From positions 1,824,001 through 1,888,000 of the forward strand of contig CBDASK010000003.1 in NCBI GenBank assembly GCA_965199495.1: a DNA stretch of 64,000 nt, read 5' to 3'. The position numbers and the translations under genes were made by a program. This document shows positions 1-64,000 of this stretch, in pieces. Below the pieces are notes generated by a model, which was not told where the DNA came from, did not search any database, and saw only the letters and a program-made list of their open reading frames with translations. The stretch's first letter is position 1; each line of letters starts with the position of its first letter. Origin of the DNA: Abditibacterium sp. (GTDB lineage: Bacteria; Armatimonadota; Abditibacteriia; Abditibacteriales; Abditibacteriaceae).

Positions 1-1
1 T

Positions 2-409
2 CAGCCTTATATCAAAAGCACGCAAGTTTTCCAATGTCCGAGCGAACTGGCGAGTTATTCTCCGCCACTGCGCGCGACCGATTATTGGTATAGCGCGACG
101 ATTTCGCAGACCAAACAGTTGACCGATGTGGCGAAACCCGCGCAAACCGTGTTGTGCGGCGACGGCATCGGAATGCCCGCCGCCTTTGTCGCGACGCATG
201 GCGCAATTGCTTACAATGGCAACGCGCCCGCGCTCAAATATAACGGCGACATTTGGGACACGACGGAGAAAACCAACGGTCAGGGCGGGCGGCGCCATTT
301 GGACGGCCTGAACTTTCTGTTTTGCGATGGCCACGTCAAATGGCTCAAGCCCGAAAACGTCGGCGCGGCGAAAGTGAGCGCAGGCGGGCCGACGTTTCGC
401 GTGAAGTGA
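2..409 (+). CDS. DUF1559 / H-X9-DG prepilin-like protein, 5'-truncated by the window edge
   Basis: Frame is open from base 2 (QPYIKSTQVFQCPSE...) through RHLDGLNFLFCDGHVKW, the typical PYxKS..CPS and H-X9-DG motifs. Confidence 0.85.
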   Translation, partial: QPYIKSTQVFQCPSELASYSPPLRATDYWYSATISQTKQLTDVAKPAQTVLCGDGIGMPAAFVATHGAIAYNGNAPALKYNGDIWDTTEKTNGQGGRRHLDGLNFLFCDGHVKWLKPENVGAAKVSAGGPTFRVK

Positions 410-549
410 ATTTGCTAAATGTCTGTGCGTAGCGCGCACAGACTTGTAGCTCAGCGGAGTTGATTCTGCGAAACATCAAAGGCGCGCTCTGCGCGAGTTG
501 ATTTACCTATTCGCGCTCCAAATCAAAAAAGAGTTAGCCTTAAATTCCC

Positions 550-2070
550 ATGATTCAATTGAAACCCTCCGAAATTTGGTTTGTGACCGGCAGCCAGCAT
601 TTGTATGGCCCCGAAACTTTGCAACAAGTCGCCGCCAACGCGCAGCAAATTGCGCGCGGTTTGGACGACGCGGGTTTGCCATTGAACGTCGTTTTTAAGC
701 CGATTGTCACCACGCCCGAAGAGATTCGCGCGTTGTGCTTGGAAGCGACGAATGCGCCGCAGTGCGCCGGAATACTCGCGTGGATGCACACGTTTTCGCC
801 CGCCAAAATGTGGATCGGCGGCCTGAAAGTTCTCGATAAACCGTTGCTGCATTTGCACACGCAGTTCAACCGCGATTTGCCGTGGGGCGAAATTGACATG
901 GATTTTATGAATCTGAATCAAGCCGCGCATGGCGACCGCGAGTTCGGTTTCATCGGCGCGCGCATGAGAATCGCTCGCAAAATTGTCGTCGGTTATTGGG
1001 AAGACGGGGAAGTCCAAAAACGTATCGCGGTTTGGATGGGCGCCGCCCGTGGCTGGCACGATTGGCAGGGCGCGCGATTGGCACGTTTGGGTGATAATAT
1101 GCGTTATGTCGCCGTGACCGACGGCGATAAAGTCGCGGCGGAAATGCGTTTCGGCTTCATGGTCAACGGCTACGGCATCGGCGATTTGGTCGAACGCGTC
1201 GAAGCGATTTCGGACGCCGCGACCGACGATTTAATCGAGCGATACGAAAACGAATATGATGTCGCGGACAACTTGCGTGTAGGCGGCGACAAGCATCAGA
1301 GTTTGCGCGACGGCGCGCGTATCGAATTAGGTTTGCGCGATTTTCTGGAAAGCGAGAATTTCGTCGGCTTCACCGATTCATTCGAGGTTTTGCACGGCCT
1401 CAAACAGTTGCCCGGCTTGGCGGTTCAGCGTTTGATGAATGACGGCTACGGATTCGGCGGCGAAGGCGATTGGAAAACGAGCGCTTTAGTGCGCGCGATG
1501 AAAGTCATGGCGGTTGGATTGGAGGGCGGCACCAGTTTCATGGAGGATTACACCTATCATTTGCATCCGGGCGGCCATCAGGTTTTGGGTTCGCACATGC
1601 TCGAAATTTGCCCATCTATAACTTCGGGCGCGGCGGGCAAGCCAAAATTGGAAGTGCATCCATTAGGAATCGGCGGCAAAGAAGACCCGGTTCGGCTGGT
1701 TTTCGACGTGCCGTCTGGCCCGGCGATTAACGCTTCGATTGTGGATTTGGGCAATCGTTTTCGCTTGGTGGTCAACGATGTCGAATGCGTGGCGCCGCCG
1801 CAGGATTTGCCCAAATTACCGGTCGCGCGCGCTCTCTGGGAATGTCTGCCCGACTTCAAAACCGCTTGCGCCGCCTGGATTACGGCGGGCGGCGCGCATC
1901 ACACTGGTTTTTCGCAGGCGTTGACGAGCGAACACATGGAAGATTTCGCCGAAATTGCCGGTTTGGAGTTCGTGCCGATTGACGCGCAAACCACGATGCG
2001 CGGATTCAAACAAGATTTGCGCACCAACGAAATTTATTATCATCTGGCGCAGGGTTTGGGAGGCGTTTAA
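550..2070 (+). CDS. araA: L-arabinose isomerase
   Basis: [45 protein letters not shown] and GGAHHT motifs; 506 aa. Confidence 0.97.
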
Positions 2071-3078
2071 ATGAAAACTCAACTCGCCGTAAGATTGCAC
2101 GGCCCCGCCGATTTGCGCGTCGAAAACGTGCCATTTTCCGACTCACTTAGGCCCGACGAAGTCTTACTGCGCATAGCAGCCACGGGCGTGTGCGGCAGCG
2201 ATTTGCATCCCTACGAAACCGGCTCCATCGGCTCGACGACGCTCAATGCGCCTTTGATTATGGGCCACGAATTTAGCGGCGTTGTCGAAAAACTCGGCGC
2301 GAATGTCGAGAATTTGAACGTCGGCGCGCGCGTGGCTGTTGATCCGGCGTGGGTTTGTGGACAGTGTCGCGAGTGTTTGAGCGGGCATCAAAACTTGTGT
2401 CGCAAGCAGCGATTTTGTGGGTTGGCGCCCAACGATGGCAGTTTGCAAGAGCGCATCGTGGCGCCCGCGCGCTTTTGTCACGCGGTTTCGGAAAACATCA
2501 GCGATGCCGAAGCGGCGCTGTTGGAACCTCTGGGCATCGCGCTTCATGCGACCGATTTGGCGCGCATTCGAGTTGGTTGTAAAGTCGCGATTTTGGGCGC
2601 CGGGCCGATTGGTTTGTGTCTGGCGCAAACCGTCCGATTGACGGGCGCGACGACGGTTTGGATCGCGGATATATTGGAATATCGCCAGCAGTTCGCGGCG
2701 CGTTTTGGCGCCCAATCGTTGCCCAACGGTGCCGAAGCGGATGTCGTCATCGAAGCGGCTTGGGCGCGCGAATCGGTTGAGCGCGCGATGGAAATCGTGC
2801 GGCCCGGCGGGACGGTCGTTTTGGTCGGCATTCCGTTCGAGGACAGCGTCACGTTTTCGCATTCGGTCGCGCGCCGCAAAGGGTTGACGATTCTGATGAG
2901 CCGCCGCATGAACCAGACTTATCCACGCGCGATTTCGCTTGTGGAAAGCGGCGCGGTTGATTTAAAAAGTTTGGTGACCCATCGTTTTCCGCTCGCGCAA
3001 ACGCCCGACGCGTTTCGACTCAACGCGCAATATAAGGATGAAGTCATTAAAATTATCATCGAAAATGCAACCCCATAA
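2071..3078 (+). CDS. Zn-dependent medium-chain sugar-alcohol dehydrogenase (sorbitol/L-iditol DH-like)
   Basis: GVCGSD, GHEFSG, structural-Zn CxxCxxCx7C and GAGPIG motifs; abuts araA and overlaps araB. Confidence 0.88.
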   Translation: MKTQLAVRLHGPADLRVENVPFSDSLRPDEVLLRIAATGVCGSDLHPYETGSIGSTTLNAPLIMGHEFSGVVEKLGANVENLNVGARVAVDPAWVCGQCRECLSGHQNLCRKQRFCGLAPNDGSLQERIVAPARFCHAVSENISDAEAALLEPLGIALHATDLARIRVGCKVAILGAGPIGLCLAQTVRLTGATTVWIADILEYRQQFAARFGAQSLPNGAEADVVIEAAWARESVERAMEIVRPGGTVVLVGIPFEDSVTFSHSVARRKGLTILMSRRMNQTYPRAISLVESGAVDLKSLVTHRFPLAQTPDAFRLNAQYKDEVIKIIIENATP

Positions 3079-4732
3079 TCAATACGCCATCGGTTTGGAT
3101 TACGGCACCAACTCGGTGCGCGCGCTACTCGTCAATACAGCCACCGGCGCCGAACTCGGCGACGCGACGTGGAATTATGCGCATGGAACAAACGGCGTCG
3201 TGCTGGCGCGCGACCCGAATTTGGCGCGCCAACATCCCGCCGATTATCTGGAAGGCGCTGAGAAAACGATTCGCGAAGTTTTGAAAATCGCGCGCGTAAA
3301 CGTCGCGGGTTTTTCGCCCGATCAAGTCGTCGGCATCGGTGTGGACACGACCGGTTCGACACCATTGCCCGTTGGTAAAGGCGGCCAGCCGCTCGCGTTT
3401 GAAGAAAAATTTGCCGATAACGTCAACGCGTTGGCATGGCTGTGGAAAGATCACACTTCGATTGACGAAGCGGCCCAAATCACCGAATTGGCCGCGCGAA
3501 TGCGGCCCGAATATTTGGCGAAGTGCGGCGGCACTTATTCGAGCGAATGGTATTTCGCCAAAGTTTTGCATTGCCTGAGGGTGGACGAAGCCGTTTTTGA
3601 CGAGGCGCATCGCTGGGTCGAAATCGCCGATTGGATTCCGGCGATGCTGAGCGGAACTGGCGACGCCGAGAATATGAAAACCGGCGTGTGCGCGGCGGGC
3701 CACAAAGCGATGTTCAACGCCGATTGGGGCGGTTTTCCCGACGCCGAATTTTTGGGCGCACTGCATCCCAAACTCGCGCAACTGCGCGAACGCATGCCCG
3801 CCGTGGCTGCTACCGTGGACACGCCCGTCGGAGGATTAACCCCGAAATGGGCCGAGAAAACCGGTTTAAAAGCGGGCACGCCCATCGCCGTCGGCGCCTT
3901 CGATGCGCATTTGGGCGGCATCGGAGCGGGCATCGAACCGGGCACTTTGGTGAAAACTTTGGGCACTTCGACCTGCGATTTGATGGTGGTTTCGGGCGAG
4001 CAGGAATTGAAAGATATTCCCGGTTTGTGCGGCATCGTGATGGGCAGCATTTTGCCCGGTTATCATGGCCTCGAAGCCGGGCAAAGCGCGGTCGGCGATA
4101 TTTTCAACTGGTTCGTCGAATATCTCAAAACCGGGACACACGAAGAACTGACGCGCGGCGCGGGAGAACTTACAGCGGGCGAATCGGGTTTGGTCGCGCT
4201 CGATTGGAACAACGGCAATCGCACGATTTTGGTAGATCAGCGTTTGACCGGACTGCTCATCGGCCAGACGCTCTATACCACGCCCGCCGAAATTTATCGC
4301 GCTTTGATCGAAGCCACGGCGTTTGGCGCCTTGACGATTATCAACCGATTGGAAGAATATGGCGTGCAAGTCGAGCGCGTGGTGAATTGCGGCGGCATCG
4401 CCGAAAAAAATGCGGTCGCCATGCAGATTTACGCCGATATTATCGGGCGCCCGATGTTAGTTTCGCGTTCGAGCCAGACTTGCGCGTTGGGCGCCGCCAT
4501 CGCCGGAGCGGTCGCGGCGGGCGTTTACCCCGATATTCCGGGCGCGCAAAAAGCGATGACTGGTCTCAAAGAAATGGTTTATACGCCAGACAAAAATGCG
4601 CATGAAATTTATCAACGGCTTTACGCGATTTACCGGCAGTTGCACGACGCGTTTGGAACCAAAAGTTGGAATGGCAATTTGAGCAACGTGATGAAAGATT
4701 TGCTCGACATCCGCGACGAGGCGCGCAAATGA
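3065..4732 (+). CDS. araB: ribulokinase (FGGY family)
   Basis: IGLDYGTNSVRA, GVDTTGSTPLPV, GAFDAH, GTSTCD, EAGQSAVGD and DWNNGNR motifs; start taken as ATG 3065. Confidence 0.93.
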   Translation: MQPHNQYAIGLDYGTNSVRALLVNTATGAELGDATWNYAHGTNGVVLARDPNLARQHPADYLEGAEKTIREVLKIARVNVAGFSPDQVVGIGVDTTGSTPLPVGKGGQPLAFEEKFADNVNALAWLWKDHTSIDEAAQITELAARMRPEYLAKCGGTYSSEWYFAKVLHCLRVDEAVFDEAHRWVEIADWIPAMLSGTGDAENMKTGVCAAGHKAMFNADWGGFPDAEFLGALHPKLAQLRERMPAVAATVDTPVGGLTPKWAEKTGLKAGTPIAVGAFDAHLGGIGAGIEPGTLVKTLGTSTCDLMVVSGEQELKDIPGLCGIVMGSILPGYHGLEAGQSAVGDIFNWFVEYLKTGTHEELTRGAGELTAGESGLVALDWNNGNRTILVDQRLTGLLIGQTLYTTPAEIYRALIEATAFGALTIINRLEEYGVQVERVVNCGGIAEKNAVAMQIYADIIGRPMLVSRSSQTCALGAAIAGAVAAGVYPDIPGAQKAMTGLKEMVYTPDKNAHEIYQRLYAIYRQLHDAFGTKSWNGNLSNVMKDLLDIRDEARK

Positions 4733-4749
4733 AGGAATGATTGCAAATA

Positions 4750-4840
4750 CCCCGTAGAGACACCGACTTGTCGTGTCTAAAACGTCATAATTGCGGTCAA
4801 ATTGACGTTTTAGACACGACAAGTCGGTGTCTCTACGGGG
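4750..4840. repeat. REPIN-like inverted doublet, family A (GTAG-AGAC REPs)
   Basis: Perfect ~38-bp arms CCCCGTAGAGACACCGACTTGTCGTGTCTAAAACGTCA and its reverse complement; each arm is GTAG plus an internal hairpin. Confidence 0.85.
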
Positions 4841-4892
4841 TTTATCCGAGCATACTCCTGTAAGATTGCGCAAATTCCCAAACTCAAATATC

Positions 4893-5588
4893 ATGTTGGA
4901 ACAACTTAAACAACAGGTCTGCGCGGCCAACTTGAAACTCGTCAGCGAAGGTTTGGTTATCCAAACGTGGGGCAACGTTTCGGGTGTTGACCGAGATAGC
5001 GGACATTTGGTGATTAAACCGTCGGGCGTGCCTTATGCAGAAATGAAAGCTGAACAAATGATTGTCGTTTCGCTCGAAAGCGGCCACGTCGTCGAGGGCG
5101 ATTTAAATCCGTCGTCCGACACGCCGACGCACCGCGCGCTTTATCGGGCGTTTGCCGAAATTGGTGGTATCGTTCACACGCACTCGCTTTACGGCACAGC
5201 GTGGGCGCAGGCCGGGCGCGATATTCCGGCTTACGGCACCACGCACGCCGATTATTTCGCGGGCGCGATTCCCTGCACGCGCCTCATGACGCCCGACGAA
5301 ATCGCGGGCGAATACGAATGGGAAACCGGAAATGTCATCGTTGAGCGCTTTAACGGAATAAATCCAACCCATTTCCCCGGCGTTTTGGTCGCCTCGCACG
5401 CGCCGTTCGCGTGGGGAAAAACGCCCGACAAAGCCGTCGAAAACGCGGTCGTTCTGGAAAACATCGCGCATCTGGCCTCAGAGACTTTGCACATTCGCGC
5501 CGATGTTGAAATCATGCAGCAGGAATTGTTAGACAAACATTTTGAGCGCAAGCACGGCGCGAATGCCTATTACGGGCAGAAAAAATAA
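4893..5588 (+). CDS. araD: L-ribulose-5-phosphate 4-epimerase
   Basis: [33 protein letters not shown] and [11 protein letters not shown] motifs; start at MLEQLK. Confidence 0.96.
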
Positions 5589-5723
5589 CGCGGCGTGCGC
5601 GGGGAGAATGTTCTAAAATTAATCAGTGATATTGATTTAAATAATTTTGCGAACTCAGAATGAGATAGGAGCAACTGCGTGATTCCTTTTAGAAATGTGC
5701 GCGTTGGAGCGACGGTCTAAATT

Positions 5724-7769
5724 ATGGCAATCTCTTCTCCCCCTCAGTCCATTTCCGACTCCCCAATAGTTTCTTCCAAGCATGATCGCGGCGTGACACC
5801 GCGCGTGGTGATTTTGTCGTTGCTGCTGGCGGCTTTTTTCGCTTACGTCATCCCGGTCATTGACTACAAATTTTTCAATACCTTTTTGGGCGCGACGCAC
5901 CTGCCACCGGGCGCCGTTGGCGCGTTGATTTTGTTGCTTTTAGTCGTCAATCCGCTATTGCGCGTGCTTTCGGCCAAGTTGGCGCTGGCGCGCAACGAAG
6001 TTTTGACGGTCTATCTGACCTGTCTATTTTCGACTTTAACCGTCGGCATCGGCGGCAACAATTATTTCGTTTCGTTTATCATTGGCTCGTTTTATTATTC
6101 GACGCGCGAGAACAAGTGGTTCGATGCGCTCAAAGGTTTGCCATCGTGGTTTACGCCCGCGCTGGGCGCCGATGGAAGTTACAATCGCGCCCTCGTCGAG
6201 AATTGGTATACCGGCATCAATGCGACGCAATCGGTGCCGTGGAGCGCGTGGCTGGTGCCGCTGTGCGCGTGGGGATTATTTTTCGCGGCGGCGTTTTGGA
6301 TGATGGCGTGTCTGGGCGTGATGCTGCGCGCGCAGTGGGGCGACCACGAGGTTCTCTCGTTTCCGCTCTTGCGCTTGCCGCTCGAAATGACGCGCGATAT
6401 GGACGAAAACACGCGCAAGATTCCACCGTTTTTCCGAGATTCGCTGATGTGGTGCGGCTTTGCCATCGTCGTGTTCATTCAGGGTCTCAACGGCCTCAAC
6501 CTCTATTTTCCCGATTTTCCCACGGTGCCGCTCAGCATTGACACCGGGCCGCTTTTGACCGAAGCGCCGTGGAATCAGGTGCCCGGCCTGGGACTGCAAA
6601 TTTGGCCGATTGCCGTCGGCATTTCCTATTTGCTAACCGCCGAAGTCGCGTTTTCGCTGTGGGCGTTTTTCCTGATGTTCAAAATGCAATACATTTTGGC
6701 CTACACGCTGGGATTTCCACCGAACTCGTTGCCCAACGTGCCGCAATCGGGCGATAAAGTTTTCATTGGCTATCAGGAAGTCGGCGCTTACTTGGCTTAT
6801 GCCGTCTTGATTTTCTGGGGCGCGCGCCGCCATTTCGCCCACATCTGGCGCCGCGCGATGGGCCGCGAGCGCGCTGGAACGGTCGAGAAAACCGAAGCCC
6901 TGCCCTATCCGGTCGCGTTTTGGGGCTTTATTGTGGGCTTCCTCGTGATGACCGCATGGGGCGTGGCTGCTGGCATGAGCCTGAGTCTTTCGATTTTGCT
7001 GTGGATTTCGTATGTTGTCATCGCCGTGGTTTTGTCGCGCGTCGTCGCCGAGGGCGGCTTGTTGTTCGTGCATCACACTTGGTCGCCGCTCAGCAGTCTG
7101 GCGGGCCTCATCGGTCAGGGGCCGGGCACGTTGCTTTCGCCTGCGGCGGGCGTGGCCAACGCCGCGTTTGTCGAAGTCGCGACGATCCAAGATTTCCGCG
7201 CCAGCCTAATGCCCTCGTTTGTGCAATCGTTCAAGCTGGCGCACGACCGAGGCATCGCCGCGCGTCCGCTTTTGTGGCTGATTGGCGCAGTGATTACGGT
7301 CGGCATGATCGTCGGTTTCATGATGAACGTGAACATGGGTTATCATGGCGGCGGCGGTCTGGCATTGCAGGGCTGGCTGAAAACTGCGGGGCCGCGCGCG
7401 GCGGCGGGCAACGCTTACGGCATGGCCAACACAACGGTGAACGGCGATCCGATAGCGTGGATTTTTACCGGCGTTGGCATCGCGGTTATCGCCATCACGA
7501 TGCTGATGCGCGCGCGTTTCGCGTGGTGGCCATTTCACCCGCTGGGTTATTTAATGGCGACGAGTTATCCAGCGCACGCGTTCTGGTTCTCGATTTTTCT
7601 GGGCTGGCTCGCCAAAACGCTCATTTCGCGTTACGGCGGTAGCGAAACCAGCCGCCGCGCCCTGCCATTTTTCCTCGGCCTCGCGTTGGGCGATGTGATG
7701 ATGATGCTGTTCTGGATTGGCGTGGATGGCTACTTTGGCCGCACCGGACACCAACTCATGCCTGGGTAG
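5724..7769 (+). CDS. polytopic membrane protein, DUF6785/DUF6784-like putative transporter
   Basis: 681 aa with many TM segments; QWxxxExLxFPL, RxVAEGG, WPFHPLGY and PFFLGLALGD motifs. Confidence 0.7.
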   Translation: MAISSPPQSISDSPIVSSKHDRGVTPRVVILSLLLAAFFAYVIPVIDYKFFNTFLGATHLPPGAVGALILLLLVVNPLLRVLSAKLALARNEVLTVYLTCLFSTLTVGIGGNNYFVSFIIGSFYYSTRENKWFDALKGLPSWFTPALGADGSYNRALVENWYTGINATQSVPWSAWLVPLCAWGLFFAAAFWMMACLGVMLRAQWGDHEVLSFPLLRLPLEMTRDMDENTRKIPPFFRDSLMWCGFAIVVFIQGLNGLNLYFPDFPTVPLSIDTGPLLTEAPWNQVPGLGLQIWPIAVGISYLLTAEVAFSLWAFFLMFKMQYILAYTLGFPPNSLPNVPQSGDKVFIGYQEVGAYLAYAVLIFWGARRHFAHIWRRAMGRERAGTVEKTEALPYPVAFWGFIVGFLVMTAWGVAAGMSLSLSILLWISYVVIAVVLSRVVAEGGLLFVHHTWSPLSSLAGLIGQGPGTLLSPAAGVANAAFVEVATIQDFRASLMPSFVQSFKLAHDRGIAARPLLWLIGAVITVGMIVGFMMNVNMGYHGGGGLALQGWLKTAGPRAAAGNAYGMANTTVNGDPIAWIFTGVGIAVIAITMLMRARFAWWPFHPLGYLMATSYPAHAFWFSIFLGWLAKTLISRYGGSETSRRALPFFLGLALGDVMMMLFWIGVDGYFGRTGHQLMPG

Positions 7770-7804
7770 TTGGGAATTAGAGTCGGGTAGAAATTCATTT
7801 ATTC

Positions 7805-7944
7805 TATAGCGCTTCCTACTGAAGAAGCTACAATATCCAGTGGGGCTGACGTCCTCTTCCAATCGGCGGAGTTCATCGAAAGACTGCCGATAGGAAGAGG
7901 GCGTCAGCCCCGCTGCTGTAGCTTCTAAATCAGGAAGCGCTATA
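7805..7944. repeat. Nested inverted repeat: family B palindromic doublet inside TATAGCGCTTCCT termini
   Basis: Inner GGGGCTGACGTCCTCTTCCAATCGGC...GCCGATAGGAAGAGGGCGTCAGCCCC; outer TATAGCGCTTCCT...AGGAAGCGCTATA. Confidence 0.8.
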
Positions 7945-7955
7945 TGAGTTTGTAA

Positions 7956-10900
7956 TCACACGTTCACCGCGCCCGATGGCAACACGGGAGGCGGCGCGTT
8001 GATCGGCAAAACCGCGCCCGTGTCCATCAGAGAGCAGAGATGGAAAATGCGCTCGACCTCGGCGACAGGCTGAGGGCGACCAAAAAAGTAACCCTGACAC
8101 TTATCGCAACCCAAATCTTGGAGATGCTCGATTTCGCCCGCCGTCTCGGCGCCCTCAGCCACGACGACGAGCTTGAGGGCGTGCGCAAGCGTCACCATCG
8201 AAGTCACGATGGCGCTGTTGTCGGGTTCGCTGTCAATGTTCGAGACGAATTGACGGTCAATTTTGAGATAATCGAACGGAAAAGCGCGCAGATAAGCCAG
8301 ACTGGAGTAGCCGGTGCCAAAGTCGTCAATCGCCAGCGTTAAACCCAGCGTTTTGAGTTCGTTCATTGTCGTCAAAACCTGCTTGGTGCGTTCGACGATG
8401 GCGCTTTCAGTGATTTCTAATATCAATTCACAGGGGTCTAAACCGCTTTGTTCCAAGGCGCGCGCCACCATTGGCACTACATCGGGCAGGTGAAGTTGGC
8501 GCGCCGAGATATTGACCGCCATGCTGAGCGGATGCGCGCTGTTGCGGTTCCACGCCACGGCCTGACGACAAGCGGCCTCCAAAACCTGAAAGCCCAACGG
8601 CACAATTAAGCCGTTTTCTTCGGCCAGCGCGATAAATTCGCTCGGCATCACCAGACCGCGCGTCGGATGATTCCAGCGCACGAGGGCTTCAAAGCCACTG
8701 ACGCGGTCGGCGCCTAAATCCCACGTCGGCTGAAAATACAGCTCGAACTCGCCGTTTTGCAGCGCGCGCCGCAGGTCGTTTTCCAATTCCAAACGTTGCA
8801 GAGCGTTGCCGCTCATACTCGTCTCGTAAATCGCGAAACAGGCTTTGCCGCGTCGCTTGGCCTCATACATCGCCGAGTCGGCGTGACGCAGCAGTTCGTC
8901 GGCGTTGCTGCGGTCTGTGCCCGAAAACGCGATCCCAATCGAGGGCGTGGTGAAAACTTCGTGGCCCTCGATCACAAACGGTTCGCGCATCGCTTCCAAA
9001 ACGCGCTCGGCCACCGTAATCGCGTAACCCGGCGCCTCCAAATCTTCGAGCAAAATCACGAACTCGTCGCCGCCAAAGCGCGCCGCCGTATCGCCCTCGC
9101 GGAGCGCCGCGCGCAATCGCTCGGCCAGCGCCACCAACAGTTCGTCGCCCGCGCTGTGGCCCAGCGAATCGTTGATATATTTGAAGTTATCCAGATCAAT
9201 GAAAATAATCGCGACCCGATCTTCGCCGCTACCGCGCCGTTGCAGCGCGTGTTCCAAGCGGTAGCGCACCAAAACGCGATTGGCCAAGTGCGTCAACGGA
9301 TCGTGGAACGCCTGATGCTTGAGCCGGTCTTCCAAAGCGCGCCGCTCGGTAATATCAGCCACCGACGCGACAATGCCGGAAAACAGACCGCGATCATCGA
9401 GTAGCGGCGCCGCGTTGAGCGACGCGATGATGGTGCGCCCGTCGGCACGGTCAATGCGAAACTCGAACTCATGCAACGCCTCACCCGTCGCCCGCACGAT
9501 TTGAAACGGATGCTTTCCGCCAGCGAATGCTTTGCCTTGCAGATCGAGCAAATTCCAGCGACCATCGTAAATCGTGCGTTCTTCGATGCTGTTGCGGTCG
9601 AGCGCGAAAGTGCGCTCGGCGGCGGCGTTGGCGAACTGGATTTGGCCTTCGGCGTTAATCACCAGAAAAGCGTCGGCGGCGGTCTCGAAGATGCGCTGCA
9701 AACTCTGGCGACTGGAACGCAACTCTTCTTCGTTGCGACGTTGTTCGGTGATGTCGGTGCAAACCGCCAGCAGGCGCGGCGCCCGGTCTTCCGAATCAAT
9801 CAAGCGTTGCAGCAAGCGTCCGCGCAAGCGCCAGACGCGGGTTTCGCCGTCGTATCGAATCAGGCGAAAATCAATTTCGATGGTTTCGCCCGCGCGCAGT
9901 GGCCGCAAGCAAGCGCGCCGCACCTGATTTTGGTCGGCGCTGTGAATATGCGCGATCCACGACTCAAAGGTGCGCTTCATGCCGCCTGCGCTGTGGCCCA
10001 TCATGCCGTCTATGTCGCCGTGCCATTCCAAAAAGTCGGCGCCGACTTTCCAAACCCAGAACGCATCGCCCGCGCCCAACGCCAACTGCGCCATTTGCAG
10101 TTGCAACGCCTCGCCCTGCCGGTGCCGCCGCGTCGCCGCGTCGAGGGCGCTCAACGCCCGATTGACGCCTTCGCCAAACTCCGACCATTCGTCGCGCCCG
10201 CCGAACTGCAACGGCGGCGCCTGTCCCTCGCGATGCACCGCTTCCAGATAGCGCCCAAAACGCGACAAACGGTAGCGATAAATCTCGCCCGGCACCAAAC
10301 CCAACAACAGCATCACCGCGCCCAGAGCGAGCAGCACAAGCGGCAAAAATGCCACAAAAGATCGCTCAGGCGCGCGCTCGCCGGGCGCGCCCAGAACAAA
10401 GAGCGGATTGCCATCGGCAGAGCGCACCAATTCATAGCCCATCACGGCATCGCCCGTCGAATCAAAAACATTGTCGCCAGCGAGATGGCGCCCGGAGCCA
10501 CCGGCACAACTGCCGGTGGCTCCGGTCGAAGACGCTTCCAGCAAATCATTGACGGCGGTCGGCGCTTGAGCGCACAGCCAAACCTTAACATCGCTCTTCG
10601 TCTCTTTCAAACTGCCGCGAATCTGAACCGGCAAAACGCGGCGCCCGATGACGATGGTGCCCTGCTTCACCTTCTGTTTTTCGATGGGCGCGGCACTCAA
10701 AACCCAAAGCTGATTGTTTTTCAGAAAGAACCTTCCGCGCGCCGTCTTGAGCGATTTGAGCAGGGGCAAACCGGGATCGAGTTGACCGCGAATCTCTGAC
10801 GGCAACGACGCCACCTTACCGTTTTTATCGAGATAAATCGCGCTTTTCACGCGGGCTTTGGCATCGAGAACCATTAAAACGCTCACATCAAAAGCGCGCA

Positions 10901-11180
10901 ATGACTTGGGAACTGCGAAAGTCCGCTCCCAGTTCACATCGCGTGGCGAAGCGAAATCGTATTGCATTCCCCACGCGCTCCAACTGCGGGCAACATGAGC
11001 ACCACCCTGCGGATAATTCTCGACCGATGCGCGCGCCTCTTCGATCTTTTTGCGCGCGCTATCTTGTTCATAACTCTGCACGTAATCGTTAAAAAACGGA
11101 ATGCTCCAAGTGCCAAAGCCGAGCAACATCAAGGAAATTACCAGGATGAGGACACCTAATGTCACGGCTCGCAAACTCAT
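7956..11180 (-). CDS. membrane sensor (CHASE4-like)-PAS-PAS-GGDEF-EAL c-di-GMP enzyme
   Basis: Two TM segments around an extracytoplasmic domain, PAS/PAC segments, HDPLTHLAN, FGGDEF, FEALVRW, DDFGTGYSS and EGAE. Confidence 0.92.
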   Translation of the reverse strand: MSLRAVTLGVLILVISLMLLGFGTWSIPFFNDYVQSYEQDSARKKIEEARASVENYPQGGAHVARSWSAWGMQYDFASPRDVNWERTFAVPKSLRAFDVSVLMVLDAKARVKSAIYLDKNGKVASLPSEIRGQLDPGLPLLKSLKTARGRFFLKNNQLWVLSAAPIEKQKVKQGTIVIGRRVLPVQIRGSLKETKSDVKVWLCAQAPTAVNDLLEASSTGATGSCAGGSGRHLAGDNVFDSTGDAVMGYELVRSADGNPLFVLGAPGERAPERSFVAFLPLVLLALGAVMLLLGLVPGEIYRYRLSRFGRYLEAVHREGQAPPLQFGGRDEWSEFGEGVNRALSALDAATRRHRQGEALQLQMAQLALGAGDAFWVWKVGADFLEWHGDIDGMMGHSAGGMKRTFESWIAHIHSADQNQVRRACLRPLRAGETIEIDFRLIRYDGETRVWRLRGRLLQRLIDSEDRAPRLLAVCTDITEQRRNEEELRSSRQSLQRIFETAADAFLVINAEGQIQFANAAAERTFALDRNSIEERTIYDGRWNLLDLQGKAFAGGKHPFQIVRATGEALHEFEFRIDRADGRTIIASLNAAPLLDDRGLFSGIVASVADITERRALEDRLKHQAFHDPLTHLANRVLVRYRLEHALQRRGSGEDRVAIIFIDLDNFKYINDSLGHSAGDELLVALAERLRAALREGDTAARFGGDEFVILLEDLEAPGYAITVAERVLEAMREPFVIEGHEVFTTPSIGIAFSGTDRSNADELLRHADSAMYEAKRRGKACFAIYETSMSGNALQRLELENDLRRALQNGEFELYFQPTWDLGADRVSGFEALVRWNHPTRGLVMPSEFIALAEENGLIVPLGFQVLEAACRQAVAWNRNSAHPLSMAVNISARQLHLPDVVPMVARALEQSGLDPCELILEITESAIVERTKQVLTTMNELKTLGLTLAIDDFGTGYSSLAYLRAFPFDYLKIDRQFVSNIDSEPDNSAIVTSMVTLAHALKLVVVAEGAETAGEIEHLQDLGCDKCQGYFFGRPQPVAEVERIFHLCSLMDTGAVLPINAPPPVLPSGAVNV

Positions 11181-11417
11181 AGTTTGAAAAATAAAGGGGA
11201 GTTATCGGATATTTTCAATTTCGCCCAACTTCATATCATCGCCTGGAGGCTTTCCCGCTTAAAAAACCATTTCCTGACCGACTTAGCAAGTTTTTCACCC
11301 TTTGCGTAAAGTTATATCTTACCAAAGCGGACATTGTCAAAATTCATGGCAAATGTAACGGCGGTTCGCTTGTTGATACGCGCGTTTCGCAGCGCAAGAA
11401 CGAAATATAAAATTCCA

Positions 11418-11455
11418 AAAAAGAGCCGCTCACAAATGTGGACGGCTCTTTTTTT
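11418..11455. terminator. Intrinsic terminator
   Basis: AAAAAGAGCCG...CGGCTCTTTTTT hairpin just after the oxidoreductase stop. Confidence 0.65.
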
Positions 11456-11465
11456 CTTGCGAATT

Positions 11466-12473
11466 TCACATTAATTCGCTCACCATAACTTCGCGTTTTT
11501 CTTGCGCGCTTTGAATCGCCGCGAAAACCATCGCCAGCGATTTCAAGTTGTCCTGAGCGCCGCACTCCGGCTGGCGGTTATCACGGATGGCAGCGAAAAA
11601 TTCGTCCAACATCGCTTGATCGGCGGGCGCGGTTTCGTCCAATTTAATTTCGCGGTGATCGACTTTTTCTTCGGCGCGATGCAGATGCGAATGGAACAAT
11701 TTATCGTTTTCCCAATCGAGCGAACCCTGCGGGCCTTCGAGGCGCCAGTCGCCATTGTAGGTCGTGCGCGAACCGACGGCGGCGCCGTTGGCGACGTGCG
11801 TGGCGACCAAACCCGACGCGAACCCAAACGTAATCGAATGACAGGCATCGCCCGCGTGCCAGCCCTACGAGGGATTCCACGTTTGGGCGCGCACGCTCAC
11901 TGGGTCTTCGTTGATAACATAGCGCATCATGTCGAAATGATGCACCATCATATCGTTGATGAGCATAAACGGCTCGGTCACATAATGCGAGCCGGGAATA
12001 TCGGCCCAGTTCATGTAAAACTTGATGTCGCACTGGCCGGGCTTGCCGATTAAACCTTCGTCCAAAACGCGGCGCGAAGTGCGCGGCAACGCGCCAAAAC
12101 GATAATTTTGCGTGATCATATGCGTCAGTCCGGCGGCGTGGCTGGCGGCGGCGACCTTTTTGGCGCTCTCGAAATTATCCGATAACGGCTTTTCGCCGAT
12201 GACGTGCAAACCGTTTTCAAACGCCTGAAACGCGATTTCGGGATGAACCGCCGGAGGCGTCACATCCAACACGAAATCGGCGTCAGAATTTTGGATCGCT
12301 TCATCGAGCGAAGCGAAAATCGTGTCGCGCGCGACATCGTGCTTTTCCACGGCGCGGGTAATCGAGCCTTCATAAGGTTCGACAAACGCGACGATTTCAA
12401 CATCGGGATGGCGGCGCGCATTGCCCAGCCAATGTAAGCCACGTCCGCCCAGTCCAGTGAGAATTGCTTTCAT
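11466..12473 (-). pseudogene. Gfo/Idh/MocA oxidoreductase interrupted by an in-frame TAG
   Basis: GLGGRG, EKP, QNYRF and DMMVHHFD motifs; reads WNPS*GWHAGDACH with TAG at 11867-11865, and the C-terminal half continues in the same frame to 11466. Confidence 0.8.
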
Positions 12474-12503
12474 GATATTTGGATTATTTAATTTGACACT
12501 CAT

Positions 12504-12581
12504 CTGCGGGGCTGACGCCCTCTTCCAATCGGCGGTTTTTCGAAGAATTCCACCGATTGGAAAAGGGCGTCAGCCCCGCAG
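12504..12581. repeat. family B palindromic doublet
   Basis: CTGCGGGGCTGACGCCCTCTTCCAATCGG...CCGATTGGAAAAGGGCGTCAGCCCCGCAG. Confidence 0.85.
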
Positions 12582-12660
12582 AACAATGAAAATTGCGATG
12601 AAACCGCACTGTCAAATTAAAAAGTCAGAATTCAATAACTTACGAAATTTCTGCTACATT

Positions 12661-13485
12661 TCAGGCTTTGTCAATGCACGCGCGAACGTAATCCAAACTT
12701 TTGGCGAGGTTCGCCGCTTTTTCTTCGTCGTTACTGCCGGTGATTCCGCATTCGTAAGCCATATATTGATCGAAACCGTTGGCTTTCAAAACCTTGAATG
12801 ACGCGACGAAATCAATGTTACCCGTCCCCGGTTCCATGCGCGTGTTGTCAGCCAGATGAATCGCGGTCGTATAACCTTTGGCGGCGGCAAAGGCGCCGGG
12901 CAAATCGGTTTCTTCGATGTTCATGTGGAAGAAATCCGATAACAAGCCGATACCAGCCACGCCCGCTTCGTCCATGATGCGCATACCGTCGGCTTGCGTT
13001 TTCAGGTAATGTTGCTCGTAGCGATTGAGCGGTTCGAGCATGAACAACGTGTGGTTTTCGGCGGCAATCGGGCCAAGTTCGCGGCAGGCTTCGATCATCA
13101 AAGCGTCTTCGAGTTGAGCGATGGTGAACGCGGGCGACAAATCGGGCACGACCGGCCCGCCGAAAATCGGTGGCGCGATTTGACCGACGGCGCCCAATTC
13201 GCCGCAAATTTTGAGGATTGATTTAGAGCCATCAATCGAGGCGCGCCGTTTTTTCTTGTCAGCGTCAATGAAGTTAAACGAGGCCGTGCCATCGGGCGTG
13301 GCATTAGCGCACACGCTCGAAACCGGCAATGTGCCGTTGATTTCGTCGGCCTGTCGGCGCAGTTCGTCGTTGGAGACGCCAAACACGCCCAGTTCAATGC
13401 CCTGCGCGCCATGATCTTTGGCCCAATGCGCTTTGTCGGCGGTCGTTTTGCCGGGAATCAAACCCAGTTGAAGTGCGATTTTCAT
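12661..13485 (-). CDS. sugar phosphate isomerase/epimerase (xylose isomerase-like TIM barrel)
   Basis: LEPLNRYE, DFFHMNIEE, HLADNTRMEPGTG and final E metal ligands. Confidence 0.88.
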   Translation of the reverse strand: MKIALQLGLIPGKTTADKAHWAKDHGAQGIELGVFGVSNDELRRQADEINGTLPVSSVCANATPDGTASFNFIDADKKKRRASIDGSKSILKICGELGAVGQIAPPIFGGPVVPDLSPAFTIAQLEDALMIEACRELGPIAAENHTLFMLEPLNRYEQHYLKTQADGMRIMDEAGVAGIGLLSDFFHMNIEETDLPGAFAAAKGYTTAIHLADNTRMEPGTGNIDFVASFKVLKANGFDQYMAYECGITGSNDEEKAANLAKSLDYVRACIDKA

Positions 13486-13514
13486 AAGAATTTTTGCGGA
13501 AGCGACACAAGTCT

Positions 13515-13558
13515 AAAACAAAACCCCGCGCCGAAATTTCGGCGCGGGGTTTTGTTTT
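13515..13558. terminator. Intrinsic terminator (bidirectional-type hairpin)
   Basis: AAAACAAAACCCCGCGCCGAAATTTCGGCGCGGGGTTTTGTTTT. Confidence 0.7.
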
Positions 13559-13570
13559 CGGATGGGCAAT

Positions 13571-14344
13571 TCAGCCTTTGTCCACGGTCTGCTGCCACCC
13601 GATGGTATTGTCTTTCAACCAAGTTCCAACAGTGCTGGCGTTGGGTTCTTCTTCCGCCGTCCACTGGTTGGTATTTTGAATCGTGGTAATGGGTTTGATC
13701 GCTTTGGCGTGTCCGTCGGCGAACGCGAAAACGCACGTTCCCAGGTGACCTTTGAAGCCAGCCCACGGCACCAACTCGCTGTAAATGTTATTGCTCTCAC
13801 CGATCAAGATCGTGCCTGCACTATCGCCAACGGCGGATAAGGAGAGCGGATCGGCATCAGTGCCGTTGCCGCGTCGTGCGGGGGTTTTGCCGTAACCACC
13901 GCCAACGGTGCTCAAGTTGTCGGTGTTATCCAAACCGTTGATGGCATAAGAGATGTGGAACACCGGCTGGCCAGCGGGCACGACACTGGGGTCGCTATCA
14001 TAAGCCCGAATGGTGTTGCCGGTGTTAGAGGGGCACTCATAAATCTGTGTGCTCTTAACGTAGGGAAAAGTCGTGCGGCGCCACGAATTGTACTCGAACG
14101 TTACACCATTGCCGTTACCAATATAACGCGCTGGATATTTCTCGTCGTAATCCTGCGTGTATTGCATGATTCCCAAACCGATCTGTTTGAGATTCGAGAG
14201 GCAGGACGCGCGACGCGCGTTTTCGCGCGCACGCGCAAAAACTGGGAACAAAATGGCCGCCAAAATCGCGATAATCGCGATAACGACCAAAAGCTCGATC
14301 AAAGTGAAGCCGGAACGGGGGGGACGGGAACCAAAATTTTTCAT
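13571..14344 (-). CDS. DUF1559 prepilin-type N-terminal cleavage/methylation protein with H-X9-DG motif
   Basis: [47 protein letters not shown] at the N-terminus; [15 protein letters not shown] near the C-terminus. Confidence 0.93.
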
Positions 14345-14599
14345 GAAATTTCCTGTGAAGCAAGCGGCTTTTGGAAAGACGCTTAAATATAAATTTTGTG
14401 TAGCCAATTGCCTTATGTCGAAAAGATACCGGTATTGAACATCACAAAAATTGATTTGCCTGAACGCACAATTAAAGTCAATCTTGCGCTCACTTGTTAA
14501 TAAGTATACCCACGACAAGATGGTTTCAAACATCTTTTTCTAAGAATTTTCAAAAAACGCTCGTGCGGGAATTTCCGCACGAGCGTTTTTAAGAGAATT

Positions 14600-16204
14600 T
14601 CACTTCTTTTTCTTTTTGCCTTCGGGATCCGCCAAATCAATGCGCGTTTCGCTCAACACGCCGCCTTCGATGCGAAAGCCTTCGGTCGCAATCGCGTTGA
14701 CGAACGGTTCGTCGTGAGAAGCCACGACGAGCGTGCCCTTGAAACCTTTCAAGGCTTCCATCAAAACCTCGCGCGAATTCACGTCCATGTGGTTGGTCGG
14801 CTCGTCCAATAAGAGTAAATTCGCCGGACGCAACAGAAACTTGGCGAGGGCGACGCGCGTGCGTTCGCCGCCCGACAAAACTTTGACCGGTTTGTAAACG
14901 GCGTCGCCGCGAATCAGCAAACGTCCGAGCAGCGAGCGCGCCATCGGTTCGGGCCGACTTTCCAAGCCGTCGAGAGTTTCGTCCAAAACGCTGCGACTTT
15001 CGTCGAGGGCTTCGGCTTGATGCTGCGCGAAATAACCGATTTCCAAGTTGCGGCCTTCTTCGCGCTCGCCGGTCGTCGGCTTTTCAACGCCCGCGATAAT
15101 GCGCAACAATGTGGATTTGCCCGCGCCGTTTGGCCCCAGCAACGCCAAACGGTCGCCGCGTTTGAGCTTGATGCTCACATCTTTTAAAACCTCTTTCCCA
15201 TCGTAAGATTTGGCGACATCTTTCAAGCGCATCGGCTCTTGCGACGATTGTTTGGCTTCAGGAAATTCGAGGTAAATCTTGCGGCTCGGCCCTTTGGGCG
15301 CCTCGACCTTGTCCATGCGATCAATCGCTTTTTCCTTCGATTTCGCCGCTTTGGCTTTGCTGGCCTTGGCGCCAAAACGCGTAATGAACTCTTGCTGGCG
15401 CTCGATTTCTTTCTGCTGGCGCTCGAAAGCCGCCAACTGATTGTCATAGTTTTTCTGTTTCTGCTCGACGTAATCCGAATAATTTCCGGCGTATTGTTCC
15501 AGTTTGCCTTCGTCCAACTCGACGATTTTCTCGCAGGTCGCGTCCAGAAATTCGGGATCGTGCGAAATGGTAAAAACCGAGCCGGGGTAAGTCGCGATAT
15601 AACCCATCAGCCATTCGATGGTTTTGGCGTCGAGATGGTTGGTCGGCTCGTCTAACATCAACAAATCGGGCTGGCGCAACAGCAATTTCGCCATCGCGAT
15701 GCGCATTTGCCAGCCGCCGCTAAAAGTATCGGTCAGCCGATCCAACGCGTCTTGCGGAAAACCCAGACCGTTCAAAACCTTGCCGATGCGCGCTTCCATT
15801 GTTTCGGTGCTTTGCATTTCCAAGTCGGTCTGGGCCTGCGACAGTTGCCGCAACGCATTGCGCGCTTCGTGGTCGCGCGCGGTTTCCAATTTTTCGGCGA
15901 GCGCTTCGATGCGATTTTGCGCCTCGTCGGTTTCGGGAAACGCCGATTGCATTTCCTCGCGCACGGTGATGCCCAGACGGCACTGCGATTCCTGCGACAA
16001 CATACCGACGGTTTTATGATCGTCCATGCGCACGGTTCCCGTATCGGGTTCTTCGTCGCCCATGATCATTTTGAAGAGCGTGGACTTGCCAGTTCCGTTG
16101 GGGCCAACTAAACCGACGCGGTCGTCGGGGCCAATAAAAAGATCGGCGTGGTCGTAGAGAACCTGCACGCCGTATTGTTTTTGAATTTTATCTATTGATA
16201 ACAC
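14600..16204 (-). CDS. ABC-F family ATPase
   Basis: Two ABC domains (GPNGTGKS/FSGGW/LDEPTNHLD and GPNGAGKS/LSGGE/LDEPTNH), a linker, and no TM segments. Confidence 0.93.
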   Translation of the reverse strand: MLSIDKIQKQYGVQVLYDHADLFIGPDDRVGLVGPNGTGKSTLFKMIMGDEEPDTGTVRMDDHKTVGMLSQESQCRLGITVREEMQSAFPETDEAQNRIEALAEKLETARDHEARNALRQLSQAQTDLEMQSTETMEARIGKVLNGLGFPQDALDRLTDTFSGGWQMRIAMAKLLLRQPDLLMLDEPTNHLDAKTIEWLMGYIATYPGSVFTISHDPEFLDATCEKIVELDEGKLEQYAGNYSDYVEQKQKNYDNQLAAFERQQKEIERQQEFITRFGAKASKAKAAKSKEKAIDRMDKVEAPKGPSRKIYLEFPEAKQSSQEPMRLKDVAKSYDGKEVLKDVSIKLKRGDRLALLGPNGAGKSTLLRIIAGVEKPTTGEREEGRNLEIGYFAQHQAEALDESRSVLDETLDGLESRPEPMARSLLGRLLIRGDAVYKPVKVLSGGERTRVALAKFLLRPANLLLLDEPTNHMDVNSREVLMEALKGFKGTLVVASHDEPFVNAIATEGFRIEGGVLSETRIDLADPEGKKKKK

Positions 16205-16240
16205 GTAGGATTAGTTTAAACGGTTGGTAGTTCGGAAGTC

Positions 16241-16406
16241 AGAAGTTAAGCCGTGTTGTCATTCTGAGCGAAGAGAGGCACGAACGAAGTCGAAGAATCC
16301 ATGACGTAAGGTTCTCAACGAAAGCGAACTTCATGCGCAACTTCATGGATTCTTCGACTTCGTTCGTGCCTCTCTTCGCTCAGAATGACAACACGGCTTA
16401 ACTTCT
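16241..16406. repeat. Perfect 64-bp inverted repeat (TGTC/CGTC-tagged REP-like doublet)
   Basis: 16241-16304 is the reverse complement of 16343-16406; contains TGTCATTCTGAGCGAAG...GAAGAATC. Confidence 0.9.
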
Positions 16407-16459
16407 CCGCGAATTATGCTAAATTTAAAAGGAGAATTCCCCTCGCAAGAGATTTTATA

Positions 16460-17017
16460 ATGCCAAATAACGTGATTTCCCAGATGGAAAAGCGCATGAA
16501 AAAAGCGCTCGAAGACCTTGATAGCGATTTTGCCATCCTCCGCACCGGACGAGCCACGCCGGCTTTGCTCGACCGCATCATGGTGGATTATTATGGTTCG
16601 CCCACGCCTTTGAAAGGTCTGGCGACGATTTCGACGCCCGACGCCCGCCAATTATTGGTTTCGCCGTTCGACAAATCGGCGTCAGGTCAAATCGCCAACG
16701 CGATTGCCAAAAGCGACTTGGGCGTCGGCGCCAATGTGGACGGCAATAACGTCCGCGTTTCCGTTCCCAACCTGACCGAAGAACGCCGCAAAGAGATGGT
16801 CAAATTGGCGGGCAAACACGCCGAGCAACACAAAATCGCCGTGCGTAACATTCGCCGCGACGCCAACGACGAGTTCAAGAAAATGGAAAAAGAAGGCGAC
16901 ATTTCCAAAGACGAACTGAAAACCTACGAAGGCGACGTGCAGAAAGTCACCGATAAATATATTAAGGACATTGACGAGGCCAAAGCCTCGAAAGAAGTCG
17001 AGATTATGGAAGTTTAG
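16460..17017 (+). CDS. frr: ribosome recycling factor
   Basis: LRTGRATPALLDRIMVDYYG, PNLTEERRKE, VRNIRRDAN and KEVEIMEV; 185 aa. Confidence 0.97.
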   Translation: MPNNVISQMEKRMKKALEDLDSDFAILRTGRATPALLDRIMVDYYGSPTPLKGLATISTPDARQLLVSPFDKSASGQIANAIAKSDLGVGANVDGNNVRVSVPNLTEERRKEMVKLAGKHAEQHKIAVRNIRRDANDEFKKMEKEGDISKDELKTYEGDVQKVTDKYIKDIDEAKASKEVEIMEV

Positions 17018-17084
17018 AATTGCGGATATTTTCCCTCACCCGGCTTCGTGTGAGGGAAAATATCCGCAATCGCCACGGAAATAT

Positions 17085-17312
17085 ATGTCCCTGCTCAACT
17101 TGCCGCTCGCCGTGGCTGTTAGTCTCGCGGGCGAGCGCGAACTCGAAATTATCGAGACCGCGCCGCCGCGTGAGCCGCGTCATTATACGCCGCAGTGGGG
17201 CGATTGGCGCGTGGTTCGCGAGCGCGAAACCGAAAATGGCGCGTTGCAATTGACCGTCGCGCGTGAACTATTGAAAGAACATTCGCACGAATCGCGCCCG
17301 AAAATTCGCTAA
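17085..17312 (+). CDS. small hypothetical protein
   Basis: 75-aa ORF co-oriented between frr and uppS; no recognisable motif. Confidence 0.4.
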   Translation: MSLLNLPLAVAVSLAGERELEIIETAPPREPRHYTPQWGDWRVVRERETENGALQLTVARELLKEHSHESRPKIR

Positions 17313-17363
17313 ACTTGCCCACTTGCGCGCGTTTTATATTTCGCAATCAGGCCCGCAACCGCT

Positions 17364-18176
17364 ATGTTTCTTCGTAACGTGAAACCCGAAGTCGCTTTCC
17401 TCGATAATCCCGATGCTCCTACAAACGGCCATTCCAATGGGGACAGCCACGGCGCGCCCGGCGAAGAGCCGCTCGATATGAGCCGCTTGCCCAAGCACAT
17501 CGCCATCATTATGGATGGCAACCGGCGCTGGGCCAAAGATCAGGGTTGGCGCGCGATTCGCGGCCACAGCGTCGGCGCCGACGTGACGCAAAACGTGATT
17601 CAGGAATGCGTGGATTTGGGCGTTCACGCGTTGACGCTTTATACGTTTTCGACCGAAAACTGGAAGCGTTCGAGCGCCGAAGTCGGCGCTTTGATGCGCC
17701 TGATTACGCGCAATTTGAAAAGCCAGTTGCCGCGCATGCAACGCAACAACGTGCAAATTCGCCACATCGGTTTGCGCGATAATTTGCCCGATTATCTGCT
17801 CAATCAGTTGGACGAATGCACAAACACGACGGTGAAAAACACCGGATTAGTGTTGAATTTGGCTTTGAATTACGGTGGACGCGCCGAAATCGCCGATACC
17901 TTTCGCAAATTGATGGGCAAAGTGCAAGACGGTTTATTAAAGGCCGAAGAGATTACCGAAGAAGTGATTGGCCGCGCGCTCTATACCGGCGATTTGCCCG
18001 AACCCGATTTGATGATTCGCACCGGCGGCGAAATGCGCATCTCCAACTTTTTGCCGTGGCAAATCGCCTACGCCGAACTGTGGATCACGCCAACGCTGTG
18101 GCCCGAATTCAAACCCGTCGAACTGCGCCACGCCATCCGCGAATTTCAGTTTCGCGACCGCCGCGTCGGAAGCTAA
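17364..18176 (+). CDS. uppS: undecaprenyl diphosphate synthase (cis-prenyltransferase)
   Basis: HIAIIMDGNRRWA, FSTENWKRS, LNYGGRAEI and IRTGGEMRISNFLPWQ; follows frr. Confidence 0.96.
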   Translation: MFLRNVKPEVAFLDNPDAPTNGHSNGDSHGAPGEEPLDMSRLPKHIAIIMDGNRRWAKDQGWRAIRGHSVGADVTQNVIQECVDLGVHALTLYTFSTENWKRSSAEVGALMRLITRNLKSQLPRMQRNNVQIRHIGLRDNLPDYLLNQLDECTNTTVKNTGLVLNLALNYGGRAEIADTFRKLMGKVQDGLLKAEEITEEVIGRALYTGDLPEPDLMIRTGGEMRISNFLPWQIAYAELWITPTLWPEFKPVELRHAIREFQFRDRRVGS

Positions 18177-18185
18177 TTCAGCAAC

Positions 18186-18225
18186 AAAAAAGCGGGCGCA
18201 ACTTTTGGAAGTTGCGCCCGCTTTT
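18186..18225. terminator. Bidirectional terminator between convergent genes
   Basis: AAAAAAGCGGGCGCAACTT...AAGTTGCGCCCGCTTTT. Confidence 0.75.
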
Positions 18226-18240
18226 CTTTTCGCCTGATTT

Positions 18241-18933
18241 TTACCGGTTGCGCGTGACGGTTACGCTGGCGTTACGAATATCGTTGTTGCCGGAACGCTG
18301 GCCGTAGATGCGCACCTTGTCATTCTTGCTCAAGCGCGGCGCCGCATTGTTCGCGTAAACGTTGTAAGTCGTGCTACCTACGCGAACATCAAATTCGCGG
18401 CTGTTGCGCACGCTGGTGACAATTCCAATGAAATTCTGGTAACGATTACCATCGTTGTTGTCGTCACGGCGTGGGTCGTTGCGGTTGTTACGAGTGATGC
18501 GAACTGTGGCGTTGCGAATATCGTTATCGCCGTAAGGGCGCCCGTAAACGCTTACTTCGTCGCCTTTGCTCAAACCGCGCGGAATGCTGGACGAAGTGTA
18601 GATGTTGTAGGTGCGACCATTGGCGCGCAAATCGAAGCTGTTGCCGCTACGCACGTTGGTTACGGTGCCGCCGAAACTCGCGCTGTCGCGATTGTTGCGC
18701 TCATCACGGTCATAGCGCTCGCGATAATCGCGGTCATTGTCGTAACGCTCGCGGTCATAACGCTCGATGCGACGCTCCTCTTTTCTGGCTTGCTTGTCTT
18801 TGGCGCGGCGACCATAAGCGGGCGCGTGAGACGGTGGATCGGCTTGAGCCATCGGCGCCATCAAAGGAGCGATGGCGAAGCCGCTCGTCAAAACGGCGGC
18901 CAGTAGGGTGCGTGAAATTTTAGTTGTGTTCAT
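18241..18933 (-). CDS. secreted protein: R/D-rich region plus two ~65-aa beta-rich (OB-fold/DUF5666-like) repeats
   Basis: Signal peptide ending AQA, PPSHAPAYGRRAKD motif, two FxGxVTxVR..FDxR...TYNxY...GDxVxxYG...NDIR repeats. Confidence 0.75.
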   Translation of the reverse strand: MNTTKISRTLLAAVLTSGFAIAPLMAPMAQADPPSHAPAYGRRAKDKQARKEERRIERYDRERYDNDRDYRERYDRDERNNRDSASFGGTVTNVRSGNSFDLRANGRTYNIYTSSSIPRGLSKGDEVSVYGRPYGDNDIRNATVRITRNNRNDPRRDDNNDGNRYQNFIGIVTSVRNSREFDVRVGSTTYNVYANNAAPRLSKNDKVRIYGQRSGNNDIRNASVTVTRNR

Positions 18934-18954
18934 GGTGTTTCCCTGCGAGCGAAC

Positions 18955-18983
18955 ATAGACCTACAAATTTACGCGCGAGTTCA
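18955..18983 (-). promoter_or_regulatory. putative ECF-sigma promoter
   Basis: TGAAC-N18-GTCTAT upstream of the start at 18933; matching motifs precede both paralogs. Confidence 0.55.
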
Positions 18984-19057
18984 AAAAAGCCTGCGTCCTT
19001 AACGTGAACAAATCTGAATTTTCAGGCGAACGAAACTTTTTAAGTCACCAAAATCTG

Positions 19058-20443
19058 TTACTCAACATCCGACACCCAAAAATAGTTCAGCACGCCGCCG
19101 TTGGCCTCGAAGCCGGGCAGCATCGGCAATACGAAGCGAACCGGCTTGCCCTTGATATAAAGCGGCGTGCGTGTGAAATGATACGACGAATGCGAGATGA
19201 AAGCGCCGCCGTGGCTGCTGCGAAGCGCGAGTTGCGTGGATTCGCCGCCGTCGAACAAAACCGCGTTTTTTACGTTTTGTTTTTTCCAAAATTGTTGGAC
19301 TTGCCGCACATCCCAGCCGCCGACTTGAACGTTACGCTCGCCCGCCTTTTCGCGTTGGTCGGCGCGCAAACTGGCCGCTTCGCCATCGGGATCGCGCACG
19401 CTGAGAATAGTGAATCGGTCGCCGTTCCAACCAACCGAAGTGCGCGAACATTTCAAAGTTGTGCCGCCCATGCCCGGCTTCAATTCGCGCGCTTGGCCAT
19501 CAACGATCAGCGCGCGCACGCCGCCCAACGCGCCATCGAATTGGCGCGCCAAATTCGCAAATTTTGCGTCTTCGACAAGGGTAAATTTCAGTTTGCCTTC
19601 CGCGCGTTTCCAGCCCAACAAACAATTTTGCGTCGGCCAATCGTCTTCTAAAACGCGCGTATCGTAATGCGCGACGCCGTTGCGCACAATCGGCGCTTCG
19701 TGCAACGCGACATAGGGAAACCGCGCGCCGAAAAATCCACCATTGACCGCGCATAAAGTTTTGCCGCCGTTGTAATTCTCGATTTTGCGCCAAACCAGCG
19801 GCATCGCTTGGCCGAGCCAACTCGCGTTTCGATTATCGAAAGGCCGCGCATCGTCGAAATCGGCGTCATAAACGCCCGCGTCAATCGCGCGCACATCGTA
19901 AGATAATAATCGGATTTGCGTGCCGTCATTCTCTTCGCGCGCGAAAATTAAGGCTTTACTTTCGACGTTTCGATAACTCGAACTCGTTAAATATTGCGCG
20001 CTCCACAAAGCGCACAATATCAGCGCCATAATTGCCGTAAGCGTCAATTTACGCGAAAATCGCGCGCCCAACAATCCGCCCGCCATCGCGAACGTGATCG
20101 CCAAAACCCAACTCAGCAAATGCGCGAAAGTTAATCCGCCCAATCCATCGCGCCACCAACCGAGGGGCGAAAAGCGTCCCATCAACAGCAGCCACGCCGC
20201 CAGCCAAAACGTGACGGCGCAAACACCGACGCGCCAACCCGCGCGTTTGAGAATCACGCCGCCTACAAATAATCCGCATAAGGGCGCCCAAACATCGCCG
20301 ATCATCAAAGTTTCGGGCGCGAAACTCCACAGGCAAATGCTCAGACTGAGCCAACCAGTGAGGCCGATTGCCACAAGCAAAGCCAAAAGGCACGCTCCCA
20401 CAATGGGAAGCGTGCCTTTGAGCCATTCAGGAATGCGGTGCAT
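19058..20443 (-). CDS. membrane-anchored phosphodiester glycosidase (NAGPA/DUF2233-like) protein
   Basis: About five N-terminal TM helices, then AVNGGFF, SRTSVG and LFDGGEST motifs. Confidence 0.65.
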   Translation of the reverse strand: MHRIPEWLKGTLPIVGACLLALLVAIGLTGWLSLSICLWSFAPETLMIGDVWAPLCGLFVGGVILKRAGWRVGVCAVTFWLAAWLLLMGRFSPLGWWRDGLGGLTFAHLLSWVLAITFAMAGGLLGARFSRKLTLTAIMALILCALWSAQYLTSSSYRNVESKALIFAREENDGTQIRLLSYDVRAIDAGVYDADFDDARPFDNRNASWLGQAMPLVWRKIENYNGGKTLCAVNGGFFGARFPYVALHEAPIVRNGVAHYDTRVLEDDWPTQNCLLGWKRAEGKLKFTLVEDAKFANLARQFDGALGGVRALIVDGQARELKPGMGGTTLKCSRTSVGWNGDRFTILSVRDPDGEAASLRADQREKAGERNVQVGGWDVRQVQQFWKKQNVKNAVLFDGGESTQLALRSSHGGAFISHSSYHFTRTPLYIKGKPVRFVLPMLPGFEANGGVLNYFWVSDVE

Positions 20444-20452
20444 CCCTTTATT

Positions 20453-21091
20453 TTACCGATTGCGCGTAATCGAGACGTTGGCGTTGCGGATATCGTTGGA
20501 GCCAGAGCGACTGCCATAAACGCGCACGCTATCGCCAACGCTCAGGCTACGCGTCGAAGATGAAGCGTAAACGTTATAGATTGTGCCACCAACCTTGACA
20601 TCGAAATCGCGGTCGCTGCGGACTCTGGTCACAACGCCGCTGAAGGTGCGAGCGTCGGTATTGCCGTAGTTGCCGTTGTAATTGCCGCGTCCGCCGGTAT
20701 TGCCGTAGTTGCCGTTGTAATTGCCGCGTCCGCCGGTATTGCCGTTGTAGTTGCCACGGTCGTAGTTATCGCGGTCGTAGTTATCGCGATTATCATTATC
20801 GCGGTCGTAGTTATCGCGGTCGTTGCGGTCGCGATCATCGTTGTTGCGGTCGTAGTTATCGCGGTCATAGCGGTCGCGGTTGTCGTTGTTGCGAGCATCG
20901 TCGCGCTTATCGTATTTTTTGTCCTTCTTATATTCCTTGTTTTTGCCCTTATCGTGGTCTTTGGCGCGGCGACCGTAAGCCGGAGCGTGGCTGGGCGGAG
21001 CGGCCTGAGCGGTCGGTGCCATTAAAGGAGCGATGGTCATAGCACCTAAGAGAGCCAGACCGAGAGAGATGCGAGAGTTGATGTTCTTCAT
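20453..21091 (-). CDS. secreted low-complexity protein with one beta-rich repeat domain (paralog of 18241-18933)
   Basis: Signal peptide, PPSHAPAYGRRAKD, DNYDR and GNYNGNYGNTGGR repeats, one domain ending ITRNR. Confidence 0.75.
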   Translation of the reverse strand: MKNINSRISLGLALLGAMTIAPLMAPTAQAAPPSHAPAYGRRAKDHDKGKNKEYKKDKKYDKRDDARNNDNRDRYDRDNYDRNNDDRDRNDRDNYDRDNDNRDNYDRDNYDRGNYNGNTGGRGNYNGNYGNTGGRGNYNGNYGNTDARTFSGVVTRVRSDRDFDVKVGGTIYNVYASSSTRSLSVGDSVRVYGSRSGSNDIRNANVSITRNR

Positions 21092-21126
21092 GTTGTTTTC
21101 CTTGGAAGGTTGATCTTCTGTTGCGT

Positions 21127-21154
21127 TTTGACTCCAGCGGCAAAGCGGAGTTCA
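21127..21154 (-). promoter_or_regulatory. putative ECF-sigma promoter
   Basis: TGAAC-N17-GTCAAA upstream of 21091. Confidence 0.55.
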
Positions 21155-21243
21155 TCAAATCAATGGGGATGACGAAGAATAACGCGCAGCCAAAACGCAA
21201 AGGCGCGCCCGATAAATGAGCGCGCCTTTGCGAAATTCGCATC

Positions 21244-22152
21244 TTACCGATTGCGCGTGATATTCACTTTGGCCTCGCGAATATCGTTGCTGCCGACACG
21301 CTTGCCGGTCACACGAACCGTGTCGCCACGACTCAGGCGCTTAGGCGAGTTGTCGGCGTAGACGTTATAGGTGTGACCGTCCACGCGAACGTCGAATTCG
21401 CGGTTATTTTTCACGTCGGTGACTTCGCCCACATAGGTATCGAAGTCGCGCTGATCCTTGGTATCGCCGGGACGCCAGTTGTTGTCGCGGTCTTTGTCGC
21501 GCCAATTGTCGTCGCGGTTTGCATCGCGATAATTCTCGGCGGTGACGCGCGCGCCGCGAATATTGACGCCGCGATCCATCTGGCCATAAATCGTAATCGG
21601 GTCGCCCACGCGCAAATCGCGGGTGGATTCGACCGCGTAAATCTTGTAAATGCGACCATCAATGCGCGCGTTGAACTCGTTATTGGGCAGCAAAATTTCG
21701 ACGGTGCCGCGATAGTTGCGCGGCGAACTCTCGTTTCTGTCGCCACGATTATCGTTCCAGTTGTTATTACGGTTGCCATTGCGATCATTATTGATGATCG
21801 AGACATCGGCGCGGCGCAACTCGTTATTGCCGGTAATTTGTCCCGAAACGCGCACCGTGTCGCCGACGCTGAGCGCGCGCGGCAATGACGACTGCGTAGT
21901 GACATTGTAAGTCCGATTGCCTACGCGCACATCGAAACGGTTGCCGGCGCGCACGTTCGTCACAACTCCAGTGAACGAGTCATCGCGGTCGGTATTGCGA
22001 TAATCGTCGCGATTGCGGCGGTCATTTTGCGAAGCGCGCGGATTGGGATCGGGCGCGGCAGTAGCAGTGGTAGTTACGAGGGGCGCACCGACCAAAGCGG
22101 CCAGCAATGCGATCTCCCAAACTCTGTTGGATTTGGTATCGAAATTTTTCAT
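21244..22152 (-). CDS. secreted protein with three beta-rich repeat domains (third paralog)
   Basis: Start taken at MKNFDTK; hydrophobic signal; three repeats separated by N/D/R-rich linkers; ends ITRNR. Confidence 0.75.
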   Translation of the reverse strand: MKNFDTKSNRVWEIALLAALVGAPLVTTTATAAPDPNPRASQNDRRNRDDYRNTDRDDSFTGVVTNVRAGNRFDVRVGNRTYNVTTQSSLPRALSVGDTVRVSGQITGNNELRRADVSIINNDRNGNRNNNWNDNRGDRNESSPRNYRGTVEILLPNNEFNARIDGRIYKIYAVESTRDLRVGDPITIYGQMDRGVNIRGARVTAENYRDANRDDNWRDKDRDNNWRPGDTKDQRDFDTYVGEVTDVKNNREFDVRVDGHTYNVYADNSPKRLSRGDTVRVTGKRVGSNDIREAKVNITRNR

Positions 22153-22176
22153 GGTTGAACTTCCTGATGAGTGAAA

Positions 22177-22205
22177 TTCGACGCGAAAAATCTGGCGGTT
22201 GTTCA
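22177..22205 (-). promoter_or_regulatory. putative ECF-sigma promoter
   Basis: TGAAC-N18-GTCGAA upstream of 22152. Confidence 0.5.
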
Positions 22206-22228
22206 ACAAATTAACTTCCAACAAAGTT

Positions 22229-24931
22229 TCATTCGCCGCGTTCGCCGCCGCTTTGCTGAATCAGTTTGGCGACCAGAGCCGTCCAACCGGTTTGGTGCAT
22301 CGCGCCCAATCCGGCGCCATCGTCGCCATTGAAATACTCGAAAAACCAGACGTAATCTTTGAATTGTGGGTCGCTCTGCCACTTTTCTACTTCGCCAAAC
22401 GAAGGACGATTGCCGTTGTCGTCGCGTGTAAACAAGCCGGTCAGGCGCCGCGACAATTCACCAGCCACGTCCCACAGATTCATTTGTCGGCCACTGCCGC
22501 TTGGACATTCGATCTGGAAATTATCGCCGTAAAAGAAATCGAATTTTTGCAGCGATTCGATGAGCAAATAGTTAATCGGCATCCAAATCGGGCCGCGCCA
22601 ATTCGAGTTGCCGCCAAATAGCGTTGTCGTCGAGGCGCCCGGTTCGTAATCGAGCGAAAACGTGTGACCGTCCAACTGCAAATAAACCGGATGGTCGCGG
22701 TGATATTGCGAGACAGAACGCAAACCGTGCGGCGACAAAAACTCGTCGGTCGAAAGCATGCGCGACAAAATGCGACGCAAACGATTTTCGTCAACAACAG
22801 CGAATAGATGACGCTGCGCCTGTCCTTGCTTATGCAGCGACGCCGCGTTTTTGGTTAAATCGGGGCGATGCTGCAAAAACCAGTTCAAGCGCCCGGCGAA
22901 CGACGGCAACTTTTCCAACGTTTCGCTCGACAAAGTTTCGACGGCCAACAACGGCAACAATCCAACCAGCGAACGCGTTTTGAGAAACTCGGCCCCTCCA
23001 TCGGGGCGCACTAAAACGTCGTAATAAAAGCCATCGTCTTCGTCCCATAAATCGAAGTTGGCGCCGCCGCTCATACTTTTATTCATGGTTTCGCGCCCAT
23101 TCATGGCGTGCGCGATATAAAAGAAATGCTCCAAAAATTTGGTCGCGACATCTTCATAAACCGGATTATCTACGGCGAGTTCGAGGGCAATCGCCAGCAT
23201 ATTCAGGCAATAGGTCGCCATCCACGCGGTGCCGTCGGCCTGCTCCAAAATCATGCCTGCGGGCAAAGGCGCGCTGCGGTCGAAAATGCCGATATTGTCC
23301 AAACCCAGAAAACCGCCCTGAAACAGATTGCGTCCGTTAGCATCTTTGCGATTGACCCACCACGTAAAATTGAGCAGCAACTTTTGAAAGACACGCTCCA
23401 GAAAATCGGTATCGCCCACGCCGGTGCGCTTGCGCTCGATGCGAAACACGCGAAGCGAAGCCCACGCGTGAACCGGCGGATTGACATCGCCAAAACTCCA
23501 TTCGTAGGCGGGCAACTGGCCGTTGGGGTGCATATACCATTCGCGCCCCAAAAGTAGCAGTTGATCTTTGGCGAAATCGGCGTCAACCAGGGCAATCGGG
23601 ATGCAGTGAAACGCCAAATCCCACGCGGCAAACCACGGATATTCCCACGTATCGGGCATCGAAATGATGTCGTGCGCCGCCAAAGTCGTCCAATGCGCGT
23701 TGCGTCCGTGCCAACGCGTTGCCGGTGGCTGCGGTTGGCCCGGATCGCCTTTGAGCCATTTGCGCACATCGTAATGATAAAACTGCTTGCCCCACATCAG
23801 CCCGGCGAACGCTTGACGCTGCACTAATTTCTCGTCGTCCGAAGCGCCCGGCGGCAATTGCAACGCATAAAATTCGTCGGCCTCTTTTCTACGCGTGGCG
23901 AAGATGTTATCGAACGCCTCGCCAAACGCATCGCTGGGATGAGTGCCGCCGCTTTCCTCCAAATTCGTCAGCCGCATTTTTATCGTCGCCGACTGGCCCG
24001 CTTCGATTTGCAACGAATAATGCGCCGCCATCTTGGTGCCGATTCCGCGCGGACTGACGCATTTTTTGTTGCCTTCTACAACGCAATCGTTGATGCCATC
24101 TTTGGGATACGGCGTGAGGTTATCCGAACCGTAAAGCCGCTTGTTGTTGGTCGCGTTCTCGCAAAATAGCAGTTCGGGGTCTTGATTGATGTTCTCAAAG
24201 AGCAGCGAATATTGTCCCTTCAACAACGGATGCGTCACGTCCACGCGCGTTTCCGTCACCGATTCGACGCGCGCGATTTGCGCGCGATATTCGGGATTGC
24301 CCCAACTCCAAATGTCGCGGCACCACAGCGTCGGCAACAGATGAATCGGCGCGGTTTCCGGGCCACGATTATGCACCGTAATCGAAATTAGAATATCTTC
24401 GGCGCTGGCCTTGGCGTATTCGACGAAAACATCGAAATAGCGGTCTTCGTCCCACACGCCGGTCTCGTGCAGTTCGTATTCGGGCTGACTTTTATCGCGC
24501 GCGGCGTTGCCTTCCAATAATTGCTGATAGGGAAATGCCTGTTGCGGATATTTATAGAGAAACTTCTGATAAGCGTGCGTCGGCGTGTTATCGAGATAAT
24601 AATAGGTCTCTTTGACATCCTCGCCGTGAACGCCCTGATTGCCGGTCAAACCAAACGGGCGCTCTTTGAGAATCGCGTCTTTTTCGTTCCACAACGCGAG
24701 CGAAAAACACAAAAATTGGTTGTCATCGCAGATGCCGCCCAACCCGTCTTCGTTCCAGCGATAGGTTTTGGAGCGCGCCCAATCGTGCGGCAAGTATTCC
24801 CACGCGGTGCCATCGGCGCTGTAATCTTCGCGCACCGTGCCCCACGCGCGCGCCGACAAATACGGCCCCCACTTTTTCCAGGGTTCGCGATTGTCGCGCG
24901 CCAGTTGCAGACGATGTTCTTCGGCGTTCAT
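22229..24931 (-). CDS. GH63 / MGH1-like glucosidase
   Basis: [50 protein letters not shown] and [20 protein letters not shown]; 900 aa. Confidence 0.9.
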
Positions 24932-24938
24932 AATTTTT

Positions 24939-25033
24939 AGGTGACAAGTTTCAAGTGGCAGGTGGCAAGTAATATCCGTTCATCGCGCATTTACCACTTC
25001 AACTCGCCACCTGAAACTTGCCACTTGCCACCT
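24939..25033. repeat. Inverted array of heptamer-like units (GTGGCAA / TTGCCAC)
   Basis: AGGTGACAAGTTTCAAGTGGCAGGTGGCAAGT ... CGCCACCTGAAACTTGCCACTTGCCACCT. Confidence 0.55.
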
Positions 25034-25034
25034 T

Positions 25035-25814
25035 TTAATAAGCCGTCACTTGCTGCGTCAATCCGCCGTCCACGTAGTAGGTGCTGCCGGTCACGTAATC
25101 GGAATCGGACGAGGCCAGAAACGCAGCCACGGCGGCGACTTCTTCGGGCGTGCCGAAGCGGCCCCACGGAATTTCGCCAATCGCGGCGGCTTTGGCTTCG
25201 GGGCTATCCAAAACTTTCTGGTTGATCGGCGTGGCTATCGCGCCCGGCGCGATATTATTCACGTTGATTTTATGCGGCGCCAATTCCATCGCCAAATTGC
25301 GACAAACCATCCTCATACCGCCCTTGGAGGCGCAATACGCCGTGTAACCGGGAAACGGAATATCTTCGTGAACCGACGAGATATTAATGATTTTTCCGCC
25401 GTCGCCCTGCTTGACCATCTGTTGCGCGCCGATCTGCGAAACCACGAAACCGCCATAAAGGTTGACCGCAATCACTTTATTCCATTCGGCGTCGGTGACT
25501 TCGAGGAACGGTTTATTGATTTCGATGCCCGCGTTGTTGACGACGATATCAATGCGCCCAAACTTGGCGATAACATCGGCGAACATCTTTTCGACTTGGT
25601 CGCGCTGCGAAACATCGGCAGCCACGGCGATGCCGGTTTCGCCATAAGTTTTCTCGAAATCGTCCACCTCAGACTGCGAATCAGTGGCGTTCTGATTTAT
25701 CGGCAAGTAATTGACGGCGACGTGCGCGCCTTCCTGCGCGAATTTGGTGGCGATGCCCTTGCCAATGCCCGAATTGGCGCCCGTGATGAGCGCGACTTTA
25801 TCTTTGAGTTTCAT
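25035..25814 (-). CDS. SDR oxidoreductase, glucose 1-dehydrogenase-like
   Basis: TGANSGIG, NNAG, SSVHEDIP, YCASKGG and PGAIATPIN. Confidence 0.9.
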   Translation of the reverse strand: MKLKDKVALITGANSGIGKGIATKFAQEGAHVAVNYLPINQNATDSQSEVDDFEKTYGETGIAVAADVSQRDQVEKMFADVIAKFGRIDIVVNNAGIEINKPFLEVTDAEWNKVIAVNLYGGFVVSQIGAQQMVKQGDGGKIINISSVHEDIPFPGYTAYCASKGGMRMVCRNLAMELAPHKINVNNIAPGAIATPINQKVLDSPEAKAAAIGEIPWGRFGTPEEVAAVAAFLASSDSDYVTGSTYYVDGGLTQQVTAY

Positions 25815-25907
25815 GATTTTTCTCTGTAAATGCAGCGGATACCACAGAGAAAAATTGGTGCCGCCACGCGCTTATAAATTAGGGTTGTGAGGATTCACAC
25901 CTTGAAA

Positions 25908-27431
25908 TCAATCCGCCGTCGCGTCATCCAACAATTCAATCGGATGTTTGATTTGCACTTTCGGCCCGAACTTCTGCGCGCCCAGCATCAATTGCATCGC
26001 GCAACCGGGATTGCCGGTCACGCAAACCGTCGCGCCGGTTTGGCGAATTTTTTCCATTTTGCGTTTCAACAAATCGCTCGCCATTTGCGGTTGCGTGATG
26101 TTGTAAGTGCCCGCCGAACCGCAACACATCTCGCTTTCGGCGAGCGCGATAATTTGCGCGTTTGGCAACAGCGCCAACAGTTCGCGCGGCGGCAGTCGAA
26201 TGCCCTGACCGTGCGCCAAATGACAGGCGTCGTGATAAGTCACCGTCAATTCATTCTTCGGTTTCGGCTGCGGCAACTTCACGTCGTCGGTCAAATTAGA
26301 ATCGGCAGGTTCGGCCAATAATTGTTCATCGGGCGCGCCCGCCGAATCGCCTTCGTTCAGCGTCGCCGCGCCGCCGACGTTGGGCGTAGTTTCGCGCGCG
26401 ACATCCATTTCGCGCGCTTCCAATTTTTGATTTGGTGAAACATTCATTTGCGCGGCCAGCTTCTCTTTATAAGGAGACATCGCCAGCCATTCCGAGACAT
26501 CGCGGACTTTATCGGCCAAACGTTGTGCGCGCGCTTCCCACTCATCATCGCCCTTAAACCAGTGCGGATATTCCTTCAACGCCGAGCCGCAACCCGCCGC
26601 ATTAACGATAAAAGCGTCCCATTCGCCGTGTTCGCGCTGCCAATTTTCAAACGCCACGATATTGGCGCGCGCCAACGATTTCGCGGTTTCCATCGCGCCG
26701 GTGTGCGCGTGCATTGCGCCACAACAATTTTGCGATTTTGGCGCACTTACTTCGCAACCCACGCGCGTCAACACGCGCGCCGTGGCTGCATTGACGTGGG
26801 GCAACATGACGGGCATCACGCAACCAGTCAGCATTCCGACATTCGCGGTTTTCTCGCCCTTCGCCGCCCATTTTTGTGGAAATTTATGGCGTCGGCCCGG
26901 TGCGGGCAAAGGCGGCAACAACATTTCCATATCGCCCAATTGTCCGAACCATTTCATCACGCCCAACTTGCGCATTAACGGCAAAACGCCGGTTTTACGC
27001 AAAACGCGAATCGGAAATAGAAGCGGCTCCAACCGATTCGGATAGGGAAATGTGTTTTCGGCGGCTTTGAGAATCAACGCGTCTTTGCGGCTTTTGCGAA
27101 CGCCGGTTTCGCGCAAATGCGCGCGCGTGCCTTCCAATAAATAGCCGTATTGCACGCCCGAAGGACACGCCGTCTCGCAGCCACGACAACCCAGACAACT
27201 GTCCAAATGCGCGACAACATCGGGCGTGGCTTCGATGCGTTGCTCGAACAACGCGCGCATTAAATAGATGCGACCGCGCGGCGAATCGGCTTCGACGCCG
27301 TTCTCAGCATAAGTCGGGCACTGCGACAGACACAAACCGCAGTGAATGCAATCCATCAAACGCTCATGTTCGATATGCAAATTGGCGATGCCAACTTTGT
27401 GGCGCGGTGTGAGTTCGATGGGTTGCGACAT
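25908..27431 (-). CDS. glcF: glycolate oxidase Fe-S subunit (4Fe-4S plus two CCG domains)
   Basis: CIHCGLCLSQCPTY, DSPRGRI, CLGCRGCETACPSGV, CCGA, YHDACHLAHGQ and CCGSAGTYN. Confidence 0.85.
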   Translation of the reverse strand: MSQPIELTPRHKVGIANLHIEHERLMDCIHCGLCLSQCPTYAENGVEADSPRGRIYLMRALFEQRIEATPDVVAHLDSCLGCRGCETACPSGVQYGYLLEGTRAHLRETGVRKSRKDALILKAAENTFPYPNRLEPLLFPIRVLRKTGVLPLMRKLGVMKWFGQLGDMEMLLPPLPAPGRRHKFPQKWAAKGEKTANVGMLTGCVMPVMLPHVNAATARVLTRVGCEVSAPKSQNCCGAMHAHTGAMETAKSLARANIVAFENWQREHGEWDAFIVNAAGCGSALKEYPHWFKGDDEWEARAQRLADKVRDVSEWLAMSPYKEKLAAQMNVSPNQKLEAREMDVARETTPNVGGAATLNEGDSAGAPDEQLLAEPADSNLTDDVKLPQPKPKNELTVTYHDACHLAHGQGIRLPPRELLALLPNAQIIALAESEMCCGSAGTYNITQPQMASDLLKRKMEKIRQTGATVCVTGNPGCAMQLMLGAQKFGPKVQIKHPIELLDDATAD

Positions 27432-27459
27432 GAACTGTTGAGTTTACGCGACGTTTTGC

Positions 27460-27585
27460 TTTAGCCACAGAGGGCACAGAGAAGCACAGAGAGAACGAAG
27501 AATTTTAGAGGAAAAATCACTCGCTTTCTTCTCTCTTTTGATTTCTTCGTTCTCTCTGTGCTTCTCTGTGCCCTCTGTGGCTAAA
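27460..27585. repeat. Inverted repeat built from CACAGAG units
   Basis: TTTAGCCACAGAGGGCACAGAGAAGCACAGAGAGAACGAAGAA ... TTCTTCGTTCTCTCTGTGCTTCTCTGTGCCCTCTGTGGCTAAA. Confidence 0.85.
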
Positions 27586-27593
27586 ATAAAGAT

Positions 27594-27800
27594 ATGGACG
27601 AATTTGGAATCAACACCGAAAACCCTTACGACTGCGCGTTTTGCGGCGAAGAAAACAGCGTTTTCGTGGACGCGAGCGGCGCACGCGTGCAACAATTCAC
27701 CGAAGATTGCACGATTTGCTGTCGCCCCAATCTGCTGACCATCACCATCGAGCGCGACGATTCGGTTTGGATTGATGTCGAACGTGAATACGATGCTTAA
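27594..27800 (+). CDS. CPXCG-like small cysteine-rich protein
   Basis: CAFCGE and EDCTICCRP motifs; 68 aa. Confidence 0.8.
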   Translation: MDEFGINTENPYDCAFCGEENSVFVDASGARVQQFTEDCTICCRPNLLTITIERDDSVWIDVEREYDA

Positions 27801-28588
27801 TCTTCGGCGATGTAGGCTTCGCGCACGTCGAATGCGATGTTCGAGAGCAAATGGCATTTGTCGCATTTGAAATCAAATTTGCCATGCCACGGTTCTTTTA
27901 GCAACCAGTCGCCGCCGCACTTCGGGCATTTGCGGGCGACTTCCAAATCGATGTTCGCCCCGGTTTGAACATACAAATAGTAATAAACCGGCTGTTTTGT
28001 CGAAGCCGAAATCAAGCGACAAACTTCCAATCCTAATTTGGTGAGCGCGCTGTTTGGTTGCGACATTTGGCGCATTGTCGAACGTTCTAATACCGTGCAA
28101 CCCATTTGTAAAGTGTCACACGCTTTGTAATCAGCTTCCCAACGGCCTAATTTCCAATATTCGCTTTCTTGTTCTGGGCGCACGCGGTATAGCGGCACTG
28201 GCCCGAAACAGAACGCACAACGTAACGGCGACTCAAACGATATAAAAGTGGTGTAAAGCACATAACTGCTGGGCTGAGTGCATTCGCAAGCATCAAGGCT
28301 TTCGAGGTTACGCCCCACGATAATAAATTGTGGCCGCCGACCTCCCACTTTCATAAAGCGAGTGATCAGCATTTCGACAATCGTATCATTGTGCTTCTCG
28401 TGTAGAGCCTCTTCGTCGGGCACAAGGACAAAAGATGCGAACCCCTGCGGAGATTCCAACAAACCATATTCGTTGCTGGAAATTTGTCCACTAAAATACA
28501 TGGCGTCCAAAATGTCCGATGCAATATCTTCTGCCTCATCGTTCTCTTCCGTCGAATCGAAGGGAAATTGAATTTGTGCGACAAACAT
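27797..28588 (-). CDS. Zn-ribbon-containing protein (DUF2310-like)
   Basis: YVLYT, SPLRCxxC..PVPLY, ACDTLQM, YYYLY, CPKCGGDW and FKCDKCHLLSN. Confidence 0.78.
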   Translation of the reverse strand: MFVAQIQFPFDSTEENDEAEDIASDILDAMYFSGQISSNEYGLLESPQGFASFVLVPDEEALHEKHNDTIVEMLITRFMKVGGRRPQFIIVGRNLESLDACECTQPSSYVLYTTFISFESPLRCAFCFGPVPLYRVRPEQESEYWKLGRWEADYKACDTLQMGCTVLERSTMRQMSQPNSALTKLGLEVCRLISASTKQPVYYYLYVQTGANIDLEVARKCPKCGGDWLLKEPWHGKFDFKCDKCHLLSNIAFDVREAYIAED

Positions 28589-28600
28589 AGCGGGCTTAGT

Positions 28601-29575
28601 TTATGCGCACAATTGTTCGAGCCAAAATTTCGTCGTCGCGCCGCGCACGATATGATAAATCGCCGTCTGAGCAGCCACGTCGACGGGATGTTTGGCGGTT
28701 TCCCACAATCGGCCCGATAACGCGAAATGATTGGCGCCGTGAATTACCAATTTTTGCTTCAAACCTTCGGGCGCGTGCCGATAAGTTTCTAATTTCTCGC
28801 GATAACTGCGGCCCCACACGGTTTTATCGCGGTCGCCGGTAATCAGCAAAAATGGCGCAGTTAAAGTTTTCCACACGCTTTTGGGCAGACGTTTGGCGCC
28901 GTGTTCGCCCGAAATTGACAAAACCGCTTTGAAGCGTCGGTCGCGCATCGAAAAGCGACCGTTACGCGCCATCAACTGCGCGCCACCCATCAAGCACGCG
29001 ACGTGCGCGCCATACGAATAGCCGCCGATGCCGATGCGATTCACGTCAATGCGCCCGTCAAAATCGCCGATTTCATCTAATAAACGCGAAATGTCGTTGC
29101 ACCTCGCGCGCCACATTCGCTCTTCGCCCAGAACCAAACCCCAAACGTCCCACGTCGTGCGCCAGTGCGCCCACAAAACCGATCTGGAAACGTGATGATA
29201 ATGGGTGAACGAATCGAAGTGAACCGGCTGCAACACCACAAAGCCGTGGCTGGCCCAGTGATGCGCCAGATCGATATAGCCTGAACCGTCGTCGCCGCCG
29301 CCGCCCGAAAATACAATCGCCGGAAACGGCCCGTCGCCAACCGGAGTAGTCACGCGATAACGCGCCTCGCTGCCTTCGCGAATCGGGAAAAACTCTGAAT
29401 TGACGATGGCGCCATAGCCGCCATCTTCGTAATCATGCGGGCCAGTTGCGGCCAGTGGCTGCAATTCTTCGGGCACGCGTTGCAAGGGCGCCGCGCAGTT
29501 CGTCAGTTCGGGGTAAAAGCGCGCCAGTTGATAGACGACGCGCGCGGTTTGATACCATTCAAAAGGGCCAAGCAC
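28601..29575 (-). CDS. alpha/beta hydrolase
   Basis: HWASHGFVV, GYSYG nucleophile elbow, GDRD and GANHF. Confidence 0.75.
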   Translation of the reverse strand: MLGPFEWYQTARVVYQLARFYPELTNCAAPLQRVPEELQPLAATGPHDYEDGGYGAIVNSEFFPIREGSEARYRVTTPVGDGPFPAIVFSGGGGDDGSGYIDLAHHWASHGFVVLQPVHFDSFTHYHHVSRSVLWAHWRTTWDVWGLVLGEERMWRARCNDISRLLDEIGDFDGRIDVNRIGIGGYSYGAHVACLMGGAQLMARNGRFSMRDRRFKAVLSISGEHGAKRLPKSVWKTLTAPFLLITGDRDKTVWGRSYREKLETYRHAPEGLKQKLVIHGANHFALSGRLWETAKHPVDVAAQTAIYHIVRGATTKFWLEQLCA

Positions 29576-29604
29576 AGGGAAAGTTTAATTTTCGATTTCG
29601 GGGT

Positions 29605-29695
29605 GACGCCGATTTATCGCGCCTAAAACGTTAAGTTCGCTTCGACGTTTAGGAATGCGATACGTTTTAGACGCGATAAATCGGCGTCTCTACGG
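29605..29695. repeat. family A REPIN-like doublet (left arm degenerate)
   Basis: GACGCCGATTTATCGCGCCTAAAACGT ... ACGTTTTAGACGCGATAAATCGGCGTCTCTACGG. Confidence 0.75.
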
Positions 29696-29752
29696 GAGCA
29701 AACGCGCGAAAACCTCACGCCAAACAGCGCGAGGTTTTTTGCGGCTCAAAGT

Positions 29753-30259
29753 TTAATTGTGAGCGTTGCCATTGCTCTCATAGCCGTTGGGATTGTAGCC
29801 GGTTAAAGCCGTCATCTCATCCGCCGAAGGCGCGTCGGGACGCGTGATGCCGGGCGTGTAGGCGGTCACATGAGGAGCCACGGCGCCGGGCAACATCGTG
29901 GTTTCGTTGTTGTATTCGAGGCCGCGACGCAATACGCAGGTCTCGACTTCGGCCAAGCCAAACGCTTCCATCAACAAGTCGCAGGTATAAGCCGGATCGA
30001 ACTCTTTGCACGAGAACACATCAATGGCGACTTCGCCGCGTTCGGGAAAAGTGTGAACCGAGATGTGCGATTCGGCGATCATGACGAAACCGGAAATGCC
30101 CCAATCTTCGGGCGTGACGCCGACATAACGCGTCACAATCGGTGGCATGATTTTCGTCATGTTGATGCGGCCCGGCAAGGTGTCGAGCAGTTCGTAGAGA
30201 GCGGGCAAATCCTGGAGTTTGTGCCAGTCGCCACCGCGACCTTCGATGATGAGATGCAT
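29753..30259 (-). CDS. speD: S-adenosylmethionine decarboxylase proenzyme (pyruvoyl) or a paralogous decarboxylase
   Basis: MHLII start after GGGAGG; GISGFVMIAESHISVHTFPE (E-S self-cleavage site) and DVFSC; ~50-aa extra C-terminal tail. Confidence 0.85.
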   Translation of the reverse strand: MHLIIEGRGGDWHKLQDLPALYELLDTLPGRINMTKIMPPIVTRYVGVTPEDWGISGFVMIAESHISVHTFPERGEVAIDVFSCKEFDPAYTCDLLMEAFGLAEVETCVLRRGLEYNNETTMLPGAVAPHVTAYTPGITRPDAPSADEMTALTGYNPNGYESNGNAHN

Positions 30260-30640
30260 AATATGAGCTGCCTCCCTGGCAGCGTTTGGCCGGGGCATTG
30301 TGACCCCAAAACCGAAAAAAGCCCGACAGTTAGAAATCCAGTGAGCGTGCCCAATTAAGGCGACGTGGCTACAAGTGAGTGAGACAATTGAACTGGATTT
30401 TTTAGGAACCGGGCTGACCTCCTGCGGCAATGAAATTCACAGAGAAGGGGCCGCCCTTCAATTTCTCTGCGGCTTATTGGAGCGTCTTTCGCGGCGAGAC
30501 TTCGTGAAACTGGGCAAAAAAAAGCCACACCGAAATGGAAATGTGTCCATTTGCAACGGGAAATTCCCGGGTGCGACTTAATTGCTGGATTTCATTGAAG
30601 AATCGAACTGCCGTTCCAAACGCTTTTAAGCGGATTTATT
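30260..30640 (-). ncRNA. candidate structured cis-regulatory leader of speD
   Basis: TATAAT at 30643-30638; two stems followed by U-tracts; hairpin over the SD sequence (see findings). Confidence 0.5.
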
Positions 30641-30715
30641 ATACGAATTTTGCGCGCGTTTGGTTGCGATTTTTCGTTGATACTTTGCCAAAAACTGAAC
30701 GCTTGAAAACCCGCC

Positions 30716-31918
30716 TTAATCGCTTTCGCTCTGGCGCTTTTTCTCTTCGCCCTTCAACAGTTCGTGCGCCGCGCGCATATAATCGGGAATTCGAGCGGCA
30801 AACGGACTGCTTTTGAGTTGGGCGCCCAAAGTTTCCCAGCCGCGTTCGTCCAGAACTTTGACGTTTTCGCCGGGAAACCAATGGCCCGCGTTGCCCAGCA
30901 GGTTGTAGCGCATTTTGCCCCACTCGACCAAATCCAGACTTTTGGCGTAAAGATACAAACGCAAAATTTCGCGCACGTTGACATCGCCGACCAAGTCGTA
31001 ATGTTCGGGCAAATTTTCGTTCCAATTTTGGCACCATTCGGCGCCAAACTCGCGCTCCATTTCGGCGCGCAAACGCGTTTCAATCGGCGCGATTGTCGCC
31101 GCGATATCGTCGTAGAATTCGAGCGCGTCAACGTGCGCATCGAAATCGGACGGACGCGCGGCGCCAATTGACAAAGTGTGAACTTCGGGTTTGTTCAGGC
31201 ACCACAAATCGTTGAAACCCATCGGCGTGAGCGGCTCGCAGAGTTCTTCCATTTTGCGCGGTGGCTCGAACAATTTGCCGCCTTTTTCCGACGGCGAAAT
31301 GATAAACACGCCCATGTCGTGGCGCGTGGCTGCTTCAATCGAGGGCCAATTTAATTCGTTGACGAAATAATAGTGCAGGTTGACGTAATCGAATTCGCCG
31401 GTTTCATTGGCCGTCGTAATCATCCGTTCCGAGCCGTGCGTCGAGTAGCCGACGAAACGCACGCGGCCTTCGCGTTGCAACTGGCGCGCGACTTCCATGC
31501 AGCCACCGCGCAGCAAAACTTGATCGGTCAATTCCTGCGTGTTGATGCCGTGAAACGACAACAAATCGACGTAATCGAGTTTCAGATAATCCATCGATTT
31601 CTCGAAGGTTTTCAAGAACTCTTTCGGGTCTTCGTTTGGCCCGACTTTGGTCTGGATAATCATCTTCTCGCGCGGCAACTTGGGCAAAATCCAGCCCAAC
31701 TGCATCTCGGACGAACCGTAGCCACGCGCCGTCTCGATGTGGTTGATGCCCAGTTCGAGAGCGCGATGAATCGTCTGTTCGAGATTTTCCTGCTGTGCGG
31801 CTTCGATTTCGTCGGGTGCGAGGTCTTTCCACGCTTGTTGGTAGCGCATTCCGCCACAGGAAAAGACGGGCATTTGCAGTTCGGTGCGCCCAAAACGGCG
31901 ATATTTCATGTTCGACAT
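30716..31918 (-). CDS. aldo/keto reductase family protein
   Basis: YRRFGRTEL, INHIETARGYGSSE, QTKV, DYVDLLSFHGIN and GYSTHG. Confidence 0.88.
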   Translation of the reverse strand: MSNMKYRRFGRTELQMPVFSCGGMRYQQAWKDLAPDEIEAAQQENLEQTIHRALELGINHIETARGYGSSEMQLGWILPKLPREKMIIQTKVGPNEDPKEFLKTFEKSMDYLKLDYVDLLSFHGINTQELTDQVLLRGGCMEVARQLQREGRVRFVGYSTHGSERMITTANETGEFDYVNLHYYFVNELNWPSIEAATRHDMGVFIISPSEKGGKLFEPPRKMEELCEPLTPMGFNDLWCLNKPEVHTLSIGAARPSDFDAHVDALEFYDDIAATIAPIETRLRAEMEREFGAEWCQNWNENLPEHYDLVGDVNVREILRLYLYAKSLDLVEWGKMRYNLLGNAGHWFPGENVKVLDERGWETLGAQLKSSPFAARIPDYMRAAHELLKGEEKKRQSESD

Positions 31919-32037
31919 AAAGTGGATGAGAAGTATAAAGAAACCAAGAGAGTGCCCAGCCTATTTTTGACCTTTCTTTCTGGCATTGGAATCGCAGTTT
32001 TGAATGGCAACAGCAACTTTGGTTGCGAGGTTTCACC

Positions 32038-32502
32038 ATGAAAAAAACTATTATTTGCGTCGCCATCGGCGCTGTTGCCATGTATCTGCTCGATCCCGAA
32101 TTGGGCGCGATTCGCCGTTCGATCTGGGCCGATAAATTCAGCGGCAAAATGCCCAAAACCGGCAAAGCCATCAGCGAAAAAGCCAGTGCCTTGACCAGTA
32201 AAGTCAGCGAAGTCGCCACGCACGCCGACGAAGCCGCCGCCGATGCGGTTGATCACGCCGCCGACAAAGCCAAAGAAATCGCGGCGCAAGCGGGCGACAA
32301 AGCGGGCGAGATAAAAGACAACGCGGGCGCCGCAGTTGATAACGCGGCGGACAAGGCCAAAGAAGTTGCGGGCAACGTCGCCGACAAAGCGAACAACGCG
32401 GCTGATAAAGCCAAAGACGCGACCAACAAAGCCGACGATAGCGCAAAAGACGCCGCCAATAAAGCCGACGACAAAGCGGCGGATGCCGTCGAGAAAGTTT
32501 AA
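32038..32502 (+). CDS. YtxH/LEA-like stress protein
   Basis: N-terminal anchor GAVAMYLLDPxxGxxRR followed by A/D/K-rich ~11-mer repeats (AADKAKE...). Confidence 0.75.
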   Translation: MKKTIICVAIGAVAMYLLDPELGAIRRSIWADKFSGKMPKTGKAISEKASALTSKVSEVATHADEAAADAVDHAADKAKEIAAQAGDKAGEIKDNAGAAVDNAADKAKEVAGNVADKANNAADKAKDATNKADDSAKDAANKADDKAADAVEKV

Positions 32503-32613
32503 ATTCTTCATCGCAAAAGCCTCTCCAAAATCGAATTTGGGGAGGCTTTTCGTTTAACCCCGAAACGCAACAAGCCGCCCAATTTTTGTCTAAAGGGTAT
32601 TTCAAACTATATA

Positions 32614-33768
32614 ATGACACAAAATTTCCGCTCTCAAATCGCCTTGCGCGGTGTTTTCGTCGCCGTGGCTTTAACCAGCACGCTCGCTGTAAACGCGCAC
32701 GCTCGTCCGCAATGGACGCCCGCGCAGGCCAACACATGGCACGCCCAAAACGGCAATCAATGGTTGCGCGGCTCCAACTTTTTGCCGTCGAGCGCCATCA
32801 ACCAAATCGAGATGTGGCAGGCCAGCACCTTCGACGAACCCACCATTGACCGCGAACTGGGTTATGCGCAGGGTTTGGGCTTTAATTCGATGCGCGTTTT
32901 CCTGCACGATTTGCCTTATCAACAAGACCCGCGAGGTTTCTTAAAACGCGTTGACCGCTTTTTAACTATCGCCGACAAACACAAAATTCGCCCGCTTTTC
33001 GTGTTCTTCGATTCGTGCTGGTATCCGATTCCCTACTTGGGTGCGCAGATGGCGCCGCGCCCGTTCACGCACAATTCGGGTTGGGTGCAAAGCCCCGGCG
33101 CCGCCGCGCTGCAAGAACCCGCCGAATATCCGCGTTTGCACAAATACGTTTCGGGCGTCGTCAAACGCTTCGCCAAAGACAACCGCATCGCCGGTTGGGA
33201 CGTGTGGAACGAACCCGATAACTTCGATGGCGGCGCCGTGGCTCGTCCCGGCCTCGACCCGAAAAACAAAGTCGAGTTGGTCAACAAACTGTTGCCGCAA
33301 GTTTTCGCTTGGGCGCGCGAAAGCGACCCGACTCAGCCCCTGACTTCAGGCGTGTGGAAGGGCGACAACTTCGGCGCCGACGCCAATTTGGAAGAGTGCG
33401 CGCGCACCCAATTACAAAATTCGGACGTGATTTCGTTTCACAACTACGGCGATGACGCTTCGATGCGTCGCGCGATTAACTCGCTCAAACGTTTCGGTCG
33501 CCCGCAGATGTGTACCGAATATATGGCGCGTCCCAACGGCAGCACGTTCAATCCGATTCTGGGCACGCTCAAGGCGCAAGACGTGGCTGCTTATAACTGG
33601 GGCTTTGTTTCGGGCAAATCGCAAACGATTTATCCGTGGGATTCGTGGACAAAGACCTATACTTCCGAGCCGCCGGTGTGGTTTCACGACATTCTGCGCA
33701 TGGACGGCACGCCTTATAAACAGGACGAAGTCAATTACATTCGCCAGATTACCGGCGTTACCAAATAA
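32614..33768 (+). CDS. secreted GH5-like glycoside hydrolase
   Basis: Signal peptide; GFNSMRVFLH, WDVWNEPDN (acid/base E), ISFHNY and CTEYMAR (nucleophile E). Confidence 0.85.
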   Translation: MTQNFRSQIALRGVFVAVALTSTLAVNAHARPQWTPAQANTWHAQNGNQWLRGSNFLPSSAINQIEMWQASTFDEPTIDRELGYAQGLGFNSMRVFLHDLPYQQDPRGFLKRVDRFLTIADKHKIRPLFVFFDSCWYPIPYLGAQMAPRPFTHNSGWVQSPGAAALQEPAEYPRLHKYVSGVVKRFAKDNRIAGWDVWNEPDNFDGGAVARPGLDPKNKVELVNKLLPQVFAWARESDPTQPLTSGVWKGDNFGADANLEECARTQLQNSDVISFHNYGDDASMRRAINSLKRFGRPQMCTEYMARPNGSTFNPILGTLKAQDVAAYNWGFVSGKSQTIYPWDSWTKTYTSEPPVWFHDILRMDGTPYKQDEVNYIRQITGVTK

Positions 33769-33770
33769 AA

Positions 33771-34355
33771 ATGCTCCCTAAAAAGCCCACGTTTTCTCAA
33801 TTGGTGTGCGGCGCGCCCGACGTGCGCGCCGCGTTTGAGTCGTATGTGCCCGCGCAGTTTTGGTGGCGCCTGATACTGATGTTGCACGGCAAACCCGTGG
33901 CGTCGTCGCTTTCGTGCGCGCAGGAATCGCGGCAAATCGCCGAGGGTTTCCGTTTTTACGCGTGGCTTTACCGATTTTTGGCGGTTGTGTTTCTGTTGTT
34001 GGGGCCGACGTTATTGGCCGCGAACACTAACGAAAACAACGTCAATTATTGGGCGGTGAGCAGCGTGTTATCGGGCATTTATCTGTGGTTTTGTAGCGGA
34101 TTAGGTTTCGCTGGCGCCAGAGATTACGCCATTGAAGCGGCGCACGGCACCATTGTTTTGCTCACATTTATGGTGATGATCGTGGCATTTTTGAGCGCGT
34201 TCGTGGCTGTCATCAGCGTCGTTGCGCAGTCAAATTGGCTGGCAACTGCGCCCAATTTGGCGGCGACGAGCCTGTTGTTTCTCTTCGGTGTCGGTTCTTA
34301 TTTCATCGAAATCGTTTATTTGGCAAGCCGCGCAACGCACGCGACTCGGACATGA
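33771..34355 (+). CDS. hypothetical membrane protein
   Basis: Four hydrophobic segments; tightly packed between neighbours. Confidence 0.55.
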   Translation: MLPKKPTFSQLVCGAPDVRAAFESYVPAQFWWRLILMLHGKPVASSLSCAQESRQIAEGFRFYAWLYRFLAVVFLLLGPTLLAANTNENNVNYWAVSSVLSGIYLWFCSGLGFAGARDYAIEAAHGTIVLLTFMVMIVAFLSAFVAVISVVAQSNWLATAPNLAATSLLFLFGVGSYFIEIVYLASRATHATRT

Positions 34356-35017
34356 AATTTCCTCCCGCACAACAACGAATCCTCGTCGTGGCTGCCCTGC
34401 TCGCCTGGAGCGTTTCTCTCGTGCTTTTTCGGATAGAGGCGAGCAGCGATAAAAACGGATCTGAACTGCTGTGGAATTTATTTCTGGCCGCATTGCCGTT
34501 AGTCTGGAGTTCGATCTTCCAACGCGCCATCACGCGCAAACGCTGGATTGGGGCAAGCGTCACTTTCGTGTTGTGGATTTTATTTCTCCCCAACGCGCCC
34601 TATTTATTAACCGATTTAATTCATCTGGAGCCAAAACCCAACATACCGGAATGGTACATTCTTGCGATGCTGCTCTCGTGTGCAGCCACCGGCACGCTCA
34701 TTGGCTACGTCTCGCTGATGGACGTTCACGCCACCATCGAACGCCGCTTCGGTTTCACCGCGGGCTGGCTGCTCGCGCTGGCTTCGCTCATGTTATGCGG
34801 ATTCGGCATCTATCTGGGCCGCTTTCTGCGCTGGAACAGTTGGGACGCCCTGACGCGCCCGCTCGATTTCGCGCGCACCGTCATCGGCCAATTCGCCGAC
34901 GCGGGGCCGCACCCTCATCCGGTTCCGGTCACGCTGATTTTCGGCGGTGGTTTGGTGATTGGTTATGTGGCGCTTCGCGTATTGACGACGCCCGCGCGGG
35001 CCGAATCGTTGCTGTGA
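34352..35017 (+). CDS. DUF1361 membrane protein
   Basis: WNLFLA, WILFLPNAPYLLTDLIHL and GIYLGRFLRWNSWD; ATGA overlap with the upstream gene. Confidence 0.88.
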   Translation: MKFPPAQQRILVVAALLAWSVSLVLFRIEASSDKNGSELLWNLFLAALPLVWSSIFQRAITRKRWIGASVTFVLWILFLPNAPYLLTDLIHLEPKPNIPEWYILAMLLSCAATGTLIGYVSLMDVHATIERRFGFTAGWLLALASLMLCGFGIYLGRFLRWNSWDALTRPLDFARTVIGQFADAGPHPHPVPVTLIFGGGLVIGYVALRVLTTPARAESLL

Positions 35018-35031
35018 TAAATTAAAACTCC

Positions 35032-35661
35032 ATGCAAATTCAATCTGAACAACTCGCCTACTGGTATTTTCGGCTGAATGGATTCCTCAACATTCCAAAC
35101 TTTGTTGTTCATCCTGATACCGGCAACGATCAGCGCACCGACGTAGATTTGCTTGGTGTCAGATTTCCGTATAGAGCAGAATTGTTACTCAGCCCTGTGC
35201 CCATGCGTGACGATGATATTTTTCGTCATCCGAGGGACAAAGCGCACCTTATTTTGGCAGAAGTTAAAGTCGGATTGTGTAACTTGAACGGCCCTTGGAC
35301 TAAGCCGGGGAATGAAAATATGCAAAGAGTTTTGCGCGCCGTTGGAATTTTACCATTACAAGAAATCGAATTGGCTGCGGCGGCTCTTTATGAGAAGGGC
35401 GTTTATTCCAATCAGCTTTACAAAGTGTCCCTGTTCTGTCTTGGAGCCAGAAAGAATCCCGAAATCGCGGACAATTACCCGAAGGTAATTCAATTAACAT
35501 GGGAAGATTGCCTGACTTTCATCGACGGGCGATTCAGACAATATCGCGGCAAGAAAGCGGGCCACAATCAATGGGACAAACACGGAAAAGCTTTGTGGAA
35601 TTGCTCCAGAGACAGTTCAACTGTCGAAGAATTTATCGCTCAAGTAGAGGTGATAGGATGA
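35032..35661 (+). CDS. hypothetical protein, PD-(D/E)xK nuclease-like
   Basis: EQLAYWYFRLNGF helix, TDVDLLGVR and LILAEVK; codon usage looks more AT-rich than the flanks. Confidence 0.55.
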   Translation: MQIQSEQLAYWYFRLNGFLNIPNFVVHPDTGNDQRTDVDLLGVRFPYRAELLLSPVPMRDDDIFRHPRDKAHLILAEVKVGLCNLNGPWTKPGNENMQRVLRAVGILPLQEIELAAAALYEKGVYSNQLYKVSLFCLGARKNPEIADNYPKVIQLTWEDCLTFIDGRFRQYRGKKAGHNQWDKHGKALWNCSRDSSTVEEFIAQVEVIG

Positions 35662-36290
35662 ACAACCAAATTGAATGGCGCCGCGCCTTTATTCGTAGTG
35701 GCTTCAACCTAATCGAACTTGATGGCAAATTTGATTTCAATCGGGAGAATCACGGCATTGAATTCTTCTTTCTCTCCATTTTGTCCGAGCTGCAACTCGA
35801 CGCCGAATACAAAAACGGCATCTTCTCGCCAATATCCGCAACCGTTGACGAATCGGCGTGGCTCGCTGCTATCGACAAATTGCACACCGATTCTGAGGGC
35901 GGGCGTTCTGGCATGGACGATATTGATTTGCAAATGATGGACACCTACATGGCTGGCATCGTTCGCTGGGTGAATGCCGCTGGCATCCGAACAAAGCACA
36001 GTTGCGATGGTCATCCGCCTTACGAACGCCGAGGCCCAACTCTGGATTTAGCTAATGTGAGCCAGAGAGTTCCGTTGAACTACTTCCTGCGCCTTGTATC
36101 GGATGGAGACTGGGAATTGATGCGGAATCGCTTTGTGAAAACCGAAGAGCGCCGCCGATCAGCGCGAAACAGTGGGCCGATGTTGACGGGCGACCGATTT
36201 TGGCTGTTGGACGTGGCGGAGAAAATTCACCAACATCAAGACACTTTGCGCCAACTTGTAGAAATCTCAAGCGAGTTGGCCCAGAGCTAA
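35658..36290 (+). CDS. hypothetical protein with D..MAGIVRWVN..G..T..SCDGH motif
   Basis: ATGA-coupled to the upstream gene, with GAGG SD; 210 aa. Confidence 0.6.
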   Translation: MNNQIEWRRAFIRSGFNLIELDGKFDFNRENHGIEFFFLSILSELQLDAEYKNGIFSPISATVDESAWLAAIDKLHTDSEGGRSGMDDIDLQMMDTYMAGIVRWVNAAGIRTKHSCDGHPPYERRGPTLDLANVSQRVPLNYFLRLVSDGDWELMRNRFVKTEERRRSARNSGPMLTGDRFWLLDVAEKIHQHQDTLRQLVEISSELAQS

Positions 36291-36339
36291 TTTCGATTTG
36301 GGCGCTCAAAAATTTCTCAAGAAATTTCCCAAAAATCCC

Positions 36340-36750
36340 TTGCGGCCTTCCGCGCATCTCCGTATAATTTCTTCTTGCGCCTGACGAAGAGTATCTCGCA
36401 AGGCGCACCGCGAAGTTCAAATCGCTCCACTGAATAGAAAAATTCCTTGAGAAACATTCTAGAAAGTTGGAACCCCGATTTGAGACAAGCATCTGTAAAA
36501 AGCCCGATGAGTGAGGTCGAACTTAGAGCTTCAAGAGAAGCCTAAAATTAAGCCTTGACGAAATCGGCAGAAGAGAGTAAAATTTCTTCTTGCCCCTGAA
36601 GAAGAGAGCTTCGAGATGATTTCAAAAGGCCCTTGACAAGACGGGGAGAAGAGAGTAGAATTTCTTCTTGCGCCGAGCGAAAGCGGGTTGAGTTAGCTTC
36701 TAAAAAAGCCCTTGACAAGCCGAGCAGAGTGCAGTAAAATTTCTTCTTGC
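36340..36750 (+). promoter_or_regulatory. four tandem sigma70-type rRNA promoters
   Basis: TTGCGG/TATAAT (36340/36363), TTGACG/TAAAAT (36555/36578), TTGACA/TAGAAT (36633/36656) and TTGACA/TAAAAT (36712/36735); all have 17-bp spacers and are followed by TTCTTCTTGC. Confidence 0.85.
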
Positions 36751-36970
36751 CCGTTGCGAAGAGGCCGAATAAAGTAGGCTGAAACGAAGCGATGGCGCGT
36801 TCTTTGAAAACTGAATAGTGGAAAGGTAAAGCGTGAACGAACAAGCCTCTCATCTTCGGATGAGATATGTAAATGTTGTGCGAGCTTTAGGTCAAGCTTT
36901 GAGCTGTTCAGGGATGAACAGCCAAAAATACCTTGCTGTTGAAATAGCAAAGTGTTCAAACATCCATTCT

Positions 36971-38488
<1,518 letters not shown>

Positions 38489-38663
38489 TGGAGCAAACTT
38501 CAAGTAACCTTTCGAGGTGAACGACAGTGTTCTAAAATTTACTCGCCAACATTTGGCGTGTTCGAGAGTCCCAAGATTGAAATATCGGACGGACTCGTGC
38601 TTGACCAGTTTTACCCCCACTATTCAGTTTTCAGAGTGCCTTCATCTTTGGGGCGCAAATTTG

Positions 38664-38696
38664 AAAAAGCCCGTCGCGTAAGCGGCGGGCTTTTTG
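38664..38696 (+). terminator. terminator of the stand-alone 16S transcript
   Basis: AAAAAGCCCGTCGC-GTAA-GCGGCGGGCTTTTT. Confidence 0.85.
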
Positions 38697-38751
38697 TCGT
38701 TTGTCTCAATTCACGCCCTGATGTGGTATTGGAAGTGCAGCCACGTCCAAA

Positions 38752-39996
38752 ATGCGTCACTTCACTGCAAAATTTCTTGTTCTATTCGTTGCGCTCACTT
38801 CGTCGGCGTGGCTGTGTTATGCCGCTCCTGCTATTAAAACAACGCCTCACACATTTCCATTACAATATGTGGGGTTTTACAAAAATACTCCGATTACTCC
38901 GGTAATCGCCTTAAAATCCGATTTTGTGGCGTATCCCAATTTGCCCTCTTATAAGAAGTTTCTCGACGCTCCCGCAAATTCGCTTGAAAGAACAGTTGCG
39001 CGTTATGTTGAAACACTTTCCGATGGGCGCGATACGCTATCGCCAGAAACGTTGGCTACCGTTGAGAATTTCTACACTGAAGACGAGAAGGAAGGTAATG
39101 AGAAAGCCATCGAAAGTGTTCATAGCCAGTTCAACAAAATCGCGGACATCCGAATGTGGCACCGATATGATGCAGGGCTACTCTCGATTATTTCATTGGC
39201 TTATATTTCGCCCTCGCGCGTTCAACCCTTCAAAACTCTTTATCTGCGTAAAAGCGGCGCCTCTTACTTCATCACGGGACTTCAAAGTGGCTCCAAAAAC
39301 TACAAAGACGGGCAGTCTGTAATCGATGGAATTGCTTTGTCGAGTGTTGTCTCTCTGAACGAAAGCAACTTAGTGTCACGACCCGATTTGGCTAATGTTC
39401 CTCAACCCACCTATCGTTATAATTTTGCTTTACAAAATTCGTTGCCGGAAGATACTTCTCCGGTTAATCATTTGGAAATTCTGTTCACAGGCAAGCCATC
39501 CAACATTCCTGTTGACGAGAACATGATTCCTGCCGATCCGGTGCAAGCGCTAATTAAGCGCGCGGTTCAAGTTAGACGCAAAGGCACGCTGCAAGAATTC
39601 CTCTCTTTATGGACAGACTACGACAAAAACGGCACCTTCGCGCGTAATCTGGCTCTACAAAATAGTCGGAATGCTCCTCACGCTTCGGCTTCCAGCATTG
39701 GTTTCTTCGCCGGTCAGGACGAAGTTCGTATTGTGTTCACCATTGATTTCGAGGTCGGCGCTTTGGTTTTTCTACGAAACAACGATTCCAAGAAGTTGCA
39801 TTTGCTCAAGGTATGGAAACAATCGCCAAACGATTATCGGTTGAGCGAATCAGGTAGCTTAGAAAGAGGCGATGTTCTGCCCGGTAATTTAAATACTCTG
39901 TTCGACTCTTCGGATTTTCAATCTTATGTTAATGGCCAAGTTGACCAATTCATAGAGCAAAATGACACAAAAGCAACTAATTCCATCCGCGACTAA
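38752..39996 (+). CDS. secreted hypothetical protein
   Basis: 414-aa ORF with a signal peptide; visibly lower GC; no recognised motif. Confidence 0.65.
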   Translation: MRHFTAKFLVLFVALTSSAWLCYAAPAIKTTPHTFPLQYVGFYKNTPITPVIALKSDFVAYPNLPSYKKFLDAPANSLERTVARYVETLSDGRDTLSPETLATVENFYTEDEKEGNEKAIESVHSQFNKIADIRMWHRYDAGLLSIISLAYISPSRVQPFKTLYLRKSGASYFITGLQSGSKNYKDGQSVIDGIALSSVVSLNESNLVSRPDLANVPQPTYRYNFALQNSLPEDTSPVNHLEILFTGKPSNIPVDENMIPADPVQALIKRAVQVRRKGTLQEFLSLWTDYDKNGTFARNLALQNSRNAPHASASSIGFFAGQDEVRIVFTIDFEVGALVFLRNNDSKKLHLLKVWKQSPNDYRLSESGSLERGDVLPGNLNTLFDSSDFQSYVNGQVDQFIEQNDTKATNSIRD

Positions 39997-40411
39997 TATC
40001 CGTTACTATCCTCAGCCTTCCGAAGCCAGCCACGCCGCCATTGCGCGCGTTGAGAATGGCCAAATTCATCCCGGCTATTATTTAATCGATCCCGCGACTA
40101 AAGCGCGCGTTGTCGCCGATTTGCCGTTGCCTGTCGTGAAATTTATTCATCGGTTCGCTATGTGCTGCTCGCTTGATTGTTGTGGTTGGGCCGCGCTCGC
40201 GTTCGATGAGCCGAGCGCCGACGATGCACGTTGGGCGATTGCATTGCGCGTGGAGGACGAGTTCGCGCGGGCGCGGGACGCAATCGAAAGTTCGGTCGCA
40301 GAATTGTTGTGGTTTCCGCAGTTGGGGTTGGGCGCGACGAAAGAGGTCGCGTTGGTTTTCTTCGGCTGGTTTGAAGCGGGTTTGCGCCGCGTGAAAATGG
40401 ATTTGACCTAA
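39962..40411 (+). CDS. hypothetical protein with CCxxxCCG motif (DUF6331-like, tentative)
   Basis: CCSLDCCGWAALAF; start position uncertain. Confidence 0.4.
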   Translation: MTQKQLIPSATNIRYYPQPSEASHAAIARVENGQIHPGYYLIDPATKARVVADLPLPVVKFIHRFAMCCSLDCCGWAALAFDEPSADDARWAIALRVEDEFARARDAIESSVAELLWFPQLGLGATKEVALVFFGWFEAGLRRVKMDLT

Positions 40412-40431
40412 GATTTCCTCATTCTCCATAA

Positions 40432-40523
40432 AGATGACGATTTATCGCGTCTAAGAATATCGCTTGCTTCCACTTTATCGGCAAGTCTGACGTTTTAGAC
40501 GCGATAAATCGTCGTCTCTACGG
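40432..40523. repeat. family A REPIN-like doublet
   Basis: AGATGACGATTTATCGCGTCTAA ... TTAGACGCGATAAATCGTCGTCTCTACGG. Confidence 0.75.
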
Positions 40524-40538
40524 AAAACGAAAATTGGC

Positions 40539-41459
40539 TCACTGTTCTAATTTATAATTCGATTCCTCGCCTGACTCACGCGCCGGATGCGCATCAACGC
40601 CATCGAAACTGAGCGTGACCGGCGCAATTGAGCCGTCGGCGCGAAATTCTAAGCGTTCCAGACACGTCACGCGATGGTTGGCGTCGGTTTCGCCCAAAGG
40701 TCGGCGATGATAACAGATCACCCAATCGTCGTCGGTGCCGGGCAATTGCATCACCGAATGATGGCCCGCACTGGTCGCCACGTCGGGGTTGTTCTGCAAA
40801 ATCACGCCGCCGTTTTTAAACGGGCCGAACGGATTATCGGCGCGACCGTAGGCGACGCGATAACTCGCATCGCCCCAACCGCCTTCGCTCCACATCATGT
40901 AATAAACGCCACGGCGTTTGACCATAAACGGGCCTTCGACGTAATCGGGCGAAGGCGTGATTTCGCGTGGCGCGCGGTTAATCGCTTGCATCGTCGGCGT
41001 TAATGGCGCGACGACGCAATGGCCGTGGCCGCCATAATACAAATAGGCGCGACCATCGTCGTCCACGAAACAGTGCGCGTCAATCGGTTGGGCGCCGAAG
41101 AAATAATCGCGCACGAGCGGAATACCGATGGCGTCGCGAAACGGGCCGAACGGATAATCGGAAACCGCGACGCCAATTCCGGCGCCATCGCCCGCCGAAA
41201 AGTAGAAATAATACTTGCCGTCGCGCGGATTGCGCGCGCACGAGGGCGCCCAGGCCGCGAAGTTGGTTGACCAGCGCACGTCGAGCAAGCTCAAAATTAT
41301 TCCGTCGTTGTGCCAGTTGACTAAATCGCCGCTGCTCCAACATTCGTAATGCAATTGCTCGGTGAAAGGCGCCGAGGTCGTCGGATAGACGTAATAACGT
41401 CCATCGAAACAATGGATTTCGGGATCGGCATACCAGCCGGGAAAAATGGGATTGGGCAC
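40539..41459 (-). CDS. GH43 glycoside hydrolase (arabinofuranosidase/xylosidase-like)
   Basis: WYADP, AWAPS, PIDAHCFVDDDG, YVEGP and GHHS. Confidence 0.9.
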   Translation of the reverse strand: MPNPIFPGWYADPEIHCFDGRYYVYPTTSAPFTEQLHYECWSSGDLVNWHNDGIILSLLDVRWSTNFAAWAPSCARNPRDGKYYFYFSAGDGAGIGVAVSDYPFGPFRDAIGIPLVRDYFFGAQPIDAHCFVDDDGRAYLYYGGHGHCVVAPLTPTMQAINRAPREITPSPDYVEGPFMVKRRGVYYMMWSEGGWGDASYRVAYGRADNPFGPFKNGGVILQNNPDVATSAGHHSVMQLPGTDDDWVICYHRRPLGETDANHRVTCLERLEFRADGSIAPVTLSFDGVDAHPARESGEESNYKLEQ

Positions 41460-41506
41460 GCGTTAAAGGATACAGAATCACCCGCGTTCAAACATCAGAC
41501 ACAAAG

Positions 41507-41643
41507 GATCAGTGCCGTTTGTAGAGACACCGACCGTGTGCCCTTTGGGCGGATGTCTAAAACGTAGAAGTAGCGACGATTTTTACGTTTTAGACATCCG
41601 CCCAAAGGGCACACGGTCGGTGTCTCTACAAACGGCACTGATC
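41507..41643. repeat. family A REPIN-like doublet with ~60-bp perfect arms
   Basis: GATCAGTGCCGTTTGTAGAGACACCGACCGTGTGCCCTTTGGGCGGATGTCTAAAACGTA and its reverse complement. Confidence 0.88.
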
Positions 41644-41647
41644 GTTG

Positions 41648-42916
41648 CTAAAGTTCAATCGCCAAATCTTCGCGTTCAGGAATTGGCCCAATCGCCGCTA
41701 AATTCACCAAATTCGCATCGAATATTTCGGTCGCCGCGCTCTGCACGTCTTCCAAAGTCACGGCTTCGATGGCGGCCAAAGTTTCGCGCGGCGAGATTTG
41801 GCGCCCGAAATACATTTCGTTGCGCGCCAATCGGCCCATTTGCGCGGACGAACTTTCTTCCGACAATAGAATATTCACGCGCGCCATCTGTTTGGCGCGC
41901 TTGAGTTCGATGGGTTTCAAGCCGTCTTTTTTGACGCGACGAAATTCGCGCGCGATCAAGTCGGTCGTCTTGGCCGCATTTTGAGGCGAGACGCTGGTTT
42001 CAACGGCCCAGTAACCCGCCGCGCGATAGCTTGCGCTCGATCCGCCGATGCCGTAGCAAAGGCCACGTTTTTCGCGGATTTCCTGAAACAAGCGGCTCGA
42101 ATAACCGCCGGTCATCGTCGAATCCAAAATCCACGCGGCGTAACGGCGTGGATCGTCGTAGGCATAGGCCTGCGTGCCAATCATCAAATGCGCGCACTCG
42201 CTATCGTCGCGCTTGATTTCGTGATGCGCCAAAACGACCGGCGTCTTCGGCGTGGCTGGTCGTTTGCGGTTTTGGCCCGGCAAATTGGCCAGTCCCTTTT
42301 CGGCGAGCTTTACGATTTGTTCGTGCTTCACGTCGCCAACAGCCACGACGACGCAGTTGGATGGCGAATAATGCCGCTCCATGAAACCGCGTAGATCTTC
42401 GGCACCGAACTTTTCGACGGTTTCAGGGAAACCCGCAATCGGGCGGCCCCAGCGCGATTTGGCCCACAAGTTGGAAATGAATAATTCCTCGATTAATTCG
42501 TCCGGCTCGTCTTCGGTCGCCTTAATTTCTTCGATGACGACGCGTTTTTCGATTTCCAACAAATCGGCGTCCAAAATTGGTTCCGTCGCGAACTCGCACA
42601 GCAAACTCAAGGCGGGCGCGACTTGGTCGGATAAGACTTTGACGTGATAGCAAACCCATTCGCGCTCGGTAAAGGCGTTCATGCCACCGCCCAGAACGTC
42701 CATTTTGGCGGCGATTTTGGCCATCGAATGATGCCGCGTGCCCTTGAAAACCATGTGTTCCAAAAGGTGAGCTAACCCCTGCTCGCGCGTGCTTTCGTGA
42801 ATCGAACCGGCCTCGATCCACACGCCCAATGTCGCCGAAGTGATATGCGGATGGTGCTCGGTTAGTACGCGCAAACCGCCCGGCAAAGTCGTTTTCTGGA
42901 AGTTGGTTGGGTTCAT
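41648..42916 (-). CDS. M16B zinc peptidase
   Basis: GLAHLLEHMVFKGT (HxxEH), NAFT and SSRLFQEIREKRGLCY. Confidence 0.93.
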   Translation of the reverse strand: MNPTNFQKTTLPGGLRVLTEHHPHITSATLGVWIEAGSIHESTREQGLAHLLEHMVFKGTRHHSMAKIAAKMDVLGGGMNAFTEREWVCYHVKVLSDQVAPALSLLCEFATEPILDADLLEIEKRVVIEEIKATEDEPDELIEELFISNLWAKSRWGRPIAGFPETVEKFGAEDLRGFMERHYSPSNCVVVAVGDVKHEQIVKLAEKGLANLPGQNRKRPATPKTPVVLAHHEIKRDDSECAHLMIGTQAYAYDDPRRYAAWILDSTMTGGYSSRLFQEIREKRGLCYGIGGSSASYRAAGYWAVETSVSPQNAAKTTDLIAREFRRVKKDGLKPIELKRAKQMARVNILLSEESSSAQMGRLARNEMYFGRQISPRETLAAIEAVTLEDVQSAATEIFDANLVNLAAIGPIPEREDLAIEL

Positions 42917-43022
42917 CGGACGAGGTAAAGACAGACAAAGTATGACGCGCGGGCGCGCGCCCAAGTCGCTCGAAATCGTTGCTTTGAACTTGGTTTATCT
43001 GCTGCCGTCTGTGGGCGTTCTT

Positions 43023-43958
43023 ATGTCTCAAAACAAATTGATTGTCATTATTAATCCCAAATCCGGTGATGGCGACGACCATTTCCGCGAAGAGGTCGAA
43101 AAAGCGTTGAAACAAAGCGGCGCCAATTATGAAATTCGCGAAACCAAACCCGATTTGCCGGGCGAACAACTGGCCAATAAAGCCATTGCCGAGGGCGCGC
43201 GCGACATCGTGGCGTGCGGCGGCGACGGCACAATTATGTCGGTTGTCAACGGCATCGCCAAAGCGCAGACCGAATCGGGGCAGAACGATTGCACGCTTTC
43301 AATTGTGCCCGGCGGCACGGCTAATCTGGTGGCGACGGCGCTTGGAATTCCGATTGACATCGAAGAATCTATCGCGTGCGCGGCGGGCCAAACCTGCGAC
43401 GAGCGCCTGATCGATCTGGGGCGCTGCGAGCAATTTTATTTCGTGCTGGGCGCGGGCGTCGGTCTGACCGAGCGTTTAGTTTCCAAAACCAGTTCGCGCG
43501 AGAAAGAGACGCTGGGCAAATTGGCCTACGTCAAATCCATGATAGAAGATTTAGGGGCGCGACCAAGCCGCATCAAGTTTAAATTGGACGAGCGCAGTTC
43601 CAAACGTTCGCGCGGCGTGGCTGTTGTTGTCGCCAACGCCGGAACTATCGGCGGCAAACTCGAATTCGCGCCGCAAGCGAAAATGGACGACGGCTTGTTG
43701 GATTTGTGCATCCTACATTCGTTCGGCTTTCGCGATTTGGTGCGCATGATCTGGAATTCGCTCACAGGCCGATTGGAGCACGACCGCAACGTTTCGTTTT
43801 ATCAGGCCAAACGCATCGAAATCGCGACCGATCCGCCGCAACGCGTTCAAATTGATGGCGAACCCGAAGAAGATTTGAAATTGCCCCTCGTCTGCGAAGT
43901 CGTTCCGCGCGCTCTGCGCGTGCGCGTGCCCGTTGATGCCGACGAAGATAAGAAATAA
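43023..43958 (+). CDS. diacylglycerol/lipid kinase family protein
   Basis: INPKSG, GGDGT, PGGTANLVA, DDGLLD and QIDGE. Confidence 0.92.
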   Translation: MSQNKLIVIINPKSGDGDDHFREEVEKALKQSGANYEIRETKPDLPGEQLANKAIAEGARDIVACGGDGTIMSVVNGIAKAQTESGQNDCTLSIVPGGTANLVATALGIPIDIEESIACAAGQTCDERLIDLGRCEQFYFVLGAGVGLTERLVSKTSSREKETLGKLAYVKSMIEDLGARPSRIKFKLDERSSKRSRGVAVVVANAGTIGGKLEFAPQAKMDDGLLDLCILHSFGFRDLVRMIWNSLTGRLEHDRNVSFYQAKRIEIATDPPQRVQIDGEPEEDLKLPLVCEVVPRALRVRVPVDADEDKK

Positions 43959-44011
43959 CAGGGCAACTCGCGCGTCGAAAAAAGGTCACAGAAAAGCGTA
44001 GATTTATTTCG

Positions 44012-44920
44012 ATGAAACCTTTCGCCCTACGCGCTCTTTTCGCCGCAACAATTTTAAGTGTCGCCGCGAGCGGATGCCAATCCAAAAACGTTGCGCCCGA
44101 TGTCGCCGCCGCCGCAACGCAGCCACGTCCGACGCCCAAACCCAAACCGCGCGTCATGCCCGCCAATCTCAAAGGCGAAATGATGCCCGGCGTGTGGGTT
44201 TTGTGCTACCATCGCATTGACGAAAAGCCCAAGCAATACACGGTTTTGCCGCCCGCCGACTTTAAGGCGCAGATGGAATATCTGAAAAAGCACAACTTTA
44301 ACGTTGTGCCGCTCGATACCATCGTGGACGCCGTGCAATATGGCACCAAACTGCCGCCACATACTGTCGCCCTCACTTTCGACGATGGTTACAAAGATAA
44401 TTACACGGTCGCTTATCCGATTCTTAAGCAATATAAATTTCCGGCGACTTTATTTATTTATCCGTATTACGTCAGCAACGGCGGCGCGGCGATAAAATGG
44501 GAGATGCTCAAAACAATGGTCGCCGACCCGTTGATTAAAATTCAATCGCATACTTTCACGCATCCCAATTTAAATAAAACGACGCGTCAGGGTAGCGCGG
44601 CGATTAAACATGAAATTGTGGATTCCAAGAATACGTTGGAACAAAAATTGGGAATTAAAATTGATACGTTAGCCTATCCCTACGGTGTTTTTAATCCGAA
44701 AATTTTGGCGGCGACCAAAGCGGCGGGCTACCGTAGCGCGTTCAGCATCGGCACGATTCCGATCGATTACGCGGGCGCCGCGCCGACCGATATGTGGACG
44801 ATTCCGCGCATCATGGTCAATCGCGGCGACTCGCTGGCGGTCTGGGCCAAGCGATTGGAAACGCCTGCGCCGCGCCACAAGAAAAAGAAAGTCTCGCCGA
44901 TGAAAAAATCACGAGTTTAA
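44012..44920 (+). CDS. polysaccharide deacetylase (CE4), probable lipoprotein
   Basis: Lipobox-like ASGC; LCYH, LTFDDGY, SHTFTH and AYPYG. Confidence 0.88.
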   Translation: MKPFALRALFAATILSVAASGCQSKNVAPDVAAAATQPRPTPKPKPRVMPANLKGEMMPGVWVLCYHRIDEKPKQYTVLPPADFKAQMEYLKKHNFNVVPLDTIVDAVQYGTKLPPHTVALTFDDGYKDNYTVAYPILKQYKFPATLFIYPYYVSNGGAAIKWEMLKTMVADPLIKIQSHTFTHPNLNKTTRQGSAAIKHEIVDSKNTLEQKLGIKIDTLAYPYGVFNPKILAATKAAGYRSAFSIGTIPIDYAGAAPTDMWTIPRIMVNRGDSLAVWAKRLETPAPRHKKKKVSPMKKSRV

Positions 44921-44975
44921 AGTGGGAACAAAAACGCGCCGCGCCTTGTCGAACCCTTCGTAACGGAGGTTTGCT

Positions 44976-45734
44976 ATGGAAAAATCATTCTGGCGCGGCG
45001 TTTTAATCGCCGCCATCGCGGGCGTGGCTGTCGTCGTCAGCGCGGGCATTCTGGGGCGTTCGTTTGTGCGTGGGCGCACTTCGGACGATATTATTCGCGT
45101 CGTTGGCAGCGCACGGCGACCGATTAAAAGCGATTTCATCATCTGGCGCGGCAAAATCGGGCGCACGGCGCCGCAGATGGGCGCGGCCTATACCCAACTC
45201 GAAGGCGATATGGGCAAAGTCACGCAATATCTCAAGTCGAAGGGCATCGAAGGCAAAGAGATTTTCCCGCAGTCCATTTCGACGCAAACTTTGTATCAGC
45301 GCACGCTCGACGCCAACGGCAATCCGGTTGACGATTCTTCGACGCTGCGTCCGGTCGCGGGTTACCGGTTGGAGCAGGAAATCGAAGTGCGTTCGACCAA
45401 GCTCGATTTGCTGGACGATTTGTCGCGCAAATCGAGCGAACTGTTGTCGCGCGGCGTGCCATTTGAATCGGAGGCGCCGCTTTATCTTTATACCAAGCTC
45501 TCGGATTTGAAAGTCGAAATGCAGGCCGAAGCCGCCAAAGATGCGCGCGGTCGGGCGCAGGGCATCGCGCAGGCGGCGGGCGCCAATCTGGGCGAAGTGC
45601 GCTGGGCGCGCATGTCGGCGCCGAGTCTGACGCCGCTCTATTCCGGCAACGACAACGACGGCGGCGTGGACGATACCAGCAGTCTGGAAAAGAAAATCAC
45701 CGCGATTGTCACGGTCGGTTACGGCGTGAAATAA
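44976..45734 (+). CDS. SIMPL (DUF541) domain protein
   Basis: N-terminal TM, VVGSARR, AAKDARGRA..IA...G..LG and DTSSLEK. Confidence 0.85.
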   Translation: MEKSFWRGVLIAAIAGVAVVVSAGILGRSFVRGRTSDDIIRVVGSARRPIKSDFIIWRGKIGRTAPQMGAAYTQLEGDMGKVTQYLKSKGIEGKEIFPQSISTQTLYQRTLDANGNPVDDSSTLRPVAGYRLEQEIEVRSTKLDLLDDLSRKSSELLSRGVPFESEAPLYLYTKLSDLKVEMQAEAAKDARGRAQGIAQAAGANLGEVRWARMSAPSLTPLYSGNDNDGGVDDTSSLEKKITAIVTVGYGVK

Positions 45735-45739
45735 AAGTG

Positions 45740-45776
45740 AAAGCGGGCGATTCCCGAAAGAATCGCCCGCTTTTTT
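45740..45776 (+). terminator. Intrinsic terminator
   Basis: AAAGCGGGCGATTC-CCGAAA-GAATCGCCCGCTTTTTT. Confidence 0.75.
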
Positions 45777-45789
45777 GTTTCTCACAACA

Positions 45790-45878
45790 CAGCGGGGCTT
45801 GCGCCCTCTTCCAATCAAGCGCTCTCTTCTCAAGCGCTCTCTTCGCACCCGATTGGAAGAGGGCGCAAGCCCCGCTGT
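45790..45878. repeat. family B palindromic doublet
   Basis: CAGCGGGGCTTGCGCCCTCTTCCAATC ... GATTGGAAGAGGGCGCAAGCCCCGCTG. Confidence 0.85.
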
Positions 45879-45903
45879 TGTTGCCTCTTCACGGCAAATG
45901 GCT

Positions 45904-46653
45904 TTAAGTAGCCACCGCCAAACGCCGGTTGATTTCGTCCCAATTCGCGACGTTCCACCACACTTTGAGATAGTCGCCGCGCCGGTTGTTATATTTCAAA
46001 TAGTAGGCGTGTTCCCACACGTCATTGCCCATCAGCGGGAACAAGCCGCCGTATTCTTTCATCATCGGGTTGTCCTGATTGGGCGTGGACATGATGGAAA
46101 GTTTGCCTTTGCCGTCGCGCACCAGCCACACGAAACCACTGCCGAACCGGTTTTCTCCGGCGGTTTGAAATTGAGTTTGGAAATTCGCAAACGAACCAAA
46201 ATCGCGTTTAATCGCGGCGGCAATTGGGCCGCCGGGCGCGCCGCCGCCTTTGGGCGACATGATTTGCCAGAACATCGCGTGATTGACAACGCCGCCGCCG
46301 TTATTGCGAATTGCATTGCGCGCGCCCGATGGCAAGGCGTCGAGATTAGCAATTAATTCCTGCGGCGTCTGCTTCATCAAATCGGGGTAACCCGCGACGG
46401 CGGCGTTGAGTTTTTTGATGTAACCCGCGTAATGTTTGTCGTGATGCAAACGCATCGTCAAAGTATCAATCGTATCGTTGAGCGCATCGTAAGCGTAAGG
46501 CAACGGCGCGACGTTGTAGGGAGCCACGGCGCGGCCTTGCTTGCCGAAAACCTGCGCGTGGGCGGGCAAACGCGTCAAAGCGATGGCGGGCACAGCGACG
46601 GCAGCGCCGATGAGCAATTGGCGACGCGAAATTTGAAGTTCCTGGGGTGTCAT
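45904..46653 (-). CDS. sodA: Mn/Fe superoxide dismutase with Tat signal (Mn-type signature)
   Basis: SRRQLL Tat signal; LPYAYDAL, HHDKH, NNGGG..NH, PNQDNP and DVWEHAYY. Confidence 0.88.
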   Translation of the reverse strand: MTPQELQISRRQLLIGAAVAVPAIALTRLPAHAQVFGKQGRAVAPYNVAPLPYAYDALNDTIDTLTMRLHHDKHYAGYIKKLNAAVAGYPDLMKQTPQELIANLDALPSGARNAIRNNGGGVVNHAMFWQIMSPKGGGAPGGPIAAAIKRDFGSFANFQTQFQTAGENRFGSGFVWLVRDGKGKLSIMSTPNQDNPMMKEYGGLFPLMGNDVWEHAYYLKYNNRRGDYLKVWWNVANWDEINRRLAVAT

Positions 46654-46662
46654 AGAACCATT

Positions 46663-47961
46663 TCATGTCGCGATTTGCTTGCCAGCATTTTGAATTTTTG
46701 TGTGTTTGCTCCAACGATATAACAAAATGCAGTTCGCAATCCATAACGCCAGCGCGCCCAGCCAGCCGATGCCCCACAATCGTAGCGGCGACGGCGTGAA
46801 CGCGAGCAGCGTCAGGCAAACTAAAATCAACGCGCTCCACGCGTAAAATGTGGGCTTTCGATTGAGTTTTCGGGCGGCGAAGGCGCAACATAAAAGCGGC
46901 CAGAACGCGGGAAACGCGTAAATTGCGTAGCGCGTTTTGGCGCCCGGCAAAATGACGTAGAGCGCCGCGCACATCAAAGCCAACAGCATCGCTTGGCCCC
47001 ACAACGGTGCGAGCTGGCCGCGTCGCCAGAATCGCCAACCGATAAACAGCGAAACCAAAACGACCAATCCGCGCGCGCCGTTAATCAGCGTCATCACCGC
47101 CCTGCGCGGCCAATCGAGATGCGGCAATTGCGGATGCTCTTTTTGGATGGTTTGCCCGCTCGTCAGGTAACGCAACGCGACGGTATCCAAACCCTGATTG
47201 GCGGGCGAATCGGCGCGTTGCGCCTCGGCCACGCGCCCGCCGCTCGACGCGATGGCATTGTGCCAGAACGACGCGCTGAGTGCGGGCGTGCGCGCGCCGT
47301 AAACCAAAAACGGCGAAACGCTCCACAGCGCGACGAAAACTAAAGTGCCGACGAAAAATTTCGGGCGCCGCGCTAAAAGCGGCACGGCCAACAACAGCGC
47401 CGGATAAATCTTAATCGCAATCGGAATCGCTAAAGGCGCGCCCGCCAAATCGCGAAAGCGTGTGGCTAAAAGTGCCAGCGAAAAAATCCAGCACGCCACG
47501 AATAAAACGCTGAACTGCCCGACTTGAATCGAAGCGGGCGCCATCGCCAATAATAATAAAATGTTAGTGGGCCAAATCGCGCCGAAAACGCGGCTTTTGC
47601 CATCCAAGCGCAGCGTAAATTCGCGCAATGCCGCCGCCGTGGCTGCTAAAAGCGCCAGATTGAAAACGCCCCAGCCAATCGCCGCCGCTTCGACGCTGCC
47701 TTGCTCAAACGGTCGAATTACCGCTTGACCGAATGGCGGAATCGTGCGCAGCCATTCGGTGGATTCGTCTTTGCCGCGATACAATTCGGCGCCCGCTCCG
47801 GCGTCTAACAATTTGCCCGTGTTATAAAAAACCGTGAAATCCGTGCCCTTGGGCGCGCGATGCACGAGGGAAACGCATTGCGCAATGTTGAAGAGTATCA
47901 GCAACGCCAGCAAAAACAGCGTGAGCGGATTCCATCGGTGGGGCAAATTTCTCTTGAACAT
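46663..47961 (-). CDS. GT87/DUF2029-like membrane glycosyltransferase
   Basis: DFTVFY, PPF, GQFS, IKIYP and NQG motifs; multiple TM segments. Confidence 0.75.
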   Translation of the reverse strand: MFKRNLPHRWNPLTLFLLALLILFNIAQCVSLVHRAPKGTDFTVFYNTGKLLDAGAGAELYRGKDESTEWLRTIPPFGQAVIRPFEQGSVEAAAIGWGVFNLALLAATAAALREFTLRLDGKSRVFGAIWPTNILLLLAMAPASIQVGQFSVLFVACWIFSLALLATRFRDLAGAPLAIPIAIKIYPALLLAVPLLARRPKFFVGTLVFVALWSVSPFLVYGARTPALSASFWHNAIASSGGRVAEAQRADSPANQGLDTVALRYLTSGQTIQKEHPQLPHLDWPRRAVMTLINGARGLVVLVSLFIGWRFWRRGQLAPLWGQAMLLALMCAALYVILPGAKTRYAIYAFPAFWPLLCCAFAARKLNRKPTFYAWSALILVCLTLLAFTPSPLRLWGIGWLGALALWIANCILLYRWSKHTKIQNAGKQIAT

Positions 47962-47970
47962 AAACAAAAA

Positions 47971-48036
47971 GCGGGGCTTGCGCCCTCTTCCAATCGGTTG
48001 TGAGACAGGCGATTGGAAGAGGGCGCAAGCCCCGCC
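47971..48036. repeat. family B palindromic doublet
   Basis: GCGGGGCTTGCGCCCTCTTCCAATCG ... CGATTGGAAGAGGGCGCAAGCCCCGC. Confidence 0.85.
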
Positions 48037-48053
48037 CTGAGAAGTCAAAAACT

Positions 48054-49109
48054 TTAGTCGAAGCGAACTTCGCGGCCCTGCTTGGCCGATTCATACAGAC
48101 CGTTCAAAATCGTCTGCACGTCGAGCGAGTTCTCCGCCGGAACCGGCGAGGGTTTGCCGTTGGCAATCGCGTCGGCGAACGCGACGCATTCGGCGGCGTG
48201 CGCTTCCATGCCCTGCCCGACTTTGCCCAACGAAATGTTCATCGTGCGTTGGGTTTCGTTGTCCGATTGTAGCAGCAAGTTGGCGGGCCATTCGATGCCG
48301 CCGCCCGTGCCATAAAGCCACATACGCATATCTTCGCTTTCGGTGTTGTGATTGAGCAACCACGAAACTTCGAGAATCAAGCTGGCGCCGTTGTCGAAGC
48401 GCACCATCGCCGCCGCGAACTCTTCGACATCCATATCTTGCGGCACCGGATTGAGTCCCCAGCCCGAATAGGCGCCGGGCAATTTGGCGAGTTTGTCCTG
48501 CGTGATGCCCGACACAGCCACCGGCTTGGGATGGTTCATCATCCACAGCGTCAAATCGAGGATATGCACGCCGATGTCAATGCACGGGCCGCCGCCCGAA
48601 TTTTTCTTGTAGATAAAACCGGGGCCGGTCGGCAGCCAGTTGCGGCGCAGCATCCACGAACGGGCGTGATAAATATCGCCCAAAACGCCGGTATCGAGCT
48701 GACGCTTGAGCGCCTGCGTATCTTTCTGAAAACGGAAATGTTGCGCCGTCATCAGCAATTTGCCGGACTCGTCGCGCGCGGCGATCATCTCGTTAATCGC
48801 TTCGGGCGTGGGCGCCAGCGGTTTTTCCGAAATGACGTGCTTGCCCGCCTTGAGCGCGGCAATCGCGAGGGGCGCGTGATAAGCCGAGGGCGTGCAAATG
48901 TCAATGATGTCGATATCGGGATCGGCGATCAATTCTGCCGGGTCGGTGTAAGTCTTGGTGACTTCCTGGGCTTTGGCAACGCGCTCCAAAACGGGCGCGA
49001 CCGGATCGGCTAAAGCGACCAATTCGGCGTCAGGGGAGGCTTTCCAGCCGGGAAAATGCGTTCCGGCGATGCCGCCGACGCCAATAACTCCAACTTTGAG
49101 GGGATTCAT
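48054..49109 (-). CDS. Gfo/Idh/MocA oxidoreductase
   Basis: GVGGIA, EKPLA and GGGPCIDIGVHILD. Confidence 0.9.
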   Translation of the reverse strand: MNPLKVGVIGVGGIAGTHFPGWKASPDAELVALADPVAPVLERVAKAQEVTKTYTDPAELIADPDIDIIDICTPSAYHAPLAIAALKAGKHVISEKPLAPTPEAINEMIAARDESGKLLMTAQHFRFQKDTQALKRQLDTGVLGDIYHARSWMLRRNWLPTGPGFIYKKNSGGGPCIDIGVHILDLTLWMMNHPKPVAVSGITQDKLAKLPGAYSGWGLNPVPQDMDVEEFAAAMVRFDNGASLILEVSWLLNHNTESEDMRMWLYGTGGGIEWPANLLLQSDNETQRTMNISLGKVGQGMEAHAAECVAFADAIANGKPSPVPAENSLDVQTILNGLYESAKQGREVRFD

Positions 49110-49168
49110 GAAAAGCCCAGTTTGACCGAAATTGGTCACGCGCGTAAAGGTTATTTTGGGTTTTTCCC

Positions 49169-49197
49169 TTGACGATTGTTGTGGGTAGCGATAAAAT
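49169..49197 (+). promoter_or_regulatory. sigma70-type promoter of tRNA-Val
   Basis: TTGACG-N17-TAAAAT. Confidence 0.75.
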
Positions 49198-49220
49198 TAA
49201 ACGTTGTCACAACGTTGTCC

Positions 49221-49292
49221 GGGCGATTAGCTCAGTGGTAGAGCGCTTCGTTCACACCGAAGAGGTCGCTGGTTCGATACCAGCATCGCCCA
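49221..49292 (+). tRNA. tRNA-Val (anticodon CAC), CCA not encoded
   Basis: Acceptor stem GGGCGAT/ATCGCCC, D arm GCTC..GAGC, anticodon arm CTTCG-TTCACAC-CGAAG, T arm GCTGG-TTCGATA-CCAGC. Confidence 0.96.
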
Positions 49293-49300
49293 ATAATTAT

Positions 49301-49338
49301 AAAGCCGCGCCTCTCTTTTTGAGAAGCGCGGCTTTTTT
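49301..49338 (+). terminator. tRNA terminator
   Basis: AAAGCCGCGC...GCGCGGCTTTTTT. Confidence 0.75.
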
Positions 49339-49374
49339 ATGTTACCCGTCTCATCTCAATTGTTGGCGTCCGCC

Positions 49375-49620
49375 CGTGGGGGCTTGCCGCGCAAGCAAGC
49401 CCAACATAACGCCCACCACGGATGTTGGGTTCGCCCGTAGCGTCCGCCCGTAGGGGCTTGCCGCGCAAGCCCAACATAACTACGAATGTTGGGTTCGCCG
49501 TGACGTAATAACCAATATAACATTGGGCTTTCTTGCGCGGCAAGCCCCTACGGGTGTGCGGGCAAATTATTAGGGTTGCGGAGGGCGATACATTGGACTT
49601 GCGCGGCAAGCCCTACGGGT
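49375..49620. repeat. left REP cluster (family C: GTAG-GGGCTTGCCGCGCAAGCCC)
   Basis: Forward copies at ~49376 (variant) and 49450; reverse copies ending at 49551 and 49616. Confidence 0.9.
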
Positions 49621-49675
49621 GTGACGGGTGTCGTTCTAATTGTCAATTTCTCGTCGAATTGGGCACACTGAGGCG

Positions 49676-50191
49676 ATGTTTGCTCCCAGATTTCACGGAC
49701 GCCGCTCGGTTCGCAGACTGAATTATGATTACGCCGGATGTGGATGCTATTTTGTGACGGTGTGCGCGGCTCGCCGTGGCTCACGTTTGGGCCACATCGA
49801 AAATGAAACGTTTCATTCCAACGCTCATGGCCGCATATTGATACGGCATTGGTTGGAAACGCCTGGCTTGCGCGGCGATGTAACTCTGGATGAATGGGTT
49901 TTGATGCCCGATCATTTTCACGCGTTGATTTGGCTCAATGGCGAAGCTGTGACCTCAACTCCAACTTTTGGACACCGTGTGCCGGGTTCTCTCGGCGCAA
50001 TCATCGGCGGCTGGAAATCGGCTTGCACCAAGGAATTCAATTGGCACCGACAAACTCACGGCTGGCCAGTCTGCAAATTGTGGCAACGCAATTATTACGA
50101 TCATATCGTGCGCGACGAACGCGAACTCAATCTGATTCGACAATACATTCAAACCAATCCCGCCCGATGGAAAACCGACGAACACTGGTAA
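49676..50191 (+). mobile_element. REP-associated tyrosine transposase (RAYT/TnpA-REP, HUH Y1)
   Basis: RRSVRR..YDY, YFVTVC, MPDHFH (HUH), WQRNYYDHIVRD and YIQTNP; REPs on both sides. Confidence 0.92.
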
Positions 50192-50221
50192 CGTCTGCCG
50201 CAACGTTACCATTCGCCCTCC

Positions 50222-50488
50222 AACGTAACGCCCGACGCACCCATAATAATTCGCCCACAACCGCCAACCGTAACGCCCGACGCACCCAACATAATTCGCC
50301 CACAACCGCCAACCGTAGGGGCTTGCCGCGCAAGCCCAATGTATCACCCGCCGCAACCCTAATAATTTGCCCGTCACGCCCGTAGGGGCTTGCCGCGCAA
50401 GCCCAACATAACGCCCACCACGAACGTTGCGTCCGCCGTAACGTGACGCCCGATATAACATTGGGCTTGCGCGGCAAGCCCCTACGGG
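50222..50488. repeat. right REP cluster (family C) plus a 2x ~45-bp direct repeat
   Basis: REPs at 50315 and 50382 (forward) and 50463-50485 (reverse); CGTAACGCCCGACGCACCC..ATAATTCGCCCACAACCGCCAAC occurs twice. Confidence 0.9.
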
Positions 50489-50522
50489 TTCACAGCGGGG
50501 TTGGCGTTCACTTTCCAGCGTT

Positions 50523-51605
50523 TCATCGTCGTCGCTTCGGTTTCACGCGCGTTTGCGCCAACAACGGCGCGCTTAACGCTTCGTAGCGGCTTAACAAATG
50601 TTCGACGCGTTCGACATCGTTTTGGAAGGGCGCGGCCCAATAACTTTGAGAATGTTGCGCTCGCTGGTATAGTGCGCGCCCTGCTGACGGCGCTCGCGGG
50701 CGTCCATGACCGACTGAAACAAGGCGCCAAAAATCGCGGGCGAAATCGCCGCCCAATCGAAGGCGCACGCTTCGAGCAAACGCGCTCTCATCTGTCCGTT
50801 GAACGCGGGCACGCGCAACCGCTCGGTGAACAAATCGCCGTTGACGTAGGGAAACGCCCGCAAATCAGCATCGAGATTGGTCTGGCGCGCATTTTCCGGC
50901 TCGTTCAAAACATCGAACAACTGCGAAAGCCACAGCCCGACATCGCTGCCGTTTTCGTTGGTGCGCTCGGAAATCAACGTCTCGAACAGGCCGCGCGTCT
51001 CGAAGATGCCGGTATCGTCGGCGAACAGGCAAAACAGCAAGCGCACCAGCAACCGTTCGAGTTCGTGGCCGCCATAACCCGCGCCTTCGAGCGCGTCGTG
51101 CAGTTCGCCCATGAGTTCCGACGCGGCGAGGTTGACTGGGTCTTGGTCGCGGAACTGGCGTTTTTCGACGCCGATCATAAACCCGAACGCCTCGACGTGG
51201 CTGCTCAGGTCGGCGAGTTTAAATTTGGTTTCGGTGCCCAATTCCAAATCGGTCAATTCAAAGGTTTGAAAGTCGCAAACCAAAACGTAGCGCGGCAATT
51301 CGTAGGGTTTGAGGCCGGGAAAATAATCCAATGCCTGTTCGCGCGCGGGCTTCAAATCGCGCCCGGCGCTTTTCTGCTCGACCAACAAAGTGCCTTTCCA
51401 AAACAGGTCAATAAATCCCTGTTTGTTGCCCAGTTTTTTGACGGGTTCTTCAAAGGTAGCGACCTGGCGCCGCTTGACACCGAAAATTTGGAAGAAATCG
51501 TTATAAAACGTCTGGGTTTCGCCGCGTTCCGTAGCGCGCGTCGCGGTAATCGTGCGCGAACTGGGCGGCGTTGGCGCGGATTTGCGGCCAGGAAAGTCGG
51601 TTCAT
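50523..51605 (-). pseudogene. MmeI-like type IIL restriction-modification gene remnant (frameshift plus large internal deletion)
   Basis: MNRLSWPQIR.../ERGETQTFYNDFF...GFIDLFWKGTLLVEQKS...FGALFQ..RRQQGAHYTSERNILKVIGP, joined out of frame to PFQNDVERVEHLLSRYEALSAPLL. Confidence 0.85.
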
Positions 51606-51617
51606 TGCGCGAGCAGT

Positions 51618-52721
51618 TTAATGCGCGCCCGGCGTCTGCGACGGCACGGCGCGCGCGATTTGCCAACCCAATTCGTTGAGCGCCTTCAAACTGCCACGGC
51701 TGTTGCTGTTGATTAAAATCGCCCAACTCAAGCCCGATTGGAGTCGCACCAACAGCGCGTTGCTGCCCGCAATGCCGCCGCTATGCCAAATCGTGCCCTT
51801 GTCGTTGACGCTCCAACCGCACGCGATATTGGGATTTAAAGCGCCCGGCGCCGTCATAATTTTCACGGTTTCGGGTTTCAATAATTCGGGAAAACGCGTG
51901 GCGAAACGCACCAAATCGGTCGGCGTCGCCAGCCAACCGGCGCACGCTTCTAATCTCGCCATGTTGCGCGCATACGGATCATCGCCGGTTTGGTCGAAGT
52001 AGCGCACTTCGCCCGGCGATTGCTCGCGCGTCGCCAAACGCATTTGCGTAATTTTGCAGGGCGCCAAGACGTTTTCGCGTGTCCAATCGGCGTAACTCTG
52101 CGCGGTCAATTTGCCAATAATCCAGCCCAGCAAACAGTAGCCGACATTGGAATAAACGTATTTTTCGCCCGGCGCGTATTGCAACGGGCGCCGCCGCAAA
52201 ACCCATTCGAGCCACTCGCGTTGCGCCATTTCGGGATGGCGCAAAGTCGGGCCGCGCCCGTCGTTGGGCCAGCCGCCGCTTTCGTGCTGGAGCAGATGAC
52301 GCACGGTAATCGCGTTCAAATTGTCGGGCAAATCGGCGCCGAATTCGCCGTCGAGCAGACCGCCATCACCGAAAACTTTATCTTCTAATTTCAAAAACCC
52401 ACGTTCAATCAGAATAAAAATCGCGACCGCCGTAATCGGCTTGGTCACGCTGGCAATGCGAAACAAATTGTCCGCCGTGGCTACCTCGCCGCCCGGCTCG
52501 ATTTCGCCCCACGCGCGGCGAAATACCAATTCGTCCGGGCGCGCGAACGCCAGCGAAAGCGCGGGCACTTGGTGCGCTTTCATCCAATCGCCGACCAATT
52601 CGTCAACTGTCACGCTCGATTGTTGCGGTTCGGCCCCTGCAGCCACGGCGCCGCGCCCGGCCAGAGCGCCTGCGAGTGGAATCGCTGCGAGAGCGTTAAG
52701 AAGTTTGCGCCGTGTCGTCAT
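51618..52721 (-). CDS. Tat-exported serine hydrolase (beta-lactamase class C/PBP-like)
   Basis: TRRKLL signal; FRIASVTK (SxxK), LLQHESG, YSNVGY and HSGG. Confidence 0.88.
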   Translation of the reverse strand: MTTRRKLLNALAAIPLAGALAGRGAVAAGAEPQQSSVTVDELVGDWMKAHQVPALSLAFARPDELVFRRAWGEIEPGGEVATADNLFRIASVTKPITAVAIFILIERGFLKLEDKVFGDGGLLDGEFGADLPDNLNAITVRHLLQHESGGWPNDGRGPTLRHPEMAQREWLEWVLRRRPLQYAPGEKYVYSNVGYCLLGWIIGKLTAQSYADWTRENVLAPCKITQMRLATREQSPGEVRYFDQTGDDPYARNMARLEACAGWLATPTDLVRFATRFPELLKPETVKIMTAPGALNPNIACGWSVNDKGTIWHSGGIAGSNALLVRLQSGLSWAILINSNSRGSLKALNELGWQIARAVPSQTPGAH

Positions 52722-52723
52722 CC

Positions 52724-52886
52724 TTAGTGCCTATCCCAATAGGAAGCGAAATCTTGAAGAGGCGGGGCTGACGCACCCTTCCAATCTGGTGCAAGTTCGA
52801 ACAAAGCCCGCCGATTGGAAGGGTGCGTCAGCCCCGCCCCGTCACTTAATCGTATTCTGGTTTTGCCTATTGGCATAGGCTCTTAA
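52724..52886. repeat. family B doublet nested in an outer imperfect inverted repeat
   Basis: Inner GGCGGGGCTGACGCACCCTTCCAATC...GATTGGAAGGGTGCGTCAGCCCCGCC; outer AGTGCCTATCCCAATAGG...CCTATTGGCATAGGCTCT. Confidence 0.8.
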
Positions 52887-53272
52887 CCGGACGAAAGAGC
52901 GCCGTCAAAGACGCCTTTACCTCTATTTTTCGGGGCCGCAAACTTCGCGCGTGCGCCGCTTATTTCGTCCAAGCGCGCGTTCAGCGATTTCAATTCTTCG
53001 CCCGCCAATTTCGCCCGCGCCTTGTCCGCTTCGCTCCACTGTTTTTTGGCGAATAGCGCGCTATAAGTGCGTTTATATTGCTCGATGTCGCGCCCCAGTT
53101 TGTCGCGCTCAACTTCAATCGAATTCAATTCGATTTTTTGCTGCTGGCGCACTTGGTCGCGCTGAACTTTGTCGAAATGCGACCAGCCGATGAGCGCCAG
53201 CGAAAACAGCAGCCAAACGTAGGGAGGAAGCCGCCAGAACCAGAGCCACGCCGCCTTGAACTTTTGCTTCAT
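52883..53272 (-). CDS. hypothetical membrane-anchored coiled-coil protein
   Basis: One N-terminal TM followed by a charged helical region. Confidence 0.55.
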   Translation of the reverse strand: MKQKFKAAWLWFWRLPPYVWLLFSLALIGWSHFDKVQRDQVRQQQKIELNSIEVERDKLGRDIEQYKRTYSALFAKKQWSEADKARAKLAGEELKSLNARLDEISGARAKFAAPKNRGKGVFDGALSSG

Positions 53273-53292
53273 GAACTGATTTTATCGCAAAT

Positions 53293-53940
53293 TCAATCCG
53301 TCGCCGAGGCGCCGACAACTGTCAACAATCGCGTTTGCGGCGAGTAAACCGTCCACCAAAACGCGCCCCACCATTCGTGTCCAGCATCGAAATAATTCGA
53401 CCAATTGGTTGACCAACTGTAAATTGCGCAATCGCTCAAATCGCCGTTCCATAATTGCTTGTTGACGCGCTCGAAAAGCTCGATCTGCTCTTTGGGCGAC
53501 AGTCTCAGAGGATACGGCGGATTGAAAAACGCGGTCTTGTAGCCGTCTCTTTCGGGAATCAAAAAGGAACTTTTTCCCGTCGGTGTGGGAAACGCGTCGT
53601 CGTTGCCCCAAAACTGCGCGGCACGAATCAGCGCGCCATTTAATTTGGCGGCGTCGAAACTCACGCGCCAAAACTGTTCGAGGGGAAAATCTCGGTTGCT
53701 CAAAGTTTGCGCGCGATGATCGTAAAACGCGGCGATGCGCTCCATCGCTTCGAGCGCCATTTGGGCGTGGCTGCTTTGGTCGGGCGCGTCGTTTTGTCGA
53801 AACGGCACGTAATTTAGCACGCAACCGATGTTATCGAGAACATCGAGCGTTTCGTTTAGATGCGGTTCGTCTGGCAAGGCAACAAATTGAGGAAAGGTGA
53901 GCGTTTGCATGAACGTTTTACGCGCGCGTTTACGCTTCAA
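53293..53940 (-). CDS. conserved-looking hypothetical protein
   Basis: AFFNPPY and WSTNWSNYFDAGHEWWGAFWWT..GASATD; start may be at 53910. Confidence 0.65.
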   Translation of the reverse strand: MKRKRARKTFMQTLTFPQFVALPDEPHLNETLDVLDNIGCVLNYVPFRQNDAPDQSSHAQMALEAMERIAAFYDHRAQTLSNRDFPLEQFWRVSFDAAKLNGALIRAAQFWGNDDAFPTPTGKSSFLIPERDGYKTAFFNPPYPLRLSPKEQIELFERVNKQLWNGDLSDCAIYSWSTNWSNYFDAGHEWWGAFWWTVYSPQTRLLTVVGASATD

Positions 53941-54496
53941 CTTTTAAATTGCCAAAACGCAGCCGCGTTTTCTCGATCATACGCGCAATCGAATCTTCGC
54001 CGCTCAACTTTTGCGCTTCGTCGAGGGAAACCCATTTCACCGCGCGCGATTCTTCGCTGACGACTGGCGCCTGTTCCAAATTGGCGCGCAGCAAAAAACG
54101 CACATCGTAATGAACGTGCGCGGGCGTGTTCCAGTATTCTGGAATATCGTGCGCGTCCACATCGAAAATCGCGTTGTCGTGCGCCCACACATCCAAACCG
54201 GTTTCTTCGCGCGCCTCGCGCACGGCGACGCTTAAAACGTCGCTTTCGTCTTCGCAATGTCCGCCGGGTTGCACCCATTTTTGCAGCTTATTATGAAACA
54301 CCAAAACCACGTTTTCGCCGCTTTCGTCCACGATCCACGACGAGCCGGTGACGTGCCCCCAATCGGGAGATTCGCCCGCCAAATCGCGCCCGAAGTGCGC
54401 GCCTTCAATCGCCAGAAACCGTTTTAATCGTTCGACCATCGCGCTTTCGTGCGCGTCGAAGGGCTGGTAATTTTCCAAAAGTTCGTTTAAATTCAC
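53930..54496 (-). CDS. NUDIX hydrolase
   Basis: GHVTGS, WVQPGGHCE..AVREAREETGL (Nudix box) and HVHYDVRF. Confidence 0.92.
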   Translation of the reverse strand: MNLNELLENYQPFDAHESAMVERLKRFLAIEGAHFGRDLAGESPDWGHVTGSSWIVDESGENVVLVFHNKLQKWVQPGGHCEDESDVLSVAVREAREETGLDVWAHDNAIFDVDAHDIPEYWNTPAHVHYDVRFLLRANLEQAPVVSEESRAVKWVSLDEAQKLSGEDSIARMIEKTRLRFGNLKVEA

Positions 54497-54596
54497 AATT
54501 TCAGTTTAGCGCGCTTGAAGCCGCTCCAAAACTTGAATGAGCACAAAAAACGCCGCGACAAATCCATATCGCGGCATTTTCTCGTTGGCTGTTCGC

Positions 54597-55793
54597 TCAA
54601 GGAGTTTGTAAATTCGGCAACTGATTGATAACGCCCGGTTTCAACACGCCCGGCTTGATGATAATGCCCGGATTTATGATGAGGTTGGGCGAAACGGTTT
54701 TGATGTAATAACCGTATTTGGCGTAGGTGCGGATGTAATCGTAGGAGAGATAGCCGTAGCCCGAATGTTGCCAATTCGCGCCCCACGAGTTTTTCACGAT
54801 GAAATACTTTTTGGCCGAGTCGAATCCGCAAATTACCATCGCGTGGCCCGCCGTGGCTGCCATCGGCTGGTTGGTCGCCGAGTTGATGACGACATCCAAA
54901 ACGCCGTCGGCGTTGGCGCTGCCCCACGCGACGAAAGTGCCGAAAACGATGTTGTTGCCCGCGCGCAAAACCGATTCCAGATAGCGCGGATTTTTGATGC
55001 TGGCCGCGCCATCCGCACCGCCATCGCTAATCAACTGGTAGGACGTAATTTTATACTTCTGCGCGGCGGCAGCGGCGGCGGGCACCGTCGTGTTGGCGGC
55101 TGGAATGCTGTTGGTATAGGGCCACAGGCTTTCCACGACAGTGCCATCGGCCAGATAAATCGCCGATTGGGTCGTTACGATGCCCTTGTCGTAATCGGGT
55201 TTGCGGTTCTCTTTGCGCATGAACAGATCGTAAGAATACTGTTCCGACAGGTCGTCGGGAATGGACTTGAAGGCCTCCATCGCGGCGTTGGCGGCATGGG
55301 CGACGCAGGTGCCGCGCGGCCCCTGATCGCGAATCGGCGTCATATCCGCGCGATGGTCAACGACCGTCGGAATGAAAACTTTGCCCAGCACAAACGGCGA
55401 TGTGCGAATCGTAGCGAGCGGCTCTTTGAGGCGAATATAGGGCGCGAACTCCTGCAAATCGGCGGGCACTTCGTCGGTGTTGACTTCGGGCGCTTGCATC
55501 AAATCCAGCGGAATCAGCGCTTTTTCCTCGCCGTTTTCCAATTTGATAAAGGGAATATCGGCTCTCAGGAAAAACCGGTTGTCGAAAGTGGCGGGCGCGA
55601 CTTTGAGTTTGGTCGCCAACAAATGCGCCTGAAGTTGCGGCGAAACGTTGACCTGAAAAGTTGGGACGTTCCTAATCTGCAAATTCGGTTGCAGATTTGG
55701 AATTTGAGCTTTGGCGGGCGCGCTCGCCAACAGACTTCCAGTCACGGCCAAGGCAAGTGGCAACGCGTGACGCGAGGAAAAAGATTTTAACAT
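54597..55793 (-). CDS. secreted C1A papain-like cysteine protease
   Basis: Signal peptide; DQGPRGTCVAHA (Q, C), LSEQY, GHAMVICGFD (H) and KNSWG (N). Confidence 0.9.
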   Translation of the reverse strand: MLKSFSSRHALPLALAVTGSLLASAPAKAQIPNLQPNLQIRNVPTFQVNVSPQLQAHLLATKLKVAPATFDNRFFLRADIPFIKLENGEEKALIPLDLMQAPEVNTDEVPADLQEFAPYIRLKEPLATIRTSPFVLGKVFIPTVVDHRADMTPIRDQGPRGTCVAHAANAAMEAFKSIPDDLSEQYSYDLFMRKENRKPDYDKGIVTTQSAIYLADGTVVESLWPYTNSIPAANTTVPAAAAAAQKYKITSYQLISDGGADGAASIKNPRYLESVLRAGNNIVFGTFVAWGSANADGVLDVVINSATNQPMAATAGHAMVICGFDSAKKYFIVKNSWGANWQHSGYGYLSYDYIRTYAKYGYYIKTVSPNLIINPGIIIKPGVLKPGVINQLPNLQTP

Positions 55794-55956
55794 GGTTCTC
55801 TCCAGAGTAAATTCGCGCGATTCTAATCATTGACAATGACAAAATTATTTGTTCTATAATTAATGATTATTGAATTGCACATCTCTACTTTTACCACATT
55901 TACCAAAAAAAACAACCCGCGATAAAATCGCGAGTTGTTTTTATTTATCTTCGGCT

Positions 55957-56436
55957 TTAACCGGTGATATTGACAGTGATTTTATAAACCTTTGCAGGTT
56001 CTTTATCGGTTTCCCACGGGCGCGCATATTTCAGTTGCAGCGCGACTTTGCCGATACTTTTGGCCTTGAAGAAAAGCGTCTGAATGGTCGGCGCGCCGTC
56101 CAAATCATTGTCGGTCACGTCGAAGGCGGTTTCGCCATCGGGCGCCAGCAGTTTCTCGTCGGATTTGTCCACGCTCCACTCGTAGCCGGTCGAAGGATTG
56201 CTGCCCAGTTTCACCAACAAACGTTGGCCGACTTTGACCGAAACGGCTTTTCCGTTTTCCTTGTCGGTGACGATGACATCGTCTAATTTGGGCGTCAGGG
56301 GTTTTTCGGGCATGGCGGGTTTTTCGGGTTCGGGCACTGCGGTCTGCGCGTTGGCGCAACCGCCGAAAAGCGCGAGCGCAATTGTGGGCAACAAAGCGCC
56401 CGACACAGAAAGTCGAAAGAGTCGTAATTTTCGCAT
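55957..56436 (-). CDS. chagasin-family (I42) cysteine protease inhibitor, probable lipoprotein
   Basis: NPSTGYEW, GAP and YARPWE loops; LFGGC lipobox-like signal. Confidence 0.9.
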   Translation of the reverse strand: MRKLRLFRLSVSGALLPTIALALFGGCANAQTAVPEPEKPAMPEKPLTPKLDDVIVTDKENGKAVSVKVGQRLLVKLGSNPSTGYEWSVDKSDEKLLAPDGETAFDVTDNDLDGAPTIQTLFFKAKSIGKVALQLKYARPWETDKEPAKVYKITVNITG

Positions 56437-56587
56437 GGTTTCCTCCGCAAATTGGTTTGATAATTCAGACTATTTTATCAAGGGCGAGTTGCAAAATACG
56501 ACCACTTCACGTTCGGGAATGTTTCAACTCTCGCCCAAAGCGCCTTATGTAACAATCGGCATTACAATTGCCCTACACGCTCGCTCT

Positions 56588-57133
56588 ATGTCACCCCTTC
56601 AACTTGCCGGACAACCTTTGCCCGCCATCACGTTGCCGACTTTGAGCGGCGACCAAATCACGCTCGGTCAGGGTGGGGCGAGCGATTGGCACGTCGTTGT
56701 GGTTTATCGCGGCTTGCACTGCCCAATTTGCAAAAAATATCTGAGCCAACTCGAATCGCTCCAGAGCCAGTTCGCCGATGCCGGAGCCGACGTGATAGCT
56801 GTCAGCGCCGACCCGCAAGACAAAGCGCAACGGATGGCCGACGAAACCGGCGCAAGATTCCCCGTCGCCTACGATTTATCGCTGGAACAAATGCAGTCGC
56901 TGGGGCTTTTCATTTCCGATCCGCTTCCCGGCGAAACCGACCGGCCTTTCGCCGAACCAGGCCTATTCGTCGTCAATGCGCAGGGCATCGCCCAGCTCGT
57001 TGACGTGGCCAACGCGCCCTTTTTGCGGCCCGACTTGGACGGTTTGCCCGGTGGTCTGGCGTTCCTCAAGGCCAAAAATCATCCGGTGCGCGGCACCTAT
57101 TCTGCGGGTCAAACGGGCGACATCGCCGCATAA
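56588..57133 (+). CDS. AhpC/TSA peroxiredoxin-like protein
   Basis: YRGLHCPIC, AVSAD, FAEPGLFVVN, PFLRP and PVRGT. Confidence 0.85.
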   Translation: MSPLQLAGQPLPAITLPTLSGDQITLGQGGASDWHVVVVYRGLHCPICKKYLSQLESLQSQFADAGADVIAVSADPQDKAQRMADETGARFPVAYDLSLEQMQSLGLFISDPLPGETDRPFAEPGLFVVNAQGIAQLVDVANAPFLRPDLDGLPGGLAFLKAKNHPVRGTYSAGQTGDIAA

Positions 57134-57203
57134 AAATACGCAACGCGCGCGAACTTCAAGTTACAGTTTGGCGAGTTGCACGTTCAGAACAACTTCAAAA
57201 ATC

Positions 57204-57914
57204 ATGTCAAAAATCGCATTAATTACCGGCGCCAACAAGGGCATCGGACTCGAAACGGCGCGCCAACTGGCGCGCGATCACGGCTTCACCGTGTTGGTCG
57301 GCGCGCGCGACGAAGAGCGCGGCACAACTGCCACAAATGAACTGAAAAGCGCGGGGTTGGACGCGCAATTGTTAATCCTTGACCCGACCGACGCAGAATC
57401 TATTGCGAAAGCGGCGGCCAAAGTCGAGGCCGATTTCGGCCATCTGGACGTGTTGGTCAATAACGCGGGCACCGGCTCGAAAGAGGATGGCGCGTTGGTC
57501 GAATTGGACGCGTTGCGCGAGATTTACGATCTCAACGTTTTCGGCTTACACGCCGTCACGCGAGCGTTTTGGCCGTTGCTGGAAAAATCCGATGCCGCGC
57601 GTCTGGTCAACGTCTCCTCGATTTTGGGCAGCCTGACCTTAGTTAAAAACGGCGAATTTGGCGACCATAACGCTCTCGCTTACGATTCGAGCAAAGCCGC
57701 TGTCAACATGATGACGCTCCATTACGCACAAAAGTGGAAGGACACGCCGCATCGCGCCAACACGATTCATCCGGGCAGCGTTGTCACCGATCTCAATCCC
57801 GGCGGCGATATTCCGGTCGAAGAAGGCGCCAAAAGTTCGGTCGAAATGGCGACGGTTCCCAACGACGGGCCAAACGGAACTTACACGCATTTGGGCGAAA
57901 CTTTGCCCTGGTAA
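57204..57914 (+). CDS. SDR oxidoreductase (carbonyl reductase-like)
   Basis: TGANKGIG, LVNNAG, YDSSK and HPGSVVTDL. Confidence 0.9.
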   Translation: MSKIALITGANKGIGLETARQLARDHGFTVLVGARDEERGTTATNELKSAGLDAQLLILDPTDAESIAKAAAKVEADFGHLDVLVNNAGTGSKEDGALVELDALREIYDLNVFGLHAVTRAFWPLLEKSDAARLVNVSSILGSLTLVKNGEFGDHNALAYDSSKAAVNMMTLHYAQKWKDTPHRANTIHPGSVVTDLNPGGDIPVEEGAKSSVEMATVPNDGPNGTYTHLGETLPW

Positions 57915-57980
57915 CTTGCGAATTAATTCCAATCAAGGCGCCGTGGCTTATAGCCGCGGCGCCTTGATTGCGACGGATTA

Positions 57981-59078
57981 ATGCTTAATTTTATGTCTCA
58001 TTACCTTTTTACGCCGCTTCAAGTCGGCGCTTTTAACTTGCCCAATCGCGTCGTGTTGGCGCCGCTCACGCGTTGCCGCGCCGATGCTGGTCGCGTGCCG
58101 AGCGCGCAGGCCGTCGAGTATTATCGTCAACGCGCCAGCGCCGGTTTGATGCTGAGCGAAGCCACAGCGGTCATGCCGATGGGCGTGGGTTATCCCGATA
58201 CGCCCGGCATTTGGTCAGACGCACAAATCGAAAGTTGGAAGAAAGTTACCGAAGCGGTTCACGCGGCGGGCGGGCGTATTTTGCTGCAATTGTGGCACGT
58301 CGGGCGCATTTCCGATCCGATGTATCTGGACGGCGCGTTGCCGGTGGCTCCTTCGGCGATTGCGCCCGAAGGTCACGTTTCGCTCGTGCGCCCCCAAAAG
58401 CCGTATATTGTGCCGCGCGCGCTGCAAACCGACGAAATTCCTGCCATCGTCGAAGCGTTTCGCGTGGGCGCCCAAAACGCCAAAACCGCCGGTTTCGATG
58501 GCGTCGAAATTCACGGCGCCAATGGTTATTTGCTCGAACAGTTTTTGCTGGCCAAATCGAATGCGCGCACGGATAATTATGGCGGTTCGACCGAAAACCG
58601 CGCGCGTTTCCCGCTCGAAGTCGTGGACGCAGTGTTGTCGGTCTGGCCGTCGAATCGCGTGGGTTATCATCTGTCGCCCAACGCCGATGTCGGCAATTTG
58701 GCCGACGAAACTTCGGATGATTCGTATTTATACTTGGCGCGCGAACTGGGAAAACGCAATTTGGCGTTCATTTTCACGCGCGAAAGTCGCGACGGCGATT
58801 ATCTACAACCGAAAATCAAAGCCGAATTTGGCGGCATCACTATCGCCAATCAGGGTTTCACCAAAGCCGAAGCCGAAAAATTGCTGGAAAGCGGCGAGGC
58901 CGACGCCATCGCGTGGGGGCAATTGTTCATCGCCAACCCCGATTTGCCGATTCGTCTGCAAACCGACGCGCCGCTCAATGAACCAAATCCGGCAACGTTT
59001 TATCAATATCCCAGCGGCGACAAAAACGAAGGTTACACCGATTATCCGTCGCTGCGATTGACCAATTCCAGCTCGTAA
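57981..59078 (+). CDS. old yellow enzyme / alkene reductase (NemA/XenB-like)
   Basis: APLTRCRA, YYRQRASAG, QLWHVGR, EIHGANGYL and FIANPDL; start may be at 57993. Confidence 0.92.
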   Translation: MLNFMSHYLFTPLQVGAFNLPNRVVLAPLTRCRADAGRVPSAQAVEYYRQRASAGLMLSEATAVMPMGVGYPDTPGIWSDAQIESWKKVTEAVHAAGGRILLQLWHVGRISDPMYLDGALPVAPSAIAPEGHVSLVRPQKPYIVPRALQTDEIPAIVEAFRVGAQNAKTAGFDGVEIHGANGYLLEQFLLAKSNARTDNYGGSTENRARFPLEVVDAVLSVWPSNRVGYHLSPNADVGNLADETSDDSYLYLARELGKRNLAFIFTRESRDGDYLQPKIKAEFGGITIANQGFTKAEAEKLLESGEADAIAWGQLFIANPDLPIRLQTDAPLNEPNPATFYQYPSGDKNEGYTDYPSLRLTNSSS

Positions 59079-59107
59079 AAGTAAACTGCGCGTTCGAGTC
59101 AATCCCG

Positions 59108-59689
59108 ATGCCCGACGCCGAATTTACCGACGAGACTTCTGCGCCCGACCCCAGCTACGGCGCCCGTGGCTGCGTGTTGTTTGCGAGCTTAAAGCACGTC
59201 TTCTGGCGCGCACCGCGCCGCTATGAATGGTTAATTTGCGCGCTTTTGCCGGTAGTTTGGCTGGGGTTTGGCGCGACGCCAATTCAATTACTATTGGTTT
59301 TGTGCGGTGCCGCGTTGGGAGTGCGCGGCGTAGAATTGGCTGACTATTACGGGCGAAATCAATGGCCGCACGACCAGCGCAAGCAACAATATCCGATCAA
59401 GGTTTATTACGCGATTTGGCTGCTGTTGCTACTTAGCGGACTCATCAAAGCCTTTTTCGTTCAGCTTTTCACAGAACCCGGCGAGACGTTAATCGGAATC
59501 GGAATTGTCGCCGCGTTTCTGGCGTGGTTGGCTCCGATGATGTGGTCGCTCGACCGCGTTTTCAAACCGTGGGCGCAGCGCGGCGGCGACAAAGTTGCGC
59601 CCGCACTTGTCTTCGTATTTTTGTGCGGATGTTGGTTTTTCGTTTCGATGTTTTTGCTATTGCACGTCACCGGCAAGCTGACTTCGTAG
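59108..59689 (+). CDS. hypothetical membrane protein
   Basis: About five hydrophobic segments. Confidence 0.55.
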   Translation: MPDAEFTDETSAPDPSYGARGCVLFASLKHVFWRAPRRYEWLICALLPVVWLGFGATPIQLLLVLCGAALGVRGVELADYYGRNQWPHDQRKQQYPIKVYYAIWLLLLLSGLIKAFFVQLFTEPGETLIGIGIVAAFLAWLAPMMWSLDRVFKPWAQRGGDKVAPALVFVFLCGCWFFVSMFLLLHVTGKLTS

Positions 59690-59761
59690 AAATCTTATTG
59701 CAATGCTCGACTCCACTTCGCTCCCGCCGCCATCGCTTGTTGCAAGCAAAGGCATTTTCCC

Positions 59762-60298
59762 ATGAACCTTCCCGATTTATGGCGCTCGTTTTACGCGGGA
59801 AAATCGCCAATCGCGTATTTGTTGCGCGAGCAAATTCCTGACAAGTGGTTGCGTATCCACTCGCTACCAGAATCTAAGCGTTATGCGGAAGACGAGACCG
59901 AATCGTGCGAGATTTTGCGGCGCTATAATTGTGTGGCAAGCGATGTTTTGGGCGAAAACGCGGCGTGCGTTATTTTTCTCTCTGGATGGGAAGTTCACGA
60001 GTATCCCGATTTGTTCAACCAGTTCGAGCGCCAATTTTTTTATAGATTTCGCACCGAAGAGTTGCGTTTCACGATGTTCGCGGCGCAAACGCAGTGGCAA
60101 AGCCATCAGTTTGACGAGATATTGCATCGGGTTGCGAATTGGGAAATCGCCTCTCTTCCCTGGATGAACGCGCAAACCGGCGAAATTTTCGCGCCTTACG
60201 ACGGCGGCGCTGACTTATTTTTGAGTTCGACCGAACGCCGCAATGCGATGCGCGCCCGCTACTCCGATTGGCTTTCAACTTATCCCGGCGGGCTTTGA
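59762..60298 (+). CDS. hypothetical protein (DUF3885-like)
   Basis: WLRIHSLPESKRYAE, FAPYDGGADL and YSDWLS..P.GL. Confidence 0.7.
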   Translation: MNLPDLWRSFYAGKSPIAYLLREQIPDKWLRIHSLPESKRYAEDETESCEILRRYNCVASDVLGENAACVIFLSGWEVHEYPDLFNQFERQFFYRFRTEELRFTMFAAQTQWQSHQFDEILHRVANWEIASLPWMNAQTGEIFAPYDGGADLFLSSTERRNAMRARYSDWLSTYPGGL

Positions 60299-60320
60299 AA
60301 ATTGCGTAGCAATTAAAGTG

Positions 60321-60355
60321 AAAAAGAGCGGCGTCAATTGTGACGCCGCTCTTTT
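60321..60355. terminator. Bidirectional terminator ending the ftsA transcript
   Basis: AAAAAGAGCGGCGTCA-AT-TGTGACGCCGCTCTTTT between convergent genes. Confidence 0.75.
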
Positions 60356-60361
60356 GCCAAT

Positions 60362-62314
60362 TTAATCCTCGACTTTCTCGAAGCCCAAAAAACTCTTGAG
60401 TTTTTCCCACCAGCTCTGCGCGGCGGTCTCAGACTTTCGCCCACTTTTGGCGGGCGGCGAATCGGTGCGGCGAAAAATATCCTCGGCGCGATTTCGACCT
60501 GTGCCCTCCGAATCATTGGCACCTTCAGCGCGGGCGCCACGTTCGGTTGTCGCGGCGGAAAAACGTTCCGCGTCGCCTGAATTTGAGGAGGCGGTCGCAT
60601 TCGTTTGCTCGGACGAGCGCGCGGCGGGGCGTAAAGACGTTCGTGAAAAAATGCTCTGGCCCGACGATTCGCCAGTTCTCGTGCTTTCCGGGCGTATCAC
60701 TTCGCCGCGCACACCTTCGCCGCGCGGTGGCGTTGTCCGGGCCTCGAAGCGAGGCGCCTCGAATGGGGCGCCATTGCCAGCAGGATTCGCATTCGCGTCG
60801 CTGGCGACGGGCGGCGTGGCTGCTGTTTCGGCGGAGGGACTTTGCGATGCTGACGCCTCTTTTGCAGCAGCCACCGGCGCGCCGGATTCCGATGTTCCAG
60901 TGGCGGCAGTTTGAGGCTGTGCGGGAGCCTTGGAAATCGGCGACGGCGCGAGCGGCGACGATTCCATGATGTTGGGCACGATATTAAGGAGCGGCTCGCC
61001 CTTGCCAGATTCTCTGGGCCGGGCCTCGGAGACGCGAGCTTCGGAAGCGCGGGCGGCGGAGGTAAAGCCGGGCGCCGTGGCTGCGTTTTCGCCGGAAGCG
61101 ATGGCGCCCCAGATGCGACGGCCTTCGAGCGTGGCGATGCGCGGAATCACGGCCTGATTGTTGGGCGATTGGCGTTGCGTCAACGCGAAGCGGCACAAAC
61201 CAACGCCCGTCGCCAGTTGCGGCATCGCGACTTGATCGCTCCAACCGGTCACGCCGTGCGGGTAGCCCAAGCGCACTGGCATCGCGAAAACCGTGCTGGC
61301 CAATTCGATGGCGCCCGGCAATAAGGCGCCGCCGCCGCTCAAAATCACGCCGCCCGGCACGCGCTGGGGCGCGCCACTGCTGTGCATCATTTCGTGCGCC
61401 AACTCGAACAGCTCGCTCATGCGCGCCTCGATGATTTCGCCCAAAATCGCGCGCGGAATCCGCAGACGCTCGTGCGTGCCCGACATCGTGACTTCGAGCG
61501 CCTCGCCGTGCGGAATCATCTCGCGCGTGGCCGCGCCCGACTCCAACTTCAAATCTTCGGCGACCTCGAACGGCGTGCGCAGTCCAATCGCGATGTCGCG
61601 CGTGACGTGATTGCCGCCGACCGGCAACACGCCCGAATAGACGATGGTGCCGTCGTGGAAAACCGCGATATCCGACGTGCCGCCGCCGATGTCAATCAAA
61701 ATCACGCCCATCTCGCGCTCGTCCGCCGTCGTGACGGCTTCGGCGGTGGCAATCGGCTCCAAAACCAGCGCGTCCACTTTCAGGCCCGCGCGCTCGACGC
61801 ACTGCACGGCGTTTTGCAGATAGGGCGCTTTGCCGGTGACGATATGAGTTTCGACTTCGAGTTTTTGGCCGGTCATGCCGATGGGCCGGTAAACGCCGCC
61901 GTGGCCGTCAACGGTGAAAGTGCGCGGCAGCGAATGAATAATTTCGCGGTCGCGCGGCACTTCCAAAGCCGCCGCCTGCAAAACGCGGCGCACATCGTCG
62001 CGGGTGATGGCGCCCTGCCCGCCCGCAACTGTCACGGCGGCGTGACGATTCGACGATTCGATATGTTCGCCGGTGACGCCGACGATGACGCCCCGGACTT
62101 TGACGCCCGCCATATGCGCGGCGCGCTCGACCGAGTGTTGGATGGCGGCGACGGTTTCTTCGACATCCACGACGACGCCGCGCTTGATGCCGCGCGAGGG
62201 CGTGCTGCCCACGCCGATGACGCGCAGACTGCCTTCGGCAGCCCCGGCGGCGATCACAGTGCCGACCTTGGTCGTGCCGATGTCGAGTCCAACAACAATT
62301 TCTTCGCGCGTCAC
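60362..62314 (-). CDS. ftsA: cell division protein FtsA with a very long disordered C-terminal linker
   Basis: VGLDIGTTKV, SRGIKRGVVVD, IDIGGGTSD, GGNHVTRDIA, IIEARMSE and SGGGA; C-terminal amphipathic helix SWWEKLKSFLGF; GTG start at 62314 assumed. Confidence 0.93.
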   Translation of the reverse strand: MTREEIVVGLDIGTTKVGTVIAAGAAEGSLRVIGVGSTPSRGIKRGVVVDVEETVAAIQHSVERAAHMAGVKVRGVIVGVTGEHIESSNRHAAVTVAGGQGAITRDDVRRVLQAAALEVPRDREIIHSLPRTFTVDGHGGVYRPIGMTGQKLEVETHIVTGKAPYLQNAVQCVERAGLKVDALVLEPIATAEAVTTADEREMGVILIDIGGGTSDIAVFHDGTIVYSGVLPVGGNHVTRDIAIGLRTPFEVAEDLKLESGAATREMIPHGEALEVTMSGTHERLRIPRAILGEIIEARMSELFELAHEMMHSSGAPQRVPGGVILSGGGALLPGAIELASTVFAMPVRLGYPHGVTGWSDQVAMPQLATGVGLCRFALTQRQSPNNQAVIPRIATLEGRRIWGAIASGENAATAPGFTSAARASEARVSEARPRESGKGEPLLNIVPNIMESSPLAPSPISKAPAQPQTAATGTSESGAPVAAAKEASASQSPSAETAATPPVASDANANPAGNGAPFEAPRFEARTTPPRGEGVRGEVIRPESTRTGESSGQSIFSRTSLRPAARSSEQTNATASSNSGDAERFSAATTERGARAEGANDSEGTGRNRAEDIFRRTDSPPAKSGRKSETAAQSWWEKLKSFLGFEKVED

Positions 62315-62431
62315 TTCGATAGCTTTAAACTCCCAGTTAGATTTTACCCGACAAAAACCGGCGTCTTTCGTGGATGCGCCCAATTCGAGGCATCAACAAA
62401 GCCACAAAGCGAGGCTTTGTGGCTTTGAAGT

Positions 62432-62866
62432 TTACCCGACGCTTACGATTTCGGAATTGTCGGTTTCGATACGGACTTTCCCACGTTTGTAGCGCCATCT
62501 TTCGATTACCAAACGCCGCAATACAGCCAAATTGTTGAGAATACGCCCCGAAAACACCACGACCGCCGCGATCATCATCACCGAAATGCGGCCATCGCCG
62601 ACGCCGGTTTCCAAGCCCAAACGCTCGCCCAGCAAAACTAAACCGACGGCCAAGACCGAATTGATGACAAATCCCGACAAAAATATCGCGTTATCGAATT
62701 TATCGGTCAAGAAAGAACGTAAGCCGCCAATGACGGTATCCATGCCCGCCAGAAGCGCGACCGCGATGTAGCGGGCGAAGGCTTCGTTGGCGGGCAAAGC
62801 CATGCTCGACGAGAGCCAAAAGACGGCAAAACCCAGCGCTAAGGCTAAAAAAGGAAGAAGAAACAC
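62432..62866 (-). CDS. sbp: small basic protein (DUF1290)
   Basis: YIAVALLAGMDTVIGGLRS, FDNAIFLSGF..N and RILNNLAVLRR; between DUF881 and ftsA. Confidence 0.85.
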   Translation of the reverse strand: MFLLPFLALALGFAVFWLSSSMALPANEAFARYIAVALLAGMDTVIGGLRSFLTDKFDNAIFLSGFVINSVLAVGLVLLGERLGLETGVGDGRISVMMIAAVVVFSGRILNNLAVLRRLVIERWRYKRGKVRIETDNSEIVSVG

Positions 62867-62956
62867 GGGGAAAGGATAAAGGATTAAGGCGCAAGGATAA
62901 AGGTGGAAAACGCGACACTCGCTATGAATGCCCTAATTTTTATCCTTTATCCACGT

Positions 62957-63862
62957 TTACTGCTGTGCGTCCACTTTTTTGGCGGCTTCTTTGTTGATGT
63001 GGCTAACTTTTTCGGCGTCGGTCGGTTCGGCCTGCGCGACGCGCATTTTGGGCACGCCGCCCGTGGCTGCGGGCAACTCGATGTTGTCCACTTTCTCGAC
63101 TTTGACGCCGATAGTCGCGCTGGATTTCAGGTTGTCAACGATGCCGCCCGCCATCGTCATCGCCGAAATCAGCGTGTTGGGATTGCCGATGGCTTCGATG
63201 GTGAATGGAGCAGCCACGCCCTCCCAGTTGACCATGATCGTGGGGCCGACGCAGCGAATTGGCGTGTAGCCGGTCACGCGCACCGGGTCGCCGCCCGCGC
63301 CATAAATCGCGATGGCTTCGGCTTTGGCCGAGCGCAGTTCGTTGACGACCTGCTGCAAATCGAAATCGTGAACCAATCCCGGCATCGCCTGCGACGGATC
63401 GCCACCCGCGACGGCGGGGTCATCCGACAGCGTGATGCGAATGCCCGGCCCGCGCAAATTCGTCAGGCCCGCGACGGTTTGCAATTCTTTGATTTGCCCG
63501 TTGAGCGCGGTGATTTGCGTGGTCGTGAGCTTGCCGCCATCAACCAATTTCCTTTTGAGCGCGCCCAGTTCCGCGTCCATCGTCAGGCGCTCGCGGTCGG
63601 CGGCGGCGGCTTTGGTTTTCATCTGCGCCGCCAGCGCCGTCGCTTCGATAGTGCCCTTTTTTTCTTTGACCTGATTATCGCGCATCTGCTGCGTCGCGCG
63701 CAGTTGCATCGCGACCAGAGCGCCGAAAATAAAACAAACGCCGGTCAACGAAACCATCCACGATTTGCCTTTGCGCGCCCGTGGCTCCTGTGGAGACGTT
63801 TCGATAATGACCGGCAAATCGGAAGATTGGGGCGGGCGGGGAGCAGTGAGAGGAGCGTTCAT
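62957..63862 (-). CDS. DUF881 protein (YlxW/YlxX-like)
   Basis: TM plus coiled coil; AGLT..RGPGIRITLSD, VHDFDLQQVVNEL..A.AEAIAI and PFTIEAIG. Confidence 0.9.
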   Translation of the reverse strand: MNAPLTAPRPPQSSDLPVIIETSPQEPRARKGKSWMVSLTGVCFIFGALVAMQLRATQQMRDNQVKEKKGTIEATALAAQMKTKAAAADRERLTMDAELGALKRKLVDGGKLTTTQITALNGQIKELQTVAGLTNLRGPGIRITLSDDPAVAGGDPSQAMPGLVHDFDLQQVVNELRSAKAEAIAIYGAGGDPVRVTGYTPIRCVGPTIMVNWEGVAAPFTIEAIGNPNTLISAMTMAGGIVDNLKSSATIGVKVEKVDNIELPAATGGVPKMRVAQAEPTDAEKVSHINKEAAKKVDAQQ

Positions 63863-64000
63863 GGAAAAACCTGAGACAAACGGAATTCATGTTGACGCGC
63901 AACCAAGTCCGGCAATTCCAAAGATTTGGCAAGCCGCATTGATTATTTTGGGGCCGCGCACCAATGAGTTTAACCAACCGCGTTAGTCATGCTTTGTGTT

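What the first reader, a model, noticed from the sequence alone, without database searches (positions are those of the whole stretch)
1048..63786. Non-palindromic 7-mer CGTGGCT(G) at about one copy per kb on both strands: candidate DNA-uptake, Chi-like or protein-binding signal
Seen: I hand-counted 63 copies, 38 as CGTGGCT on + and 25 as AGCCACG, and may have missed some. Examples: 1048, 2178, 2331, 3802, 6962, 12137, 17111, 19210, 25620, 26781, 31325, 33582, 34202, 38807, 43616, 44121, 45023, 47638, 54852, 59165, 61076, 63062. The next base is usually G. Copies are spread evenly, sit mostly inside genes in several reading frames (Val-Ala, Trp-Leu, Arg-Gly, Ala-Thr, Ser-His, Pro-Arg), and sometimes use codons that look uncommon in this window (ATA GCA GCC ACG at 2173; CAG CCA CGT at 44120). 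One copy forms an imperfect inverted pair inside an intergenic hairpin (57931-57969). A rough mononucleotide estimate at ~57% GC gives only about 10 copies; this is my approximation. Established: DNA-uptake sequences of Neisseria and Pasteurellaceae are non-palindromic, occur about once per kb on both strands and turn up in terminators; Chi and KOPS sites are strand-skewed; cyanobacterial HIP1 is palindromic. Inference: a sequence-level signal, possibly a DNA-uptake sequence, that I do not know to be described for this lineage.
Basis: partly seen in the sequence, partly recalled or inferred. Interest (0 to 1): 0.85.

Follow-up and report, generated by a model that had tools for sequence, protein, structure and literature searches.

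The report
Clade-specific uptake-like DNA word
One short DNA word is written about once per kilobase into this bacterium's chromosome and kept there against codon habits, in the way DNA-uptake tags are written in Neisseria and Haemophilus, but in an unrelated lineage and with no test yet of what reads it.

Summary
CGTGGCT is the core of a longer word, CG[C/G/A]CGTGGCTG(C). The chromosome holds 4,533 copies of the 7-mer against about 800 expected. It holds 1,691 copies of the 11-mer against about 20.

Codon use, dipeptides and near-miss words do not explain it. It has no strand polarity. It is more evenly spaced than any control word of similar abundance and thinner in atypical DNA and on the two small replicons. 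Against the sister species, 77% of sites are kept, against 34-45% for controls.

Of 401 genomes sampled from the phylum, only three species of one genus carry it. The third uses a different flank "dialect" on the same 8-base core, largely as REPIN-like hairpin doublets.

The best fit is a DNA-uptake-sequence-like self tag. Chi and KOPS are rejected. ComEC, ComEA, DprA and secretins are present but not clade-specific, and no receptor was found, so function is inferred. This scan has noted comparable words, with other sequences, in other genomes.

The parts
1048..1054 (+). copy, context CGCCCGTGGCTGGC; in CDS 550-2070(+) (L-arabinose isomerase), sense, starts at codon position 1
2178..2184 (-). 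copy, CGCCCGTGGCTGCT; CDS 2071-3078(+), antisense, codon position 3
2331..2337 (+). copy, CGCGCGTGGCTGTT; CDS 2071-3078(+), sense, codon position 3
3802..3808 (+). copy with full 11-mer, CCGCCGTGGCTGCT; CDS 3038-4732(+), sense, codon position 3
4312..4318 (-). copy, ACGCCGTGGCTTCG; CDS 3038-4732(+), antisense, codon position 3
6247..6253 (+). copy, AGCGCGTGGCTGGT; CDS 5724-7769(+), sense, codon position 2
6962..6968 (+). copy, GGGGCGTGGCTGCT; CDS 5724-7769(+), sense, codon position 3
8157..8163 (-). copy, TCGTCGTGGCTGAG; CDS 7956-11180(-), sense, codon position 3
12137..12143 (+). copy with full 11-mer, GCGGCGTGGCTGGC; CDS 11865-12503(-), antisense, codon position 1
12437..12443 (-). copy, CGGACGTGGCTTAC; CDS 11865-12503(-), sense, codon position 1
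12955..12961 (-). copy, CGGGCGTGGCTGGT; CDS 12661-13485(-), sense, codon position 3
14720..14726 (-). copy, TCGTCGTGGCTTCT; CDS 14600-16204(-) (ABC-F), sense, codon position 3
16552..16558 (-). copy, CCGGCGTGGCTCGT; CDS 16385-17017(+) (frr), antisense, codon position 3
17111..17117 (+). intergenic copy with full 11-mer, TCGCCGTGGCTGTT
17445..17451 (-). copy with full 11-mer, GCGCCGTGGCTGTC; CDS 17364-18176(+) (uppS), antisense, codon position 1
19210..19216 (+). copy with full 11-mer, CCGCCGTGGCTGCT; CDS 19058-20443(-), antisense, codon position 1
20190..20196 (-). copy with full 11-mer, GCGGCGTGGCTGCT; CDS 19058-20443(-), sense, codon position 2
20986..20992 (+). copy, GGAGCGTGGCTGGG; CDS 20453-21091(-), antisense, codon position 1
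22463..22469 (-). copy, GGGACGTGGCTGGT; CDS 22229-24931(-), sense, codon position 3
25125..25131 (-). copy with full 11-mer, CCGCCGTGGCTGCG; CDS 25035-25814(-), sense, codon position 3
25230..25236 (+). copy, TCGGCGTGGCTATC; CDS 25035-25814(-), antisense, codon position 3
25620..25626 (-). copy with full 11-mer, TCGCCGTGGCTGCC; CDS 25035-25814(-), sense, codon position 3
26781..26787 (+). copy with full 11-mer, GCGCCGTGGCTGCA; CDS 25908-27431(-), antisense, codon position 3
27179..27185 (-). copy, TTGTCGTGGCTGCG; CDS 25908-27431(-), sense, codon position 1
27225..27231 (+). copy, CGGGCGTGGCTTCG; CDS 25908-27431(-), antisense, codon position 3
28673..28679 (-). copy with full 11-mer (A variant), TCGACGTGGCTGCT; CDS 28601-29575(-), sense, codon position 3
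29245..29251 (+). copy, AAGCCGTGGCTGGC; CDS 28601-29575(-), antisense, codon position 1
29876..29882 (-). copy, GCGCCGTGGCTCCT; CDS 29753-30430(-), sense, codon position 3
30364..30370 (+). copy, GCGACGTGGCTACA; CDS 29753-30430(-), antisense, codon position 1
31325..31331 (+). copy, GGCGCGTGGCTGCT; CDS 30716-31918(-), antisense, codon position 3
31720..31726 (-). copy, GGCGCGTGGCTACG; CDS 30716-31918(-), sense, codon position 1
32664..32670 (+). copy, TCGCCGTGGCTTTA; CDS 32614-33768(+), sense, codon position 3
33237..33243 (+). copy, GCGCCGTGGCTCGT; CDS 32614-33768(+), sense, codon position 3
33582..33588 (+). copy, AAGACGTGGCTGCT; CDS 32614-33768(+), sense, codon position 3
33961..33967 (+). 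copy, TACGCGTGGCTTTA; ORF 33771-34355(+), sense, codon position 2
34202..34208 (+). copy, CGTTCGTGGCTGTC; ORF 33771-34355(+), sense, codon position 3
34387..34393 (+). copy, TCGTCGTGGCTGCC; CDS 34235-35017(+), sense, codon position 3
35857..35863 (+). copy, TCGGCGTGGCTCGC; ORF 35499-36290(+), sense, codon position 2
37448..37454 (-). copy inside the 16S rRNA gene (36971-38487 +), antisense; poor flanks (TAGCCGTGGCTTAT), probably ordinary rRNA sequence rather than a written copy
38739..38745 (-). intergenic copy, TGGACGTGGCTGCA
38807..38813 (+). copy with full 11-mer, TCGGCGTGGCTGTG; ORF 38752-39996(+), sense, codon position 2
40028..40034 (-). copy with full 11-mer, GCGGCGTGGCTGGC; ORF 39962-40411(+), antisense, codon position 1
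42251..42257 (+). copy with full 11-mer, TCGGCGTGGCTGGT; CDS 41648-42964(-), antisense, codon position 3
42341..42347 (-). copy, TCGTCGTGGCTGTT; CDS 41648-42964(-), sense, codon position 3
43616..43622 (+). copy with full 11-mer, GCGGCGTGGCTGTT; CDS 42840-43958(+), sense, codon position 3
44121..44127 (-). copy, CGGACGTGGCTGCG; CDS 44012-44920(+), antisense, codon position 2
45023..45029 (+). copy, CGGGCGTGGCTGTC; CDS 44976-45734(+), sense, codon position 3
46522..46528 (-). copy, GCGCCGTGGCTCCC; CDS 45904-46653(-) (SOD), sense, codon position 3
47638..47644 (+). copy with full 11-mer, CCGCCGTGGCTGCT; CDS 46663-48048(-), antisense, codon position 3
49775..49781 (+). copy, TCGCCGTGGCTCAC; ORF 49640-50191(+), sense, codon position 1
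51196..51202 (+). copy with full 11-mer (A variant), TCGACGTGGCTGCT; CDS 50591-51388(-), antisense, codon position 1
52476..52482 (+). copy, CCGCCGTGGCTACC; CDS 51618-52721(-), antisense, codon position 3
52641..52647 (-). copy with full 11-mer, GCGCCGTGGCTGCA; CDS 51618-52721(-), sense, codon position 3
53244..53250 (-). copy, GCGGCGTGGCTCTG; ORF 52883-53272(-), sense, codon position 2
53766..53772 (+). copy, TGGGCGTGGCTGCT; ORF 53293-53940(-), antisense, codon position 1
54852..54858 (+). copy with full 11-mer, CCGCCGTGGCTGCC; CDS 54597-55793(-), antisense, codon position 3
57942..57948 (+). intergenic copy, GCGCCGTGGCTTAT; 5' arm of the hairpin listed next
57931..57969 (+). imperfect inverted pair CAAGGCGCCGTGGCT-tat-AGCCGCGGCGCCTTG between the stop of CDS 56976-57914(+) and the start of CDS 57981-59078(+); the second arm differs from the word by one base; terminator-like position, no T run
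   Evidence: 57922-57985 folds at -41.3 kcal/mol, z -7.6
59165..59171 (+). copy, CGCCCGTGGCTGCG; ORF 59108-59689(+), sense, codon position 1
60815..60821 (+). copy with full 11-mer, GCGGCGTGGCTGCT; CDS 60362-62383(-) (FtsA), antisense, codon position 3
61076..61082 (+). copy with full 11-mer, GCGCCGTGGCTGCG; CDS 60362-62383(-), antisense, codon position 3
63062..63068 (+). copy, CGCCCGTGGCTGCG; CDS 62957-63862(-), antisense, codon position 3
63212..63218 (-). copy, AGGGCGTGGCTGCT; CDS 62957-63862(-), sense, codon position 3
63780..63786 (+). copy, CGCCCGTGGCTCCT; CDS 62957-63862(-), antisense, codon position 2

Best explanation
CGTGGCT is the core of an 11-12-base word, 5'-CG[C/G/A]CGTGGCTG(C)-3'. 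In one small clade this word has been written thousands of times into the chromosome by point substitution, mostly at silent codon positions, and has then been kept. The known mechanism that fits best is a DNA uptake sequence, a species tag read during natural transformation. In that model an unidentified surface receptor, perhaps a pilin-like protein, binds the word in extracellular DNA. Tagged fragments are pulled in through a secretin/type IV pilus, ComEA and ComEC, loaded by DprA and recombined. Because tagged alleles are taken up more often, new copies spread through the population (a molecular drive) until about one copy per 0.5-1 kb brings no further gain. The sister species G004 reads the same 8-base core with different flanks, a dialect. 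Shown here: the word, its extent, its excess, its symmetry, its even spacing, its conservation, its clade limits and the dialect.
For: (1) Excess and specificity. There are 4,533 copies on the chromosome against 617-1,461 under Markov orders 1-4. CGCCGTGGCTG has 1,051 copies and CGGCGTGGCTG 640, against 6-25 expected. These are the commonest 10- and 11-mers of the genome.
(2) It is not due to coding. The synonymous shuffle gives 741 +/- 28 against 4,061 observed, and all six frame classes are enriched. GCT is only 10.1% of Ala codons. Yet Val-Ala preceded by ..C and followed by G.. uses GTG-GCT in 44.7% of cases against 3.6% expected. The extended logo is the same in 4,060 coding and 460 intergenic copies.
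(3) No polarity. Counts are 2,277 against 2,256, and the cumulative forward-minus-reverse walk stays within -46..+30.
(4) Even spacing. Pair correlation is 0.66-0.77 below 500 bp and reaches 1.0 at about 750-1,000 bp. Gap CV is 0.89. Apart from the motif and its overlapping word CAGCCAC, every one of the 40 control 7-mers of similar abundance printed (74 were tested, these two included) clusters at 1.01 or above; the medians over the 74 are 1.15 and CV 1.10.
(5) Thin in foreign DNA. Density is 0.50/kb in the most atypical 5% of 10-kb windows against 1.02/kb in typical ones. On the small replicons O/E is 2.3 and 1.6, against 5.7 on the chromosome.
(6) It is kept. Of 134 sites in sister species G011, 103 (77%) are identical in G000. 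Flanking 7-mers 12-30 nt away score 34-43%, and same-composition 7-mers 45%. The third-codon-position dips in identity vanish from position -2 to +8.
(7) Clade limits. Only G000, G011 and G004 are enriched among 27 family genomes and 401 phylum genomes.
(8) Dialect. G004 has the same core at 0.65/kb in coding and 1.87/kb in intergenic DNA, but with flanks (CCGT)AGGA-core-GTGT(C), also in its coding copies. Its 15-mer occurs 1,288 times in G004, 3 times in G000 and 0 times in the 11 other genomes of the genus.
(9) Tight inverted pairs form hairpins. There are 26 convergent pairs at 15-16 nt and 35 divergent pairs at 11-14 nt, against about 1.1 expected per distance. Of the 19 intergenic ones, 6 lie between convergent gene ends and 1 between divergent starts.
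(10) Machinery is present. G000 has ComEC, ComEA with SLBB+HHH_3, DprA and 8 secretin matches.
These features match what is described for DUS/USS: 9-12 nt, at least 1,000 copies, inverted pairs in terminators (PMC1852404, passages read), and dialects with a shared core that follow phylogeny (PMC3630211, abstract and passages read).
Against: No uptake or transformation experiment exists for this lineage, and none could be run here. ComEC, ComEA, DprA and secretins are equally present in G006 and G012, which lack the word. They are necessary for the model but explain nothing about the clade limit. No receptor or other clade-specific gene was identified.
In G000 and G011 intergenic density is lower than coding density (0.55 against 1.04/kb and 0.62 against 0.87/kb). 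As I recall, DUS and USS are relatively enriched between genes.
In G004 about half of the copies sit in REPIN-like doublets with a GTAG head. Such elements usually belong to a transposase system, so the core could be part of a nuclease recognition site.
Notes of this scan, unchecked by me, report similar words in giant viruses of eukaryotes. There uptake cannot be the cause, so other processes can produce this anatomy.
Confidence: 0.45

Rival explanations
1. The word is a self tag or iterated word read by something other than the uptake machinery. Candidates are a sequence-specific nickase or repair bias that converts near-misses into the word (as proposed for cyanobacterial HIP1, recalled), an abundant nucleoid protein, or a defence system that spares DNA carrying the word.
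For: Every statistical feature fits equally well: excess, symmetry, even spacing, silent-site conservation, clade limits and depletion in foreign DNA. Unchecked scan notes report similar words in giant viruses. The competence genes do not track the word.
Against: No candidate reader was found. No Vsr scores over cut-off in G000 or G011. The single Vsr in G004 lies beside a C5-methyltransferase on a small contig. C5-methyltransferases are not shared as a clade-specific set. The C-to-T and G-to-A neighbours of the word are not depleted, as a VSP-type bias would predict (O/E 0.68-1.93). HIP1 is palindromic and this word is not.
Confidence: 0.3
2. The copies are remnants or targets of a REP/REPIN family moved by a RAYT-type Y1 transposase, and the 7-mer is part of the REP.
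For: In G004 the intergenic copies are inverted doublets, GACACCAGCCACGTCCTAC-N~16-GTAGGACGTGGCTGGTGTC. They have a GTAG head, a constant 34-nt offset and a variable spacer, and they are absent from the orthologous G000 spacers. Y1_Tnp genes are present in all five genomes tested. Other GTAG-headed hairpin families exist in G000. REPINs are defined as two inverted REPs with a spacer, and many REPs carry GTAG (abstract starts of PMC3337134 and PMC3733652, seen in the search listing).
Against: In G000, 4,061 of 4,533 copies lie inside ORFs. Differences from the orthologues are point substitutions, not insertions. The conserved footprint is only 11 nt. G000 and G011 lack the doublets: the 15-mer occurs 3 and 0 times. 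Coding copies in G004 carry the same flanks as its doublets, which transposition does not explain. None of the 8 Y1 genes examined in G004 is flanked on both sides by inverted arms.
Confidence: 0.08
3. The word is a polar chromosome signal, either Chi-like for RecBCD/AddAB or KOPS-like for FtsK.
For: It is a G-rich, non-palindromic 8-mer at high copy number. The G004 form contains GCTGGTG, seven bases of the E. coli Chi sequence (recalled).
Against: There is no orientation bias in any 100-kb bin or on either presumed replichore. No RecC was found. The only PD-(D/E)XK matches are a 299-aa ORF and a 1,421-aa nuclease fused to an SF1 helicase, which is not AddAB-like. The genome is 95% complete.
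Confidence: 0.02
4. The excess is a by-product of amino-acid, codon or mutational bias.
For: Two frames dominate: xxC GTG GCT G (Val-Ala) with 1,757 copies and xxA GCC ACG (Ala-Thr) with 1,217.
Against: The synonymous shuffle gives 741 and the codon-order shuffle 626, against 4,061 observed. The word uses a minor Ala codon. It shows the same logo between genes. It is absent from 10 of 12 other genomes of the same genus with similar composition. Near-miss words are not enriched.
Confidence: 0.02

Closest known systems
DNA uptake sequence (DUS) of Neisseriaceae and its dialects (Frye et al. 2013, PMC3630211; abstract and passages read)
   Same: It is a non-palindromic word of about 12 nt with thousands of copies on both strands, inside genes and between them. 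Inverted pairs form hairpins. Species-specific dialects share a core and follow the phylogeny. The system appears to arise within one clade.
   Different: The phylum is unrelated (PVC-type gene content) and the sequence is unrelated. The shared core is 8 nt rather than 3. In G000 and G011 the word is denser in coding than in intergenic DNA. No ComP-like receptor is known and uptake is untested.
Uptake signal sequence (USS) of Pasteurellaceae (PMC1852404, passages read; PMC1626085, search listing only)
   Same: It has a strong core with weaker flanks, about one copy per kb and no polarity. Coding copies show frame preferences, and the spacing is more even than random (the last point is recalled for USS).
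   Different: There are no AT-rich flanking segments. The lineage is different and the receptor is unknown.
HIP1 (GCGATCGC) of cyanobacteria (recalled, no paper read)
   Same: It is a hyper-abundant short word in coding and non-coding DNA of one lineage, conserved beyond expectation, with an unknown reader.
   Different: HIP1 is a palindrome and is linked by hypothesis to methyltransferases. This word is asymmetric, and no matching methyltransferase/Vsr pair was found.
REP/REPIN elements with RAYT transposases (PMC3337134, PMC3733652; abstract starts in the listing)
   Same: The G004 form consists of GTAG-headed inverted doublets with a variable spacer, intergenic, at about 1,300 arms per genome.
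   Different: The G000 and G011 word is 11 nt, lies about 90% inside ORFs and was made by point substitution. No RAYT association was shown.
Chi and KOPS (recalled)
   Same: They are short, G-rich, asymmetric and over-represented words.
   Different: Both are strongly co-oriented with replication. This word is perfectly symmetric, and the RecBCD/AddAB partner is missing.

Membership tests
DNA uptake enhancing sequences (DUS/USS), as a functional kind | Short non-palindromic word, about 1,000 or more copies, roughly one per kb | tested here: met
   4,533 copies of the 7-mer (0.96/kb) and 1,691 of the 11-mer on a 4.72-Mb chromosome
DNA uptake enhancing sequences (DUS/USS), as a functional kind | Equal on both strands, no replication polarity | tested here: met
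   2,277 against 2,256; cumulative walk within -46..+30
DNA uptake enhancing sequences (DUS/USS), as a functional kind | Imposed on coding DNA against codon habits and conserved at silent sites | tested here: met
   Shuffle 741 against 4,061 observed; GTG-GCT 44.7% against 3.6% expected; 77% against 34-45% conservation, with third-position dips lost from -2 to +8
DNA uptake enhancing sequences (DUS/USS), as a functional kind | Inverted pairs forming terminator-like hairpins | tested here: met
   Peaks at 15-16 nt and 11-14 nt (61 pairs against about 1.1 expected per distance). However, only 19 tight pairs are intergenic in G000. Doublets are abundant in G004.
DNA uptake enhancing sequences (DUS/USS), as a functional kind | Clade-specific dialects with a shared core | tested here: met
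   G000 and G011 have CGS-core-C; G004 has AGGA-core-GTGT. Cross-counts are 1,288 / 3 / 0 for the G004 15-mer and 413 / 1,692 / 1,392 for the 11-mer pattern, in the order G004 / G000 / G011.
DNA uptake enhancing sequences (DUS/USS), as a functional kind | Under-representation in recently acquired DNA | tested here: met
   0.50/kb in the most atypical 5% of windows against 1.02/kb; small replicons O/E 1.6-2.3 against 5.7
DNA uptake enhancing sequences (DUS/USS), as a functional kind | Host has DNA-uptake machinery (secretin/pilus, ComEA, ComEC, DprA) | tested here: met
   The machinery is also present in relatives without the word, so it does not discriminate.
DNA uptake enhancing sequences (DUS/USS), as a functional kind | A sequence-specific receptor (ComP-type minor pilin) | not tested
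   No way to single one out. A regex for prepilin leaders found 18 ORFs and was not pursued.
DNA uptake enhancing sequences (DUS/USS), as a functional kind | Sequence-biased uptake or transformation | not testable with these tools
   Needs a bench assay
DUS of Neisseriaceae / USS of Pasteurellaceae, as families by descent | Sequence related to the DUS (CTG core) or USS consensus; host in those families | tested here: not met
   The word is unrelated. The host has PVC-type gene content (DUF1559 pilin-like paralogues; that reading of DUF1559 is recalled).
REP/REPIN-RAYT | Extragenic palindromic units, often GTAG-headed, as inverted doublets | tested here: not met
   In G000, 4,061 of 4,533 copies are in ORFs and there are no doublets of the long form. 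The feature is met only by the G004 intergenic form.
REP/REPIN-RAYT | Cognate RAYT gene flanked by the repeats | tested here: inconclusive
   Y1_Tnp genes are present. Arms lie within 0.1-1.1 kb of several of them, but never as an inverted flanking pair, and the background density is 1.87/kb.
Chi | Co-orientation with replication and a RecBCD/AddAB partner | tested here: not met
KOPS/AIMS | Strand skew that switches at ori and dif | tested here: not met
HIP1-type iterated palindrome | Palindromic word | tested here: not met
   CGTGGCTG differs from its reverse complement CAGCCACG

The most novel reading that the evidence does not exclude
This would be a third, independent DNA-uptake-sequence system, outside the Proteobacteria and caught young. 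It is confined to three species of one genus, still gaining copies, and already split into two dialects on one 8-base core. In one species the tag is carried and multiplied by a REPIN-like mobile hairpin. That would mean either that a selfish element has captured the host's uptake tag or that the tag began as such an element.
Probability: 0.3. Interest if true: 0.85.

Novelty: new member of a known kind. Interest (0 to 1): 0.62.

Why it matters
Sequence-specific DNA uptake is known from only two proteobacterial families. How such systems arise and change specificity is an open question. Here the whole history is laid out within one genus: ten species without the word, two with one dialect and one with another, plus orthologous sites that show gain by silent substitution. 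G000 is assembled into three contigs. If a strain of it is in culture, a simple uptake competition with and without the 12-mer would test the idea. It would be a clean bacterial example of an unknown DNA-reading system that writes evenly spaced words into genomes, a pattern that this scan's notes report in several unrelated lineages.

Tried and rejected
I did not try to match the genome to a published strain. The lineage is called PVC-type only from its DUF1559/N_methyl paralogues.

Literature. No paper in the library holds the words CGTGGCTG, CAGCCACG or four longer forms. The two papers that hold both 'DNA uptake sequence' and 'Planctomycetes' do not, judging by their titles and the starts of their abstracts (not opened), deal with such a signal in that phylum. 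The searches, judged from their top 12 listings only, showed nothing that links natural competence with free-living PVC bacteria. Subscription journals are not covered.

Own dialects in other genus members. Samples of G012 (120 kb), G006 (120 kb) and G002 (40 kb) show no word at about 1/kb. These are small samples.

RAYT link of the G004 doublets. This was inconclusive.

VSP-type repair. No shared Vsr/methyltransferase pair was found.

Receptor hunt. A prepilin regex over my crude gene calls found 18 ORFs and gave no handle, so I dropped it.

One search repeated the same computation with faster code.

The direct-pair counts printed were wrong because of self-matches. They were replaced.

Earlier scan notes on this genome's retron and TIR islands. 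Motif density is 0.55/kb within 10 kb of the TIR site and 0.70/kb around the retron site. That is only mild support for depletion there.

Full report
OBSERVATION. One search finds 63 copies of CGTGGCT in the window, 38 on + and 25 on -, at the listed coordinates. One hundred dinucleotide-preserving shuffles give 8.6 +/- 3.3 (largest 17). The next base is G in 43 of 63 copies. My crude gene calls, supplemented by six ORFs, place 59 copies inside ORFs in every frame class. One copy lies inside the 16S rRNA gene and three lie between genes. The intergenic hairpin is real: window 57922-57985 folds at -41.3 kcal/mol, z = -7.6.

THE WORD AND ITS EXCESS. The window is G000:C3:1824001-1888000. The genome has a 4.72-Mb chromosome (55.7% G+C) and two small replicons of 24.7 and 64.6 kb. 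The chromosome holds 4,533 copies, or 0.96/kb. Flanking positions are biased: C (0.69) at -3, G (0.77) at -2, C or G (0.38 each) or A (0.17) at -1, G (0.68) at +7 and C (0.51) at +8. The unit is therefore CG[C/G/A]CGTGGCTG(C).

CGCCGTGGCTG (1,051 copies) and CGGCGTGGCTG (640) are the commonest 11-mers in the genome. Markov orders 1-4 expect 6-25 copies of each. For the 7-mer, orders 1-5 expect 617, 859, 800, 1,461 and 3,384. The order-5 figure is inflated because it is built from the motif's own 6-mers (GTGGCT has 6,390 copies against 3,073 expected), and it is still exceeded at z of about 37. The 21 single-mismatch 7-mers have O/E 0.30-1.98, against 5.67 for the word.

NOT A CODING EFFECT. 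I called 3,453 genes with a simple codon-score ORF picker (82% coding; crude). Shuffling synonymous codons within each gene, 20 times, gives 741 +/- 28 copies. Shuffling codon order, 10 times, gives 626 +/- 25. The observed count in CDS is 4,061. All six strand/frame classes are enriched. Two dominate: xxC GTG GCT G.. with 1,757 copies and xxA GCC ACG with 1,217.

GCT is a minor Ala codon (10.1%). Yet Val-Ala preceded by ..C and followed by G.. is written GTG-GCT in 44.7% of 2,676 cases, against 3.6% expected. Ala-Thr after ..A is written GCC-ACG in 58.5% of 2,080 cases, against 14.4% expected. The 460 intergenic copies show the same extended logo as the 4,060 coding copies. Intergenic density is 0.55/kb and coding density 1.04/kb.

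DISTRIBUTION. Strand counts are 2,277 against 2,256. No 100-kb bin is skewed. The cumulative forward-minus-reverse walk stays within -46..+30 over 4,533 sites, less than a random walk would wander. GC skew and gene-strand bias are weak in this genome.

Copies avoid each other at short range. Pair correlation is 0.66-0.77 below 500 bp and returns to 1.0 at about 750-1,000 bp. Gap CV is 0.89, and there are 148 gaps over 3 kb against 254 expected for random placement. I ran 74 7-mers of 3,500-6,000 copies through the same measure, the motif and its overlapping word CAGCCAC among them. Their medians are 1.15 and CV 1.10. Apart from those two words, every one of the 40 printed scores 1.01 or more, so ordinary words cluster and only this one is spread out.

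The exception to avoidance is a set of tight inverted pairs. There are 26 convergent pairs at 15-16 nt and 35 divergent pairs at 11-14 nt, against about 1.1 expected per distance. Direct pairs within 80 nt number 48; from the site counts I expect about 170. Of the 19 intergenic tight pairs, 6 lie between convergent gene ends and 1 between divergent starts. The baseline is 433 and 480 such spacers.

The longest gaps (8 over 8 kb against 2.1 expected) are mostly low in G+C and atypical in tetranucleotide use. Density falls from 1.02/kb in typical 10-kb windows to 0.50/kb in the most atypical 5% (Spearman rho -0.23, p = 7e-7). The small replicons have O/E 2.3 and 1.6, against 5.7 for the chromosome.

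RELATIVES. Among the 31 nearest genomes, the 11-mer pattern is far above its control only in G000 (1,692), G011 (1,392) and G004 (413), all of one genus. The other 28 genomes, 10 of them in the same genus, sit at control level. The 8-mer core gives 3,091, 2,676 and 3,503 copies in these three, against about 300 for the control pattern. It is at control level in the other 24 genomes of the family. Among 401 genomes drawn across the phylum, the next highest density is about 0.14/kb, against 0.58-0.70/kb in the three. By DNA identity G011 is the nearest relative (82-91%) and G004 next (77-88%). G003, G006 and G012 are more distant (67-78%). Kin are not independent, so this counts as one origin, not three.

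CONSERVATION. Over 139 kb aligned between G011 and G000 (85.2% identity), 103 of 134 G011 sites (77%) and 103 of 147 G000 sites (70%) are identical in the other genome. Same-composition 7-mers are conserved in 2,880 of 6,407 cases (45%). 7-mers lying 12-30 nt from the same sites are conserved in 34-43% of cases. Per-base identity shows the usual dip at every third position (0.72-0.81) outside the word, but stays at 0.89-0.97 from position -2 to +8. The conserved footprint is therefore the 11-mer, silent positions included.

Against G004 (286 kb aligned, 80.4% identity), 90 of 179 G004 sites (50%) are shared but only 90 of 310 G000 sites (29%). The control is 32%. My inference is that the common ancestor had about 0.3 sites/kb and that both lines kept gaining, the G000/G011 line faster. 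A no-gain history would need an ancestor with about 2.2 sites/kb and faster-than-neutral loss in G004. That conflicts with the conservation seen between G000 and G011.

THE DIALECT. In a 480-kb sample of G004 (of about 5.0 Mb), the 7-mer is as frequent as in G000, but with other flanks. Intergenic copies read cgccgTAGGA-CGTGGCTG-GTGTCg, and coding copies read gGa-CGTGGCTG-.tgt. Density is 0.65/kb in coding and 1.87/kb in intergenic DNA. The 15-mer GGACGTGGCTGGTGT occurs 1,288 times in G004, 3 times in G000 and 0 times in the other 11 genomes of the genus. A 279-kb sample of G011 has the G000 form.

The G004 intergenic copies are mostly inverted doublets, GACACCAGCCACGTCCTAC-N~16-GTAGGACGTGGCTGGTGTC. 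They have a constant 34-nt offset and a variable spacer. They are missing from the orthologous spacers of G000. By anatomy these are REPIN-like: GTAG head, inverted REP pair, spacer (abstract starts of PMC3337134 and PMC3733652 in the listing).

Y1 transposase genes occur in all five genomes tested. None of the eight G004 genes examined has inverted arms on both sides. At 1.87 arms/kb, mere proximity means little. What the REPIN reading does not explain is that G004's coding copies carry the same species-specific flanks. It also does not explain that G000 and G011 have the core almost only inside genes, created by point substitution.

WHAT COULD READ IT. G000 has the following:
- ComEC, in an 862-aa frame.
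- ComEA with SLBB and HHH_3 domains, 361 aa.
- DprA.
- Eight secretin matches.
G006 and G012, which lack the word, have the same set. The machinery is therefore present but does not explain the clade limit.

RecC is absent. The only PD-(D/E)XK_1 matches are a 299-aa ORF in an atypical region and a 1,421-aa nuclease fused to an SF1 helicase, neither AddAB-like. The genome is 95% complete. Vsr scores over cut-off only in G004, on a small contig beside a methyltransferase. C5-methyltransferases do not form a clade-specific set. No candidate receptor was found.

INTERPRETATION. Several properties are those described for DUS and USS:
- About one copy per kb, with strand symmetry.
- Imposition on coding sequence.
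- Even spacing and hairpin pairs.
- Depletion in foreign DNA.
- Conservation of exactly the word.
- Dialects on a shared core that follow the phylogeny.
The sources are PMC3630211 (abstract and passages read) and PMC1852404 (passages read); even spacing for USS is recalled. A drive through biased uptake and recombination explains gain by silent substitution, saturation at about one copy per fragment length, and co-evolving flanks.

I put this at 0.45 rather than higher for four reasons. Uptake is untested. In G000 and G011 the word is relatively poorer between genes, unlike my recollection of DUS and USS. And this scan's own unchecked notes describe comparable words in giant viruses, so some other reader must exist at least there. 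An unknown non-uptake reader, HIP1-like in spirit, gets 0.30. A REP/RAYT origin for the G000 copies gets 0.08. Chi/KOPS and coding bias get 0.02 each.

KNOWN OR NEW. No paper in the library holds the word. The two papers that hold both 'DNA uptake sequence' and 'Planctomycetes' do not, judging by their titles and the starts of their abstracts (not opened), deal with such a signal in that phylum. The top 12 listings showed nothing that ties uptake signals or natural competence to free-living PVC bacteria. Those three listings were judged from titles and abstract starts only. It is not a member of the DUS or USS families by descent. It is a new member of the kind 'uptake-sequence-like genomic word'. 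The scan has reported analogous words with other sequences in other genomes, and none at this locus or in look-alike stretches.

CAVEATS. Gene calls are home-made. The G004 and G011 statistics rest on samples of 480 and 279 kb. Family, genus and phylum labels are those of the tool. The PVC placement rests on my recollection of where DUF1559 proteins occur.

Noticed in passing
window 36971-38487: A 16S rRNA gene stands alone. No 23S rRNA gene follows within the remaining 25 kb of the window, so the rRNA genes seem unlinked.
   Followed up: no
window 16227-16412: A near-perfect hairpin element of about 186 nt (-133.7 kcal/mol) lies between the ABC-F gene and frr. It gives 146 BLAST HSPs in G000 (both orientations of a palindrome, so roughly 70 copies) and has copies in G011. 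It looks like a MITE.
   Followed up: partly
window about 4754-4836, 29600-29693, 40438-40521, 41521-41629: There is a second, GTAG-headed hairpin family (GTAGAGAC[A/G]CCGATTTATCG...). The genome holds 104 copies of the 20-mer and 294 of GTAGAGAC. The family is also present in G004. It is REPIN-like and independent of the CGTGGCT word.
   Followed up: partly
window 49221-51388: A tRNA gene (49221-49292) is followed by an ORF with a weak Y1-transposase match (49640-50191). Next comes a 265-aa fragment carrying only the N-terminal and helicase-spacer domains of an MmeI-type restriction-modification enzyme (50591-51388, -). This is probably the remnant of an island.
   Followed up: no
window 13571-14533 (-): This is a DUF1559 protein with a prepilin N-methylation motif. 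The 180 nt encoding its N-terminus match at many further places in G003, G004, G011 and G012 and at a few in G006, so the paralogue family is very large.
   Followed up: no
G000:C3 410-520 kb, 1120-1260 kb, 4215-4290 kb: Three large regions have about half the usual density of the word (0.49, 0.44 and 0.52/kb). They contain many of the longest gaps, several of them with low G+C. They are likely big acquired regions.
   Followed up: partly
L109-L114 (G006 sample): There are about 42 copies of a repeat containing CTCGATTAAAGG and TTGTGGGATTGA within 120 kb, possibly a CRISPR array.
   Followed up: no
window 45734-45903: A long inverted repeat (ggggcttgcgccctcttccaatc ... gattggaagagggcgcaagcccc) lies between the SIMPL-family gene and the superoxide dismutase gene. 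At the same place G004 has 1.7 kb of other DNA with a CGTGGCT doublet.
   Followed up: no
L099-L102 (G004:C8:1194985-1202887): G004 carries a 7.9-kb insertion relative to G000 (a 48-nt spacer in G000), with a CGTGGCT doublet near each end.
   Followed up: no
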